From NCBI GenBank assembly GCA_963784935.1, contig CAWATD010000001.1, positions 20,991 through 84,990 of the forward strand: DNA of 64,000 nucleotides. Direction: 5' to 3'. How positions within the stretch are numbered: the stretch's first letter is position 1; every line of letters starts with the position of its first letter. Below are positions 1 through 64,000 of this stretch, in pieces. A model generated the notes under the pieces. That model ran no database searches and had not been told where the DNA came from. It saw nothing but the letters and a program-made list of their open reading frames with translations. Source of the stretch: an uncultured Acidobacteriota bacterium. Lineage in GTDB: Bacteria; Acidobacteriota; Thermoanaerobaculia; UBA5066; Gp7-AA6. Made by a program: the position numbers and the translations under genes.

Positions 1-336
1 TCGCGATCCGCAGGCGCCTCTCGATGCTGTCGGGAAGGTACCGGTCGTCGGAGTCCAGGAAACAGACCCAATTCCCGCGGCTGGCGCGGATGCCGGCATT
101 GCGCGCCGCCTGCGCCCCCCGATTTCGGTCCTGACGAAGCAGTCGAATTCGGGAGTCCTGCCGTGCGATGCCGGCGACGACTTCGGCCGTGCCGTCCGTC
201 GACCCGTCGTCCACGACGATGGCCTCCCATTGCGAGCATCGTCTGCACCCGGAGGCTCTCCAGGGCCGCCCCGACCTTCGAGGCGCGGTTGTAGGCCGGG
301 ATCACGACCGGTGACGAGGGGGTTTTCTTGCTTCAT
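1..336 (-). pseudogene. Glycosyltransferase family 2 (N-terminal part; the gene runs off the left edge), frame broken twice in the first ~110 nt
   Basis: From my own translation (not in the ORF track): minus-strand ATG at 336 gives MKQENPLV. A second frame then reads PVVIPAYNRASKVGAALESLRVQT. A third reads WEAIVVDDGSTDGTAEVVAGIARQDSRIRLLRQDRNRGAQAARNAGIRASRGNWVCFLDSDDRYLP. This is the classic GT-A/GT2 N-terminal signature with a DSD (DxD) motif. Confidence 0.6.
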
Positions 337-351
337 GAATGGTTCCGCGCT

Positions 352-1523
352 TCAGTGCGGCCGCGTCCGACTCGCCGCTCGGATCAGGCCGAGAATCCGA
401 AGCAACTCGGAGCGCTCTCGCTCCCACGAGAACCGGCGCCTCGCCTGCTGCCAGCCCGCCTCGCCCATGCGGAGTCGCAGGCCCGGATCGCTCGCGAGCT
501 CCACCAGCCTGGCTCCCATCGCGGCGCTGTCGCCTTCGTCGACGAGGAATCCGTTCCCGCCATCCGTGACCGCCTCCGGTATGCCGGCATGCCGCGTCGA
601 AACCACGGGAAGGCCGCACGCCATCGCCTCCAGGAGGGCGACCGGCAGGCCTTCTTCGTCTCCGGAGTCCGGCGTCGGTCAGGCTGTGCTGCACGAAGAT
701 GTCGGCTTCCTGTCATAAGACCGCGCACCGACTCGTGCGCGAAGCCCGCCGTGGAGCGTCACCCGGTCCTCGAGGCCGAACGCGCGAACGAACTGGCGCG
801 CGGCGGGCAGAAGGTCTCCCTCCCCGACGTAATCGAGCCGGAGCGTCGGACAATCGAGGGCGGCCCGGCGGAAGGCGTCGAGCGTCAGAATCGGGCCCTT
901 CTTGGCGACCATGCGTCCGACGGCGAGGCATCGGACGACACCCTCGGAAGAGGCCCGCCGTGGCTCTCGAGACGGCACGTCGATCCCGCAGGGAACGACG
1001 TGAATTCGTTCCGCGTCCACTCCGATCGCGACGAGCCTCGCCTTGCTGAACTCGCTGACCGTGATCACGCCGTCCGCCTGGTTGTAGCGGAGATACTCGC
1101 TTGCGCCAACCGGGATCACGCAGCTGCATCGAGACGTCATAGCCATGGGCGTGCCCGAAGAATCGGGCCCCGGCCGCCCGAGCGGCCCCCATCCAGCGCA
1201 GGGACCAATCCAGGTACTCTCCGAGAACCACCGCGACGCCCTGCTCGCGGAGGAAGCGCTCGACTCTGCCCTCCGCATCCATTTCCCTCCGGCCCAACCT
1301 GCGGCCAACGCCCTCGACGACACGGCGAATGAGGGCCCTTCGACGGGGCCTGGTCGAGAAGCAGCTTCGGACCGGGGACCGACCAGTGCCCGCCCAGCGG
1401 GCCGTCCGCCGAGTCCGCCACGACGACGGTTCCGCCCGGAACCAGATCCTGCATGTGCCGTCGGATGAAGGTCTCCGACCGACCTCCGATGACCGGCGCG
1501 AACACGGCGAGCGCTCGAGTCAT
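352..1523 (-). pseudogene. Glycosyltransferase family 1 (GT4-like), split over about 4 frames
   Basis: The pieces are collinear. 1137..1523 gives MTRALAVFAPVIGGRSETFIRRHMQDL. 713..1297 gives FLREQGVAVVLGEYLDW...FFGHAHGYD. 679..1560 gives VITVSEFSKARLVAIGVDAERIHVVPCGID...VGRMVAKKGP. 352..624 gives MACGLPVVSTRHAGIPEAVTDGGNGFLVDEGD (the GT1 C-terminal E-x7-E region). Confidence 0.7.
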
Positions 1524-1708
1524 TCGGGGAGGCTCCTTGCGGCAGCGCCGTGCAGGTCAAGAATCAAAGCCTCGCCGAAGTCTTCTCGCCGACCGTTTCG
1601 GCCCCGGCGGACGGAAGCGAATCGGCCGGGCGAATGTCCCACTCTGGCGCCCAGTAGATCGGGCCCCAGCGGCTCGGGCTCGGAAGAGCGGCCCCTGAGC
1701 CAAAGACG

Positions 1709-2894
1709 TCATGCTCCAAGCACCTCGATCGCGAGAGCGCTGGCGAACTTCTCGCTGCGATCCTTGGGACCGATGTGCACGTTGGCGAAATAGGTTCCGG
1801 CATTGAGCGGCAGCCGCCCCATGTCGCACCGAATGTCCCAGAACCGGGACGTGCTCGGGGAGTTCACGATTCCCTGGATGTGGCTGCTCATGCTCACGAT
1901 CGGGTCCCCGGTATTCGACACGAGCGTCACGCCAATGCCGGCGTCCGAGCTCGGGATCGGAAACGGCGTCTCGATTCGAAACTCGAGAACGAGGGGGTCT
2001 CCGCAGAACATCGAGATCCGCCCTCGCTCACCCCCGAGGCGCAGAACGAACCGGTCGTCCTCCTCGGCGCGCGTCTCGAGCGAGGCGTCGTCGCGCGCCG
2101 GCTGGCCGTACTTGTTGACATAGAGGTCGACGACGTGGTCCGAGGGACCGTCGGCCAGCACCCTTCCCTTGTCGAGGAAAATGCACCGGGTGCACAGCCT
2201 GCGGATCGCCCCCGTGTTGTGGCTGACGAAGAGGATCGTTCGGCCGGATTCCGAAACGCTCTCCAGCTTGCCGAGGCACTTGCGCTGGAACTCGAGGTCC
2301 CCGACGGCCAGGACCTCATCCACGATCATGATCTCCGGCTCGAGGTGCGCCGCGACCGCGAACGCGAGCCGGACGTGCATGCCGCTCGAATAGTGCTTCA
2401 CCGGGGTGTCGATGAACTTCTCCACGCCGGCGAAGGCCACGATCTCGTCGAACTTGCGCTCGATCTCGGCTTTCTTCATCCCCAGGATCGCGCCGTTCAG
2501 GAAGATGTTCTCCCGGCCGCTCAACTCCATGTGGAAGCCGGAGCCGACCTCCAGCAGCGACCCCACGCTCCCGCGAATCTCGGCAAATCCTTCCGTCGGC
2601 TCGGTGATGCGGGAGAGGATCTTCAGGAGCGTGCTCTTCCCTGCCCCGTTGCGGCCGATGAAGCCGACGACTTCGCCGCGCTTGATCTCGGCGTTGATGC
2701 CGCGAATCGCCCAGAGCGTCTCCTCCGTCCCGGCCTCGCTCGAGCGTGCCGCGGCGCCTCAGCCCCTGCAACCGACGCCAGGGGCTCGAGGCCATCCCCG
2801 CGATCGCCTCGCGAAACGTCTTGTACGCCTCCTCCCGGCTTCCGAGGCGGTACTTCTTCCCGAGGTTGTCGAGTTGGATTGCCACGTCGCTCAA
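1709..2894 (-). CDS. wzt: Polysaccharide/O-antigen ABC exporter ATP-binding protein (Wzt/TagH type) with C-terminal extension; one frame break near 2745-2760
   Basis: N-terminus MSDVAIQLDNLGKKYRLG (ORF 2316..2894). In the frame of ORF 1709..2566, extended upstream, I read ETLWAIRGINAEIKRGEVVGFIGRNGAGKSTLLKI (Walker A). The same frame carries YSSGMHVRLAFAVA (ABC signature), IMIVDEVLAVGD (Walker B) and FVSHN (H-loop). A further ~120-aa tail resembles Wzt glycan-binding domains. Confidence 0.85.
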
Positions 2895-2936
2895 GGACCC
2901 TTCCCCGCCGCAAATAGCCCCCGCCCGTCGCGCAGC

Positions 2937-3819
2937 CTAGATGATGTCCGCAAAGGTCCTCTCCACCTTTCGAAAGTAGAACGCCCCACCCACCAGAAGC
3001 ACCACGGTCACGGCAGCGCTCGTCGCGATCACGGAGACCGACACGCCGCCGCTGCCCAGGGCGGCCCAGCGAAAGCCTTCGACGACGCCCGCCATCGGGT
3101 TCAAACCATAGAGCCACTCAGGGATCGACGCCGGCACGAAGCTTGGCCGTGACCCGGCTCGCGGGATAGATCACCGGCGTGACGAATAGCCAGATCTGTG
3201 TGAAGAACGGAACGACATATCGAATGTCCCGGTACTTCACGTTGAGCGCGGAGAACCACATGCCGATGCCCAGCGCCGCGCCCGATGCGAGCAACATGAA
3301 GAGGGGCAGGAGGAGGAACGTGGCCGTGGGCCAGACGTGGTAATAGGCCATCATCGCGACGAGAAAGATGGAGGCAACGCCGAAGTCCACCAGCCCCACG
3401 AGCACCGACGCGATCGGGATGATCAGCCTCGGGAAATAGACCTTGCTGATGAGGTTGGACGAGCCCACCAGGCTCGAGGCCGATTGGCCGAGCCCCTGCG
3501 CGAAAAGGTTCCACGGGAGAAGGCCCGCCAACGAGAACAGTGGATACGGCAGCCCGTTCGAGCCGACGTTGACCATGCGGTCGAAGAAGATCGTGAACAC
3601 GACCACCGTCATGAGCGGCTGCAGGACGGCCCAGGCGACGCCGAGCGCGGTCTGTTTGTAGCGAACTTTCACGTCGCGCCAGACGAGGAAGTAGAGCAGC
3701 TCCCGGTACGCCCAGACCTCTCTCAGCTGCAGCGACGCCCAGCCCCGGGTCGGCTGAATGCGAACCAGCGGAAATCTCGGCGGCAGGCTGCCGCCATGCC
3801 GCACGGCGCTCATTCGCAA
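2937..3819 (-). CDS. wzm: ABC-2 type polysaccharide exporter permease (Wzm); one frame break near 3120-3135
   Basis: ORF 3118..3819 reads ELLYFLVWRDVKVRYKQTALGVAWAVLQPLMTVVVF...SKVYFPRLIIP...NVKYRDIRYVVPFFTQIWLFVTPVIY. ORF 2937..3137 continues it with PEWLYGLNPMAGVVEGFRWAALG. These are typical ABC-2 (Wzm/TagG) motifs. Confidence 0.85.
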
Positions 3820-3828
3820 ACGGCCCTC

Positions 3829-5216
3829 TCAGTGACCCGGGCGAGTCACGCCTTGACGACGTTCGGCATCGCCTGCCGGTAGACACCCGCGGCTGTCGAC
3901 GATGAGCGGCGCATGGCGAAGGACGAGATCGTAGTCGACGGCGGAATGGTCCGTCACGATCACGACGGCATCCTGGGCGGCGAGCAGCTCGGGCGTGAGC
4001 GCTCTCCGACGACAGCGACGCGAGATCCGGCCATGCCCGAGTCCGCGGCACCCGCGGCACATGGGGGTCGTGATAGCTCGACGGCCGCGCCGCGCCGGAG
4101 AAGCGCATCGATGATCTCGAAAGCGGGGCTCTCCCGAGCATCGTCCACGTCCTTCTTGTAGGCCACTCCCAGGATCAGGATCCGGCTCCCCTTGACCGCC
4201 TTGCCCCGCTCGTTCAAGGCATTCTGCAGCTTCTCGACGACGTAGTGCGGCATCTGGACGTTGACCTCGCCGGCGAGCTCGATGAACCTCGCCGTCACTC
4301 CGTACTCGCGCGCCTTCCAGGCGAGATAGAAGGGATCGAGCGGGATGCAGTGGCCCCCGAGCCCCGGGCCCGGGTTGAAGCGCATGAAGCCGAAGGGCTT
4401 TGTCGAGGCGGCGTCCAGGACCTCCCAGACGTCGATGCCCATCTTGTCGAACACCATCTTCAGCTCGTTGACGAGCGCGATGTTGACGGCGCGGAAGATG
4501 TTCTCGACGAGCTTGGTCGCCTCCGCGGTCCGCGCCGTCGATACGCGCACGGTCCGCTCGATCGCGTGGTCGTAGACGGCCTGCGCCAGGTCTCCCGATA
4601 CGGCGTCCACGCCCCCGACCACCTTGGGAATGCTCGAGTGTCGAATGACGGGCGTTGCCCGGGTCCTCGCGCTCCGGCGAGAAGGCGAGGAAGAAGTCCT
4701 CGCCGCATCGCAGGCCCGACTCTTCGAGGATCCCGCGGACGAGCTCGTCCGTCGTGCCGGGATAGGTCGTCGACTCGAGAACGACGAGCTGCCCGCGGCG
4801 CAGGCGCGAGCGGATCTGCCGGACGGTGCTCACGACGAAGCTCATGTCCGGCTCTCGCTGCGGCGTCAGCGGCGTCGGCACGCAGATCAGCAGCACGTCC
4901 GGCTTGCCCAGCTCGGCGAAGTCCGAGGTCGCGCGAAAGAGACCCGGCGCGGTGGCAGCGCTCAGCGCGAGACGCCGGCGAGGTGCTGGATGTAGCTGCG
5001 GCCGGCCCGGAGCGCCTCGATCTTCTCGGGATCGACGTCGAATCCGACGACCGAGAGGCGCTTCTCCGCAAAGGCCATCGCGAGCGGCAAGACCCACGTA
5101 CCCGAGGCCGAGGACCCCGATGACGATCGTCGCGGTCCTCGATCTTCTTCTTGAGCTCGGCGGCGGCGGCGCTGAGAGGTCTCGGAGCTCACCGTCGTGC
5201 TCATCATTACTCGCAT
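3829..5216 (-). pseudogene. Nucleotide-sugar 6-dehydrogenase (UDP-GlcNAc/UDP-ManNAc dehydrogenase, WbpA/TviB/WecC-like), 5 or more frame breaks
   Basis: Collinear fragments across frames: IVIGVLGLGYVGL (Rossmann), [62 protein letters not shown]. Further fragments: [91 protein letters not shown]. Confidence 0.8.
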
Positions 5217-5300
5217 CCTGGTTAGGCTTCGCCCCCTTCGGTGTACAAACACCGAAAGAGCACTCCGCGTGTTGAGAAGACACCGAACCGAACGAAACTC

Positions 5301-5894
5301 CTAGAACCCCACGGCGCTTCGAGACGGACTCGACTGCTGCGCCGGAGCCACCGGGCAGAGCGCCTCCCGGCTGAACTCCACGGCGACGGTCTGGCGCAGC
5401 ATCGAAATGGACACGATGAGACGAAGGCGCGACTGCTCCCGCAGGACCTTTCCCGTGTAGCCCGAGAAGGGGCCGTCCACGACGCGAACGCTCGACCCCG
5501 GAGGCAAGCGGCACGTAGGGAACCAGCGTCGCGCCGGCCTCCTGAAGCGATCTCAGCTCGCGGAGCTCGCGGGCCAGAAGCTCCTGGTCCGGCACCTCGA
5601 TCAGCCGAACGACGACGTTGCTCCGGAGCACCGCAATCCTCTGCGAGGCCGGTCCCCCGAAAGAAGAAGTAGCCCGGGAAAAGCGGCGGGTAGGAGACGA
5701 AGCTCCGCCCCCCCCTCCGTCTTCGCGTTCTCACGACGCGGGAGATAGAAGGGCACCTCGAGCGGGATGAGGTGGCGCGCGAGGACCTTCTCCTGGCGGC
5801 TCCGGACGTGGGCCACGCACCACGGGAATTCAGACTCTGGAAGCTCGAAGAGGCCTTGAGGGAATGCCTCTGTCCCGCGCTTCAAGAGCGGCAT
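5301..5894 (-). pseudogene. NusG-paralogue transcription antiterminator (UpxY/RfaH/LoaP-like), about 3 frame breaks
   Basis: The NGN domain is read from WCVAHVRSRQEKVLARHLIPLEVPFYLPRR (5601..5894) and SFVSYPPLFPGYFFFRG (frame of 5222..5734). A third piece reads VVRLIEVPDQELLARELRELR. The KOW domain reads GSSVRVVDGPFSGYTGKVL (5301..5507). It sits at the head of the wzm/wzt/GT block. Confidence 0.7.
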
Positions 5895-6149
5895 CTCTGA
5901 GCCCCCATATTCTCTTTCGCCACAGTGGATTACCGCTGGTCCAAGAGGTCAATGTTATGAGCCCAAATCATAGCACAGGACGGGCCCAAAGCGACCAAAA
6001 TCCTGACCCTCAGGACAGGTTCACAGGACTGGCCTTCGGCGGGGTATCTGTAGGGGTTGTAAACAAAGACCTCCAGCACCACGATGCCGCCCCGGCGAGC
6101 GCGCCCGGCGACCCGCGTTCGCCTGACGGCGCCGACCGGACGGGCAGGC

Positions 6150-9100
6150 CTACGGATTCGACAGCGTGACGCTGTCCAGCCCCGATGTACCGATCAAGGT
6201 GTTGTTGTGACTGGTCAGCGGCAAGCCGACGTAGACGTTGGCGGACATCGTGATCGTGTCGGATCCCACCAGCGTCCAGGTGATCCCGTCCGGCGAGCTG
6301 TACCCGGTGAACGTGTCGGCGTTACGCCCGCTGCGCGTCAGCTTGACCCAGTACGGACCCGCCACCAGAGCGTCCCGCGGTGCCGACACCCGCAGCTCCG
6401 GTGGTGAGCCGGCGCTGAAAGTGCACCCCATTCGAGGGGGTCAGGATCGTCATGGCGAACGTGGAATTGGCCGCCAGCGTCTCGCGAATCATCACGCCGC
6501 TCTTGGCCCACGGATCCGTGTTCTGGATGCTCGCCACGCGCGCGATGATCGTCCCGTCGCCGCTCCATGGCTGGTACACGTAGTGGAACTGATCCGACGT
6601 GCCCCAGATGTCGGTTCCAGAAGCGCTCATCGTGAACGCCCCCGCCGAATAGCTCGCGTTGCCCGCAATACCAGGACCCCCGATGTCCTGATGCACCCAC
6701 GGCGCCGGAAGGCCGCCACCCGGCGCCGGCGTGCGTGTCGGTGTCGCCGTTGGACCGATCGGCGTCGCGGTGCGCGTGGGCGGGACCGTCGGCGTGTTCG
6801 TCGGAGCGATCGGTGTCGCGGTACGCGTCGGCGTGGCGGTCGACGTGTTCGTCGGAGCGATCGGCGTCGCGGTGCGCGTGGGCGTGACCGTCGGCGTCGG
6901 CGTGGCCGTGGCGTCGCGCTCGCCGACGCTGATGCTGTCCAGAGTGCCCGTGCAGAGCAGCGTGTTGTTGTGACTGGTCAGCGGCAAGCCGACGTAGACG
7001 CTGGCGGACATGGTGATCGTGTCGGTTCCCACCAGCGTCCAGGCAATCCCGTCCGGCGAGCTGTACCCGGTAAACACGTTGCCGCTGCGCGTCAGCCTGA
7101 CCCAGTACGGACCTGCCACGAGAGCTCCCGGGGTGCCCACACCCGCAGCTCCGGTGGTGACCCGGCGCTGAAAGTGCACCCCATTCGAAGGGGTCAGTAT
7201 CGTCATGGCGAACGTGGAATTGGCCGCCAGCGTCTCGCGAATCATTACCCCGCTCTTGGCCCACGGATCCGTGTTCTGGATGCTCGCCACCCGCGCGATG
7301 ATCGTCCCGTCGCCGCTCCATGGCTGGTACACGTAGTGGAACTGGTCCGACGTGCCCCAGATGTCGGTTCCAGAAGCGCTCATCGTGAACGCCCCCGCCG
7401 AATAGCTCGCGTTGCCCGCAAAACCAGGACCCCCGACGTCCAGATGCACCCACGGCGCCGGAAGACCCGCCCCCGCCGTCGGCGTGGCTGTCGGCGTCGC
7501 GGTCGGGCCGTTTGAGGTCGGCGTCCTCGTAGGCGTCATCGTCGGCGTCGGCGTCCTGGTGGGAGTCGGCGTCACGGTTGCCGTTCGTGTCGGCGTCGGA
7601 GTCGGGCCCGCCGGGCCGATGGTGACGTTGTCGAACACGGCAGTGCAGAGGACCGTGTTGTTGTGGCTGGTCACGGCCAAACCCACGTAGACGCTGGCGG
7701 ACATGATGATCGTGTCGGATCCCACCAGCGTCCAGGTGACTCCGTCCGGGGAGCTGTACCCGGTAAAAGTGTCGCCGCTGCGCACGAGCTTGACCCAATA
7801 GGGCGCGCTCACGCTCGGGCCCGTCGAGCCGGCGCTCTGATAACCCTTGAGCACACGGCGCTGAAAGCGAACTCCATTGATCGGGGTCAGGATCGTCATG
7901 GCTTGAACGGAGTCGGCTGCCAGGGTGTCGCGCAACATCACGCCGGCCTTGGCCCAGGGATCCGTGTTCTGAATGCTCACGACCCGCGCGATGATCGAGC
8001 CATCCCCACTGAGCGTCTGGTACGCGAAGTTGAACTGATCCGAGGTCGACCAGATGTCGGCTCCCGAAGCCTTGACGGTGAGCGTGCCAGCCTGCGTCAG
8101 GCTGCCCGCCAGCCCGGGGCTGCCGATGTCCCGGTCGGCCCAGGCGGAGGAGGCCGGCGTGTAGGTCGCCGTGTAGGTGGCCGGAGAGGACGTCGCGGTG
8201 ACCGTGTGGTTCTGCGCTCCCCCGTCCGACCAGGAGACCCACTGGTAGCCGCTCTCCGGTGAAGGCGCGTTGACGGAGTTGGCGGAGTTGACGATGACGG
8301 TGCGAACGAAGGGCGTCGTCCCCGCGAAAGTTCCCACCGTCAGGTACAGTCCCGAGGGGCTCGACTGAAACGTCAGGTCCACCGTCTTCGGCTGAATGTT
8401 GACGCTCGTAGTCGCCGAGAGGCCGAGGGAGTCTGTGGCCGTCAGCTGGATCTCGAGGTAGGACGGGTACTCGTGGTCGGGAGCCGAAAACGAGCCGCTC
8501 GCAACTCCCGAGAAAGTCTGGTACGTGTGCAGGTGACAATTCGAGGGGCAGTGGTGGATGAGGACCACCCAATTGAGCGCGCTCGCCGGCAGCACGCCGC
8601 CATCCGGATCGGTCGCCTGGCCCGAGAAGCTGATCGTGTCTCCGACCTTCCAGGTGAAGGAAGACGCGGGCGTCGTGATGGACGGAATCGGAGGCTGGTT
8701 ATCGACGAAGATCTTGATCGGTGCGCTGATCGCAGAGCTGCCGCGCTGGTCGGTGACCTTGAGCCGGGTCGTGTAGGTGCCTTTCGTGGTGTAGACGAAC
8801 GCGGGCTTCTGCAGGGTCGAGTCGTCGAACTGGCCGTCCCCATCGAGATCCCACGCATAGCTCAACGTGTCGCCGGATTGGGCGGGCTTCGATCCGCTCC
8901 CGTCGAAATTCACCGTCAGCGGCGACGGGCCGAACAGGGGTGAGGCCGTCGCGAGGGCATTCAGGCCGTAGACGAAGCGGACGATGTTGCCGCCGTTGAA
9001 GTCGGCGTAGTAGACGTTGCCGTCGGGACCCACATCCAGGAACACGGGGCCCGTCGCCACGCTGGACGCGAACGGGATGACGTTGGCCGGGTTGGGATTG

Positions 9101-10476
9101 CCTCCGGCATCCGGCAGCATCACCCAGACGCAGGCGCGCGAATAGTCCGAGAAGAAGAGCGCGTTCTTGTAGGTCGAGGGATAGTTGCTGCCGCCCGTGT
9201 AGAAGGTGATGCCGGCGACCGAGGAGCTTCCCGTCGGACACCCGTCGGTCGGGAGGACCTGAGCGCGTGGTTGTAGGTCAGCACGGGCAGCGTGACCGTC
9301 TGCGGGCTCTGCGCGTAGAGGGCCTCGCAGATGTTCAGGTTGTCGCCGTCGTAGCTGGGCTGACGCAAGAGGCCTTCGTAACAGGGCCAGCCGAAGTTCG
9401 TGCCGACGGTTGGGTTGGAAAGGTGGTTGATCTCCTCCCAGGTGTTGTAGCCGACGTCGGAGATCCAGAGGTCGTTGGTGCCGGGCTTGATGGTGAACCG
9501 GAAGGGGTTGCGCAGGCCCCACCCCGTGATGCGCTGCGCGTTCACGTCGCCGGACGAGTGGAAGGGATTGTCCGGGGCGCCCGCGCCCGTGGCCGGATCC
9601 AGACGCAGGATCGTGCCGTTCAGGACCCGCGGTTCGCCGGCCGTGCGCAGCACCGACTGGGCGCGCAGGGCCCCGCCCTCGGCTCCCGGAGGAACCTGGT
9701 TGCCGCCCACTGGCACCGGCGGATCTCCGCACGGGTTCTTGGGCGTCGGTGGCGGGCTGCCCTGGGTCCCTCCGAACTGACCGTAGTCGTCGTTGATGAA
9801 GCTCGCGCCATCACCGGCGCTCACATAGAGGTAGCCGTCGGCACCGAAGTTGAGAGAGCCGATTGAGTGGCTCGGGAACTGCTGGCACCAGTCGTTGATC
9901 ACGGAGTGCTCGCTCGCCTTCCAGTCGCTGCCGGTCGCGGTCAGGCGCGACAACCGGCCGCTGATGACGCAGCCGTCCGTATTGGCGCCAGGGGGACTCG
10001 GACACGGGTCGGATGTTCCATCTCCCGGACCCCATTTCGGCGGCGCACCCCCGATGGGCGCGTCGTACGCGTAGAGCACGTAGACGTAGTTGTTGGTCGA
10101 GAAGTTCGGGTCGATCGCGAGTCCCAGAAGGCCCTCGGTCCCAGTTGTTGAAGACCTCTGAGCGCAGGTCCGCGACGACCGTGTAGGTGTTTGTCGTGAT
10201 GTTGGGAAACAGCTTGAGAAGCCCGCTCTTCTCCGCCACCAGCACACGGCCGTCCGGCAGAAACCGCACGACCGTCGGATTGGTCAATCCGGTGAAAACC
10301 ACCGTCTCGGAAAAACCCTGCTGCTTGAAACTGGTGCCGGCCAGCGCTGCCGGCAAGGCGAACGCGAGGGCGAGAAGGGTCGCCCTTCGGGCCAATGGCG
10401 CCAGCACCTCGAGAAGACTGCCAGGCCAGGGTTGTCGCACCGGTTTGACATTCATTGGAGAATTGGAATTCGCCAA
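6150..10476 (-). pseudogene. Giant secreted modular protein B: signal peptide + PQQ-type glucose/sorbosone-dehydrogenase-like propeller + PKD + Ig-like + 3 ConA-like (DUF1349/LamG-like) modules joined by Pro/Thr linkers; 3 frame breaks (about 10138, 9270, 6390)
   Basis: ORFs 9811..10476, 9120..10247, 6322..9732 and 6150..6431 are collinear with paralogue A. Signal peptide: LLALAFALPAALAG. Propeller: FLPDGRVLVAEKSGLL, LLGLAIDPNF, GADGYLYVSAGDG, NDLWISDVG. PKD: LTVNFDGSGS...YAWDLDGDGQFDDS. Module core: SGTDIWGTSDQFHYVYQPWSGDGTIIARVASIQNTDPWAKSGVMIRE...GYSSPDGIAWTLVG. Confidence 0.8.
6153..8150 (-). repeat. Tandem coding repeat: 3 ConA-like modules plus PT linkers (period about 650-710 bp) in gene B
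   Basis: Module starts recur as AWADRDIGSPGLAG, APWVHLDVGGPGFAG and [15 protein letters not shown]. The DNA of the internal modules is near-identical to the modules in gene A. Confidence 0.85.
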
Positions 10477-10560
10477 TCTACCCCTGATACGTGCCCCGCC
10501 GACATCAGCCCATGGGTCGACCTTGAGGTGAGAAAACGACCTAGGGCTTTACCCTGAGTC
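10477..10560 (-). promoter_or_regulatory. Conserved upstream leader/promoter region of giant gene B (a copy of the element upstream of A)
   Basis: The minus strand reads ...cctaggtcgttttctcacctcaaggtcgacccatgggctgatgtcggcggggc...gtagattg...ATG. This aligns with the segment at 15541-15617. GC content is locally reduced. Confidence 0.4.
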
Positions 10561-10622
10561 CCGTCCCCGACAACGCCGATGCGATCGGCTGCCAAGAACC
10601 CGCGCCGACCGGACGAGCGGGC

Positions 10623-13600
10623 CTACGGATTCGACAGCGTGACGCTGTCCAGCCCCGATGTACCGATCAACGTATTGTTGTGGCTGGTCAGCGGCAAGCC
10701 GACGTAGACGATGGCGGACATGGTGATCGTGTCGGTTCCCACCAGCGTCCAGGTGATCCCGTCCGGCGAGCTGTACGCGGTAAACGTGTCGGCGTTACGC
10801 CCGCTGCGCGTCAGCTTGACCCAGTAGGGCGCCGCCACGATGGCCCCAGCGGTCGTAGTCCCCGTACCGCCCGTCGTCAGCCGCCGCTGGAAGGCCAGAC
10901 CATTGCCGGGTGTCTCGATCATCATCGCGAAGACGGAATTGGCCGCCAGGGTCTCGCGAATCATTACTCCGCTCTTGGCCCACGGATCCGTGTTCTGGAT
11001 GCTCGCCACCCGCGCGATGATCGTCCCATTGCCGTTCCACGGCTGGTACACGTAGTGAAACTGATCCGACACGCCCCAGATGTCGGTTCCAGAAGCGCTC
11101 ATCGTGAACGCCCCCGCCGAATAGCTCGCGCCGCCCGCAAAACCAGGACCCCCGATGTCCTGCTGCAACCATGGCGCCGGAAGGCCGCCACCCGGCGGCG
11201 TGGGTGTCGGCGTTGCCGTCGGACCGATCGGCGTGGCGGTGCGCGTGGGCGTGAGCGTCGGCGTCGGCGTTGCCGTCGGCGTCGCGCTCCCGACGCTGAT
11301 GCTGTCCAGAGTACCCGTGCAGAGCAGCGTGTTGTTGTGACTGGTCAGCGGCAAGCCGACGAAGACGTTGGCGGACATGGTGATCGTGTCGGTTCCCACC
11401 AGCGTCCAGGCAATCCCGTCCGGCGAGCTGTACCCGGTAAACGTGTTGCCGCTGCGCGTCAGCCTGACCCAGTACGGGCCCGCCACCAGAGCTCCCGCGG
11501 TGCCGACACCCGCAGCTCCGGTAGTGAGCCGGCGCTGAAAGTGCACCCCATTCGAAGGGGTCAGTATCGTCATCGCGAACGTGGAATTGGCCGCCAGCGT
11601 CTCGCGAATCATTACCCCGCTCTTGGCCCACGGATCCGTGTTCTGGATGCTCGCCACCCGCGCGATGATCGTCCCGTCGCCGCTCCATGGCTGGTACACG
11701 TAGTGGAACTGATCCGACGTGCCCCAGATGTCGGTTCCAGAAGCGCTCATCGTGAACGCCCCCGCCGAATAGCTCGCGTTGCCCGCAAAACCAGGACCCC
11801 CGATGTCCTGATGCACCCACGGCGCCGGAAGACCGGCCCCCGCCGTCGGCGTGGGTGTCGGCGTGGGAGTCGGTGTCGCAGTTGGCGCGATCGGTGTGGC
11901 GGTGCGCGTGGGCGTGGCGGTCGACGTGTTCGTCGGAGCGATCGGTGTCGTAGTACGCGTGGGCGTGAGCGTCGGCGTCGGCGTGGCCGTCGGCGTCGCG
12001 CTCCCGACGCTGATGCTGTCCAGAGTACCCGTGCAGAGCAGCGTGTTGTTGTGACTGGTCAGCGGCAAGCCGACGAAGACGCTGGCGGACATGGTGATCG
12101 TGTCGGTTCCCACCAGCGTCCAGGCAATCCCGTCCGGCGAGCTGTACCCGGTAAACACGTTGCCGCTGCGCGTCAGCCTGACCCAGTACGGACCTGCCAC
12201 CAGAGCTCCCGGGGTGCCCACACCCGCAGCTCCGGTGGTGACCCGGCGCTGAAAGTGCACCCCATTCGAAGGGGTCAGTATCGTCATGGCGAACGTGGAA
12301 TTGGCCGCCAGCGTCTCGCGAATCATTACCCCGCTCTTGGCCCACGGATCCGTGTTCTGGATGCTCGCCACCCGCGCGATGATCGTCCCGTCGCCGCTCC
12401 ATGGCTGGTACACGTAGTGGAACTGGTCCGACGTGCCCCAGATGTCGGTTCCAGAAGCGCTCATCGTGAACGCCCCCGCCGAATAACTCGCGTTGCCCGC
12501 AAAACCAGGACCCCCGACGTCCAGATGCACCCACGGCGCCGGAAGACCGGCCCCCGCCGTCGGCGTGGGTGTCGGCGTCGCGGTCGGGCCGTTTGAGGTC
12601 GGCGTCCTCGTAGGCGTCATCGTCGGCGTCGGCGTCCTGGTGGGAGTCGGCGTCACGGTTGCCGTTCGTGTCGGCGTCGGAGTCGGCCCCGCCGGGCCGA
12701 TGGTGACGTTGTCGAACACGGCAGTGCAGAGGACCGTGTTGTTGTGGCTGGTTACGCCCAGGCCCACGTAGGCAATCGTCGCCATCACGACGGTGTCGGA
12801 TCCAACGAGGGTCCACGTAATCCCGTCCGGGGAGCGATAGCCCGTGAAGGTATCGCCGCTGCGCACGAGCTTGACCCAATAGGGCGCGACGACACTGACG
12901 TTTCCGTTAGTCCCGCTGGTGACCCCTCCCGTGGTGATGCGCCGCTGGAATTCCACTCCGTTCACCGGCGTGAGAACCATCATGGCATGGACCGAGCCGG
13001 CCGCCAGGGTGTCCCGAATCATCACGCCGGCCTTGGCCCAGGGATCCGTGTTCTGGATGCTCGCGACACGGGCGATGATCGAGCCATCCCCATTGAGCGT
13101 CTGGTAGGCGAAGTTGAACTGATCCGAGGTTGACCAGATGTCGGCTCCGGAAGCCTTGACGGTGAGCGTGCCAGCCTGCGTCAAGCTGCCGGCGAGCCCG
13201 GGACTGCCGATGTCCGTGTCGACCCAGGCGGAGGAGGCCGGCGTGTAGGTCGCCGTGTAGGTCGCCGGAGAGGACGCCGCTGTGACCGTGTGGCTCTGCG
13301 CTCCGCCGTCCGACCAGGAGACCCACTGGTAGCCGCTCTCCGGTGAAGGCGCGTTGATGGAGTTGGCGGAGTTGACGATGACGGTGCGAACGAAGGGCGT
13401 CGGCCCCGCGAAGTTTCCCACCGTCAGGTACAGTCCCGAGGGACTCGACTGAAACGTCAGATCCACCGTCTGCGGCTGGATGTTGACACTCGTCGTCGCC
13501 GACAGGCCGCCGGAGTCTGTGGCCGTCAGCTGGATCTCGAGGTAGGACGGGTACTCGTGGTCGGGAGCCGGGAACGAGCCGCTCGCCACACCGGTGAAGG

Positions 13601-15540
13601 TCTGGTACTGGTGCAGGTGACAATTCGAAGGACAGTGGTGGATGAGGACCACCCAGCTGAGCGCGCTCGCCGGCAGCACGCCGCTATCCGAATCGGTCGC
13701 CCCGCCCGAGAAGCTGATCGTGTCTCCCACCTTCCAGGTGAAGGAAGACGTGGGCGTCGTGATCGAAGGCGTCGGCGGCTTGTTGTCGACGCTGATCCTG
13801 ATCGGCGCGCTGATGGCCGAACCGCCGCGCTGATCGGTCACCTTCAGTCGGGCCTGGTAGTTGCCCTTCGTGGTGTAGACGTACACGGGCTTCTGCAGGG
13901 TCGAGTCGTTGAACTGGCCGTTCCCATCGAGGTCCCAGGCGTAGCTCAACGTGTCGCCGGTCTGGGCGGGCGTCGAGCCGCTTCCGTCGAAGTTGACCGT
14001 CAGCGGCGACGGGCCGTACAGGGGTGAGGCGGTTGCGAGGGCATTGAGGCCGTAGACGAACTTGATGATGTTGCCGCCGTTGAAGTCGGCGTAGTAGACG
14101 TTGCCGTCGGGACCCACATCCAGGAACACGGGGCCTGTCGACACGTTGGACGCGAACGGGATGACGTTGGCCGGGTTGGGATTGCCCCCGGCGTCCGGCA
14201 GCATTACCCAGATGCAGGCGCGCCCGTAGTCGGAGAAGAAGAGCGCATTGTTGTAGGTCCCGGGGTAGTTGCCCGTGCCCGTGTAGAACGTGATGCCGGC
14301 CACGGCCGAGCTCCCCGTGGGACACCCGTCGGTCGCGACCACGTGCGCGCTGTGGTTGTAGGTCAGCACGGGCAGCGTGACCGTCTGGGGGCTCTGCGCG
14401 TAGAGGGCCTCGCAGATGTTCAGGTTGTCGCCGTCGTAGACGGGCTGACGCAACATGCCCTCCCAGCAGGGCCAGCCGAAGTTCGTGCCGGCAGTCGGGT
14501 TGGAAAGGTGATTGACCTCTTCCCATGTCTGCCATCCGACGTCGGAGATCCAGAGGTCGTTGGTGCCGGGCTTGATGGTGAACCGGAAGGGGTTGCGCAG
14601 GCCCCACCCCGTGATGCGCTGCGCGTTCACGTCGCCGGACGAGTGGAAGGGATTGTCCGGGGCGCCCGCGCCCGTGGCCGGATCCAGGCGCAGGATCGTG
14701 CCGCCCAGGACCCGCGGTTCGCCGGCCGTGCGCAGCACCGACTGGGCGCGCAGGGCCCCGCCCTCGGCTCCGGGCGGCACCTGGTCGCCGCCCACCGGCA
14801 CCGGCGGATCTCCGCACGGGTTCTTGGGCGTCGGCGGCGGACTGCCCTGGGTCCCCCCCCACTGGCCGTAGTCATGGTTGTCGAAGTTGGCGCCCTCGCC
14901 GGCGCTCACGTAGAGATACCCATCGGCCCCGAAGTTGATCGAACCTAACGAGTGGCTCGGAAACTGCTGGCACCAGTCGTTGATGAGGGGATGCTCGCTC
15001 GCCGTCCAGTCGCTGCCGGTCGCGGTCAGGCGCGACAACCGGCCGCTGATGATGCAGCCGTCCGTGTTGCCGCCCGGCGGGCGTCGGACACGGATCGGAT
15101 GTTCCATCCCCCGGACCCCATTTCGGCGGCGTCCCGCCGATGACCGCGTCGTACGCGTAAAGGACGTAGATGTAGTTGTTGGTCGTGAAGTTCGGGTCGA
15201 TCGCGAGTCCCAGAAGGCCCCGGTCCCAGTAGTTGTGGACCTCCGGGCGAAGGTCCGCGACGACCGTGTAGGTGTTTGTCGTGATGTTGGGAAACACCTT
15301 GAGAAGCCCGCTCTTCTCCGCCACCAGCACACGACCGTCCGGCAGAAACCGCACGACCATCGGATTGGTCAATCCGGTGAAAACCACCGTCTCGGAAAAA
15401 CCCTGCTGCTTGAAACTCGTGCCGGCCAGCGCCGCCGGCAAGGCGAACGCGAGGGCGAGAAGGGTCGCCCTCCGGGCCAATGGCGCCAGCACCTCGAAGA
15501 AAATGCGAAGCCGAGGTCGACGCGCCAGGTTGATGTTCAT
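10623..15540 (-). CDS. Giant secreted modular protein A (about 1640 aa): same architecture as B but with 4 ConA-like modules; single frame break near 15075-15095
   Basis: ORF 14872..15540 supplies the N-terminus and signal peptide. ORF 10623..15332 (1569 aa) carries the rest: propeller, PKD (LTVNFDGSGSTPAQTGDTLSYAWDLDGNGQFNDS), an Ig-like region and four ~181-186-aa modules. Linkers such as TPTPTRTATVTPTPTRTPTPTMTPTRTPT separate the modules. Confidence 0.85.
10626..13240 (-). repeat. Tandem coding repeat: 4 ConA-like modules plus PT linkers in gene A
   Basis: Module starts are [44 protein letters not shown] and APWLQQDIGGPGFAG. The last module (186 aa) maps to 10626..11183. Confidence 0.85.
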
Positions 15541-15617
15541 TGGGGAGATTGCAATCTACTCCATTGCCAGCCCCAGCGACATCAACCCATGGCCTGAGCC
15601 TGATGTAAGAAAAAGAC
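15541..15617 (-). promoter_or_regulatory. Conserved upstream leader/promoter region of giant gene A
   Basis: The minus strand reads tataaaaccaaagtcctaggtctttttcttacatcaggctcaggccatgggttgatgtcgctggggc...gtagattgcaatctccccaATG. It contains the inverted repeat ACATCA..TGATGT and an AT-rich tataaaa box. Confidence 0.4.
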
Positions 15618-16346
15618 CTAGGACTTTGGTTTTATATCGAGCCCACGCATCGCCAGTGCGACCCGACTGTCGATGCGGAGCTTGCGAAACACGTTGTTCA
15701 GGTGCGTCTTGACCGTCTTCTCGTGGATGCTCAGCCGATGGGCGATCTCCTTGTTGCGAAGCCCGCGCGCCACCCAGCGAGCGACCTCGGTTTCTCTCTC
15801 GGTGAGGTTTCCGTCGGACGCCATGCGATGGCTCGACGCCTCCGCGAAACGCTCGAGGGTCTGCGCCGTGACCCGCCGGTTGGCCCACAGTTCTCCCGCG
15901 GCCACCGATCCAATCGCACGGACGACCACAGCCAGGCCCGACTCCTTGCCGACGAGCCCGGAGGCGCCGGCGCGCAGGACCCTCTCGACGGTCTCGGGCC
16001 CCGATCGGGTCGCGAGCACCAGGATCCGGGTTTCGGGCACCTCGCGCCGCAGGCGAGCGATCACGCCTTCCGAGTTCGGGCCGAGGGCTTCGTAGTCGAA
16101 CAACAGCACCTGGGCCACACACCCGGAGAGGGACTCGCCGATGTCGTCTTCGGCGGAGGCGCGGCACACGACCGTGACGGTGGGCTCGGCGTCGAGCGCC
16201 TGGCACAGGACCTCACGATGGAGTGCGGGCCCGGACGCGACGGCAACCCGGATTGGTTCGCCCGACGGCCCCTTCGACTCGACGAGGGGAGCCTCGGCTC
16301 CAGCGGGAATGGGGCGCTTCCCGGACGCGGCCTTCTTCACTGGCAT
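15618..16346 (-). CDS. LuxR/NarL-family response regulator with atypical (pseudo-)receiver domain
   Basis: The C-terminal HTH reads LTERETEVARWVARGLRNKEIAHRLSIHEKTVKTHLNNVFRKL. The receiver keeps D (LLFDYE), T (LVLAT) and K (GLVGK). The N-terminal acidic pair is replaced (IRVAVASGPAL instead of the usual xxDDxP). I take the start at MPVKK (16346), not the longer ORF start. Confidence 0.8.
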   Translation of the reverse strand: MPVKKAASGKRPIPAGAEAPLVESKGPSGEPIRVAVASGPALHREVLCQALDAEPTVTVVCRASAEDDIGESLSGCVAQVLLFDYEALGPNSEGVIARLRREVPETRILVLATRSGPETVERVLRAGASGLVGKESGLAVVVRAIGSVAAGELWANRRVTAQTLERFAEASSHRMASDGNLTERETEVARWVARGLRNKEIAHRLSIHEKTVKTHLNNVFRKLRIDSRVALAMRGLDIKPKS

Positions 16347-16363
16347 TTTCCCGTTCGCGCATT

Positions 16364-18026
16364 CTACCCAAATTGCTTCAGCGGGCTGGCGGAAAGCGAC
16401 GCAGAAACTCGCACGGGCGGTCCTGCCACCGATTTGACGGTCAGCGCCCTCCAGCCGGCGAGGCCGGCCAGCGGCATCGGAACCGCCCGTTCGCTCTGGA
16501 GATACAGCATTCCCCCGCGGCCGACTCCCCACCCATAGCGGACGAGCGCGGCACCCTGAGGAGCGAGCCTGGCCTCCAGGCTACCGCCTTGCTCCGGATC
16601 GACGCAGACCCACAGCTTCGCTCCCTCGAGCAAAGAATCCTGCGTGCGAAAGGTTCCCCTCAGAGAGGAGAGCCGCTGCGAGACGGCGGCCAACTCCGCG
16701 TCGTCCTCCAGCGCCCGCCCGACGTCGCGGCGCGCGAGCAGCGCTTCGCAGCCATCCCGGGTGGCCAGCGAAAGCAGATCGAGCGCCCCCCTCGCTTCGC
16801 GGGCGCGCCCCTGCCGGACCAGCAGACGCGCCAGATCGGCATAGTAAAGCGTCCACTCGGGAGCGCCCTGGTTCTGAGGACGGCCCGCCAGCTCCTGGGC
16901 GCCGGCGACGTCGCCGGCCCGAAGCCACACGCGCGCCCTGACTTGATCCGGAACGTCCGAAAGAGCATCGAGCGTCCGCAGAGAGGATCTTCGCGGAAAT
17001 CGCGGATTCTCGTCCATCCAGAAAGAATCGCACGAGATCCGCCCGCGGGTCGCCCTCCCAGGGCCCGCCCTGGTCGCCGGGCCACAGCTCCAGGATCCGG
17101 GCGGCTTGCGCCCGGCCCTCCGGATCGTCGAGCTCCGATGGCGGGGTGCTCGGCCGCCCATTCGACGCAAGCCGTCCGAAGTCCGTTCTGGTCTCTCGCT
17201 CGAGAACGCCCTTCGACCCGCGACCAGGTCCGCGGCACGCCTGGCTTCTCTGCGCCGCGTCGCGGCGCGTCAGCAAAGCCGCCGCCCCCGCGAGATCACC
17301 TTCCGCCGAAAATGAGTCGGCCGCCGCATCCAGAAGCTCGGGGCTCTCCGGCAGCAGACCCATGGCGTCGTCCCGGCCCATGGAGGTCGTGAGAGCGAGA
17401 AACCGGGCCGAGACGAAGCGAGGATCCTGCAGCGCGCGGCGCAGCACGGGAATCGCCTCGTCCTTCTGCGAAGCGGAGAGCCTCTGCCAGTCGTCGACGT
17501 ACATCTGCGCCGAGCGCGGACCAGATGTCGTCCAGACCCGGGGCCCCCGCGGCAGCCAGCCGCAGCGGAGTCGCCCACTTCTCCCAGGCATCGGGCGTTG
17601 CGGAATTGCGCGCGGGCCCGGAAGCCCTGATAGGCCAGCTGGCCGAGGAGGAACCGGTGATAGGCCCAGCCGGGCCGCGTGGCGGCGGCATCGAGGGCGA
17701 GGTCGCGGGCCGCTGCGACCTCGTCTTCCCGCGCGCCCGCATCCGGGAGCGACGGCGAGAGACGCGGCGCTGTCCGACAACGCCGCCCGGATGGCGATTC
17801 CGGCGGCCAGATCCGGCTGCAGCTCGAGCTTCATCGCCCCGATCTCCTCGGGCCGCCGGACGTCGAGGGCGAAGCGCTTCACGAACGCCTCGGTTCGCAC
17901 GCGTTCGGACCGATGCCTCGCGAAAGCGACGACCGACGCGGCCGCCAGACCGAAACACGCGAGCGCCGCAAGGCCGCGCGCGGCGCGCGACCGGGGGCGG
18001 GCAACACTCTCGTGCATCGTCGACAT
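16364..18026 (-). pseudogene. Membrane-anchored hypothetical protein with helical-repeat-like regions; 3 or more frame breaks
   Basis: The N-terminal anchor reads GLAALACFGLAAASVVAF (ORF 16581..18209). Collinear coding-like pieces in other frames include MYVDDWQRLSASQKDEAIPVLRRALQDPRF, WAYHRFLLGQLAYQG and EWTLYYADLARLLVRQGRAREA (16364..17170). I recognise no family. Confidence 0.45.
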
Positions 18027-18030
18027 GCGG

Positions 18031-18792
18031 CTAGCCTGGCAAGGTCGAGATCGGGGCATCGAGCTCGACCGAGGGAAAGGCTTCCGATTGCAGCAGCGCC
18101 CGGGGATTGGTCTCGAACAATTCGGCTTCCGCCTGCTTGCCCCAGCTTCGCCGCACGTGGCGGCGGGCGGCCGCGAGGCGCGGCGGTCGGCGGCCGATCG
18201 AGTGGGCATCCGAAGCGACCAGGTGAACCAGGCCGCGCCGGAAGAACTCTTCGCAAGCCGTCATTGCCCCGACCCCGAAGTCACCGAGAAGGCTCCCGGC
18301 GGTGATCTGCACGATCGCCCCCCGCGACACGAGCTCTTCCAGAAGGCCCGGGGATCCGGCGAAGGACCGGTCCCGCTCGGGATGCGCGATCACGGGTGTG
18401 ACGCCGAGCAGCGAGAGCTCATGGAAGACCGCGCCGGCGCCCGGCGGCGCCCCGCCGGACGGAAACTCGAGGAGCAGGTGTTTCGTCCGGTTCAGACCGG
18501 TCAGGGGGCCCCCTCTTCCCCGCTCCAGCAGCTGCACGGCATCCGCCGAAAAGTAGTACTCGCAGCCTGCCAGCACCGCGGGCTTTCCCTCGAGCAGCGC
18601 GTTCAGCTTCAGGATCAGCCGGTCCCGGGCGATCGGATCGTCGTTGATCCAGGGTTCGCGGAGCACGTGCGGCGTCGCGATCAGCGTCGTCGTTCCCTCC
18701 GCCGCCGCGGCCCGACAGAGGGCGACCGCGTCGTCCCAGTTCTCCGGTCCGTCGTCGATGCCGGGCAGGCAGTGGAAATGGGTTTCGATCAT
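18031..18792 (-). CDS. CpsB/CapC-type (PHP family) protein-tyrosine phosphatase of capsule/EPS synthesis
   Basis: The ORF is intact at 253 aa. Motifs: MIETHFHCLPGIDDGP, TLIATPHV, VIAHPER, LVASDAH. This is the metal-binding His/Asp pattern of Wzh/YwqE/CpsB phosphatases. Confidence 0.85.
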   Translation of the reverse strand: MIETHFHCLPGIDDGPENWDDAVALCRAAAAEGTTTLIATPHVLREPWINDDPIARDRLILKLNALLEGKPAVLAGCEYYFSADAVQLLERGRGGPLTGLNRTKHLLLEFPSGGAPPGAGAVFHELSLLGVTPVIAHPERDRSFAGSPGLLEELVSRGAIVQITAGSLLGDFGVGAMTACEEFFRRGLVHLVASDAHSIGRRPPRLAAARRHVRRSWGKQAEAELFETNPRALLQSEAFPSVELDAPISTLPG

Positions 18793-18871
18793 CGAAGACC
18801 GGGCAAGGCAACGGGACGCGGGTCGAGCCGGGAGTCAGCGGCGCGAATCGCAACCGACGAACGCGCGCAGG

Positions 18872-21144
18872 TCACGGGCGGCGCGCCGCCGCAACGGCCT
18901 GTCTTCCCTCGGTCGCCTCGCGCGCGATGTCGTAGTAGTTGTCGTCGTAGGCGTAGCCCGCCTCGTAGCCGACGCTCGTCCCCGGGCAGGTTGGAGATCA
19001 GGACGCCGAGAATCCGGACGTTGCTCCAGAGGAGACGGTCCCGGACTCGGGCGACCTGCTCGCGCGGTGTCTCTGCGCCCTTGACGCAGATCACGGCGCC
19101 GTCGACCAGGTTGCCCACGAGAAGGGCATCCGCGACGGGGGCCATCGGGGGCGCGTCGAGGATCACGAAATCGAAGTTCAGATCGTGCAAGCTCCAGGAA
19201 CTTCGACATCGCCTCGGAGGACAGCAGGCCCGACGGATTCGGACACGCCGGGCCCGCCGGGACGAGAAAGACCTCGGGAGCCGTGGTCTTCACGATGACG
19301 CGCGCCGATTCCACGCCCTCCGCGAGGATCGAGACGAGGCCCACCCGGTTGGACACTCGGAAGATCTCGTGCTGCCGCGGCTTGTGGAGATCCGCGTCCA
19401 CGAGCAGGACGCGCTTGCCGAGCTGCCCCATGACGACGGCCAGGTTCGCCGCGGTCGTGCTCTTGCCTTCCCGGGGCGCGCACGAGGTGACCACGATGGA
19501 TTTCACGCCGCCGGCGCGGGAAAGAAGCAGGGACGTGCGAACGGCCCGGTAGGCCTCCGCCACCCGTGACCGCGGCTGCGTCTGCGGCAGCAACTCGATC
19601 GCGGCCGGCTCCTCGCCCCCTTCCCCTTCGGTCCTGGCTTTCAGTCTTGCCCCGTACCGGTAGGGCCGGCCCGAAACGCTCGACAACGCCGGGATCACGC
19701 CGAGCGCCGGGAGGCTGCAGGTGCCGCGCCACGTCCTCGACGCTGCGCAGGGACCGATCCATGTACGAAAGGAAGAGCGCGAGCCCGACACCGAGCGCCA
19801 GGCCCCCGAAGAGCGCCAGGGCGATGTTCTTCTTGTAGGAAGGCTTGAACGGCGCCCAGTCGGGCAGAGCGCGATCCACGATCCTGGCATTCGACACGTG
19901 TTCGCCGCGAAGGCGGGAGGTGACCTCGGTCTGGGCTTCCTGCTTCAGCAGGCTGTCGAGCAGTTGCCGCTTGGCCTCGAGGTCGAGGCGCAGGTTGTTG
20001 TATTCGACCGCGTTGGTGTTGGAAGTCTGCACTTCCGACCTCTGCGGCACCAGGGCGGTCTTCAGGCTCGACTCGCGGCGGACCGCCGTCTCGTAGTCGT
20101 TCTTCGCGGAATCCCGGGCCTTCGTGACGGTCTCCCGGATCACCACGTCCAGATGCTCACGGCTCTTGTCGATCTGCGTCTGGAGCTGCTGCATCGCCGG
20201 CCACTCCGGCTTGTAGAGATTCAGCTTCTCGGCGTAGTCGCGCTCGAGCCTCGACAGATCCGAGCGCAGACCCGTCACCAGGCCGTTGGAGAGCGTGTCG
20301 GCGATCGTCTCGGGCCGCGCCGTCTGCATCTCGTGGTAGCGGGCCTCTTTCGCGACCCGGTCGCGCGACCGCCGATGCCGTAGTCGCGGTTGAGAGACTC
20401 GAGATTCTGAAGGGAGGCGTTCGTCGACGGATCGGCCGAGATGATGTTCTTCTCCCGCCCGTAGGCCAGCATCTGCTGCTGCTTGGCGTCCACTTCCTTT
20501 CTCAGCTGACCGATCTGGGCCTGCAGAAACTCCGAGGCGAGCCCGACCACGCTGAACTTCGCCTCCGCGCTCCACTCGATGTACTCCTCTGCGAGGGCGT
20601 TGGCGACGTCCGCCGCGAGGACCGGCGAGGGCCCCTCGAAGGAGAGTTTGAGGATGTTCGTGTCCCGGACCGTGGCCGGCTTGACCCGGACGCTGATCCC
20701 CTCCGCCAGGCCGTCGTCGCCTCCTGCGCGGACATTCCCGGCTTCTCTTTCGTTCCCGCGACCAGCCCCTATCGTTTCGGATTCAACTCCCGATTCTCGA
20801 GAAGCTTCAGCTTCCGCACGACCCTCTCGGCAATCTCCCGGCTCTTCATGAGCTCGATCTGCGTCGTGAGGTATTCCTCGTCGAACCCGAACCGGTCGCT
20901 CGTATTGGCGTCGAGAAGGAGTCGCCCGGTCTTTCTCGACGTCGAGGACGACGGTCGCCTCGTACATCTTCTTCGTCAGGACCCCCGCCAGAAGCCCGAT
21001 CGCCACAGCGACGACGACGACACAGCGCGACCAGGCGGCGGCGCTTGCGGATGATCGCCCAGTACTCCGACAGATGCAGCTCGCGCGGGCGCGGCCTCCG
21101 GATTCGCGTCCAACCGGGCTCGCGAAGTCGTCCATGGGGGGCAT
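18872..21144 (-). pseudogene. wzc: Polysaccharide co-polymerase / BY-tyrosine autokinase (Wzc/GumC/EpsG-like), 5 or more frame breaks
   Basis: N-terminal TM helix and Wzz-like region: VVVVAVAIGLLAGVLTKKMYEATVVLDVEK. Coiled-coil region: AEKLNLYKPEWPAMQQLQTQIDKSRE. Second TM helix: IALALFGGLALGVGLALFLSYMD. Walker A: VVTSCAPREGKSTTAANLA. Then LLVDADLHKP and FVILDAPP. A Tyr-rich tail, YEAGYAYDDNYYDIAREATEGRQ, appears in a further frame and ends at the stop at 18872. Confidence 0.8.
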
Positions 21145-21152
21145 CTCGGGGC

Positions 21153-21994
21153 TCAAAAGAAAGACTCCTTCACGACGACCACGTCGTTCGGCTCCAGTAT
21201 AGGGTCCCGGTCTTTCCCCGACAAGATTCGCTTGTAGTCGACGACGATCTCGGTGTCCTTGCCGTCGGCCCCGCGCCGCTTGATGCGGACCTTGCTCGAC
21301 GCGCGGTCGGTCGGTCCGCCGGCCCGAGCGATCACGGAGAGGAGCGTGATCCGGTCGTCGGTGCTGAAGTCGAGCGCCCCGGGGGACTTCAGCTCCCCGA
21401 TGCAGAAGACGCGGATCGACTTGCGCGGAGCGACGTTGACGACGTCGCCGGGAACGATGGGCACGTTCCACATCGAGTTCGCGTTGTGGAAGAGCTCGTC
21501 CGTATCGACCTCGAGCGTGTCGGAGAGCCCGTTGTCCGCCTTGCGGAGCACGTAGATCCTCTTGCCCGCGTTGTCGGTCAGGCCGCCGGCCGCCGAGATC
21601 GCCTGCAGCAGGTACCAGCGCCCGGAGATCGTGAGCGATCCGGGCTTGTGCACGGCGCCCACGACCGAGACGGGCTTGCTCGCGTACTCCTTCACGATCA
21701 CCGAAACGTTGGCCCGGTTGACGTACTTCTCCTTGAGGAGGCGTTCGAGCTTCGCCCCCGCCTCCGTCGGCGTCAGGCCCGAGACCGGAAACTCGCCGAT
21801 GAGCGGGAGCGCGATCGTCCCCCCTTCGGACACGCGGCGCTCGACGTTCAACTCCGGAATCTCCAGGACCTTGATCTCCAGGAGGTCCTTGGGGCCGATC
21901 GGGTACTCGTTCGGCACGTCCTGCGCGAACGCCGCCCGGGCGGCCGCGGCAGAGGACGAGCACGGAGAGAAGACGGGTAGCGGGCGCGCCTCAT
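21153..21994 (-). CDS. wza: Polysaccharide export outer-membrane/periplasmic protein (Wza family); one frame break in the signal-peptide region (about 21980)
   Basis: ORF 21153..21917 reads YPIGPKDLLEIKVLEIPELN...GTIALPLIGEFPVSGLTPTEAGAKLE (Poly_export domain), followed by SLBB-like repeats. Upstream, MRRAR plus PLPVFSPCSSSAAAARAAFAQD forms a signal peptide once a 1-nt shift is allowed. Confidence 0.85.
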
Positions 21995-23306
21995 CGGTAG
22001 AACAACTCGTCGAAGGTGAAGGCGGTCAGCACGCGGAACGCCTTGCGATCGAGCCCGGGCAGCGGCGACTGAAACTGGGACTCCGTGGCCGTCGTGGTCC
22101 ATACGATCTTGCGGAAGATCGTCGCCGTAACGCCTCCGCCGTAGTCGAGGGTCTTGTCGGTGTGTCCCGGCGTCACCGTGCCCCCCGCGGTCGTCGAGCC
22201 GTAGACGTTCGTGCCCCAGATGCCGACGGCCCTGAGCTGGATGCCTTCGTGAACGGTGAAGTTGATGCCCCCGCCGTAGCGCGTTTCGAGAAACTGCGGC
22301 ACGAGAATGCCGTACGTTTCGCGCCGGTCGCCGTAGGCCTGGAGCTCGACGGTCCGGGTCAGGTAGTACGACACGAAATACCCTCCGGTCGGCGTCGAGT
22401 AGCTCGCGAAGCTCGAGCCGTTGTAGGGCTTGCCCTGCCGGTACCCCCCGGCGAGGGTCACGTAGAAACGCGGCCGGTCGTAGCGGATGCTCATCAGGTA
22501 GGCGTCGCTCTGGTTGTCGTTGATCTGGGGGACAGAACACGAACTCGGTGATCGTCTTCTCATAGCCGAGCCCCACGTTCAGGGCCGATGAGAAACGGTA
22601 GCGAACCCCGGCCCCCGCCGATCCCTCCGTGCGCTGGAGCCCGTTGGTGTCCACGAGTCTCGCCCGACAAATCCGAGTTTCCGAAGCGCAGCCGGGCCAC
22701 CTCCGCGTTGGCGTAGAGGGAAAAGTTCGAGGCGACTTCCACGTCCATCTTGATCGACCCGTCGAGCGTCGTCTGGATGACGGGAGCCGTGCGTCCGGGA
22801 GCTGATGTACTGCAGGGCCTTCGAATTGAATCCGCCGACCTGGAGAGCGAGGCGCGGTTGAAAAAGCCCAGCAGATACGCCGAGTAGTTGCCCCCGAAGA
22901 AGCTCCTGGCCGAGAGGTCCTGGTACCAGACGTACGCCGGGATCGCTTCCCCGACGACATAGAACTTCGAGCCGGCCGGAATGAGCCACTTGAAATCCGC
23001 CCGCCACGGAGGCCGTATACCGGGCCACCTCGAGAGGCGCAGGAAGCCCGAAGACGTTGCTGTCGTACCCGGCATTGTAGAGGCGCAGCACCGGGGAGAA
23101 CCGGAGCGGTCCCAACCGGAAGCGATACGTCTCGGCCTGGCTCCTGGACCTGCTCCTTGCCCGAAACGGTCCTCGTCCTGGCCAACCTGGTCGGTCGAGA
23201 TCTGGCCCGCTGCGGACGCCGCAAAGAGCAGGCCGAGCGCCAGGCCGGCGAGCAGACGGCGAGAATCTCTTTCCGCTCCGCGGCGAACCAGTGGCATCAT
23301 CGGCAT
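21991..23306 (-). pseudogene. Outer-membrane beta-barrel protein of the EPS locus (porin-like), 3 or more frame breaks
   Basis: Signal peptide: MPMMPLVRRG...LLAGLALGLLFAASAAGQ. Alternating beta-strand patterns follow: RLYNAGYDSNVF, FYVVGEAIPAYVWYQD, FSLYANAEVARLRFGN. The C-terminal piece 21991..22563 reads YVTLAGGYRQGK...RVLTAFTFDELFYR and has an aromatic-rich terminus. Confidence 0.65.
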
Positions 23307-23321
23307 CAACGTGCCCAGGTC

Positions 23322-24781
23322 ATGAGACTGAAGACGGCTCAAAAGCTGCGCGCTCTGGCGCGCGCCTCGTTTGCGCCCACGGACTCGGGGCGGCTGGACG
23401 TCGGGGCGTTTTCTCTCCTGCTCCTGCTGGTTTTCATTGCCCCGCTCCTGTACGGCAATCGGCGGCGCCGCGATCGCGCCCTTTCTCGGGCCGGGCGTGA
23501 GCCGGTCATCCGACCTCCTGTTGGAAGTCTTCGCATTCGTCATCGCCGGCATCACGTTCCTGTCCCGCGCTCGCCTGCGTTCCCCCGGCCGACTGGCGGT
23601 CCCGATCGGAGCGATGATCGGCATCGCGGCTCTCGGGGCCCTCCAGATCCTACCAATCCCCCAGGCAATCCTGGGGTCCATTGCGCCTGTGAATCTCAAA
23701 ATTTACCACGAAACCGGGCAAATTCTGGCTCTCTTCGACCGAAAGCCCCCGGTTCCAAGGATTTCGATTGCGCCGTCGGCGACCGCTGGCGGCCCTGCTT
23801 CTGGTTCTGGCCTGCTTCGCACTCTTCTTTTCCGCCTCGAATCTGCTGCGAAACCGGGAGCGGCGCCGGCTCTTCGCTCTCGTGTTTTTCGCGGCCGCGA
23901 TCCTGCGGATTCTGATCGGGACGCTCGGAGGAATCGGCGCGGACTCCGGCCTGAGCTCCGGCGGAGCCGTGGGGTATCTCGAGCTCGCCCTCGCGCTCGC
24001 CTTCGGCGCCCTCTGGGCGGAGATCCTGACCAATCGCGACCGCGCCGCGGGCGGGTCCGCCGACGCGGGGGATCGCTTCGAGACCCGGTCCCTGCCCCTG
24101 GCCGGCCGCTTCCTGCTCTGGGGCATCGTCGCCTTCGGCGTTTTTGAGACCGGCTCGCGCGTCGCCGCACTCGCGGCGACGATGACGACCCTGGCGGTGC
24201 TCGCAATCGGCGTTTTTCATCGCCGCGTCCACTTCCACCGCCAACGCGCCGTCGGCGTCTCGCTCGGGCTGGTCGCAGTGGTCCTGTTCTGCGCGACGCT
24301 CGCCGGGGCACGGCCGCTCGTCCGCTTCCTCGAGTCGGACCCGGCCGGCCTGAACACGAGCTCCCGGGTCACCATCTGGCGAACGGCCTACCGCGCCTGG
24401 CAGGATTTTCCGATCGTCGGATCGGGCTTCGGGACTTTCCCCGAGGCCGTGCGGCGGGTGCAACCGCGAGAGCTGGCGGGACGCATCGAGCACGCCCGAT
24501 CCGACCCCTGGCAGATCCTCGTGACCGGCGGCGCCGTCGGGGCCGTGCTGGTCGGCGTCCTCTACCTGTCGCTTTTTCTCGTGCTTCTGCGGTCCTTCCG
24601 CGACCAGCCGCACCGTGAGGAGAGCGCCCTGCTGCTCGGCGGATTCGGCGCGCTGCTGACCCTCAGCATTCACGGGCTCATGGACTCGGCATATCTGGCG
24701 CCGATGGTTCCGGCGATGCTCGCCTGCCTGGTCGGAGCGGCCTGGGCGGCGGCCCGAGAGCCCAGGGGCCGGCCCTCGTGA
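23322..24781 (+). pseudogene. O-antigen ligase / Wzy-like polymerase family membrane protein, 2 or more frame breaks in the N-terminal third
   Basis: ORF 23768..24781 reads ETGSRVAALAATMTTLAVLAIG...SSRVTIWRTAYRAWQDFPIVGSGFGTFP...IEHARSDPWQILVTGGAVG. This is a Wzy_C-like motif arrangement with many TM helices. The N-terminal helices lie in the frames of 23157.. and 23371... Confidence 0.7.
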
Positions 24782-24835
24782 GCCTGACGCTTCTGTAAGG
24801 CGCCGGCGCGCCGGTAGTCCGCCGAGCCTGTTCCT

Positions 24836-25621
24836 CAGGGAGTCGGCGTTTCCGTTGGCGTCGTCGGTGTATCCGTCGGCGTCGGCGTGTCCGTCGGCGT
24901 ACGGTCGTGTCGCGGCGTCGGCGTATCCGTCGGCGTCGATCGTCGGCGTGTCCGTCGGCGCGGGTCGGCGTATCCGTCGGGTCGCGTTCGTCGGCGTACG
25001 AGTCAAAGTCGGCGTATTCGTCGGCGTCTGAGTTGCGGTCGGCGGCACGGGCGTCGCGGTCCGCGTGATGTCGGCGTCGAAGTCGCAGTCCGCGTCGAAG
25101 TCGCGGTCGCTGTCCGTGTCGGCGTCCGCGTCGCGGTCGCCGTCCGTGTCGGCGTCCGCGTATTCGTCGGCGTCCGACTCGGTGTCAGCGTAAAGGTCAA
25201 GGTCGGCGGGATGAACGTCCCGGTCGGCGTGGCGCTGCTCGTAAAAGTCGATGTGGGCGTGTTGGTGCGGGTCGGCGTCGAAGTCGCGGTCGCCGTCGAT
25301 GACGCTGTCGGCGTCCTGGTCGCAGTTGCGGAGCGGGCCCGACGTCGGAGACACGCCCGATGTGGCGGTCGGGGTCGGACTACCGGACGGCGAGGCCGTG
25401 GGAGAGGCCGTCGCGAGAACCGTGGGGCTTACCAGCGCCGGCGTTCGCGTCGAGGACGGCGCCTGCGTGGGCGGCTCGGTTCTCGTGATCGGAGCAGTGG
25501 GAGGGTCCTTGAAACAGGCCACGGGAGAAATCGCGATCCAGAGGAGCGGAGCGAGGAGCTTCCATCTCGAAAAAAAGCTCCGGCGTGCCCGGCTGCCTGC
25601 CGGGGTTTGCATTCGTGTCAT
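24836..25621 (-). CDS. Secreted Pro/Thr-rich low-complexity protein (possible lipoprotein); frame through the repeat region uncertain
   Basis: The N-terminus reads [36 protein letters not shown], a hydrophobic stretch ending in Cys, though the lipobox is not canonical. It continues [42 protein letters not shown]. Downstream, the PT frame (for example [43 protein letters not shown] 25003..25200) ends with ...[10 protein letters not shown] and a stop at 24836. Confidence 0.45.
24840..25340 (-). repeat. Low-complexity Pro/Thr-coding repeat DNA (ACGCCGAC-type motif)
   Basis: The plus strand is dominated by gtcggcgt(c/g) iterations. Depending on frame it translates as TPTxT, DADxD or RRRR. Confidence 0.6.
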
Positions 25622-25718
25622 GGCGATTAGGTAATTCTACAGGCTTGCGTTTTCGGCAGTCCAAGTCGGCCCGACGCGTCGGGGGAAAGATGGTACGGCG
25701 CCGCCGCAGAAACGGGCG

Positions 25719-27160
25719 TTAACCACCGGGTTGTTCAGGGGTTCGGGTCGGGCTCGGCTGCGGAAACGGGATCGCTTCGAAGGGGATCCTCACGACGGTC
25801 CACGACTGGACCGGCCGGCCGTTCTGGACTGCGGCCTCGAAGCGCCAGCCGCGGACCGCCTCGACGGCCGCCTCGGTGAGCTGGCCGCGCGCGCGCTCGA
25901 GGACGACGATGTCGAGCGGGGCCCCCGTTTCCGACACCAGAACGCGCAAGACCACCACCCCGCGGGTCCGCGCCTTCAAGTCGTCGGGCGGGTAGATGGG
26001 ATTCGGGGAGACGATCGGGCGCAGCGGCCTGTCCCGTTCGTCGGGCCGTATCGGCGTGGCGGCGGCAGCCGTCGCGGTCCGCGTCGCGCGCGGTGGCCAT
26101 GGAGTCCAGGTCGGCACGCGGGTCGCGGAAGGCGGCACGGGAGTCCTGGTCGGAGCAGGTGTCGGTGTGTCCGTTGGCACCGCGGTCGCGGTGGGCGGAA
26201 CGGGAGTCCTGGTTGCCGTCCGCGTCGGCGTGTCCGTCGGCATCGGCGTCGTGGATGGCGGAACGGCAGTCCTGGTCGGCGTCCGCGTCGCCGTGTCCGT
26301 TGGCACCGCAGTCGCGGATGGCGGAACGGGCAGTCCTGGTTGCTGTCCGCGTCGGCGTGTCCGTCGGCACCGGAGTCGCGGATGGCGGAACGGGCAGTCC
26401 TGGTTGCGTCCGCGTCGGCGTGTCCGCGGCCGGCGTCGCGGATGGCCAACGGCAGTTCTGGTCCGTCCGTCGCCGTGTCGGCACCGCAGTCGCGGAGGGC
26501 GGAGTCCTGGTCGGCGTTCGCGTCGGCGTGTCCGTCGGGACCGGAGTCGCGCTCGCTGTGGGAGGACTCGGCGTGTCCGTCGGCACGGCAGTCGCGGAAG
26601 GCGGAACAGGAGTCCCGGTCGGCGCCAGCGACTCACTCTCGACGGGCGTAACGGTCGCCGCCGGCGAACTTGGCGTCTCGTCCGGTGGCGCCACGATTGC
26701 CGCAACGGCGCTCTCTGGCGCCGCCGAGCCATCCGGAGGATGCCGCCCCGTCTCGTCCAGCGTCGGAATCGAGGAAAGCGCCGCGTCCGGGAACTCGCGC
26801 AGCAAGATCGATTGGAACGCCTGGCGTTCCTCGGGACCGGAGATCGGCCTTGCCATAAGCCGCGAATTGCCCTTCCACGAGCAGGAAACGCTCGAGAGTT
26901 GCCTTCCGTTCCTGCGCCGAGCGGCCGGCCGCCGATTGCGCGATCGCCAGAAGGGCAAGGCTCTCGAGGAGTCGGGTTGGCTGATCGAGCAGCGCGAAGC
27001 TCGCGATCCGGAGGTTCTGGACTGCTTCCGCGTAGCGCTGCAGCGCAAATGCCTCCCGCCCCGCTTCGATGCGCGCCTGTCCGAAATCCTGCGCGGGCGC
27101 GACGCCTGCCGCGCCATGGAGCAGAAGACCGACCGAAAGGGCCGTTCTCAGGGCCTTCAT
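25719..27160 (-). pseudogene. TonB C-terminal-domain protein with N-terminal signal peptide, helical domain and 21-aa Pro/Thr tandem repeats; 3 or more frame breaks
   Basis: The C-terminus (ORF 25719..27620) reads PIYPPDDLKARTRGVVVLRVLVSETGAPLDIVVLERARGQLTEAAVEAVRGWRFEAAVQNGRPV, the TonB_C signature. The N-terminus (26633..27160) reads MKALRTALSVGLLLHGAAGVAPAQD. The middle carries repeats such as PVPPSATAVPTDTPTRTATRT. Confidence 0.7.
26060..26640 (-). repeat. 63-bp (21-codon) tandem repeat array, about 8 units, coding PVPPSATAVPTDTPTRTxTRT
   Basis: The unit ggcggaacgggcagtcctggttgc(t/c)gtccgcgtcggcgtgtccgtcggcaccg(g/c)agtcgcggat recurs head to tail. One unit has lost a single base (ggttgcgtcc versus ggttgctgtcc), which creates a frame break. 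Confidence 0.75.
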
Positions 27161-27187
27161 GGGCAGGGTCAGGCGCTCGTGCTCTTC

Positions 27188-27664
27188 CTATCCTCCCGGG
27201 CGCGGCGTCGGGGCGGACTGGGGCCGCGGTGTGGGCGCCAACCTGGACGGAGCCGCCGCGGGGAAGGCGAGCAGGCGCCGATGAAACCGGGCCTCGAACT
27301 GCGCGCGTACCGAGAGGTCGAGCTTGGCCTCCCCGCAGGAGGGAAACCGGCGCTCGACCTCGGAGAGGCGTTCGATCGTCGCCTTCGCCTCGGTGGGCTT
27401 CTCGGTCGACGCGCTGACGAGCGCAAGGTAGACGAGGGACTCGCAGAGCAGGGCCGGCCGATCCAGGAATCCAAAAGCGGCGATGCGGAGCTCGCTGACC
27501 GCCTCCGCGGAGCGTCCGGCCGCGTATGCTTCCTTGCCCTCGCGAAGCCGCGTTTCCGAAAAGTCCGCCACCGTCCCGGAGATCTGCTGGCCGGCCGCCG
27601 ACGACGCGAGCGCCACGCAAAAGACCGAAGTCAGCGCGAAAACGACTCTCATGGAACGCCTCAT
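27188..27664 (-). CDS. Small secreted protein, paralogous to the N-terminal helical domain of the adjacent TonB-C protein
   Basis: The sequence runs MRRSMRVVFALTSVFCVALASSAAGQ, then LREGKEAYAAGRSAEAVSELRIAAFGFLDRPALLCESLVYLALV. This aligns with AGREAFALQRYAEAVQNLRIASFALLDQPTRLLESLALLAIA in the 26633..27160 piece. Confidence 0.55.
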   Translation of the reverse strand: MRRSMRVVFALTSVFCVALASSAAGQQISGTVADFSETRLREGKEAYAAGRSAEAVSELRIAAFGFLDRPALLCESLVYLALVSASTEKPTEAKATIERLSEVERRFPSCGEAKLDLSVRAQFEARFHRRLLAFPAAAPSRLAPTPRPQSAPTPRPGG

Positions 27665-27776
27665 TGTTTGGATGCCCCGATGACGACGAGCATGGATCCG
27701 ACCGCCTGCCTGGACGCCTTCGAGTCTATCTGATCCGCCGGCCGGCAGGGGCCGATCAGCGGATATCCTTGGCCGC

Positions 27777-28707
27777 ATGGAGCCATCGACGACCGCTCGA
27801 ATCCTGGATGGGGCCGGTCTTGCGCGCCGCATGCGTGAGCAGGCGCGCGGCCAGGCGGCCGAAACTCCGGGGGCCTGCCCCATACCTCCGCGTCCTGCTC
27901 GTCGGCGAGAACCCGGCGTCGCAGGCGTACGTCTCTTCGAAGGCGAAGGCGGCCGCCGAGGCGGGGATCCGGGCGGAGACTCTGCGGCTGCCCGTCGACA
28001 TCTCGCCGGCGGCGCTGCTGGCGGAAGTCGCGCGCGCGAACGCCGACACGCAAGTGGACGGGATCCTGGTCCAGCTTCCGCTTCCGCCCGGCCACGATTC
28101 GGCCCGGGTCCTCGACTCCGTGCACCCGCTCAAGGATGTCGACGGATTTCATCCCGAGAACGTCGGGCTTCTCCACCAGGGGCGGCCGCGCTTCGTGCCC
28201 TGCACGCCCGCCGGCATCATCGAGTTGCTCGCCGCCTACGAGATTCCGATCAAGGGCGCCAGAGCCGTCGTGCTCGGACGCAGCGACATCGTCGGCAAGC
28301 CGATCGCGGCGCTGCTGACCGCGCGCGACGCGACCGTGACGATCTGCCATTCGAAGACGCGAGACCTCGCCGCCGTCTGCCGCGAAGCCGACATCCTGGT
28401 CGCCGCGATCGGGCGGCCGGGCTTCGTGACGCGCGAGTTCGTGCGCGAGGGCGCGGCCGTCATCGACGTCGGCATCAATCGCCTTTCCTCGGTCGACGAT
28501 GCGCCCGAGGGCCTCAAGCGTTCGGCGAGAATCCGGAAGGCCATCGAAGAGAAGGGCCGGGTCCTCGTCGGCGACGTGGATTTCGACGACGTGGCTCCGA
28601 TCGCGGGCTGGATCACGCCGGTGCCGGGCGGCATCGGACCGCTGACGGTCGCGATGCTCCTCCAGAATACGATCAAGGCCGCAGGGCTAAGAACCAATAG
28701 AAAATAA
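27777..28707 (+). CDS. folD: Bifunctional methylenetetrahydrofolate dehydrogenase / methenyl-THF cyclohydrolase; one frame break near 27860 (extra A in gaaactc)
   Basis: The start reads MEPSTTARILDGAGLARRMREQ. After the shift the sequence runs LRVLLVGENPASQAYVSSKAKAAAEAGI...VDGILVQLPLP...KDVDGFHPENVG...VVLGRSDIVGKPIAALL...TICHSKT...PVPGGIGPLTVAML. Confidence 0.9.
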
Positions 28708-28749
28708 GGATAAACAGTGAAATATCCTAATTTTATTAGAGCTACTTAC
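28688..28749. other. 62-nt AT-rich block (about 26% GC) spanning the folD stop and the esterase start
   Basis: The block reads taagaaccaatagaaaataaggataaacagtgaaatatcctaattttattagagctacttac, with flanks near 70% GC. It contains the inverted repeat AGGATA-N10-TATCCT followed by a T-rich run. Confidence 0.7.
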
Positions 28750-30422
28750 GGCTATGCGCCATTGGCGCCTATCTCCTTGCGGCGCACGCGCTCCGGGCCG
28801 AGCAGCCGGCAGGCCTGCGCTTCGAGCTCTCTTTTCCGGCCAGCGTCCAGAGCAAACCGGTCGACGGCCGCGTCTTCGTCATCGTCACGCGGAAAGCCGA
28901 TCCCGAGCCTCGCCTGCAGTTTGGGAAGTCCGGAGGCCAGTACGCCTCGACGCCCTTCTTCGGAGAGGATGTCGCCGCGCTCGGGCCGGGTCAGCAGGCC
29001 GTCATCGACGGCCGCTCCGACGGCTACCCGCTCGACCGCCTCGCCGAGCTTCCGGCGGGCGACTACTTCGTCCAGGGATTTCTCAACGTCTACACGACCT
29101 TCCACCGCTCCGACGGGCACGTCGTGAAAATGCACATGGACCAGTGGGAGGGGCAGAACTTCCCGATCTCGCCCGGCAACCTCTACAGCGAGCCGCGGAA
29201 GATCCATCTGGATCCCGCCGCGAGCGAGACGATCCGGCTCGTCCTCGACCGCAGGATTCCCCCCATCGAAGTGCCGAAGGACACGGCCTACGTCAAGCAC
29301 GTCCGCTTCGAGAGCCCGCTGCTCTCGAAGTTCTGGGGGCATCCGATCTTCATCGGAGCGACGATCCTGCTCCCGAAGGATTACGACCGCGACTCGGGCG
29401 TCTTCTACCCCGTCAACTACGAGCAGGGGCACTTCTCGCTTTCGGCCCCCGGCGGGTTCGGTGAGAAGGTCGCGCTCGCGCCCGATGCCACGGACAGGCA
29501 AAAAGAGCGCGCCCGCCAACGGGAAGAATTCGCCACCCGCTGGATGTCCGACGCGTTTCCGCGAATGCTCTTCGTCACGTTCCAGCACCCGACGCCGTAT
29601 TACGACGACTCCTACGCCATCGACTCCCCCAACAATGGCCCCTACGGGCAGGCGATCACGACGGAGCTGATCCCGTACATCGAGAAGCACTTCCGCGCGA
29701 TCCCTCAGCCGTGGGCGCGCATTCTCTCGGGCGGATCCACGGGCGGATGGGAATCCCTCGCGCTCCAGATCTTCTATCCCGACTATTTCGGCGGGACCTT
29801 TTCCTACTGCCCCGACCCGGTGGACTTCCACTACTTCGAGATGGTCAACATCTACGAGTGGGACAGCGCCTGGTACCGCAAGGACGAGTGGCGAAAGACG
29901 CCGATCCCCGCCGAACGGAACCCGGACGGCCTCGTCCTCTCCACGATGAAGGAGCAACTCCAATACGAAGGCGCCATGGGCACGGGCGGCCGCTCGGGCG
30001 AGGACTGGGACTGCTGGCAGGCCGTTTACGGCCCGGTGTCCGATACCGGCCTCTTCAAGCCGCTCTTCGATCCGGCGACCGGAGCGATCGACCACGGCGT
30101 CGCCGCGTACTGGAAGGAGCACACGGACCTGAATGCGTATCTCCAGCGCCGCTGGAAAGAGATCGGGCCCAGGCTCGCCGGCAAGATCCACATCTGGACC
30201 GGCGACATGGACACTTACTACCTGAACAATGCGGTCTACCTGCTCGAGGACTACCTGAAGACGACGAGCGCCCCGCCCTGGGGCGGATCGATCACCTACG
30301 GCCCCCGCCAGCCGCACTGCTGGGCGGGGCCCTTCACGCTCGAAGAGCGGCTCAAGATGATGGCGCAGTACGTCGCGGCGACGGCGCCGCGCGACGTCGA
30401 CCGGCCGTGGTGGCGGGAGTAA
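28717..30422 (+). CDS. Secreted alpha/beta hydrolase, putative-esterase (enterochelin-esterase-like) family; probable frame break near 28750
   Basis: ORF 29124..30422 is extended upstream in frame by my own translation: LCAIGAYLLAAHALRAEQPAGLRFELSFPASVQSKPVDGRVFVIVTRK... The nucleophile elbow is SGGSTGGWESLAL (GxSxG). No in-frame start exists. GTG 28717 (MKYPNFIRATYG) plus a 1-nt shift yields a plausible signal peptide. Confidence 0.65.
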
Positions 30423-30490
30423 CGGTTTCAAACGGGCAGGCTCGAACGCCCTCGACCGGTCAGGCAGCCGGTCGTCGCACCCGCTTCACC

Positions 30491-30532
30491 GTTCGAATTC
30501 GAACACCTCGATCCCGCAGCCGAACAGTTCGG
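30491..30532. promoter_or_regulatory. Two palindromes upstream of the macA-like operon (candidate operators)
   Basis: GTTCGAATTCGAAC (30491-30504) is a perfect 14-bp palindrome. CCGAAC-A-GTTCGG lies at 30520-30532. Both are built on GAAC/GTTC half-sites. Confidence 0.3.
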
Positions 30533-30615
30533 CGAACGGGCGGAGCGCCCAGGCCACTGTTTTCAAGCACTTAGCTTTCCCCCTCCTGGCACGCTTCTCG
30601 CCCTATGAACCGGTC

Positions 30616-31869
30616 GTGGACATCCTGCGCGAAGACGTCGCCGAGAAGAAGCGCAAGAAGCGGCTGGTGATCGCCGCGGCCTCGGCGGCCGCGATCCTCC
30701 TGATCACGCTCGGGCTCTCGCGCCTGAAGCCGGCCGCGCCGACGGTCGAGAAGAGCGCGATCTGGATGGACACGGTCAAGCGCGGGCCGATGCTGCGGCA
30801 GGTGCGGGGCCCGGGCACGCTCGTGCCCGAGGAGATCCGCTACATCTCGGCGGCGACCGAGGGGCGGGTCGAGAGGCTCGTCATCCTCCCGGGAGCTCCC
30901 GTCAAGCCCGACTCGATCCTGCTCGAGCTGTCCAATCCCGTGCTCGAGCGGGACGCCCTCGACGCGGAGTCGCAGCTGCGGGCGGCGCAGGCGGAGCTCC
31001 TCAACGTGCGCGCACACGCGGATCGCGAGGTCATGGACCAGCAGGCCGCGGCCGCGACCGTGCGCTCCGACTTCCACCAGGCGGAGCTCCAGGCCGCGGC
31101 GAACGAGGGGCTTTTCAAGGAAGGCCTGATCGCAGATCTGACCGTCAAACTTTCGCGCGTGCGCGCCGAGGAGCTCTCGACGCGCAACGCGATCGAAGAG
31201 AGGCGCGTCGCCAGCGTCGCCGACGCGGCAAAGGCGCAGGTGGCCGTGCAGGAGGCGCACGTCGAGCAGTTGAAGGCGCTCGCGGCGCTCAAGCGCTCGC
31301 AGAAGGAAGCGCTCCATGTCCGCGCCGGCATCTCCGGCGTGCTGCAGGAACTGCCGGTGCAGGTCGGCCAGCAGCTGACACCGGGCGCGACGCTCGCCAA
31401 GGTCGCGGAGCCGACGAAATTGAAAGCGCAGCTGAAGATCGCCGAGACGCAGGCCAAGGACGTCCAGATCGGCCAGCCGGTCTCGATCGACACGCGCAAT
31501 GGCCTGGTCGCGGGCAAGGTCTCGCGCATCGACCCCGCCGTGCAGAACGGCACGGTCACGGTGGACGCGGCGCTCGAGGGCGCCCTGCCCCAGGGCGCGC
31601 GGCCGGACCTCTCGGTCGACGGCACGATCGAGCTCGATCGCCTGGCGGACGTCCTCTTCGTCGGGCGCCCGGCGTTCGGCCAGGAGAAGAGTCAGGTGGG
31701 ACTCTTCCGGGTCGACGAAGGCGGCGACGAGGCCGTGCGCGTGAAGGTGCGCCTCGGCAAGAGCTCGGTGAACACGGTGGAGATCCTCGAGGGATTGAAG
31801 CCGGGCGACAAGGTGATTCTCTCGGACATGAGCGCGTGGGACGCGTACGACAGAGTGCGGCTGAAGTAG
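30616..31869 (+). CDS. Efflux periplasmic adaptor (membrane fusion protein, MacA/HlyD family)
   Basis: The ORF is intact at 417 aa. It has an N-terminal TM helix ([18 protein letters not shown]), a long coiled-coil ([17 protein letters not shown]...[20 protein letters not shown]), a lipoyl/beta-barrel part ([29 protein letters not shown]) and GQPVSIDT. Confidence 0.85.
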
Positions 31870-31886
31870 CACAAGAGGAGCGAGGC

Positions 31887-35076
<3,190 letters not shown>

Positions 35077-35086
35077 AGGACCACGC

Positions 35087-35752
35087 ATGATCGCCCTGAC
35101 CAACGTCGACAAGTCCTATGCCACGCGCGCCGGCGAGACCTTCGTGCTCCGCCGGATCGACCTCGCGATCGCGGAAGGCGAGTTCGTGACGATCATGGGC
35201 CCGTCGGGCGCGGGTAAGTCCACGCTGCTCGCGATCCTCGGAATGCTCGACCACGACTGGCGGGGCGGCTACCGGCTGCTCGACCAGGACGTGCACGCGA
35301 TGAAGCCGAAGGACCGCATCGAGCTCAGCAAGAAGCACGTCGGCTTCGTGTTCCAGCAGTACCACCTGCTCGACAACCTGACGGTCGCCGAAAACCTCGA
35401 CATCCCCCTCTCCTACCGCAACGTCAAGGCCTCGGAAAGGGCCGCGACCGTCGCCGACACGCTCGACCGCTTCCAGATGGTGGGCAAGAAGGACCTCTTC
35501 CCGAACCAGCTCTCCGGCGGGCAGCAGCAGCTCGTCGGCGTGGCACGGGCGCTCATCGCGAAGCCCAAGCTGCTGCTGGCCGACGAGCCGACCGGCAACC
35601 TCCATTCGGACCAGGGGCGCGAGATCATGCGCCTCTTCAAGAAGCTGAACGACGAGGGGACCACCATCGTGCAGGTGACGCACTCCGAGGAAAACGCGAC
35701 GTTCGGAAATCGGATCGTGCGCCTGCGCGACGGCTGGATCGTGAACGACTGA
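35087..35752 (+). CDS. MacB/LolD-type ABC ATP-binding protein 2
   Basis: The ORF is intact at 221 aa. Motifs: [56 protein letters not shown]. Confidence 0.9.
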   Translation: MIALTNVDKSYATRAGETFVLRRIDLAIAEGEFVTIMGPSGAGKSTLLAILGMLDHDWRGGYRLLDQDVHAMKPKDRIELSKKHVGFVFQQYHLLDNLTVAENLDIPLSYRNVKASERAATVADTLDRFQMVGKKDLFPNQLSGGQQQLVGVARALIAKPKLLLADEPTGNLHSDQGREIMRLFKKLNDEGTTIVQVTHSEENATFGNRIVRLRDGWIVND

Positions 35753-35762
35753 GGACAGATCG

Positions 35763-38273
35763 ATGTCGCCTTTGCTCCAGGACCTGCGTTACGCCCTTCG
35801 GGCCTTCACCAAGAGCCCGACGTTCTCGGCGGTCGCCGTGGCCACGCTCGCCCTCGGGATCGGAGCCAACGCGGCGATCTTCGCGCTCGTCGACCGAGTC
35901 CTCATCCGCACGCTCCCGGTCGTCAACCCCGGCGAGCTCGTGCTCCTGCGGTCCCCCGGACCCAAGCAGGGCCGCACGTCGTCGGACGGGGATGACGCGT
36001 TCTGCTTTTCCTATCCGACGTACCACGACCTCGCCGAGCAGGCGAAGGTCTTCGCGGGCCTGATCGGCGAAGTGCCCTTCTCCGCGAGCATCGCCGCGAG
36101 GGGCGAGACCGAACGGGCGTCCGGCGAGCTCGTGACCGGCAACTACTTCGGGGTCCTCGGGGTTCCGCCCGCGCTCGGCCGCGTCCTGACGCCCGCGGAC
36201 GACCAGACGAAGGGCGCGCACCCGGTCGCCGTGATCTCTCACGGTTACTGGCAGCGGCGATTCGGCGGGGATGCGTCGATCCTCGGGAAGCCCGTGATCG
36301 TCAACGGCGAGTCCTTCACGATCATCGGCGTCTCGGCGAAAACCTTCGAAGGCATCCAGGCCGGCCGGCGCGCGGACCTCTTCGTCCCGATGATGATGAA
36401 GCCGCAGATGACGCCGTTCTGGGACGGCCTCGACGATCCGAAGGACTACTGGCTGCAGATCGTCGGGCGCCTGAAGCCAGGACTCTCCCGGTCGGCCGCC
36501 GAGCGCGAGCTCGCGGCGACCTTCCGGCCGGTGCTCGAGCAGCTCCTGCCGCGGATGACCGGCTGGAGCGACGTGCGCAAGAAGGAGTTCCTCAACCGGA
36601 AGATCGAGCTTCTCTCCGGCGCGCGCGGGCGCCGCACGCTTCAACAAGGGGTCGGAACGCCGCTCGCCTCCCTGATGGGAATGGTGGGCCTGGTGCTCCT
36701 GATCGCCTGCTCGAACCTGGCCGGCCTCCTGGCCGCCCGCGGCGCGGCCCGCCAGCGCGAGTACGGCATCCGTCTGGCGATCGGGGCCAGCCGCGCGCAG
36801 CTGCTGCGCCAGTCGATCGTCGAATGCCTCGTCTTCTCCGTTCGTCGGCGGGGCGCTCGGCCTCCTGCTCGCGGCCTGGCTCCTGAACGGCGCTGCTCTC
36901 CGCCTTCCCCGCCGACGCCGACCTGCGCCAGATCGCGCGCCCAGATCGATCCGCGCGTGCTCGCGCTTCGGTGCCGCCCTGCTCGCTCGTGGCGGGCATC
37001 CTCTTCGGCGTCGGGCCCGCGTACCGGGCGGCGCGGCTGGATCCCGCGCGGACGCTGCGCGGCCAGGGGCGCGGCGCCACGTCTCCGGGACGCGAAGCCC
37101 TTCGCCTGCGCAATGGTCTCGTCATCGCCCAGGTGGCCCTGACGCTCGTCCTGCTCGTGGCGGCCGGCCTCTTCACGCAGAGCCTGCGCAACCTCTCCCG
37201 GGTCGAGCTCGGCCTGAAGTTGGACAACGTCATCGGATTTTCCGTCGCGCCGAAGCTGAACGGCTACACCGCCGAGCGCACAGCGGCGTTCGCGCGCCGC
37301 CTGACCGAAGACCTCCAGGCGCTGCCCGGCGCTCGATCCGTCACCGCGGCGCAACTCGGCACGTTGAGCGGCAACGACATGGGGAGCGGGGTCATCCTGG
37401 AGGGCGCCGACAAGACGGCCGATGCTCCCCATTCCCGCATGAACCGCATCGGGCCGGACTACTTCGTCACGCTCGGAATTCCGCTTCTCGAGGGGCGGGC
37501 GATCACCTGGGCCGACGACGCCAACGCGCCCAAGGTCTGCGTCGTCAACGAGACCTTCGCGAAGAAGGTGCTGCCCGGAAAGCGCGCCATCGGCCAGCGG
37601 ATCGGGATCGGCGGACCCGACGACAAACCCGACACGGAAATCGTCGGCGTGGTCCGCGACAGCAAGGGCTCCCAGGTCAGCGAGGAGCCGAACCCCTTTG
37701 CCTATCTCCCCTACCTGCAGAACCCGCACCTGGGAGACCTCAACTTCTACGTCCGCACGGAACAGGATCCGGCGCAGCTCGCATCGGCTCTGCGCGCCGC
37801 GGTGAAGCGGCTCGATCCGCAGTTGCCCGTCGACGACCTGAAGACCCTGAACGCGCAGCTGAAGGAATCGCTGCTGACCGAGCGGCTGACCATGATGCTG
37901 TCGGTGGCGTTCGGCAGCCTCGCCGCTCTGCTCGCCGCGATCGGGATCTACGGCGTCCTCGCCTTCGCCGTGGCGCAGCGCCGGCAGGAGATCGGCGTGC
38001 GCATGGCCCTCGGCGCCGATCCGGCGGCCGTGCGCCGCCTGATCCTCGGCGAGGTCGTGCGGTTCGTGCTCGTCGGCGCCGTGATCGGCCTGCCCGTCGC
38101 CTACGCCGTGGCGCGGGTCGTGGAATCGATCCTCTTCGGCGTCCATGCCTCGGACGTGCCGCGTGTTCGCCTTCGGCCTGCTGCTGATGGCCGCGGTGGC
38201 CCTGCTCGCCGGATACCTGCCCGCGCACCGCGCGGCGCGGATCGATCCCCTGGACGCTCTGCGCAGCGACTAG
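35763..38273 (+). pseudogene. ADOP-family duplicated permease 2; 3 or more frame breaks (about 36840-36960 and about 38160)
   Basis: The N-terminus reads [41 protein letters not shown]. The FtsX halves read IACSNLAGLLAARGAARQREYGIRLAIGASR and AFAVAQRRQEIGVRMALGAD. The true C-terminus, GYLPAHRAARIDPLDALRSD with its stop at 38273, is in a frame different from ORF 36971..38302. Confidence 0.8.
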
Positions 38274-38317
38274 CAGTCGGTCCGAGGACACCGGTCCGTT
38301 AATGGTAGATTCCGGCC

Positions 38318-38725
38318 GTGGTCGAGGACAAAGCCGGCCGCGTCGAGAAGACCGACGACGAGTGGCGCGCGGGGCTGACTCCGGAGCAGTATCGGATCCT
38401 CCGGCAGAAAGGGACCGAGCGCGCCTTCACGGGCAAGTACTGGAACCACCACGCCCCGGGCGTTTACGCCTGTGCGGCCTGCGGCAACCCGCTCTTCGAC
38501 TCGGCCGCAAAGTTCGACTCGGAAACCGGCTGGCCGAGCTTCTCGACGCCCTCCGCAGAGACGAGCGTGAAGACCCACGAAGACGGCAGCGCCTACATGG
38601 CCCGCACGGAGGTGCTCTGCCGGCGCTGCGACTCGCACCTCGGGCACGTCTTCGACGACGGCCCCGAGCCCACGGGCCTGCGCTACTGCATGAACTCGGC
38701 GGCGCTCGACTTCCGGCCCAAGTAG
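38318..38725 (+). CDS. msrB: Peptide-methionine (R)-S-oxide reductase
   Basis: The ORF is intact at 135 aa. Motifs: YRILRQKGTERAFTGKYW, the zinc-site CxxC pairs (CAACGNPLF and CRRCDSHLGHVF), GWPSF and RYCMNS. Confidence 0.9.
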   Translation: MVEDKAGRVEKTDDEWRAGLTPEQYRILRQKGTERAFTGKYWNHHAPGVYACAACGNPLFDSAAKFDSETGWPSFSTPSAETSVKTHEDGSAYMARTEVLCRRCDSHLGHVFDDGPEPTGLRYCMNSAALDFRPK

Positions 38726-38729
38726 GCCA

Positions 38730-39118
38730 GTGCAGCCGCTCACGCTTTCGGTCCTGCCCGATACGCTCGCGGTGTGCCGCCTCGGGCCCGACGACGCGCT
38801 GCCGGCGTGGGCGCGCGCCGGGGACTTTCGCGCCGTGACCCGGACGCCCTCGGAGCTCTCGATCGTCTGCCGCGAGGCGACCGTTCCGGCCGCGGTCACC
38901 GCCAACCGCGGCTGGCGCGCGATCGCGGTCGACGGCACGCTCGATTTCGCCCTGACGGGGATCCTCGCGGCCCTCGCGTCGCCCCTGGCCGCGGCCGGCG
39001 TCTCGATCTTCGCGATGTCGACCTACGACACGGACTACGTCCTCGTGAAGCAGGACACGCTCGACCGCGCGGTCGCGGCGCTGTCCGCGGCCGGCCATCG
39101 CTTCCCGGGTCTGGCGCC

Positions 39119-39122
<4 letters not shown>
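38730..39122 (+). CDS. ACT-domain-containing protein (ACT_7-like small ligand-binding protein)
   Basis: The ORF is 130 aa. It reads LSVLPDTLAVCRL...ELSIVCRE...AIAVDGTLDFALTGILAALASPLAAAGVSIFAMSTYDTDYVLVK, a typical ACT fold pattern. It starts 4 nt after msrB and overlaps the next gene by 4 nt. Confidence 0.6.
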
Positions 39123-40471
<1,349 letters not shown>

Positions 40472-40477
40472 CCGAGC

Positions 40478-41800
40478 GTGAAACCGCTGGCGCACGATCG
40501 GCGGATCGTCCTCTACGCGCTCGGCGCGGCACTGCCGGCCGTGGTCACGGCGCTCGGCATTCTCTGGACGGGCGACTACAGCTCGAGGCTCCGCTGGACC
40601 CTGACCGCGGTGGTCGTCGTCGCGTGGCTCGCGTTCACCCGGGCCCTGCGCGAGCAGGTCGTCCGGCCGCTCCAGACGGTCTCGAACCTGCTGGCCGCGA
40701 TGCGCGAGGAGGACTTCTCGATCCGGGCGCGCGGGGCGCGGGGCGACGACCCGCTCGGCGAGGTGCTGATCGAGGTCAACGCCCTCGCCGAGACCCTGCG
40801 CGAGCAGCGCCTCGGCGCGATCGAGGCGACGGCCCTGCTCTCGCGGGTCATGGAAGAGATCGCGGTCGCGGTCTTCGCGTTCGACGGCGAGGGCGCCCTC
40901 CAGCTCGTCAACCGGTTCGGAGAACGGCTCCTCGGCCAGCCCGAGCCGCGCCTGCGCGGGCGGCGCGCGGAGGAGCTGGGACTCGCGGCGTTTCTCGAGG
41001 ACGGCGCTCCGCAGATCCTCGAGGCCGGGTTTCCCGGCGGCTCGGGCCGGTGGGAGATCCGCCGCAGCGTGTTCCGGCAGGGCGGCGCGCCGCATCGGCT
41101 GCTGGTGCTCGCCGACGTGAGCCGGCCGCTGCGCGAAGAGGAGCGGCAGGCGTGGCAGCGGCTCATCCGCGTGCTCGGCCACGAGCTGAACAACTCGCTG
41201 GCCCCGATCCAGTCGATCGCGGGCAGCCTGCAGAAGCTCTCCGCGGCAGCCGAGCCGCCCGCCGACTGGCGCGCGGACCTGCAGCAGGGCCTCTCGATCA
41301 TCGCGTCCCGGGCGGAGGCACTCTCCCGATTCACGACCGCGTACGCCAGGCTCGCGCGCCTTCCGCCGCCGCGCCTCGGCCCCGTGGCGGTGGACGCGAT
41401 CGTGCGCCGCGCGGCGAGCCTCGAAACCAGGCTCCCGGTCGGAGTGATCCCCGGGCCCCCGGTCACCATCCAGGCGGACTCCGATCAACTCGAACAGCTC
41501 CTGATCAACCTCGTCCGCAATGCCACCGACGCCGCCCTCGAGACCCACGGCGGCGTCGCCCTCGGCTGGAAGCGCGCGGGCCGGCGACTCGAGATCTGGA
41601 TCGCCGATGACGGGCCGGGGCTTCCGAACACGACGAACCTCTTCGTCCCGTTTTTCACGACGAAGCCCGGCGGCTCTGGCATCGGGCTCGTGCTCTCCCG
41701 GCAGATCGCGGAAGCGCACGGCGGCACGCTGACGCTCGAAAACCGCCAGGGCCATCGCGGCTGCATCGCCTGGCTGCGCCTGCCCTGGGGTCAGGTCTGA
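40478..41800 (+). CDS. Sensor histidine kinase (2 TM + HAMP + PAS-like + HisKA + HATPase_c)
   Basis: The ORF is intact at 440 aa. The H-box reads RVLGHELNNSLAPI, the N-box LINLVRNATDA, and the G-boxes DDGPGL and KPGGSGIGL. Confidence 0.85.
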   Translation: MKPLAHDRRIVLYALGAALPAVVTALGILWTGDYSSRLRWTLTAVVVVAWLAFTRALREQVVRPLQTVSNLLAAMREEDFSIRARGARGDDPLGEVLIEVNALAETLREQRLGAIEATALLSRVMEEIAVAVFAFDGEGALQLVNRFGERLLGQPEPRLRGRRAEELGLAAFLEDGAPQILEAGFPGGSGRWEIRRSVFRQGGAPHRLLVLADVSRPLREEERQAWQRLIRVLGHELNNSLAPIQSIAGSLQKLSAAAEPPADWRADLQQGLSIIASRAEALSRFTTAYARLARLPPPRLGPVAVDAIVRRAASLETRLPVGVIPGPPVTIQADSDQLEQLLINLVRNATDAALETHGGVALGWKRAGRRLEIWIADDGPGLPNTTNLFVPFFTTKPGGSGIGLVLSRQIAEAHGGTLTLENRQGHRGCIAWLRLPWGQV

Positions 41801-41852
41801 AATCTTCGGACTTCCGTTGACAGGGCGCAAACTCCGAAGAATCCAGACCTGA
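41791..41852 (+). terminator. Long imperfect inverted repeat (20-bp arms, 18/20 paired, 22-nt spacer) at the 3-prime end of the kinase gene
   Basis: tcaggtctgaaatcttcgga (41791-41810) pairs with tccgaagaatccagacctga (41833-41852). The spacer contains ttgaca. No U-tract follows, so its role as a terminator is uncertain. Confidence 0.35.
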
Positions 41853-41884
41853 CCCCGTGACCGTTCGTCCTCGGCCAGAGGCCT

Positions 41885-44800
41885 TTGGTCCCGGGACTAT
41901 TGGAGGACGGGCCCCACTCGCGGTCTCCTGCCTTCGTGCGCTTCAGCGGCGTCCGGCTTCCCACGACCGCGCTCGCCCTGGCGTTCTGCGCCGGGACCGC
42001 TCCCGGCCTGGACCCGGCGATTCCGCCGTCCCAGTACGGGCACGACGTGTGGACGAGCGACTCCGGCCTTCCGCAGAACTCGGTGACCGCCATCGTCCAG
42101 ACGCGGGACGGATACCTTTGGCTCGGCACGCAGGAAGGCCTCGTGCGATTCGACGGGGTGCGGTTCACGATCTTCGACACGCGCAACACGCCCGCCCTCT
42201 CGGACGACTGGGTCCAGGCGCTGGCCGAGACCCGCGACGGCTCGCTCTGGATCGGCACGGTGAGCGGACTCGTCCGCATGCGCGGGAGGCAGTTCGAGGC
42301 CTTCTCCGCGGGTGGCATCGACCGTGCCCAGGTCGGCGCGCTTTTCGAGGATTCGCGCGGCGCGCTCTGGGCCGGGACGAATCTCGGCGCGACGCGCATC
42401 ACGGCCGGATCGGTGAGGACCTTTACCGACTGCGACGGGCTGCCCGGACCGTGGGTCCGTTCGATCGGAGAGGACTCGGAGGGCCGTGTCTGGGTTGGCG
42501 GGCTGTGGGGTGCGGCGCGCCTGGACGGAGAGAAGTTCGCCGCGTGGACCGTGGCCGACGGATTTCCCGGAGCCGCGCTGGCGATCCTGCCCGATCCCGA
42601 AGGCGGGATGTGGGTCGGGACGGGCCGCGGACTTGCCCACGTCGACGGATTCTCCACCGCGCTCTACGGCGAGGCCGCCGGGCTCACGAACACGCTCGTC
42701 CGGGCGCTCCATCGCGACGGAGACGGGAATCTCTGGCTCGGCACCGACGGCGGCATTTTCCGGTTTCGCGAGGGGCGTTTCCTGCGTCACGGCGCATCCG
42801 ATGGCCTGTCGAGTGACCGCGTTCTCGCGCTGGCCGAAGACCGCGAAGGCAGCCTCTGGGTTGGCACCTCGGATGGCGGGCTCGACCGCGTCCAGGCGCA
42901 GCGCATGACCATGCACACGGAGCGCGAGGGACTCTCGGAGGACAAGCTGTGGTCGGTGTTCGAGGACAGCCGCGGGAACCTGTGGGCCGGCACGGCCGAC
43001 GGCGTCCTGAACCGCCGCGCGCCGGGCAGGGAGCGGTTCGAGCGATTCGCCAAGCTCGGCGCCTCGATCCAGGCGATCACCGAGGGCCCGGACGGGGCGC
43101 TCTGGATCGGAACGCGCGGCGCCGGCCTCGTGCGGCTCGAGGGCCGGACGCAGAAGCGCTACACCATGGCCGACGGGCTTTCCGGCAACGCGATCGCGTC
43201 GCTCCTCGTCGACCGCAGGGGCGTCGTCTGGGCCGGGACGATGGCCGCCGGATTGAACCGCTTCGAGGGCGGCCGGTTCGTCACGTACCGTGCCCGGGAC
43301 GGGCTTGCGTCCGACGCGATCTTCTCGCTCTTCGAAGACCGAGCGGGCGCGATCTGGATCAGCACCTTCGGCGGCGGCGTCAGCCGATTCGCCGACGGCA
43401 AGTTCCGGACCTTCACGACGAAGGACGGGCTGCCCCACGACGTCGTCATGTCGGTGTACCAGGACGCCGACGGAACGTACTGGTTCGCCACGCGCGGCGG
43501 GCTCAGCCGCTACCGGGAGAGCCGCTTCACGACCTACCGTCAGAAGGAAGGCGTCTTCCACGACGCCGCGCAGAAGGTCCTCGAGGACGGCCGCGGCTAT
43601 CTGTGGCTGACGAGCAATCGCGGGGTCTTCCGCGTCTCGCTCGCCGAGCTCGCGGCCGCGGCCAGCGCGCCCGGCCACATCAATGACCGCGCCACGTTCA
43701 CGACGGCGACCCGCATCATCCCGGCCGAGTGCAACGGGACGCAGCACGGCGCCTGGAGAAGCCGCGACGGGCGCCTCTGGTTCGCGACGGTCAAGGGCCT
43801 CGCCATGGCCGATCCCGCGCGCATCGCGCTCAACACGGTCGCACCCGCGGTCGTCATCGAGCAGGTCGTGGCCGGAGGGGCCCGGCTCGACCCGTCGGGC
43901 GGGCTCCGCATGCCGCCGGGTACGGACAAGCTCGAGTTCGGGTACACCGGCCTCTCTTTCCGCAACCCGCAGGCGGTCCGCTTCCGCTACCGTCTCGAGG
44001 GCTTCGAACGCGACTGGGTGGACGCCGGGCCCAGACGCACCGCGTACTACACGAACCTGCCTCCCGGTCATTACCGCTTCCAGGTCCTGGCCGCCAACGA
44101 GGACGGCGTGTGGAGCCGGACCGCGGCCTCCTGCGACATCGCGCTCGCCCGCCACTTCTACGAGACGGCCTGGTTCCGTGCGTCCGCCCTCCTGGCCGCG
44201 GCATTGGCCGCCGCGCTCGGCTACCGGCTCCGCGTCCGGCGCTTCGAGGCCCGCGAACGCCTGCGCACCGCGCTCGTCGAAGCGCAGCTCGACGCCCTGC
44301 AGTTCCAGCTGCGGCCGCACTTTCTCTTCAACACGCTCAACAGCGTCCTGCCCCTCATCGGCAGGGACCCGGAGCGCGCGCGCCAGATGGTCGTGCGCCT
44401 CGGAGATCTCCTGCGCCTCTCCCTGCGGTCGGAGGAGACGCCGCTCGTCACGCTCGAGGAAGAGATCGCGATCCTCGAGAAGTACCTCTCGATCGAAAAG
44501 GTCCGCTTCCGCGACCGCCTCGAGGTCGAGATTGCGATCGAGCCGGCCGTGGCGGCGGCGAGCGTCCCGAGCTTCCTGCTGCAGCCCCTCGTCGAGAACG
44601 CGATCAAGCACGGCCTCGCGGGGCGCGCGGGGCGGGGCCGTATTTCGATCATGGCGCGGGCCGAGCGGGGGCAGCTCGCCATCCGCCTGCGCGACAACGG
44701 GCCCGGGCCGAGCGACGACCACGACGAGTCGAACGGGATCGGCCTGCGCAACACGCGCCGCCGGCTCGAGGCCCTGTATCCGGGAGCGCACCTTCTGGAG

Positions 44801-44929
44801 CTCGTCCCGGCGCCGGAAGGCGGCTGCGACGTCCGGATCCGGCTTCCACTCACCCTGGCGCACATCGCCGCGCGCAGGAAGGCGGCCGCGGACTCCGGGG
44901 ATCCCGTGGCCATCTCGCGGGCGTCGTAA
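41885..44929 (+). CDS. Hybrid sensor: periplasmic two-component-regulator propeller repeats + Y_Y_Y domain + TM + LytS/YehU-type histidine kinase
   Basis: The ORF is intact at 1014 aa. Repeated propeller blades read DGYLWLGTQEGLVRFDG and RDGSLWIGTVSGLVRM. The Y_Y_Y domain reads YYTNLPPGHYRFQVLAANEDGVWS. The His_kinase domain reads LRPHFLFNTLNSV, and the HATPase domain reads LQPLVENAIKHG...GIGLRNTRRRLE. The exact start is uncertain. Confidence 0.85.
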   Translation: MVPGLLEDGPHSRSPAFVRFSGVRLPTTALALAFCAGTAPGLDPAIPPSQYGHDVWTSDSGLPQNSVTAIVQTRDGYLWLGTQEGLVRFDGVRFTIFDTRNTPALSDDWVQALAETRDGSLWIGTVSGLVRMRGRQFEAFSAGGIDRAQVGALFEDSRGALWAGTNLGATRITAGSVRTFTDCDGLPGPWVRSIGEDSEGRVWVGGLWGAARLDGEKFAAWTVADGFPGAALAILPDPEGGMWVGTGRGLAHVDGFSTALYGEAAGLTNTLVRALHRDGDGNLWLGTDGGIFRFREGRFLRHGASDGLSSDRVLALAEDREGSLWVGTSDGGLDRVQAQRMTMHTEREGLSEDKLWSVFEDSRGNLWAGTADGVLNRRAPGRERFERFAKLGASIQAITEGPDGALWIGTRGAGLVRLEGRTQKRYTMADGLSGNAIASLLVDRRGVVWAGTMAAGLNRFEGGRFVTYRARDGLASDAIFSLFEDRAGAIWISTFGGGVSRFADGKFRTFTTKDGLPHDVVMSVYQDADGTYWFATRGGLSRYRESRFTTYRQKEGVFHDAAQKVLEDGRGYLWLTSNRGVFRVSLAELAAAASAPGHINDRATFTTATRIIPAECNGTQHGAWRSRDGRLWFATVKGLAMADPARIALNTVAPAVVIEQVVAGGARLDPSGGLRMPPGTDKLEFGYTGLSFRNPQAVRFRYRLEGFERDWVDAGPRRTAYYTNLPPGHYRFQVLAANEDGVWSRTAASCDIALARHFYETAWFRASALLAAALAAALGYRLRVRRFEARERLRTALVEAQLDALQFQLRPHFLFNTLNSVLPLIGRDPERARQMVVRLGDLLRLSLRSEETPLVTLEEEIAILEKYLSIEKVRFRDRLEVEIAIEPAVAAASVPSFLLQPLVENAIKHGLAGRAGRGRISIMARAERGQLAIRLRDNGPGPSDDHDESNGIGLRNTRRRLEALYPGAHLLELVPAPEGGCDVRIRLPLTLAHIAARRKAAADSGDPVAISRAS

Positions 44930-44969
44930 GGGAAAAACCCGGGTCTCGAGCCAGCGAGGGATCCGACGG

Positions 44970-47126
44970 TTAGACCACGTCGGCCGCGCGGATCGGGAGC
45001 CGGCGGACGCGCTTACCCGTCGCACCGGCAATCGCGTTCGCGACCGCGGGAGCCACGCAGGGCACCGGCATCTCGCCCATCCCGTACGGCGCCGGATTGC
45101 CCGGGACCGTGTAAGTCTCGAGCTTCGGCATCTCGTCCATGCGCAGCACCGGGTAGGCCGCGAAGCTCGTCTCTGCGACGCGGCCGGCCGCGATCGTGAC
45201 TTCGCCCTTCATCGCGTAGGACAGTCCCCAGATCACGCCGCTCTCGACCTGGCCTTCGACCCCGGAGAGGTTGACGACCTGGCCGCAGTCGACCGCCGTC
45301 ACCACGCGGTGCACCTGGACGTCGCCCCTGCTTCCAACCGACACGTCGGCGACCTGCGCGATCAGCGTGCTGCCGTGGTAGATGTTGCAGGCGAGTCCCC
45401 GGCCCGACCTTCGCCCGTCGCGGCGCGGGGGGGCCGATCCCCAGCCGGACTTCTCTGCCGCAACCTTCAGCACGCGCGCCAACCCGGCACGATCCACTTT
45501 GCGCTTTCCGTACGTGAACGGCGAGGGCCCGGACAGGAGCGCGAGCCGCAGCGCCAGAGGGTCCTTGCCGGACTTGCCCGCGATTTCGTCCAGGAAACAT
45601 TCGCGCGCGAAGACGTTGGCCGGGTAGTACACCGCACGCCACGCGCCGGTGTGGATCGGCGATTCGATCTCGTTCCAGCCGATGGCCAGGTTCGGAATGT
45701 CGTACGGATTGTCACAGCCTCCCCACGGGTTGCCGTCCGGGTCCTCGTTGGGATCGAACTCTCCGAACATCGAGAGGTGGAAAGTCGTCGCGGAATGCGT
45801 CCATGCGACCAGCCGTCCGGAAGCGTCGAGGCCGGCGGCCAGATCGACGCGGGCCGCCGGATGCACGCGGTCGCGCAGAAAGTCGTCGGCGCGCGACCAG
45901 ACGACCTGCACCGGCCGCTTCGCGGCGCGCGCCACCGTGACCGCCTCGAGGGCATAGTCCGCGCCGAGGCGGCGGCCGAATCCGCCGCCGATCAGCGTCA
46001 CGTGCACCGTCACCTTCTCGGGCGCGATGCCGAGGAGCCTGGCCGCCTGCGTCCGGACGCGATCCGGGCTCTGGGTGGGCGACCAGATTTCGCAGGCGCC
46101 TCCATCGACCCTCGCGATGGTGTTCCCGGGCTCGAGCGTCGCATGCGCCTGGAACGGCGTCCGGTAGGTCGCCGACAGGCGCGTCGCCGCGGCGGCGATG
46201 GCCGCGCCCGCGTCGCCGGACGTCCGGGTCGAACGGCCGGGCGACTGCGCGGCACGGTCGATGCGGGCCCACAGCTCGTCGGTCGTGAGCGTGCCGTTCG
46301 GGCCGTCGTCCCAGACCGCGCCGAGGGCGTCCCGACCCGTGAGCGCGGCAAACGTGTCCTCGGCGAGGACCGCGACGCCGCCGTCGATCGGGACGACGTC
46401 GCGCACGCCGGCAACGGCCCTCGCCTTCGCGGCATCGTGCCGGACGAGCCGGCCTCCCTTGACCGGGCACACCGCGAGGGCCGCGTAGAGCATGCCCGGC
46501 ACGCGCGTGTCGATCCCGTAGACGGCGCGGCCCGAGACAATGCCCGGGCCGTCGATCCGCGGGACGCGGGTTCCGACGAGCCGGAAGTCCTTCGCATCCT
46601 TCAAGCGCGGCTGTTTCGGCACCGGAAGGGCCCCCGCCGCGGCGACGAGCTCGCCGTATGGCGTTCTGCGCCCCGAGGCCGCGTGCACCACGGCGCCCAT
46701 CTCCGCGCGGCAGGACGCCGCCGGCACGCCCCACGCCTTCGCCGCCGCCTCGACGAGCATCTCGCGCGCGGCGGCGCCGGCCTCGCGCAACGGCTGCCAG
46801 GACGACGTGACGCTGTCGCTGCCCCCTGTTCCCAGGTCCTTGTAGTCGGGCCCGGGAGAGGCCTGCTCGACGGCGATGCTCTTCCAGTCGGCGTCGAGCT
46901 CCTCGGCGAGGATCATCGCGAGCGACGTCCGTGTCCCCTGGCCCATCTCCGAGTGGCCGATCACGACGACGGTGCGCCCATCCGCGCCGATGCGCACCCA
47001 TTGGTTCGGAGCCAGGCGCGCCGCGCCGGGCCTCGCCGCCGCCTGCCCGAGAAGCCGGATCGGCACGACGAGCGCCGCCGCGCCGAGCGCGCCATTCCAC
47101 AGAAACTGCCGCCGGGTCGCGCTCAT
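44970..47126 (-). CDS. Molybdopterin-binding subunit of a xanthine-dehydrogenase-family aldehyde/isoquinoline oxidoreductase (IorB-like) with Tat signal
   Basis: It is 718 aa starting at [19 protein letters not shown] (a twin-arginine motif). Further motifs: [42 protein letters not shown]. The longer ORF start at 47459 is rejected. Confidence 0.85.
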
Positions 47127-47593
47127 CGCGTCGTCCCTCCGGCCACAGCCCGCGCGACCGCGCGCTGCATTCGCCCATACGTCCCGCAGCGGCAGATGTG
47201 CGCCGACAGGGCGGCCTCGACGTCGGCCTGCCCCGCCGGCTTGCTGCCGCCGACGAGCGCCGCCGCCGTCATGATCATTCCCGGCTGGCAATAGCCGCAC
47301 TGGGCCACGTCCTCCGCGAGCCAGGCCAGCTGACACGGATGCCGGCCCTCCTCGGAAAGCCCCTCGATCGTCGTGACCCTGCGCCCCGCGGCGGCCCGGA
47401 TGGGGACCTGGCAGGACCGCATCGCCTCTCCGTCGACGTGGACCGTGCAGGCGCCGCACGCCCCGGCGCCGCAGCCGTACTTGGTGCCGGTCAGGCCGAG
47501 CGTGTCGCGCAGCACCCAGAGCAGCGGCATGTCGGGGTCGGCCGCCTCGATGGATTGCGTGCGCCCGTTGATCGTGATCGCGAACCTGGCCAT
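47123..47593 (-). CDS. (2Fe-2S)-binding small subunit (IorA/CoxS-like)
   Basis: The ORF is intact at 156 aa. Motifs: [12 protein letters not shown] and [10 protein letters not shown]...ICRCGTY. It overlaps the large subunit start by 4 nt. Confidence 0.9.
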
Positions 47594-47696
47594 CCGCCCT
47601 CCCGCCTTCCTACGGAATCAGGGTACCGCGAGTTTCGGGCGTTCGCGGCGCGCGCGACGGTCACGGGAACCGAGAACCTCTCTCGCCGTTCAACGG

Positions 47697-50370
47697 CTAC
47701 CCCCGCAGCGCCACCATCGGATCCACCGCCGTCGCCCTCCGGGCCGGCACGAAGCACGACACGACCGCGACCGCGCCGAGCACGAACGCCACGACGAAGT
47801 AGGTCGGCGGGTCCGTCGGCGACACCTCGTAGAGCAGGCTTGCCCAGAGCCGCGTCACCACGATCGCGCCCGCCAGGCCGAGGGCGAGCCCCCCGAACAC
47901 GGGTCGCATCCCCTGGCCGAGCACCATCCGCTGCACGCTCGAGGGAAGCGCCCCGAGAGCCATCCGGATGCCGAACTCGCGCCGGCGTTGCCCGACCGAG
48001 AACGCGATGACGCCCGCGATGCCGGTTGCCGTGATCACGAGGGCGAGACCGGCGAACAGCGACGAGCAGGATCGCCGTCAGCCGCGGCGTGTCGAGCGCG
48101 CCGGCGTGCACCTGCTCGAGCGTGCGGAAGCGGTCCACGGGCTGGTCCGGGCCGACGCGCATGCACGGCGGCGCGCATGACCCGCTCCATGCGCGCGGGC
48201 TCGGCGGAGGTCCGCAGGAGGCACGTCGTCGACAGCCACGGGTACTGGTCGAGCGGAAACGAAGACCTGGTCGACCGGAGGATCGGCCGAGGCCGTACTG
48301 GCGCACGTCCCCGACGACGCCGACGATCGTCAACACCGGAGGTTCCGCCGGGCCGCGGCTCCCGAGCCGGATGCGCCGGCCGACCGGGTCCTCCGAGGGC
48401 CAGAGGTGCCGCGCCATCGACTGGTTGATGACGGCGACGGTCGCCGCGCCGGCACGATCGGCGGCCTCGAGGCTCCGGCCCCGCAGGATCGGCACGCCGA
48501 TCGTGCGGAAGTAGTCCGGCGTGACGTGCTGGAAGTCGGCCCGGGGCATCGCGTCGGCCGCGACGGGAGGGCGGCCCTCGATCTGGAAGCGGCCGTTGTT
48601 GGCGCGGCCGCCCTCGTTCAGCGGAATGGTCCCGGAAAGCGCCACGGACAGGACGCCGGGCTCGGCCGCCAGGCGCTCGAGCAGGCGCCGGTGGAAAGTC
48701 CGCTGGTCCTCCTCGGTCTTGTAGCGCGTGAAGTTGAGGTCGAGGCGCGAGGTCAGCACCCGCTCGGTCCGGAACCCGGGATCCACGCGTGGAGAGCTTC
48801 CAGAGCGTGCGCAGCATGAGCCCGGCCCCGGCGAGCAGGACGAAGGAGATCGCGACCTGCGCCACGATGAGGAGATTGCGAGCCCTCAGGCGCCCCGCGC
48901 CCGCCGTCGTGCGCTCCCGGCCTTCCTGGAGCGACAGCGTGAGCGCGCGCCGGGGAGCCAGGGCCGGAATGAGGCCGAGCACGATCCCGACGAGCACCGA
49001 GACCGCGAGCGAAAAGAGCAGCACGGGCACGCTGATCCCGATCTCGGACGCGCGCGGCGTGAAGCGCTCGGCGAAGTGCACCAGCATTCTCTGGCCTGCC
49101 GCCGCAACGACGAGGCCGAGGGCCCCGCCCGCGAGCGCGAGCAGGACGCTCTCGGTGAGCAACTGGCGCGCGAGCCGGCCTCTGCCCGCGCCGAGCGCCG
49201 AGCGCAACGCCAGCTCCTGCTGGCGTCGGGTCAGCCGCGCGAGCATCAGGTTGGCGACGTTGGCGCACGCGAGCAGCAGCACGAGGCCGACCGTGCCGAA
49301 CAGGAGCAGAAACGTCGGCCGGCGCGTTGCGCGTGAGCTCCTCGGACAGCGGCAAGCGGCGCGAGCGCCAGGTGGGACGCCGTCGGATAGCTCTTGGGAT
49401 AGTCGTGGGTCAAGCTGCGCCGCGAGGTCGTCGAGGTCGCGGCCGGCTTCTGGAATGCCGGCGCCCGGCTTCAGGCGGCCGAACGCGCGGAGCATGCCGC
49501 TGTCCCGGTCGGTTTCCATCTGCGGAGTCCGAGCGGAACGGGCAGGCCGACGTCGGCATGTAGACGTCGTTGTCCTGCGGGTAGCCCGGAATCGGCGGAA
49601 GGACGCCGATGACCGTGTGCGGACGGTCGTTCATCTGGAACACGCGCCCGACGACCGCCGGATCGCCGCCGAAGGACGCGCATCCAGTAGTCGTGGGACA
49701 GGACGAGGACGGCCTCGGCGCCGTGCTTGTCTTCGCCCGGCAGGAACGTGCGCCCGAGGATCGGGCGCACGCCGAGCAGGTCGAAGAAGTTCGCCGACAC
49801 GACGCCCGTCTGAACGCGCTCGGGCTCCGGCCGCCCGAGGAGCACGAACCACATCGAGTGGTACTCCGCCACCGCCGCGAGGGTGTGCGTGCGCTCGCGC
49901 AGGTCGGTGATCTCCAGCGGCGAGAATTGGCCGTCCTGGATCCCGGCTCCGGGAGCGTCGACCCGCAGCCGCACGAGCCGGTCGCCGCCGCCGTAGGGCA
50001 GCGACTGGAGGAGCACGCCGTGGACGACCGAGAAGATCGCCGTGTTCGCGCCGATGCCGAGGGCGAGCGTCAGGATCGCGGCGGCGGCGTAACCCGGGTT
50101 CCTGCGCAGCGACCGCAGGCCGTAGCGCACGTCCTGCAGGGTCGTCTCGAGCCACACGGCGCGGCTCTCGTCGCGCGCCTCGTCCTTCGTCTTTGCGACG
50201 CCGCCGAAGCGCACGAGCGCCGCGCGGCGGGCTTCGGCGCGATCCATGCCGCGGCGCACGTTCTCCTCGGTTTCCCTGTCGATGTGGAAGGCGAGCTCCT
50301 CGTCGAGCTCGCGCTCCTTGCGGCCGGAGCCGAAAAGGGACGCGATGCTGCCCGCGATCTTCTTCAGCAT
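47697..50370 (-). pseudogene. ADOP-family duplicated permease 3; 4 or more frame breaks
   Basis: The N-terminus (in ORF 49471..51747) reads MLKKIAGSIASLFG...[37 protein letters not shown]. The first FtsX half reads LACANVANLMLARLTRRQQELALRSALGAGR (48035..49519). The second reads AFSVGQRRREFGIRMALGA...ARRATAVDPMVALRG (47697..48038). Confidence 0.75.
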
Positions 50371-50378
50371 GGCTCCTC

Positions 50379-50712
50379 CTAAGTCGCCGCGAGCACGCGC
50401 CCGACGGCGGCCGCGAAGCGTTCCCAGCTCTCGGTCTCCTCGGCGAGCTGCCGGCGGCCCGCGCGCGTCAGGTTGTAGAACCGCGCCTTCCGGTTGTTCT
50501 CGGAGCTGCCCCACTCGGCCTCGATCCAGCCCTTCAGCTCGAGGCGGTGGAGGGCCGGATAGAGCGAGCCCTGGTTGACGGCCAGGACGTCCTCGCGAGA
50601 GCTGCTGGATCCGCTGCGAGATGCCCCAGCCGTGCATCGCCCCCGGCGAAAGGGTCTTCAGGATCAGGACGTCCAGGGTCCCCTGCAAGAGATCGCTCCG
50701 GGACGGGGTCAT
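50379..50712 (-). CDS. PadR-family transcriptional regulator; one frame break near 50590-50600
   Basis: It begins [40 protein letters not shown]. After the shift it reads [65 protein letters not shown]. That second frame is my own translation. The gene sits directly upstream of ADOP 3. Confidence 0.75.
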
Positions 50713-50730
50713 CGGCCCTCCTCTCGGCTC

Positions 50731-50760
50731 TCTACAGGAGTCTACGGGCCTTCCTGTAGA
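50731..50760. promoter_or_regulatory. Perfect 9-bp inverted repeat (TCTACAGGA-N12-TCCTGTAGA), candidate PadR operator
   Basis: It lies 19 nt upstream of the padR start, in the divergent padR / amidohydrolase intergenic region. Confidence 0.5.
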
Positions 50761-50828
50761 TTGTTTAGGGGAGAGCCGGTCTTTTTTTCGCGGGCGCCGG
50801 GATAGTCTTCCCGCAAAGAGGGGGCATC

Positions 50829-52137
50829 GTGAAAAAAGGACCCATCTCCGGCAGCTCTGGCAGTCGTCGCCCTCGGCGCGTCGCTCGCGCCGGCCGCCGA
50901 GCCGCCCGCCAAACCGCCGATCGCCATCCGGGCAGGCCGCCTGCTCGACGTCAAGTCGGGCCGCTACGTGGACCACCCCGTCGTCGTGGTCGCCGGCGAC
51001 CGGATCGAGAGCATCGGCACCGCCGTGCCGGCCGGCGCGACCGTGATCGACCTCGGCGATCGCGTCCTGATGCCCGGCCTCATCGACGCGCACACGCACA
51101 TCCTCCTCCAGGGCGACGCCACCTCGGCCGAGTACGACGAGCAGATCCTCAGGGAGTACCCGGCGCACCGGGTCGTGCGGGCCGTACGGGCCATGCAGAT
51201 CGGCCTCGGCCACGGCTTCACCACGCTTCGCGACCTCGAGACCGAGGGCGCGGGCTACGACGACGTGGCCATCCGGGACGCCGTCAACGAGGGCGTCGTG
51301 CCGGGACCGCGGCTGAAGGTGGTCGGGCCTGCCCTTTCGACGACGGGCTCCTATCCCATCACGCACTTCCGTCCCGACTGGAAGTTCCCGAGCGGCGTCA
51401 TGGTCTGCGACGGCGCCGACGGCTGCCGCAAGGCCGTGCGCGAGCAGCTTTCCTACGGGACGGACTGGGTCAAGGTCTACGCGAACACCGGGGGACTCCG
51501 GCTCACCGCCGACGGCTACGTCGACTCTCCGCCCAACTGGACGAAGGAGGAGATCGAGGCGGTCGTGTCCGAAGCGCACGCCCACGGCGTGAAGGTCGCC
51601 GCGCACGCCCGTTCCGACAGCGGGCTGCGACTGGCGGTGGCCGCGGGAGTCGACTCGATCGAGCACGGCGACTCGATCCGCCCGGAGATGGCGGCCGAGA
51701 TGGCGAAGAAGGGAATCGCCTTCTGCCCGACGCTCACCGTCGTCCACTACGTCTCGGGACCGCGGGCCGCGGCCGGCTGCGCGATCTGCGCCGAGTCCGC
51801 AAAGATCCAGGCCCGCTCGTTCGAGAATTGCCGCAAGGCCGGAGTGAAGATCGTCTTCGGCACGGACGCGGGCGGATTCCCGTGGACCGAGATCAACCAG
51901 GCCGAGGAATTCGGGTACGAGGTCGCCCTCGGCATGACGCCGATCGAGGCGATCCGGACGGCGACGACGAACGCGGCGGAATTGCTCGGCATGTCAGGAC
52001 AGATCGGCACGATCGAGAAGGGCGCGTACGCGGATCTCGTCGCCGTCCCGGGCGACCCCCTGGCGAACGTCGCGGCGCTATCGAAGATCGACTGGGTGAT
52101 GAAGGGCGGCCAGGTCGTCGGCGGCGGGAGCCGCTGA
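50829..52137 (+). CDS. Secreted amidohydrolase-family metallohydrolase; one frame break in an A-run at 50832-50837
   Basis: With one A removed, the start reads GTG-KKDPSPAALAVVALGASLAPAAEP (signal peptide). ORF 50968..52137 carries LMPGLIDAHTHI, VKVAAHARS, IEHG and IVFGTDAG, the metal-ligand pattern of amidohydrolases. Confidence 0.8.
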
Positions 52138-52144
52138 CCGGCCG

Positions 52145-52762
52145 ATGGAAGGGCAAACCATGCTGCGTGCAGGACTCACCGGGGGTCTGGCGTCGGGAAA
52201 ATCCACGGTCGCGCACCTGCTGGCCGAACGCGGGGCGGCGATTTTCGACTCGGACGCCCTCGTGCGCGAGCTCTACAATCCCGGGGGTGCGGCGGTCCAC
52301 GCGGCGCGCGACCTCTTCGGCGATGCGGCCCTCGACGGAGCGGGGGCGGTCGACCGGGCCCGCGTCGCCGAGATCGTCTTCCACGATCCCGCCAAGCGCC
52401 GGGCCCTCGAGGCGCGCATCCACCCGATCGTCCGGGAAGAGCGCGAGCGGCACTTCGCGCAGGCCGAGTGGGCCGGCGCGAGGGTCGCCGTCTGCGAGGC
52501 GTCGCTGCTCTTCGAGGCCGGCACGGAGTCGGAGTACGACCGCGTGCTGCTCGTCGTGGCGCCGGTCGAGGAGCGCATCCGGCGCTGGGTCGCCAAGGGC
52601 GGCAGCGAGGAGGACGCGCGGCGGCGCGTCGCCGCCCAGATTTCGCCCGAGGAGGCGGCCAGGCGGGCCCACGAGATCATCGTCAACAACGGCACGCCCG
52701 AAGACCTGCAGCGCCAGGTGGACGAGGTCTGGGGGCGCTGGCTGGCGCTGGCGGGAAACTAG
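52145..52762 (+). CDS. coaE: Dephospho-CoA kinase
   Basis: It reads MLRAGLTGGLASGKSTVAHLL (P-loop)...FDSDALVRELY...RIHPIVRE. The true start may be the internal Met at 52160. Confidence 0.85.
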   Translation: MEGQTMLRAGLTGGLASGKSTVAHLLAERGAAIFDSDALVRELYNPGGAAVHAARDLFGDAALDGAGAVDRARVAEIVFHDPAKRRALEARIHPIVREERERHFAQAEWAGARVAVCEASLLFEAGTESEYDRVLLVVAPVEERIRRWVAKGGSEEDARRRVAAQISPEEAARRAHEIIVNNGTPEDLQRQVDEVWGRWLALAGN

Positions 52763-52790
52763 CCGCCGCCTTTTCCCGTAAACTTCTCTC

Positions 52791-54002
52791 ATGCCTGCCA
52801 AAAAGCTCAAGAGCCCCGCTCCCCTGGCCGTCCGGGACGGCGACGCGCTGCTTCTGGTCGGGACGATGAAAGGCCTCTTTCTGCTGCGCTCGGATTCGAA
52901 GCGCCGCCGCTGGCAGATGTCGGGCCCGCATTTCCCCGGCTCCTCGGTCTACGGAGCCGCCCTCGACACGCGGGCCGGGCGGCATCGCCTGTGGGCCGCC
53001 CCGTCGAGCATGCACTGGGGCGCGGAGCTTTCCTGGAGCGACGACTTCGGCAAGAGCTGGCAGCGGCCCGAGACTCCCCTCGTCCGCTTTCCCGAGGCCT
53101 CGGGCGCGGCGTTGAAGAACATCTGGCAGATCGCCCCGGGCCGCGCCGACGAGCCCGACACGCTCTACTGCGGCGTCGAGCCGTCGGCGCTCTTCCAGTC
53201 GCGCGACGCGGGAAAGACCTGGAGCCTGAACGACGGGCTCTGGAACCACCCCCACCGCGCCAAGTGGATGCCGGGCGGCGGCGGCCTCTGCCTCCACACG
53301 GTGCTCGTGGATCCGACGCGGTCGGGCCGCCTGACCGTTGCGAGCTCGACCGGGGGCGTCTACCGCTCCGACGACGGGGGTCGGTCCTGGAGCCCCAGGA
53401 ACCAGGGCGTGCGCGCCGAGTTCATGCCGGACAAGCACCCCGAGTTCGGCCAGTGCGTGCACAAGATCGTGCACCACCCGGCGCGGCCCGGCCGCCTCTT
53501 CCTCCAGAATCACTGGGGCCTCTACCGCTCCGACGATGGCGGCGACTCCTGGAAGGACGTGGCCAACGGCGTGCCGTCGGACTTCGGCTTCTGCCTGGGA
53601 ATCCACCCCCGGGATCCCGATACCGCCTTCATCGTGCCGCTGCACTCGGACGGCTTCCGCTGCACGCCCGACGGCAAGCTGCGCGTCTACCGGACCCGCG
53701 ATGCCGGCGCATCCTGGCAGGCGATGACGCGCGGCCTTCCCCAGAAGGACGCGCTCGAGACGGTCGTGCGCGACGGGATGGCCGTGGACGGCTTCGATCC
53801 GGCCGGCGTCTACTTCGGCACGCGCAGCGGCAAGCTCTACGGCTCGCGCGACGAGGGGCGCACGTGGGAGCTCCTGCGCGAGGGGCTGCCCCCGATCGTC
53901 TGCGTCAAGGCCGGCCTGGCGGAAAACGTCCGCGCGCGAAAGAAGGCTCCGCGCCCGAACGTCGCGCGCCGCGCCGGGAATCGGCTGCGCCGGGCGGCCT
54001 GA
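52791..54002 (+). CDS. BNR/Asp-box repeat beta-propeller protein (sialidase/xyloglucanase-like fold, function unknown)
   Basis: The ORF is intact at 403 aa with six Asp-box-like motifs: SDDFGKSWQ, SRDAGKTWS, SDDGGRSWS, SDDGGDSWK, TRDAGASWQ, SRDEGRTWE. Confidence 0.75.
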   Translation: MPAKKLKSPAPLAVRDGDALLLVGTMKGLFLLRSDSKRRRWQMSGPHFPGSSVYGAALDTRAGRHRLWAAPSSMHWGAELSWSDDFGKSWQRPETPLVRFPEASGAALKNIWQIAPGRADEPDTLYCGVEPSALFQSRDAGKTWSLNDGLWNHPHRAKWMPGGGGLCLHTVLVDPTRSGRLTVASSTGGVYRSDDGGRSWSPRNQGVRAEFMPDKHPEFGQCVHKIVHHPARPGRLFLQNHWGLYRSDDGGDSWKDVANGVPSDFGFCLGIHPRDPDTAFIVPLHSDGFRCTPDGKLRVYRTRDAGASWQAMTRGLPQKDALETVVRDGMAVDGFDPAGVYFGTRSGKLYGSRDEGRTWELLREGLPPIVCVKAGLAENVRARKKAPRPNVARRAGNRLRRAA

Positions 54003-54284
54003 TGGCCGTGCGATTCCTGATCCCGGGCCCGCTGCAGCCCTTTTCGGGCGGCCGCCCGGCGGTCGCGCTCGACGCCTCCCCCGCGACCGTGGCCGAAGCC
54101 CTCGCCGCGCTCGGGGCCCTCTACCCCGGGCTCTCCGATCGGATCCTGACCGAGCAGGGCGACGTGCGTCCCCACGTCAACGTCTTCGTGGCGGAGACCA
54201 ACATCCGCGACGCCGGCGGCCTCGCGGGCCCGGGTGCCCGAGGGCTGCGAGATCGCGATCCTGCCTGCCGTCAGCGGGGGCTGA
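54002..54284 (+). CDS. MoaD/ThiS-like ubiquitin-fold protein ending in Gly-Gly; one frame break near 54225-54235
   Basis: It begins MAVRFLIPGPLQPFSGGRPAVALDASPATVAEALAALGALYPGLSDRILTEQGDVRPHVNVFV. After the shift it reads RVPEGCEIAILPAVSGG-stop (my own translation). The ATG overlaps the upstream stop (TGATG). Confidence 0.65.
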
Positions 54285-54853
54285 TGCGGTTGACGGCGCC
54301 GACGCCGCCCGCGTGGACGGCGGCCGTGCTCGCGGACCTCGACGCGTTCCTGCTCGACCATGCGGCGAACGAGCGAAAAGCCTCGTCCTCGGCCATGGCA
54401 CTCGTCGCGCACTACCCCGACCGGGAGGAGCTCGTGGAACGGTGCATCGCGCTCGCGATCGAAGAGCTGCAGCACTTCGGATCCGTGCAGGCGCACATCC
54501 GCCAGCGAGGCCTCACCCTCGGCCCGGACACGCGCAGCGCCTACCTGCAACGCCTCCGCAAGCAGTTCCGGGAGGGCAGCGACGCCTACTTCCTCGACCG
54601 CCTCCTGACCGCCGGCATCGTCGAGGCGCGGGGCTGCGAGCGCTTCGGCCTCGTCGCCGCCGCACTGCCGCCGGGCCCGCTCAAGGAGTTCTACCGCGAG
54701 CTCGCCCGCTCCGAGGTGCGGCACCAGGAGCTCTATATCGGGCTCGCGCGGCTGTATTTTGCGGACGACGCGGTCGCGGCAAGGCTGGAGGAGCTCCTCG
54801 ACGTGGAAGCAAAGGTGATGGCGGAGCTGCCGATTCGGGCTTCTCTCTATTGA
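54284..54853 (+). CDS. miaE: tRNA-(ms2io6A37)-hydroxylase-like di-iron protein (MiaE family)
   Basis: It reads LDAFLLDHAANERKASSSAMALV...LAIEELQHFGSV...GIVEARGCERFGLVA...ELARSEVRHQELY. This is the duplicated E...ExxH ferritin-like pattern characteristic of MiaE. Its ATG overlaps the MoaD-like stop. Confidence 0.8.
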   Translation: MRLTAPTPPAWTAAVLADLDAFLLDHAANERKASSSAMALVAHYPDREELVERCIALAIEELQHFGSVQAHIRQRGLTLGPDTRSAYLQRLRKQFREGSDAYFLDRLLTAGIVEARGCERFGLVAAALPPGPLKEFYRELARSEVRHQELYIGLARLYFADDAVAARLEELLDVEAKVMAELPIRASLY

Positions 54854-54880
54854 AGCGGGCCCGAGGTTAAGCTCCCATCC

Positions 54881-56264
54881 GTGATTCCGACGAAACCCGT
54901 CACCCAGTACCTCTCCCGCCACGCGGAGCCCGAGTCCGCGCTCGCCGAGCGGCTGGAGGGCTCCTTCGGCCACGTCCTCGTGATCCCGGCCTACGGCGAG
55001 GGACGAAGCCTCTTCGACACGCTCGGCTCCGCGCCGAAGGGGCCGCGGGGAGACACGCTGATCGTCGTCGTCTTCAACGCACGCGCCGACTCTCCCGCGC
55101 GCGTCCACGAGGTCAACCGGGCCTCGAGCGCCCGCCTGCGCGAGGCCGCGACGTCCTCGCGCGAGCTCGGCCAGGCGCCGCTCGTCTCGGCGCTCGCCTA
55201 CCCCAATGGAACGATCGTCGTGATCGACCGCGCGCTGCCCGGGACACTACCTGCCCGAGGGCCAGGGCGTGGGGCTCGCGCGCAAGATCGGCAACGACTT
55301 CGCCCTGCAGCTGCACGCGGCCGGGCGGGTCGGCTCCCCCTGGATTCACAACACGGACGCCGACACGCTGCTCGCCAACGACTACTTCGACCAGACCGAG
55401 CCGGTCCCGGCCGAAGGCAACGCCGCGGCGCTCTACTTCTTCGAACACCGATTCAGCGACGAGGACGAGAATCTCGCGCTCGCGGCGCGGCTCTACGAGA
55501 TCTCGCTGCGCTACTACGTGCTCGGCCTCGCGTGGGCCGGCTCGCCCTACGCCTACCAGGCCATGGGAAGCTGCATCGCCATCCGCCCCGAGGCCTACGC
55601 CGCGGTGCGGGGCTTTCCGCGCAAGAACGCCGCCGAGGACTTCTACGTCCTCGACAAGCTCGCCAAGGCGGGCTCGATCGCGCGGCTGGCCGGAACGCCC
55701 CTTCTGCTCGAGGGCCGCATCTCCGACCGCGTCCCTTTCGGCACGGGCAAGGCGCTCTCGCAGCTGCTCGGAAAGAAGGGAGCACTCGCGGGTTTCCGGC
55801 TCTACCACCCGGCGGTCTTCGCGCACCTCGGCGCCTGGCTGCGCGCCCTGGCAGCGGTCGCCCGGTCCGGCGGACGGATCGAGACCGCGATCGAGGAGCT
55901 GCCGCGCGGCAACCCGTTCTTCAAGGCGGATGTTCTTGTCGAGTCGCTCGAAAAGATGGGGGCTTTTACGGCCATGCGCGAGGCGGTTGCGCGCTCCGGC
56001 GACGCGGCGACGATGCTGCGCCACTTCCACACCTGGTTCGATGCGTTCCGGACCCTGAAGCTCATCCGGGCGCTGCAAACGGGAGGCCTGCCCGCTCTCC
56101 CGTGGCGCGAGGCCCTCGCCGAGGCCCCGTTCACGGGGCTTTCCGCCTCGACGCAGGACGATCCCGAGCCCCTGCGCCGCGCGCTCGCGGCCGAAGAACG
56201 CAAGCTCGCAGAGAGTCCGGCGGGCGTGCCCGCCGCACTCGAGGCCGAAGAGCCCGAAGGCTAA
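54881..56264 (+). CDS. GT-A-fold (family-2-like) glycosyltransferase-like protein of unknown function; one frame break near 55235-55245
   Basis: Motifs: HVLVIPAYGEG, LIVVVFNARADS, GVGLARKIGNDFAL, NTDADTLL (DxD), KNAAEDFYVLDKL. A ~200-aa helical C-terminal extension follows. Confidence 0.5.
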
Positions 56265-56488
56265 TTCATCGAGCAGGAGCCCGGGCCTCGCGGGTCGCCG
56301 CACGAGCCGCAGCCTCCCGCTGGCTCCGACGCGCTCGACGACGTCCCGCCGGAGCCGACCGCGAAGACCGAGAGGAGCTTCTCGAGCTTCGCGCCCTGGC
56401 ACGCCGGGCAGCGCGGCTTCGCGTCGCCGAGGACGAACTCCTCGAATCGCTTTGCGCAGTCGCGGCACCGGTATTCGAAGAGCGGCAT
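56261..56488 (-). CDS. FmdB-family (CxxC_CxxC_SSSS) zinc-ribbon putative regulatory protein
   Basis: It reads MPLFEYRCRDCAKRFEEFVLGDAKPRCPACQGAKLEKLLS...GGCGSCG. I take the start at the internal Met of ORF 56261..56611. Confidence 0.8.
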   Translation of the reverse strand: MPLFEYRCRDCAKRFEEFVLGDAKPRCPACQGAKLEKLLSVFAVGSGGTSSSASEPAGGCGSCGDPRGPGSCSMN

Positions 56489-56508
56489 GGGTTGGATTCT
56501 ACCGCCTC

Positions 56509-59500
56509 TCAGAACGGATAGCCGATCGAAAGGAAGATGCGTCCCGTTTGCTTGACCGACCCGGACGCCAGAGGCGAGCACTTGTCCAGGTTGTTGTTTT
56601 CGACCGAGCACGGCTTCCCCTGGGCGTCCTGCGTGCGGGTTACGAGGAAGTCCACGGTCTGCTGCGGCAGGGGTCGTCCCACTTCCAGCCGGAGCGGACC
56701 GATCGGCGTCATGTAGTGGATGCCGAGACCGATCGACTGCCGCAATCCCGTCGGCTTGATCTGCTGGTCGGGCTTTGGAATCCCGGTCGTACGGTCCGCC
56801 GTCTCCAGCCGGAAATTGATGTCACCCACGGTCGCCCACACCTGGGCAACGTCGTAGAAGATCGAGATGCCGAGATTCCCCAGGATCGGGAAGCGGTACT
56901 CGAGGCTCCAGGCCATGAAGCCATTACCGCCGATGATTCGGGGGCCCGGGCTGCAGTCGTACCGGTTCGCGTCCGGCGCGCCGGGATACGTTTGCGCGCA
57001 CGTGCCCTTGCCGCTGCCCTGGTACGTCGCCTGCGTGTTGTAGTCCACGGTCGAGCCTGGAATGCCCTCCAGGTTCGTGTCGAACCCGCGGGCGGTCGAG
57101 GATCCTCCCGCGAAGTACTTCTCCGCGATCGGCACCGTATCGACGGCGCCTTGCGGGTAGATTCCCCCGGCGCGAAACGAGGCGCCGAGGACGCCGCCAA
57201 GAACGCTCCAGAAGTGCGCCGCCTGACCGGACACCTTCCCGTACCAGGCGTCGGCGTTCAGGAATGGGAAGGCATAGCCGCCGGCCACCGAGAGGTAATA
57301 ACCCTTGTGCGGGTCGAGCACGTCGTCGCGCCGGTCGTAGAGGAGACTCGGCCCGATCGCGGACTGCCGGATCGGGAAGGCCGAGAGCGGGTACTTCTCG
57401 CGCACGATCGTCGAGAGGTCCTCCGGGTTCGTCGGCGCAATGTACTGATACGAGTAGCGCAGCCCGACCCGCAGATTTCCGAAGAGCTTGACCGACTCGA
57501 AGAATACGCCGTACCGGTTGACGTCGACGTCCTGGATGGGCTCGCGGCTGGCGAAGATCGCGGCCGTCAAGGGGACTTCGGTGTTGAAGAGGTATGGCTC
57601 GAGAAAGTTTGCGACGGCGTAGCCGCGTCCCGACACCGGCGCGTACTGGACTTCAAACGAGACCGACTGCATGCGGCCGAAGAGATTCCGGTACGAGATC
57701 CCGGCCGTGGCGAACGGGTCGTTCGGGTTGGTCGCGCCGGGGGCGTACTGATATCCGACGCCGTACAGGAGCGAGAGCCGCCGCGCCTCGGTCAGGTCGA
57801 TGTCCACCGTGTGCTCCTGGTTGTCCGGGTTGGCCGGCTGCGGCTTGACCTCGATCGATCGAAAGACCCCCGTGCGAGCCAGGTTTCTCTGGGTGTCCGA
57901 GATCTTCTCTTCCGAATACGGATCGCCTTCCTTCCAGGCCACCTGGCGCAGGATCCGCTTGGGCTCGGTCAGGGCGTTGCCGCGGACGATGGTCTTGCCG
58001 AAGAAGGTGCGCATGCCCTCGTCCACCGTGTACACGACGTCCGCTTTCGTCTTGTCGGGCGAGAGGGTCCATCGGTCCCGCACCCCCGCCTCCCGCCAGC
58101 CCGTGTTCCAGTAGCGGTTGGTCAGCGCCGCCGCATCCTGCCGCACGGCGCTCGGATTGAACGGCTCGCCCACGCGCACGCTCAGGAGCGCGTCGAGTTC
58201 GGCCTCTTCGAGATGCTCGGCACCCTCGATCAGCCGGTTCGCCACGAACGTGCGCGGCCCCTCGACGATCGTGAACGCGACGTCCAGGCGGTCCGGCTTC
58301 GCGTCCGGCGTCACCGCGGGCTTCTCGACGCGCGCGTCGATCCAGCCCCGCGTCTGGTAATACCCGAGGATGCCGTCGGCGTCCTTCTGGAGCTCCCCGT
58401 CGATGAGGTACCCGTTCTGCAGCAGCGGAAGCCCCTTCTCGCGCGTCACGATCAGGTCGCGCAGGGTCTCCTCGGACACCGAGGAGTTGCCCGTGAATGC
58501 GATCCGCTCGACCGAATACTTCCCGCCCTCGTCGACGGTCACCCGCACCGTCACGGGATCCTGGCCCTGCGTCTTCGCCGCGACCGCCGCCCGGTAGCGC
58601 CCCTTGCGCTGCAGGCCCTCCCGCGTCGTATCCGCCCACTGCTCGAGGAGGTCCGCGTCGAACCCCTGCGCGTCGAGCAGGTCGAGGAACTCCTTGCGGA
58701 CCCGCTTCTCCTTGATCCCCGTGGCCTCGATCGCGAACCGCGGCCCGACGGCGATCCGATAGACGGGTCGGACCGTGCCCTCGTCGGTCGGCTCGGAGGC
58801 GATGAGCTCGACCGAGGCCTTGAAGTGCCCCTCCTCGAGAAGGAACTTGCGCAGGCGCTCGGCGCTCGTGCGGGCGCGCGCCTCCTCGTAGGGCTTGCCG
58901 ATCTTCAGCTTCATCTTCGCGGCGAGCGCGTCGGGGGTGAAGGGCTCGATCGGGCCGTCGAAGAACGGCGCCGCCGTTGTCGCCCGCTCCCCCTCGGCGA
59001 TCCGGTAGACCACTTGCGCGGAGAAACTCGCCGGGTCGAAGGTGACCTCCGGGTCCACGGCCGCGCGGATGTACCCGTCCGCCGCGAGTCGCCGCTCGAG
59101 GGCGCTGGCCCCTTCGGCGAGGGCCGTCGCGTTGAAGGGCCCCCGCTCCTGGAGCGCGACCGCCCGTCTCATGTCTTCGCGGGACAGGGCCGACTTTCCG
59201 TCGAACTCGATGCCGGCGACCCGGTAGGACCGCCACAGGTGGATGGTCACCGCGACGGCGCCCTCGGGAATCGGGCTCGCGACGACCAGGATTTCCGAGA
59301 AATCGAGCGTCGCGAAGAGATTCTGGATCGTCGCGCCGGTGTCGTCCTCGGTCAGGGGGCGTCCGATCCGAAATGCGACGAGGCTCCCGATCTCGCCCGA
59401 ATCCGCGGGACCGTCGCAGGTGTAGGTGATCGACTCGACCGTCAGGCCCAGCAGGTCGGGGTGGATCTCGGCAGCCGTCGCACTGCCGGAAACGGCGAGC

Positions 59501-59541
59501 AGCAGGGCCGCGGTGAGCCGCGCCAGGGCGTTTTGCTTCAC
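56509..59541 (-). CDS. bamA: Outer-membrane protein assembly factor BamA (POTRA repeats + Omp85 barrel)
   Basis: It is 1010 aa starting from GTG 59541 (VKQNALARLTAALLLAVSGSATAAE). Five POTRA-like units are present (for example VERIAFTGNSSVSEETLRDLI and KTIVRGNALTEPKRILRQV). The barrel carries FAGGSSTARGF and ends GRIFLSIGYPF. The upstream 850 codons of ORF 56509..62085 are out of frame with tamB and are rejected. Confidence 0.9.
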   Translation of the reverse strand: MKQNALARLTAALLLAVSGSATAAEIHPDLLGLTVESITYTCDGPADSGEIGSLVAFRIGRPLTEDDTGATIQNLFATLDFSEILVVASPIPEGAVAVTIHLWRSYRVAGIEFDGKSALSREDMRRAVALQERGPFNATALAEGASALERRLAADGYIRAAVDPEVTFDPASFSAQVVYRIAEGERATTAAPFFDGPIEPFTPDALAAKMKLKIGKPYEEARARTSAERLRKFLLEEGHFKASVELIASEPTDEGTVRPVYRIAVGPRFAIEATGIKEKRVRKEFLDLLDAQGFDADLLEQWADTTREGLQRKGRYRAAVAAKTQGQDPVTVRVTVDEGGKYSVERIAFTGNSSVSEETLRDLIVTREKGLPLLQNGYLIDGELQKDADGILGYYQTRGWIDARVEKPAVTPDAKPDRLDVAFTIVEGPRTFVANRLIEGAEHLEEAELDALLSVRVGEPFNPSAVRQDAAALTNRYWNTGWREAGVRDRWTLSPDKTKADVVYTVDEGMRTFFGKTIVRGNALTEPKRILRQVAWKEGDPYSEEKISDTQRNLARTGVFRSIEVKPQPANPDNQEHTVDIDLTEARRLSLLYGVGYQYAPGATNPNDPFATAGISYRNLFGRMQSVSFEVQYAPVSGRGYAVANFLEPYLFNTEVPLTAAIFASREPIQDVDVNRYGVFFESVKLFGNLRVGLRYSYQYIAPTNPEDLSTIVREKYPLSAFPIRQSAIGPSLLYDRRDDVLDPHKGYYLSVAGGYAFPFLNADAWYGKVSGQAAHFWSVLGGVLGASFRAGGIYPQGAVDTVPIAEKYFAGGSSTARGFDTNLEGIPGSTVDYNTQATYQGSGKGTCAQTYPGAPDANRYDCSPGPRIIGGNGFMAWSLEYRFPILGNLGISIFYDVAQVWATVGDINFRLETADRTTGIPKPDQQIKPTGLRQSIGLGIHYMTPIGPLRLEVGRPLPQQTVDFLVTRTQDAQGKPCSVENNNLDKCSPLASGSVKQTGRIFLSIGYPF

Positions 59542-62500
59542 AGCCGCTGGCGCCGCCGCACGCTGATCGAGAGGATGCCGTTCTCGTCCCGGATCATCTG
59601 CACCAGGATCGTGTTCGAGGCCTGCCACTCCACGCGGACGATGGGCTCCTTGCTCGAATCGAGGGCGATCGAGGAAGACACCGCCAGATCCTGCGTGATC
59701 TGCTTGCCGATGGTCGAGCGGACCGTCGTGATCTGGCTGCCGGTGAAGACCGGCTCGATCTGAAACCGGTCGAGCTTGAAGATGCGCCGGGTCTCCGCGC
59801 GCAGGCCCCCGGTCACCGCTCCCGCGACGGCGCCGCCGGCGGCCGAGACCAGCTGGTTCGCCGTGTCGGTCGGGTTGCGCGTGTCCGGCGGCGACCCCGA
59901 GAGGAGCAGCCCGAGGATCGCGTCGTTGGCGAGCGGCGGATCGGAGGTGAAGTTTGCCGAGATGCGCGGCCAGGTCCCGGCGAGGAGGACCACGAGGTTG
60001 TATCCCTTGACCTCCGCCCGCGCGCGCACGTCCACGAACGGCGCGATGCGCGCCGCGTTCGAGAACGTGATCGTTCCGGCCTCGATCTCGTAGCGGATGT
60101 CGCTGAACACGACGCGCCCGCCCTCGTCGAGAACGACCGATCCGAGCACGACCGGGTCGGCCAGCGTCCCGCGGGCCCGCAGGTCCACAGTGCCCGACAG
60201 GCGCGCCAGGTTGTTGCGGACCTCCAGCGCCGCCGCCGACACGATCCGCACCTCCAGCGTCGTCCGCTCCTTCCAGGGTTCCCGCGCCGCGAGCGCGCCC
60301 GTGGGGCGGCCGCGCCCGAGAAAATCCGACAGCGTGACTTCGACGTCCTTCGAGTACGTGCCGCGCAGGAGCGTGATCTCGCCGCGCAGCTGGTTGCCGG
60401 CCTCGCTGCCCGTCGCGACGAGATCGGCGTCCACCGTCAGCCGCAGGGCCGGGATGGCGCGCACCGAGATGCGCCGGCCCTGCAGGGTGAGCCGGAAGTC
60501 CTTGACCCCGGCGCCGGCGAAGCGGAATCCGCCCGCGACGAACGCTTCGCCGTCCGCGACCCTGGCGCGCAGTCCTTCGATTTCGCCGGAGGACCCCACC
60601 AGGCGCACGCCGCCTTCGATGTCCTCGAAGGAATAGCCCGCCATGCGGTACCGGCCGTCCTCGATCCGGACGAGGCCGTTCCAGTTGGGAGATTCGGCGG
60701 GGCCGGAGACCGCGACGTCCACGACGAAGCGGCCGGCCAGGCCGAGATCCGGCGCCGCCAGAGCGAGCAACGACGCGTCGGCCGACCCCGTGACCCTTCC
60801 CTCGATCGCCGGCTTCTCGCCCGTGAGGTCCACCGCTCCGCGCATCCGCAGATCCACGCCTTCGCCCACGGCGTGCACGTCGCCGAGCGCAATCCGCCCG
60901 TTCGCGACGGACACGGCAACGTCCCCCTCGCTGTGCACGAGCGCGGGCCGGTCGCGGGCGTCCAGGCGCGCCTCGGTCATGACGAACTCGCCGGCGGGTC
61001 TTTCCCCCTCGGCCGAGGGCAGCCGGACCCGGCCGCGTGCTGCAAGCGCGCCGCCATCGCCCGCGGGCAGGGCGGCCGGCGTGAAGAGCAGGAGGGCCGC
61101 GAGATCGCGGACGTCGACGCCCACGTCGAGCGCCACGGGCGTGGCGCCGGCGTCTCCCTTCGCCGTGAGCGTCCAGCGGCCCGGCACCGTGACGGCTCCG
61201 TCCACCTCGCCGTGGGCCACGTGCAGCGAAAGGCGGGGCGACAACGCCTCGGAGATCTCGTGGCCGTAGAACGTCGCCTCCGACAGCGACGCGGACGCCG
61301 TCAGGTCCGGCCGGCTGAACGCGCCGGAGCCCGCGAGCTCGAACGATACGCGGCCCGATACGTCCTGGCGGATGCCGGCGAGCGCGTCGAGAGCCTGGAG
61401 CGGGACGCCGTCGCCGGCGGCCCGGGCCTCGAAGGTTTTCTCCCGGTACGCGATCGCAATCCGGCCGCCGAGCATGCCGCCGCCGATGTCGGCCCGGACG
61501 TCGTCGAGCTCGAAGAGCCCCGGACGGAGGCCCATCTTTCCCGTGATGCGCGACACCTTCTGGCCCCAGAGGACCGCGTCGTCGAGCGCCGCGGCGCCGC
61601 CGCCCGTGACGGAATTCGGAGGACTGCCGACGAGCGGAAAGCTCCCCGTCAGCCTGCCTTCGATCGGGAAGTCGAGATCGAGGTACTCGAGGAAACGGGA
61701 CACCGGGTAGTCCTTGGCCGTCAGGGCGAAGTCGAGGGTGGGCCGCATCGGGTCCTTGCGGTACCGGACCGTGCCCTCGAGCGAGAGGGAAGCCCGATCG
61801 TCGTAGACGCGCAGGGGATGGAAGACGAACGCGCCGTCGTGCATGTCCGTCTGGCCGAGCACGCTGCCGAAGAAGACGCCGGCATATCGGGCGTTCTCCG
61901 CAGAGAACTTCGCGGAGACGTCCGGGTCGCCCCAGGATTTGGCGATGTGCCCCTCGATCTCGCCGCTGCCGCCCAGACCGAGCGGCGTCGCAACGTCGCC
62001 GGCGGCGGCGACGAAGTTCTGGAAGATGCGGTCGACCTCGACGAGATCGCGCGAGCGCAGCCGGAAGTCGAAGTCCGGAAGCCACTCGCCGATCTTGAGC
62101 CCTCCCGTGGCCTCGAGGGTCGAGGCCGCGAACCGGAAGGGAGTGCCCTCGAACCCGATGCGGCCGTCCACGACGGCAAGGTCGCCGCCGCCGCCGACCG
62201 GAATCCCGAAGCGGCCCGGGACGAGCGAAGCCGCGGGCCCGGGCTCGACCTGGAGGCGCGCAGCGCCGCTGGACCGGCCGATGCCGCCCTCGGACCAGCG
62301 CAGCGTCGCCGAGAGCGCCGCCGAGCCGGAAAGCCCGGTCCCCGGCAGGTGGATGTCGCCGAAGAAACGCTCGACCGAGATGCCGCGCCCGTCGAGCGAC
62401 AGGGTCATCGGCTGCGGGCGCCCCCCGCCGGCGAGATTCTCGATGCGATAGATGCCGGTGACCTCGCCGCCCGCGTACCGCGCCTTTTCGATGCGCCCGA

Positions 62501-63479
62501 CCAGGGCTTCCGGCCCGGCCAGCACGGCGGCCTCGAAGCCTTCGATCGGAAAGCCGTTGGCGTCGAGCACGGGCACGCTCAACCGGCCCGTGATCCGGAA
62601 GCCGCCCTCGAGCGGCAGCAGGATCTCGGCCTCCACCCGCGCGTCGCCGGCGAAACCGAGGGGCGAGTGAAATACCTTCTCGACCTCGGCCACGCGGAGC
62701 TCGCCCGTAGCCCGCAACAGAATTTTGGCGTTCTTCGGGTCCTCGACGGACCCCGACGCGCGCAGCTCGCCGAAATCTCCCACGATCCGCAGGGACTCGA
62801 TCTGCAGGCCCGACGCGGGGCCGGCGCTGAATCCGAGGTCCACGCCGAAGACGAGCGGCTCGTCGCCGCGCAGCTGCAGGGTCGTCTTTCGGCAGGCGAG
62901 GGATCCGCGGTAGCGGTTGCCCGACAGAATGGCGAGCTCGGCCGCGAAGCTCTCGAGGCGCCCGTCGATGTCCGACTTGCGCCCGTCGAACTCGAAGGTG
63001 CCCTTCTGCACGACGAGCTCCCCGATCTTCACGGACAGCCCGCCCTTCGACGCGGGACGCAAGAGGCCCGGCGGAAGGTTCCAGGTCCCGTCGGTAAACT
63101 GGACCAGCGAGATCTTCGGATGCACGGCGCGCACGCGCCCGAAGCGCAGCTCGCCGCCGGTGACCGAAACGCCACCGCCGATCGTCAGCTCTTCGGCCTC
63201 GAGCAGCGGACCCTCCGGCGCGCGCGGGTCGTTGCCCACGCGGACATCGGCCAGGTGCACCGACGGCGGGAAGATCTGGAAATCCACCTGCCGGAAGCTC
63301 ACCGGCCGCTGCAGGAGCTCCGAGAGTCGCTTTTCCGAAACGCCCTGGAACAGGGACTGGAACCGATCGGAGCTCCAGATCGCGTAGCCGGCGAGCGCGA
63401 GGAAGACGACGACGACGAGAAAGAGCCGGGACGTCGAGAGATGCTGCGCCTCGTGCGGCCCCTCATCCCCCCGGCGCAT
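59538..63479 (-). CDS. tamB: TamB/AsmA-like translocation-and-assembly-module protein (DUF490 C-terminus)
   Basis: The ORF is intact at 1313 aa. It has an N-terminal anchor (LFLVVVVFLALAGYAIW), a long beta-rich repetitive body, and the C-terminus FTSDPPLANDAILGLLLSG...RFQIEPV...VRVEWQASN. It overlaps the bamA start by 4 nt (GTGA). Confidence 0.85.
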   Translation of the reverse strand: MRRGDEGPHEAQHLSTSRLFLVVVVFLALAGYAIWSSDRFQSLFQGVSEKRLSELLQRPVSFRQVDFQIFPPSVHLADVRVGNDPRAPEGPLLEAEELTIGGGVSVTGGELRFGRVRAVHPKISLVQFTDGTWNLPPGLLRPASKGGLSVKIGELVVQKGTFEFDGRKSDIDGRLESFAAELAILSGNRYRGSLACRKTTLQLRGDEPLVFGVDLGFSAGPASGLQIESLRIVGDFGELRASGSVEDPKNAKILLRATGELRVAEVEKVFHSPLGFAGDARVEAEILLPLEGGFRITGRLSVPVLDANGFPIEGFEAAVLAGPEALVGRIEKARYAGGEVTGIYRIENLAGGGRPQPMTLSLDGRGISVERFFGDIHLPGTGLSGSAALSATLRWSEGGIGRSSGAARLQVEPGPAASLVPGRFGIPVGGGGDLAVVDGRIGFEGTPFRFAASTLEATGGLKIGEWLPDFDFRLRSRDLVEVDRIFQNFVAAAGDVATPLGLGGSGEIEGHIAKSWGDPDVSAKFSAENARYAGVFFGSVLGQTDMHDGAFVFHPLRVYDDRASLSLEGTVRYRKDPMRPTLDFALTAKDYPVSRFLEYLDLDFPIEGRLTGSFPLVGSPPNSVTGGGAAALDDAVLWGQKVSRITGKMGLRPGLFELDDVRADIGGGMLGGRIAIAYREKTFEARAAGDGVPLQALDALAGIRQDVSGRVSFELAGSGAFSRPDLTASASLSEATFYGHEISEALSPRLSLHVAHGEVDGAVTVPGRWTLTAKGDAGATPVALDVGVDVRDLAALLLFTPAALPAGDGGALAARGRVRLPSAEGERPAGEFVMTEARLDARDRPALVHSEGDVAVSVANGRIALGDVHAVGEGVDLRMRGAVDLTGEKPAIEGRVTGSADASLLALAAPDLGLAGRFVVDVAVSGPAESPNWNGLVRIEDGRYRMAGYSFEDIEGGVRLVGSSGEIEGLRARVADGEAFVAGGFRFAGAGVKDFRLTLQGRRISVRAIPALRLTVDADLVATGSEAGNQLRGEITLLRGTYSKDVEVTLSDFLGRGRPTGALAAREPWKERTTLEVRIVSAAALEVRNNLARLSGTVDLRARGTLADPVVLGSVVLDEGGRVVFSDIRYEIEAGTITFSNAARIAPFVDVRARAEVKGYNLVVLLAGTWPRISANFTSDPPLANDAILGLLLSGSPPDTRNPTDTANQLVSAAGGAVAGAVTGGLRAETRRIFKLDRFQIEPVFTGSQITTVRSTIGKQITQDLAVSSSIALDSSKEPIVRVEWQASNTILVQMIRDENGILSISVRRRQRL

Positions 63480-63485
63480 GCGGAC

Positions 63486-64000
63486 CTAGATTCCCCAGGA
63501 GAGCTTCCCGGCGAGCTGTTCGAAGTGATCGGACTCGGCGGGGCGCAGCAGCGTCACCCAGGAAGCACTCGACTTCACGTCGACCGGGCTGCCGGCGAGC
63601 ACCGGAAATCCCTCCTGGCCGTCGAGGGTCAGATACACGCCGCTGTCGCGCGACTCCGGCCCGAGGACCCGCACGCGGATCCGCGTGGAGGCCGGGACGA
63701 CGAGGGGCCGCAGCCCGAGCGAGTGCGGGCAGATCGGCGTGATGACGATCGCGGCCAGGCCCAGGTGCAGAATCGGGCCTCCCGCCGACAGGTTGTATGC
63801 CGTCGAGCCGGTCGGCGTCGAAACGATGACGCCGTCGGCCCGGAACTCCGCCACCGGCCGCCCGTCGAGCGCGACGATGAACGTCGAGATGCGGGCCAGC
63901 GCCTCGCGATTCAGGACCGCATCGTTCAAGACACGGTACTTCCCATGGTGCGGTCCGCGCGAGATGGACACGTCCATCCGGCGGCGCCGATCCTCGCGGA
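63486..64000 (-). CDS. nadK: NAD kinase (C-terminal part; the gene continues beyond the right edge)
   Basis: It reads VLNDAVLN...FRADGVIVSTPTGSTAYNLSAGGPILHLGLAAIVITPICPHSL. This is the NadK GDG-downstream conserved core. Confidence 0.85.
   Translation of the reverse strand, partial: REDRRRRMDVSISRGPHHGKYRVLNDAVLNREALARISTFIVALDGRPVAEFRADGVIVSTPTGSTAYNLSAGGPILHLGLAAIVITPICPHSLGLRPLVVPASTRIRVRVLGPESRDSGVYLTLDGQEGFPVLAGSPVDVKSSASWVTLLRPAESDHFEQLAGKLSWGI

Follow-up and report, generated by a model that had tools for sequence, protein, structure and literature searches.

Clustered reading-frame breaks in a Thermoanaerobaculia metagenome-assembled genome are most probably consensus errors of long-read assembly

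Introduction

Genomes undergoing reductive decay, such as those of Mycobacterium leprae and host-restricted Salmonella, are rich in pseudogenes. Their deletions are no less frequent than their insertions, and nonsense codons, deletions of larger size, insertion sequences and increased divergence are also seen. Bacterial mutation is known to favour deletions. In phase-variable contingency loci, frameshifts arise by slipped-strand mispairing at simple repeats in surface-polysaccharide genes, each gene switching at a single homopolymer or short tandem repeat. Frameshifts can also be of technical origin, since in Nanopore-only assemblies and metagenome-assembled genomes (MAGs) single-base indels break conserved genes, a problem that the IDEEL test quantifies (PMC9262707, PMC13087279, PMC12313526). 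Assemblies of Nanopore soil data by metaFlye were found to contain only ~57% full-length proteins (PMC13087279), near-finished R10.4 MAGs require ~40-fold coverage with indel rates dropping as coverage rises (PMC9262707), and the Microflora Danica paper ties lower coding density to reduced coverage (PMC12313526).

Here, a stretch of 64,000 nt (the window) was analyzed from a genome of 3.52 Mb in 6 contigs with 89.8% completeness, in which a preliminary description based on the letters alone had reported numerous clustered frame breaks. The window resembles decaying genomes in its many frameshifted genes with several lesions per gene, contingency loci in the concentration of frameshifts in capsule/EPS and surface genes, and Nanopore-only MAGs in the breakage of conserved genes by single-base indels and in high contiguity with completeness below full. 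However, none of the other marks of decay listed above is seen, up to 10 mostly non-repeat sites are present per gene where contingency loci use one repeat, and, unlike the homopolymer indels and low coverage of the Nanopore-error literature, the lesions are almost only insertions, without a homopolymer link, biased to sites adjoining codon third positions and strongly patchy. With a probability of roughly 0.85, we consider these breaks to be errors in the consensus of a metagenome assembled from long reads only, most probably Nanopore reads, likeliest via doubled strain SNPs, and not mutations of the organism, in which the genes are probably intact.

Methods

Frame breaks were located with a custom protein-versus-DNA aligner that permits one-base frameshifts in both directions, using as references intact ORFs of the same-genus genomes G006, G008, G010 and G017, the paralogous giant gene and database homologues of the 548-aa protein. 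Coding potential was segmented with a 4th-order periodic Markov model, which still yields false flips at 47135, 7451-7603 and 12545-12694. The flip at 47135 was rejected as a break by homology, and the other two fall in a repeated module.

Results and Discussion

Distribution of the breaks in the window

At least 63 frame breaks were located by frameshift-aware alignment to intact homologues (Table 1), with ~41 placed by homology in 1-28 kb, 22 in 28-56.3 kb and none in 38.3-47.6 kb and 56.3-64.0 kb. Adding truncated Pfam matches (GT2, GT4) and switches of coding potential (18973, 26041) raises the number in 1-28 kb to roughly 47 or more, and the earlier figure of roughly 40 is hence fair or slightly low. 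The claim of strong clustering was indeed validated, as uniformity across genes is rejected (per-gene homogeneity chi-square 132.9, 31 df, p = 1.4e-14) and the probability of zero events in both clean blocks at the mean rate of the window is 3.5e-7 (56 events in each calculation).

Table 1. Features of the window and positions of their frame breaks
Feature	Coordinates	Strand	Breaks	Basis or remark
GT2, GT4, Wzt, Wzm, UDP-glucose dehydrogenase patch	1..5162	-		alignment to G006 orthologues; Pfam domains split over frames
Wzt		-	extra base 2718	G006 alignment
Wzm		-	extra bases 3111, 3769	G006 alignment
UDP-glucose dehydrogenase		-	extra bases 3885, 3997, 4076, 4635, 4963, 4976, 5088, 5128	G006 alignment
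GT2 and GT4		-	each further split	Pfam matches truncated
Giant paralogous genes B and A	6156..15555	-		paralogue alignment; GSDH Pfam coordinates
Giant gene B		-	extra bases 6372, 10135; missing base 9267	MAFFT, A vs B
Giant gene A		-	extra base 15083	paralogue alignment
luxR-like regulator	15621..16346	-	intact	GerE and receiver domains in single ORF
Conserved 548-aa hypothetical protein	16385..18024	-	extra bases 16977, 17136, 17221, 17240, 17505, 17626, 17753	
cpsB	18034..18834	-	intact	Pfam CpsB_CapC positions 2-233 of 234 in single ORF
Wzc-like tyrosine kinase	18881..21123	-	extra bases 19176, 19711, 20360, 20373, 20887, 21014	G006 orthologue
Wza	21156-21960			border with outer-membrane protein gene provisional
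Outer-membrane protein gene	21994..23503	-	events 22531, 22655, 22788, 22837, 22992, 23140, 23171, 23451	
Region with Wzy-like, 24.8-25.6 kb and TonB-C genes	23354..27355	mixed		weaker references, 39-76% identity, partly G017
Wzy-like gene		+	events 23454, 23788	
24.8-25.6 kb gene		-	events 24937, 25330	
TonB-C gene		-	event 26833; coding-potential switch 26041	
folD	27686..28701	+	one extra T ~27866-27870	
ABC ATPase, ADOP permeases 1 and 2	31898..38270	+		G006 and G017 concordant
ABC ATPase		+	event 32382	
ADOP permease 1		+	event 32877	
ADOP permease 2		+	events 36846, 36895, 36941, 36969, 36985, 38162	
Clean block: msrB, sigma-54 response regulator, histidine kinase, two ADOP permeases	38300..47600		zero	
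ADOP permease 3	47700..50371	-	extra bases 48060, 48154, 48245, 48285, 48787, 49319, 49347, 49411, 49523, 49674	
Region of scattered breaks	50382..56249		single extra bases	2-4 concordant references each
120-aa gene		-	extra base 50592	
Xaa-Pro-dipeptidase-like gene			extra G ~50849	
Ubiquitin-like gene			extra base ~54230	
GT-A-like gene			extra base ~55240	
Clean block: bamA, tamB, start of next gene	56300..64000	-	zero	

Both long blocks described earlier as break-free remained so when re-examined with references from the relatives. Genes of the first block have no internal frameshift against G006 and G017, and in the second BamA (1010 aa) matches its relatives over the entire length and contains no stops, while TamB (1315 aa) aligns free of frameshifts to four references. 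The intact state of cpsB and the luxR-like gene within the dense zone was likewise borne out. Breaks previously suspected in GT2, the sugar dehydrogenase, Wzc, the outer-membrane protein, the Wzy-like and TonB-C genes and ADOP permeases 2 and 3 were confirmed by alignment, Pfam or coding potential. Additional affected genes are the ATPase, ADOP permease 1 and the 120-aa, ubiquitin-like and GT-A-like genes. The proposed division into riddled accessory loci and pristine blocks holds only loosely: the clean blocks stand, but within the dense zone break rates are lowest in the giant accessory genes (0.2-0.7 per kb), whereas the conserved, syntenic ADOP permease 3 (3.7 per kb) and the 548-aa gene (4.3 per kb), itself widely conserved, rank with the most heavily broken. 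Some genes reach 4-6 breaks per kb, with none in a neighbouring tract of 9 kb.

Individual positions are supported by several kinds of evidence. For the 548-aa gene, the frame-joined query is covered to 98% by homologues of 548 aa, and six references place the identical seven extra bases with zero stops. Events in the outer-membrane protein gene were obtained from alignment to a G017 ORF (89% identity), with coding potential changing frame at matching sites, and those in ADOP permease 3 are concordant between G006 and G017 in nucleotide alignments, with coding potential recovering nine of the ten. In the Wzc-like gene, the GNVR and P-loop Pfam pieces sit in separate ORFs, and the switch at 18973 suggests an additional break. 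The folD site reads GAAACTCC in the window versus GAAAC-CC, and the NCBIfam FolD match of its main ORF begins only at profile position 21. The giant genes A and B share 90% nucleotide identity (MAFFT) and contain an ambiguous compensated pair (6910/6922 versus 11991/12004).

Nature of the lesions

With good references, nearly all located breaks consist of one extra base in the window (at least 60 extra versus 1-3 missing), and the single clear missing base lies in giant gene B (9267), in agreement with the earlier view that the lesions are of single bases. No in-frame stop was found in any true-frame alignment. Protein identity of the broken genes is ordinary on either side of each break, with 73% for UDP-glucose dehydrogenase despite 8 breaks and 70% to G006 and 84% to G017 for ADOP permease 3 despite 10, as compared to 66-89% for clean neighbour genes; once corrected for frame, they diverge from G006 and G017 no more than intact neighbours do.

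The homopolymer context noted in the preliminary description did not hold up, since neither runs of 4 nor runs of 5 and longer are enriched near the breaks and same-base ties make up 11% of usable events versus 27% of simulated random insertions. The A6 run at 50832, named earlier as a break site, is identical in the relatives, and the break is an extra G ~17 nt downstream. Many inserted bases match neither neighbour (GA-GA to GACGA, CG-GG to CGTGG), and phase variation was rejected, as the sites lie mostly outside the simple-sequence repeats that it would require.

As all events shift the frame identically (+1), they might be decoded by programmed +1 frameshifting or as quadruplet codons such as CGGN. 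However, no dominant motif was found at the sites, with the best 5-mers accounting for only 7-14% of them, and a search that also covered CGGN quadruplets and candidate methylation motifs yielded just a slight enrichment of TCGCT and CCGGG. A CGG lies near 74.5% of events versus 67.7% of controls. Furthermore, at all sites examined the extra base is missing from the orthologues of four relatives, and the sites in G017 differ from those of the window, which leaves such decoding a negligible probability.

The extra base adjoins a codon third position, differs from it and is interchangeable with it in 27 of 37 usable events, whereas 1780 insertions simulated at random gave 43%, in what is an indirect test (p = 2.4e-4). 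With same-base ties left out, the count is 27 of 33 versus 60% expected (p = 0.006). This preference is difficult to reconcile with low local read depth, be it by chance on the scale of read length or due to a segment carried by part of the population, which would generate random consensus errors with no special role of strain SNPs. Low depth should also produce deletions and mismatches, whereas almost only insertions are seen and protein identity of the dense genes is normal, and the cluster of 5 events inside 140 nt in ADOP permease 2, bordered on either side by over 1 kb free of breaks, is hard to obtain from depth alone. Its merits are that the ~1-6 kb scale of clustering matches usual read lengths, that G017 has its clusters in genes other than those of the window, as predicted by sample-specific depth, and that lower coverage is associated with higher indel rates (PMC9262707) and with reduced coding density (PMC12313526). 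On balance, low depth is regarded as an unlikely cause.

The rest of the genome and its relatives

Throughout the 3.5 Mb genome, 590 candidate breaks were called, 75% of them of the +1 type; when eight -1 calls were sampled and judged by eye, no fewer than four proved to be gene junctions and one to lie in a repeat-rich stretch. Patchiness is also genome-wide, with a variance/mean of 3.1 in 5-kb bins, 55% of events within the top 10% of bins and a 5-7 fold excess of break pairs below 800 nt that vanishes by ~13 kb. Four of five random +1 calls outside the window gave a single end-to-end match once the frames were connected by one +1 join, namely PFOR (2-1167 of 1167), RimO (2-432 of 432), KdpB and LigD, and the fifth merely a weak cytochrome match. 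Housekeeping genes are hence affected both elsewhere in the genome and, in the case of folD, within the window.

Closest relatives of this genome are Nanopore-only MAGs of Microflora Danica, G017 (MFD02809.bin.3.107) being the closest, whose pipeline comprises metaFlye nano-hq assembly and one Medaka round with no short-read polishing (PMC12313526); Nanopore assemblies of soil are known to suffer heavily from such errors. Same-genus assemblies of 30 or fewer contigs are often only 57-84% complete, consistent with frameshift-laden long-read MAGs. From these relatives and the assembly statistics, we infer the sequencing platform of the window genome. Orthologues in G017 present the extra-base mode too, but at other sites. 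In a scan of public metagenome contigs, none of the same species was found, the best match having 74% amino-acid identity, and no exact-protein record for BamA was found elsewhere.

These data also bear on genuine decay of EPS and efflux genes, in which the extra bases would be real, fixed mutations. Polysaccharide and efflux loci, many of which tend to be dispensable, do lie in the dense patches, and broken genes have intact neighbours, among them cpsB and the luxR-like gene. Nevertheless, the excess of insertions is opposite to the deletion bias of bacterial mutation, nonsense codons are absent, genes with 7-10 breaks show no added divergence, central-metabolism and housekeeping genes are affected, and G017, another species with the same kind of assembly, exhibits the same mode at other sites. 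Moreover, the insertion triplet 17136/17221/17240 brings the frame back within ~100 nt. Decay, which had been offered earlier as an alternative, is therefore rejected as highly improbable. Equally improbable is that the extra bases are real products of a patchwise, insertion-biased, non-homopolymer +1 mutation in this Thermoanaerobaculia lineage, operating independently in G017 and only just inactivating EPS, efflux and some core genes. Sequencing or assembly error, suspected from the outset, is on the other hand strongly supported by the almost exclusive extra-base mode, the lack of stops, normal identity, genome-wide occurrence and the different sites in G017.

Proposed origin of the extra bases

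Among the alternatives raised in the preliminary description, the bias towards a different base beside the third position is best matched by strain heterogeneity. As a mechanism, we infer SNP doubling, whereby each break would be a single spurious extra base at the site of a third-position, mostly synonymous SNP between co-assembled strains, and the consensus would write both alleles side by side. Break density would then track the local density of strain polymorphism, which would have to be patchy on a 0.1-6 kb scale, with clean blocks as tracts in which the sampled strains are identical; the patches would mark strain-polymorphic tracts, rather than accessory loci as such. Whether the patches, although errors, faithfully mark strain-level polymorphism or recombination hotspots in surface and efflux loci stands at even odds. 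Neither insertion bias nor SNP doubling was found described in a search of the literature. It is also observed that the insertion-only mode departs from the commonly described Nanopore pattern of homopolymer indels and that the missing base in giant gene B is genuine, both of which speak against the error reading.

Implications for the use of this genome

The finding amounts to a warning about data quality, as the assembly appears to serve as species reference because the genome collection keeps one genome per GTDB species. Gene calls in EPS, efflux and some core loci will look like fragments or pseudogenes, by which pseudogene counts, presence/absence calls in pangenomes and metabolic reconstructions would be misled. 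Since the damage is patchy, global scores such as the completeness given above conceal severe local damage. An exclusive presence of +1 events, the absence of stops and, next to the codon third position, a base that differs from it can together serve as a read-free flag of such artefacts and, if SNP doubling is true, would also pinpoint strain-polymorphic tracts.

Other candidate sources of the break density

Mis-mapping between paralogues was rejected, as the densest genes have no copy of 75% or higher identity elsewhere in the genome and the repeated giant genes contain few breaks. GC content was likewise rejected as a driver: its genome-wide correlation is weak (Spearman -0.14), and within the window the 548-aa gene is dense at 71% GC, yet the giant genes are sparse at 65% GC.

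Clustered Single-Base Frame Breaks

The genome is 3.52 Mb in six contigs (68% GC, rated 89.8% complete), and all results presented here are drawn from its sequence, from its relatives and from statistics. Since such a high-GC genome yields many spurious ORFs, breaks, meaning single-base frame disruptions, were located by three independent lines. Segmentation by a seven-state Viterbi procedure, using a three-periodic 4th-order Markov coding model trained on the genome itself, revealed numerous same-strand frame switches in 1-28 kb and in the ADOP permease genes ADOP2 and ADOP3, with no substantial ones in 38.3-47.6 kb and 56.3-64 kb. Pfam searches on ORF fragments found single domains divided between frames. 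Finally, a self-written protein-versus-DNA aligner permitting one-base frameshifts in both directions, with references from syntenic DNA of the same-genus genomes G006, G008, G010 and G017 (the closest relative), placed about 63 breaks in the window: about 41 in 1-28 kb, or roughly at least 47 when Pfam and coding-potential cases without a reference are added, and 22 in 28-56.3 kb. No internal shift was found by this alignment in any gene of 38.3-47.6 kb, nor in bamA and tamB. Calculated on 56 events, the per-gene distribution is far from uniform (chi-square 132.9, 31 degrees of freedom, p = 1.4e-14) and the probability of zero events in both clean blocks at the window mean rate is 3.5e-7. The preliminary description was thus correct in reporting strongly clustered breaks, roughly 40 of them in 1-28 kb, alongside two break-free blocks and intact cpsB and luxR-like genes.

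Features of the window, followed by genes sampled from the rest of the genome
Feature	Window coordinates	Observation
UDP-glucose dehydrogenase (UGDH)		UDPG_MGDP_dh_N 13-48 in ORF 1, 60-167 in ORF 2; central domain and C-domain 1-42 in ORF 3 (Pfam)
GT2, GT4		Pfam matches truncated
cpsB		Whole Pfam match, positions 2-233 of 234
luxR-like gene		Whole Pfam match
Giant genes B and A	6156..15555 (-)	Paralogues; in A, GSDH positions 1-72 and 139-263 on separate ORFs (Pfam)
Missing base, giant gene B	9267	Lacks an A that paralogue A has at window position 14351 (AACCAC-GCGC vs AACCACAGCGC)
Compensated one-base indel pair, giant paralogues	6910-6922 vs 11991-12004	Indels 13 nt apart; four residues recoded
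Repeated module of both giant genes	7451-7603 and 12545-12694	Coding model favours other frame; main ORF open
548-aa gene	16385..18024 (-)	
Wza and upstream outer-membrane protein	21156-22631	Single 529-aa open frame across both in G006
Small Wza	21156-22025	Complete by Pfam (Poly_export and SLBB)
Esterase gene start	28700-28800	Poor alignment to G006 and G017; shift calls at 28747, 28754 and 28799
Pyruvate:ferredoxin oxidoreductase (PFOR)		Positions 2-1167 of 1167 after one join
RimO		Positions 2-432 of 432 after one join
KdpB, LigD		End-to-end equivalog match after one join

Nature of the Lesions

With good references, essentially all lesions consist of one extra base in the window, and wherever sites were examined by nucleotide alignment with two to four relatives, the relatives had a one-base gap; the few missing-base calls obtained against weaker references stem from ORF boundaries or from insertions of G017 itself. 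Zero in-frame stops occur across all true-frame alignments, and frame-corrected identity to orthologues is ordinary in broken genes, reaching 73% in UGDH with its eight breaks and 70-84% in ADOP3 despite ten. Sequencing or assembly error had initially been set against low coverage, strain heterogeneity and gene decay. We assign a probability of about 0.95 to the breaks being an assembly artefact, and the broken genes are to be treated as intact; it is highly improbable that the patchiness arises from accessory-gene decay.

Contrary to the early suspicion, breaks are not enriched in the vicinity of homopolymers, and no single motif accounts for them: the best 5-mers cover 7-14% of break sites, CGG-containing words barely exceed background, and the inserted base is often unlike both neighbours (GA-GA to GACGA, CG-GG to CGTGG, AC-CC to ACTCC). 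Among sites singled out at the outset, that at ~10138 carries an extra A at 10135 (CGAGGG versus CGGGG) and folD an extra T (GAAACTCC), while the A6 run at 50832 is identical in relatives and the break there is an extra G about 17 nt downstream.

The sole clear missing base lies in giant gene B, as judged against its 90%-identical paralogue A, and the GSDH Pfam match of gene B ends exactly at it. The same paralogues differ by a compensated indel pair, which may be genuine or may stem from an error in one of the copies. In their repeated module, the preference of the coding model for another frame probably reflects the module's own unusual codon usage rather than a break.

Breaks throughout the Genome

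Breaks are not peculiar to the window but genome-wide, with 590 candidates called by the coding model, 75% of which are of the +1 type (one base too many). When frames were joined once at five +1 calls sampled at random from the rest of the genome, four matched equivalog families end to end (PFOR, RimO, KdpB and LigD), and therefore core genes are affected too; the fifth gave a weak cytochrome match alone. Inspection by eye of eight sampled -1 calls identified at least four as simple gene junctions, where a new N-terminus starts with its own Met, and one in a repeat-rich stretch. Genome-wide events are overdispersed (variance/mean 3.1 in 5-kb bins, 55% of events in the top 10% of bins), with a pair excess of 5-7 fold below 800 nt and 1.8 fold at 3-6 kb that is gone by 13 kb.

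Causes of the Patchiness

GC content was rejected as a cause. Mis-mapping between paralogues was also discarded, as the densest genes are without a close copy, and within the dense zone it is the repeated giant genes that are least broken. Nor does accessory status per se account for the pattern: the early impression of riddled accessory loci fits only loosely, for the giant accessory genes carry 0.2-0.7 breaks per kb, the densely broken ADOP3, ADOP2, UGDH and Wzc keep their synteny in G006 or G017, and the 548-aa gene is widely conserved.

Two candidate causes are left, read depth and strain polymorphism, each taken locally. If the consensus wrote both alleles of a strain SNP, one base too many would result, and the extra base would be expected beside a codon third position, with the extra and resident bases unlike and interchangeable. 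For 37 uncrowded events, all single-base deletions best restoring the alignment were listed, and in 27 (73%) the best set comprised the third-position base and the next base, the two being unlike, versus 43% of 1780 random insertions simulated in the window's clean genes (p = 2.4e-4); after removal of same-base ties the values are 27/33 versus 60% (p = 0.006). This excess is indirect evidence that favours doubling of strain SNPs over random low-depth error; such doubling would also explain why deletions and mismatches are absent, and tight clusters like the five ADOP2 insertions within 140 nt amid clean flanks. Strain-polymorphic tracts are thus the most likely source of the patchiness, a view held with moderate confidence.

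Relatives and Assembly Origin

G017 (MFD02809.bin.3.107) and G006 (MFD00822.bin.1.116) are both part of the Microflora Danica long-read catalogue, which was built from Nanopore reads using metaFlye nano-hq and one Medaka round without short-read polishing (PMC12313526). With proteins of G006 and G010 serving as shared references for the window's genome and G017, the latter (contig C13:1-60000) exhibits the extra-base mode too, with about 19 extra versus 3 missing bases by hand count. Its events cluster in esterase, ATPase1 and ATPase2, and not in ADOP3 and the EPS genes; hence the positions are assembly-specific, not intrinsic to the genes. Contig C13 begins at a point equivalent to position 20390 of the window, within the EPS locus. 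In the same genus, completeness of assemblies of ≤30 contigs is often just 57-84%, which is typical of frameshift-laden long-read MAGs. Across the genus, completeness runs from 57% to 98% among highly contiguous assemblies of 2-30 contigs and lies at 85-96% in fragmented short-read ones, and frameshift errors probably depress completeness estimates in many long-read MAGs of this clade.

The 548-aa Gene and Other Local Features

The power of frameshift-aware alignment is illustrated by the 548-aa gene: its frame-joined query was covered over 98% of its length by 548-aa homologues, and alignment to six of these returned the identical seven events, three of which were missed by the coding model because the frame is restored within ~100 nt. 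It represents a conserved hypothetical family without a Pfam domain, with numerous homologues of 540-550 aa both among Thermoanaerobaculia and in soil metagenomes. One 747-aa homologue (P0035) has NusG and KOW domains, and therefore a NusG-like partner may be functionally linked. Local irregularities were also observed at the esterase gene start and at Wza with the upstream outer-membrane protein, as detailed in the table.

Follow-up and report, generated by a model that had tools for sequence, protein, structure and literature searches.

The question raised by this locus is how far a run of closely packed genes forms one functional unit. The genes lie in the window analysed here, a stretch of 64,000 nucleotides from an uncultured Acidobacteriota bacterium. 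A reading of the sequence alone had proposed that a beta-propeller, a small MoaD/ThiS-like protein and a MiaE-family hydroxylase, together with the GT-A-like protein and the zinc ribbon behind them, take part in a shared pathway. Our analysis showed that the real unit is smaller. That is, it is a conserved, coupled and uncharacterised two-gene pair, composed of the propeller and a ubiquitin-like protein (Ubl) ending in Gly-Gly. The genes are listed in Table 1.

Table 1. Genes of the locus, with positions in the window
Feature	Position	Strand	Remarks
Amidohydrolase	50968-52137		Precedes CoaE
Dephospho-CoA kinase CoaE	52145-52762	+	PF01121 E=3.5e-44; upstream neighbour, outside the module
Predicted propeller	52791-54002	+	Core gene 1; 403 aa; intact ORF; Pfam BNR and Sortilin-Vps10 matches
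Ubl, predicted ThiS/MoaD family, CysO/SAMP1-like	54002-54284	+	Core gene 2; 93 aa after frame correction; frame-broken as assembled
Predicted MiaE-family di-iron tRNA hydroxylase	54284-54853	+	189 aa; PF06175; lineage-specific neighbour
GT-A-fold (GT2-like) protein, C-terminal helical domain	54881-56264	+	About 457 aa if intact; frame-broken; lineage-specific neighbour
FmdB-type CxxC zinc-ribbon protein	56261-56488	-	75 aa; convergent; 4-nt overlap with the GT stop

The propeller-Ubl pair

In the propeller, six clear Asp-boxes (SxDxGxxW) can be read, as had been described from the sequence, together with one degenerate N-terminal box and a basic C-terminal tail of about 30 aa. In the Pfam search the protein scored 44.6 bits against PF02012, and 23.9 against BNR_2, which is under the cut-off of 31.4. 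PDB 3b7f_A matched residues 13-374 with E=3e-77, and no signal peptide was seen by inspection. Judged from its sequence, the product is a cytoplasmic seven-bladed Asp-box (BNR) beta-propeller of the 3B7F family. The homolog 3B7F (Cupriavidus/Ralstonia eutropha YP_299179.1, 'glycosyl hydrolase, BNR repeat', from structural genomics) is a seven-bladed Asp-box propeller with its function listed as 'not known' (PMC2716378). It differs in having no Cys at the positions equivalent to C167 and C222 of our propeller; the lack at C222 we count against the mechanism favoured below. Public records name the propeller 'exo-alpha-sialidase' or 'PSII assembly factor-like' because of the repeat alone, and neither name should be used in annotation.

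The Ubl sequence was analysed after correction of a frame break, which is treated in a later section; the uncorrected gene escaped detection by PF02597 in the whole-genome search. The corrected protein scored 42.3 bits against PF02597 (E=1e-10, cut-off 22.5, residues 6-93). Its score against the SAMP1 model NF041918, which was built on archaeal proteins, was marginal (61.3 bits, cut-off 60). Among solved structures, CysO (3dwg_C) was the best match, over the full length (E=4e-12), and 4n6e_B was the second (E=1.5e-9). By these matches Ubl is classed as a ThiS/MoaD-family protein resembling CysO and SAMP1, and the full-length homology to CysO (3dwg_C) and SAMP1 structures predicts a beta-grasp fold.

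The propeller and Ubl genes overlap stop and start by TGATG at 54000-54004, and Ubl and MiaE do so at 54282-54286; both overlaps had been read correctly from the sequence. Ubl was found downstream of the propeller on the same strand in 67 of 82 informative loci. The Ubl-bearing loci belong to six phyla, namely Acidobacteriota, Gemmatimonadota, Eisenbacteria, Planctomycetota, Actinomycetota and Dormibacterota. The Ubl start lay -7 to +160 nt from the propeller stop in 60 of the 67 loci, and the two genes overlapped in 25. The search of genome contigs yielded 80 loci (75 informative, 60 of these 75 with Ubl), and in two sister families the propeller was directly followed, in all seven loci, by a Ubl that ended in GG and belonged to a divergent subtype. 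The propeller orthologs were 50-67% identical across phyla, and H169, E218, C222, H224, Q239, H241, R327 and D328 were kept in 87 of them with single exceptions at some positions; C222, which lies near H224, was invariant in all 87. Literature searches found no description of any member of the pair, and we think that the pair most likely represents a system of propeller and Ubl/sulfur carrier that has not been described before.

In 14 Streptomyces/Kitasatospora loci and one Pyrinomonadaceae locus, no Ubl was found in the 1 to 8 kb of sequence downstream of the propeller. It follows that a propeller may occur with no Ubl beside it, and this also was counted against the mechanism favoured below.

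Activation and possible roles of Ubl

The sequence-only reading had pointed out that a MoaD/ThiS-like protein needs an E1-like activator, and that none is present here. The latter is true inside the window, but the genome has two ThiF-family genes elsewhere, one for a MoeZ-type (MoeB/MoeZ) E1 with a rhodanese domain (C5:370125-371318) and the other for a ThiF-type E1 on C3. The search proposed by that reading for a JAMM protease gave a different result: no JAMM/JAB deconjugating enzyme was found, the only Prok-JAB match in the genome being RadC. When Pfam families were tallied over 231 flanking ORFs, ThiF with Rhodanese was the sole recurrent neighbour family of the pair; CysM, MoaE, ThiG, PP-loop thiolase, PALP and JAB families were absent among the recurrent neighbours. 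A MoeZ-type E1 directly adjoins the pair in six of the 87 loci, from two phyla, lying upstream in L034, L037, L038 and L040 and downstream in L077 and L078. That this adjacency is limited to six loci is a further point counted against the favoured mechanism.

Several known systems resemble the pair in part. The closest is the CysO-CysM-Mec system with MoeZ, which serves thiocarboxylate-dependent cysteine synthesis in Mycobacterium tuberculosis (PDB 3DWG). CysO is the nearest solved relative of the GG-ended Ubl, and a rhodanese-bearing MoeZ-type E1 is found in the genome and, in other lineages, beside the pair. However, neither a CysM-type PLP enzyme nor a Mec/JAMM gene lies beside the pair in any of the 87 loci; the fixed partner here is the propeller. 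Membership in the cysteine pathway itself would require CysM, a PLP O-phosphoserine sulfhydrylase, and the JAMM protein Mec to be linked, and the families of neither were seen among the recurrent neighbours.

The CysO-BexX system (2-thiosugar synthesis in Amycolatopsis; PDB 4N6E), whose structure is the second-best solved relative of Ubl, and other natural-product pathways with a borrowed carrier and shared MoeZ have the carrier beside the acceptor enzyme and the E1 encoded elsewhere, as here. The acceptor of CysO-BexX is a ThiG-like TIM barrel in a biosynthetic cluster, whereas here it would be an Asp-box propeller, and there is no such cluster. The MoaD-MoaE molybdopterin synthase and ThiS-ThiG likewise share PF02597 and adjacent or overlapping genes for carrier and partner, but the genome has its own MoaD-like gene (on C5, ending ...LPPVAGG) and ThiS gene (on C2, ending ...LVGGG), and no MoaE or ThiG gene lies beside the pair.

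The explanation that we favour as a whole, and regard as somewhat probable, is a two-gene module in which a MoeZ-activated Ubl serves the propeller, while MiaE, the GT-A-like protein, the zinc ribbon and CoaE are mere neighbours. A rhodanese domain on an E1 is a hallmark of thiocarboxylate formation. The MoeZ-type E1 of the genome would most likely adenylate Ubl and would probably also thiocarboxylate it. Ubl would then present its Gly-Gly tail to the propeller, and the conserved His/Glu/Cys/His/Gln/His residues of the propeller may form the acceptor site, the propeller being then either the enzyme or the target.

To our knowledge, merely a handful of partner enzyme types are known for sulfur-carrier and ubiquitin-like proteins. 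Established partners of sulfur carriers include MoaE, ThiG, CysM/MetY, BexX and TtuA-type thiolases. A propeller so conserved across phyla, and so firmly tied to a GG-ended carrier of its own, would be a new partner type, and the system could indicate that abundant lineages of soil bacteria have a novel sulfur metabolite or a novel route of protein tagging. We tentatively put forward a more specific proposal, which may well prove incorrect. That is, the 3B7F-type propeller may be a new partner class for E1-activated sulfur carriers, possibly a metalloenzyme, in which a His169/Glu218/Cys222/His224/Gln239/His241 hub receives the Gly-Gly-COSH tail. In soil bacteria from six or more phyla, the propeller would then make or repair a metabolite or cofactor containing sulfur, or else a persulfide on a protein.

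Alternatively, Ubl could be a protein modifier of the SAMP/Urm1 type and no carrier of metabolite sulfur, with the propeller as its dedicated target or as an E3-like adaptor, for example in persulfidation or conjugation at Cys222. The archaeal SAMP1/UbaA and eukaryotic Urm1/Uba4 systems resemble the present one in the SAMP1 score of Ubl, which was barely over the cut-off, and in the rhodanese domain on the E1, as in Uba4. The MoeZ-type E1 of the genome also matched the model of the SAMP-activating UbaA at 328 bits, though below the model cut-off. The invariance of C222 near H224, and the lack of any recurrent acceptor-type enzyme beside the pair, fit this alternative as well. On the other hand, the E1s that adjoin the pair have the rhodanese domain, and RadC is the sole JAB protein, so that the genome has no deconjugating enzyme. 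In addition, the very high propeller identity across phyla is more in keeping with the active site of an enzyme than with a passive target. The present system also differs in being bacterial and in having a dedicated propeller partner, which is absent in the SAMP and Urm1 systems. We consider it rather doubtful that Ubl acts solely as a modifier; by analogy with SAMP1 and Urm1, a dual role as carrier and modifier is conceivable.

The frame break in the Ubl gene

The ATG start of Ubl at 54002 is out of frame with its GG-TGA end at 54282-54284; the interval is 283 nt long. The frame is broken by an extra G in the run at 54232-54234, and removal of one G gives a product ending in ...AILPAVSGG. 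As assembled, 54002-54853 is one open frame of 283 aa with no stop, made up of Ubl residues 1-76, 17 off-frame residues and MiaE. Gly-Gly before the stop is absent in this assembled frame and present in the corrected Ubl and in all intact relatives. In a DNA alignment with five same-genus relatives, only the window had the 1-nt insertion; the relatives encode an intact Ubl of 93 aa with the end ...AILPAVSGG-stop. Because these five relatives have no extra G, the GG-ended Ubl is real for the lineage. The protein of about 94 aa ending in ...ILPAVSGG, as first read, holds for the relatives, although the assembled frame is broken.

In this assembly, the Ubl gene is either mis-sequenced or a pseudogene. 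If the extra G were real, the module would be dead in this organism, or a fusion of Ubl(1-76) with MiaE would be made; the uninterrupted frame and the absence of the insertion from the relatives agree with such a loss. However, the extra base falls within a run of G, and further 1-nt insertions occur. One is in CCCGGG at 55238-55243 in the next gene but one, the GT-like gene, which it splits into two ORF pieces as compared with an intact ortholog, and several are in the ADOP permease. The same genes are frameshifted too, but in other ways, in two further loci from MAGs, L005 and L072. The source genome has a completeness of 89.8% in only 6 contigs, and MAGs of this genus that consist of few contigs reach 57-75%; such a completeness at so few contigs is what long-read assemblies rich in indels typically show. 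Homopolymer errors from long reads in this assembly are the most likely source of both frame breaks, in Ubl and in the GT-like gene, and a dead module is quite unlikely. Gene callers will output a false Ubl-MiaE fusion from this assembly.

MiaE and the other neighbours

The MiaE assignment made from the sequence was upheld by a score of 141 bits against PF06175 (cut-off 27). PDB 8fhb, 6zmb and 2itb matched the protein over its full length at about 1e-27, and, as aligned with 8fhb and 6zmb, its di-iron motifs EELxH, EARxCERF and SExRH are intact (here EELQH, EARGCERF and SEVRH). Against NF047790, the equivalog model of enterobacterial MiaE, the score was 98 bits (cut-off 320), and this model of 251 positions aligned with residues 47-180 only. 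Compared with that NCBI model, the product is the short form of about 190-200 aa, like the enzyme of P. putida (6ZMB/2ITB), which it resembles in the full-length alignment, in the motifs and in the presence of MiaB in the genome (TIGR01574, 440.6 bits, cut-off 355, C3:335809-337107). The gene is single-copy in the source genome and in almost all searched genomes having it. Since the motifs are intact and MiaB is present, MiaE most likely serves this organism as its ordinary tRNA hydroxylase for ms2i6A-37, encoded in a single copy.

The order amidohydrolase-CoaE-propeller-Ubl-MiaE-GT was kept in all 29 informative same-genus loci, and outside the genus only the propeller and Ubl stay together. 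Neighbourhood analysis across genomes thus upheld the linkage of the pair, but that of MiaE proved to be genus-level: MiaE follows the pair only in the source genus and three very close MAGs. A family of the same order (f3) has the pair and no MiaE. In a second family (f2), the one MiaE occurs in unrelated contexts, mostly without the pair, and where both are present the distance between them is 116 kb (G049) or 1.6 Mb (G047). Among 61 relatives, the presence of MiaE and that of the propeller were uncoupled. At one locus (L088), a GT-like gene follows Ubl directly with no MiaE, and MiaE was not found within 8 kb in any other of about 60 Ubl-bearing loci.

This phyletic independence largely refutes the proposal that propeller, Ubl and MiaE, perhaps joined by the GT-A protein, belong to one pathway of nucleoside or glycan modification, in which Ubl would be a sulfur donor or a TmoB-like regulatory subunit of the di-iron enzyme; the abutting genes, the same-genus synteny and the precedent of the beta-grasp protein TmoB, which sits on the di-iron hydroxylase of toluene monooxygenase (PMC1779556), speak for it, and we regard it as very improbable against the single-copy, full-length likeness of MiaE to tRNA hydroxylases. 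The upstream gaps are as tight as the spacing within the module (7 nt between amidohydrolase and CoaE, 28 nt between CoaE and propeller), and tight spacing in this genome is therefore no evidence of shared function. The synteny of CoaE is limited to the genus and close relatives.

The protein following MiaE, 27 nt past its stop, had been read as a GT-A-fold protein with a DAD motif. Its Pfam scores were under the cut-off of 27 (PF13632, 18.4 bits; PF13641, 14 bits), and a profile search against PDB gave no match. In an AF2 model of the L042 ortholog (pLDDT 87.7), all 46 Foldseek matches in PDB at E<=1e-3 were GT-A-type transferases, including hyaluronan synthase, TarS/TarP and mannosylglycerate synthase, with TM-scores of merely 0.3-0.5 because of the extra helical domain. 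D165-A166-D167 was invariant in 30 homologs. The GT-A fold is thus confirmed at the level of the predicted model. The convergent FmdB zinc ribbon was likewise found as described (PF09723, 48.5 bits; TIGR02605, 48.7 bits), and its synteny extends to L041 and L042.

Four genes, those for MiaE, the GT-A-like protein, the zinc ribbon and CoaE, are local neighbours acquired in this genus, and in annotation the adjoining MiaE should not be counted in the propeller-Ubl system. Within the genus, the spacing of Ubl and MiaE is 0-20 nt and the two are certainly co-transcribed; because of this, a functional link specific to the genus may exist between them.

Gene order of the segment and its frame breaks

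The genes studied here are listed in the table below. The gene order and both TGATG junctions (54000-54004 and 54282-54286) described in the sequence-only reading were borne out, apart from two frame breaks. The window has a G+C content of about 70%, and its homologs in public records assign it to Thermoanaerobaculia (Acidobacteriota). A scan of it for promoters and terminators gave nothing informative. The source genome is a MAG of 3.52 Mb in six contigs, with a completeness of 89.8%.

Genes around the propeller and Ubl genes, in window coordinates
Feature	Position	Strand	Remarks
Amidohydrolase	50968-52137	+	
CoaE	52145-52762	+	
Asp-box propeller	52791-54002	+	403 aa
ThiS/MoaD-like Ubl gene		+	start is the ATG of TGATG 54000-54004
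MiaE-family gene	54284-54853	+	start is the ATG of TGATG 54282-54286
GT-like gene	54881-56264	+	start GTG 54881
FmdB zinc-ribbon gene	56261-56488		convergent to the GT-like gene

The first break lies in the Ubl gene, whose ATG and GG-TGA end are in different frames at an interval of 283 nt. As assembled, 54002-54853 is one open frame of 283 aa, which joins Ubl residues 1-76, 17 off-frame residues and MiaE. When one G was deleted from the run at 54232-54234, the Ubl C-terminus became ...GLAGPVPEGCEIAILPAVSGG-stop. Five relatives of the same genus do not have the extra G, and the Ubl ends in AILPAVSGG-stop in each of them. The Gly-Gly end claimed from the sequence is present in the corrected frame and in these relatives, and absent from the frame as assembled. 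The second break is a +1 insertion, relative to an intact ortholog, in CCCGGG (55238-55243) of the GT-like gene.

The extra base of the Ubl gene is conserved in no relative, and programmed frameshifting was therefore rejected for this gene. Both insertions lie in C/G runs (CCGGGTG around 54232-54234, and CCCGGG), an ADOP permease at 47491-49519 is divided among at least three frames, two other MAG loci (L005 and L072) carry other frameshifts in the same genes, and the few-contig genomes of the window's genus have a completeness of 57-75%. For these reasons, homopolymer errors of long-read assembly are the likelier cause of the Ubl and GT-like breaks. The pattern fits systematic long-read indel errors, and gene calls made from this assembly will therefore contain false fusions and truncations.

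Conservation of the propeller-Ubl pair and the position of MiaE

Within the genus, the order amidohydrolase-CoaE-propeller-Ubl-MiaE-GT was found in all 29 informative loci, which amounts to simple synteny. Beyond the genus, two sister families contribute seven loci at which a GG-ended Ubl, divergent in subtype (...EPFLIVGAIAGG), comes after the propeller ortholog (about 42% identity), and none of the window's other neighbour genes is present at these seven loci. A species-level scan, with one genome for each species, gave more than 599 propeller matches. The best 80 of these loci, which were used here, belong to Acidobacteriota, Gemmatimonadota, Eisenbacteria, Rokubacteria, Planctomycetota, Actinomycetota and Dormibacterota.

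With an Ubl HMM, a same-strand Ubl was detected in 67 of the 82 loci having enough downstream sequence, a set drawn in part from the best 80 of the more than 599. Among the cultured bacteria that carry the pair are Kutzneria viridogrisea DSM 43850 (L099) and Halosaccharopolyspora lacisalsi DSM 45975 (L120). The Ubl starts -7 to +160 nt from the propeller stop in 60 of the 67, and the two genes overlap in 25. The exceptions were one Pyrinomonadaceae locus and 14 Streptomyces/Kitasatospora loci (L102, L103, L105, L107, L108, L110-L112, L114-L116, L118, L119 and L121). The propeller ortholog of the latter group shows about 51% identity and keeps C222, H224 and H241, and no Ubl was found downstream within the available 1 to 8 kb. 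Its neighbours there include Oxidored_FMN and other lineage-specific genes.

Thus the linkage proposed in the sequence-only reading extends beyond the genus for the propeller and the Ubl, and is limited to the genus and close relatives for the other genes. The Ubl system at the core of that finding is real and widespread, and it is uncharacterised; our literature search found no published description of the pair.

The same reading had centred a three- or four-gene pathway on MiaE. The MiaE protein matched PF06175 with 141 bits and aligned over its full length with tRNA hydroxylase structures of the P. putida type, with the di-iron motifs conserved; its score was under the threshold of the NCBI enterobacterial equivalog model. 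The genome encodes MiaB, so the normal substrate of MiaE should exist. Across 61 relatives, MiaE is nearly always single-copy; the genus has it, as do most genomes of the sister family f2. It is absent from all seven genomes of the sister family f3, although all seven have the propeller-Ubl pair. Most f2 genomes have MiaE but no propeller ortholog, seven f2 MiaE loci contain no other window gene, and the two genes are 1.6 Mb apart in genome G047 and 116 kb apart in G049. An arrangement with MiaE after the Ubl is confined to the genus and to L042, L043 and L072; at another locus, L088, the GT-like gene directly follows the Ubl. The MiaE-centred pathway is thus not supported, since MiaE and the pair occur independently across the 61 relatives and adjoin only in the genus and at those three loci. 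The Ubl-MiaE spacing in the genus is 0-20 nt, and CoaE and the amidohydrolase are just as close-packed. Judging from gene arrangement, this tight spacing indicates co-transcription, not shared chemistry, and MiaE is very probably not a part of the propeller-Ubl unit.

The Ubl, its probable activating enzyme and the propeller

The corrected Ubl matched PF02597 (E=1e-10) and the SAMP1 model NF041918 (61.3 bits; cut-off 60). Its best solved relative is M. tuberculosis CysO (3dwg_C, E=4e-12), and it also matched the CysO from the Amycolatopsis BexX complex (4n6e_B). The genome also encodes separate ThiS and MoaD-like genes, and the propeller-linked Ubl is therefore a third carrier.

Two ThiF-family genes are present in the genome. 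One, at C5:370125-371318, encodes a full-length MoeB/MoeZ-type E1 with a C-terminal rhodanese domain, so that an E1 of the kind sought in the sequence-only reading does exist; the other encodes a ThiF-like enzyme on contig C3. The C5 enzyme is of the same type as the MoeZ-type E1-rhodanese that adjoins the pair in other lineages, directly upstream at four loci (L034, L037, L038 and L040) and directly downstream at two Gemmatimonadaceae loci (L077 and L078). When flanking-gene recurrence was judged by Pfam tallies over 231 flanking ORFs, the tallies comprised 123 and 109 different families, and only ThiF and Rhodanese recurred.

A repeat of about 283 nt occurs three times at L034, in a sister-family genome (7280-7562, 7555-7837 and 9026-9308; 94% identity between two copies). 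It has 40-nt terminal inverted repeats, flanks the E1 gene upstream of the pair, and looks like a MITE-type element.

In a search for a JAMM protease, at the sensitivity used, no Mec-like peptidase was found in the genome, and the only Prok-JAB match was RadC (C1:137645-137917). A system of the mec-cysO-cysM type was rejected, as only ThiF and Rhodanese recur among the 231 flanking ORFs and the sole JAB protein found in the genome is RadC. The lack of another JAB protein fits an Ubl that already ends at GG.

In some Ubl orthologs, 1-30 residues (about 75 at L087) follow the Gly-Gly, as in SGGAL, SGGIRT, SGGC, SGGGIDD and others (L055, L062, L063, L064, L067, L069, L073-L075, L082, L087, L104, L106 and L117). 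The Ubl frame continues into the next gene at L065 (ABC ATPase) and L080 (LMW-phosphatase/ArsC-like). Such extended orthologs would require C-terminal processing.

The analysis shows a dedicated, translationally coupled pair, a CysO-like carrier, and an E1-rhodanese that is encoded in the genome and recurs beside the pair elsewhere. Most likely the Ubl is a substrate of the MoeZ-type E1, which would adenylate and thiocarboxylate it, and the propeller would receive the GG tail of the Ubl. The outcome could be a small molecule containing sulfur, a persulfide or a protein conjugate.

The propeller matched the Pfam families BNR and Sortilin-Vps10, and no signal peptide was seen by inspection. Its residues 13-374 are homologous to PDB 3B7F (E=3e-77), a seven-bladed Asp-box propeller whose function is listed as 'not known' (PMC2716378). 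Homologs are assigned PF25852 in public records and named 'exo-alpha-sialidase' or 'PSII assembly factor-like', names that are based on the repeats alone. Across 87 orthologs, H169, E218, C222, H224, Q239, H241, R327 and D328 are kept, apart from single exceptions at some of them; the sample is biased, because the loci were retrieved by motifs containing some of these residues. In 3B7F the His residues are kept and the Cys is not.

The propeller ends in an Arg/Lys/Ala-rich tail of about 30 aa (53911-54002; ...VRARKKAPRPNVARRAGNRLRRAA), which could bind nucleic acid. The KAKKAR-type tail of the homolog P0116 is much longer, and the sister-family orthologs have no tail. A natural Ubl-propeller fusion was sought among the long homologs and rejected: P0112 turned out to be a mis-assembled duplication, and in P0116 there is only the long basic tail.

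Fold of the GT-like protein

Pfam matches of the GT-like protein were all sub-threshold, and a profile search of its family against PDB sequences gave no match. An AF2 model built on a 30-homolog alignment had a pLDDT of 87.7, and all significant Foldseek matches of this model in the PDB were GT-A glycosyltransferases. The DAD motif is invariant. Because of these results, the predicted structure supports the GT-A fold with a DAD motif first read from the sequence, by fold and not by family membership. This GT-A-fold protein, which has a C-terminal helical domain, is one of a family with at least 2450 members, all named 'hypothetical' and with no Pfam domain on record; the members listed (P0123-P0242) come from Thermoanaerobaculia and Acidobacteriota.
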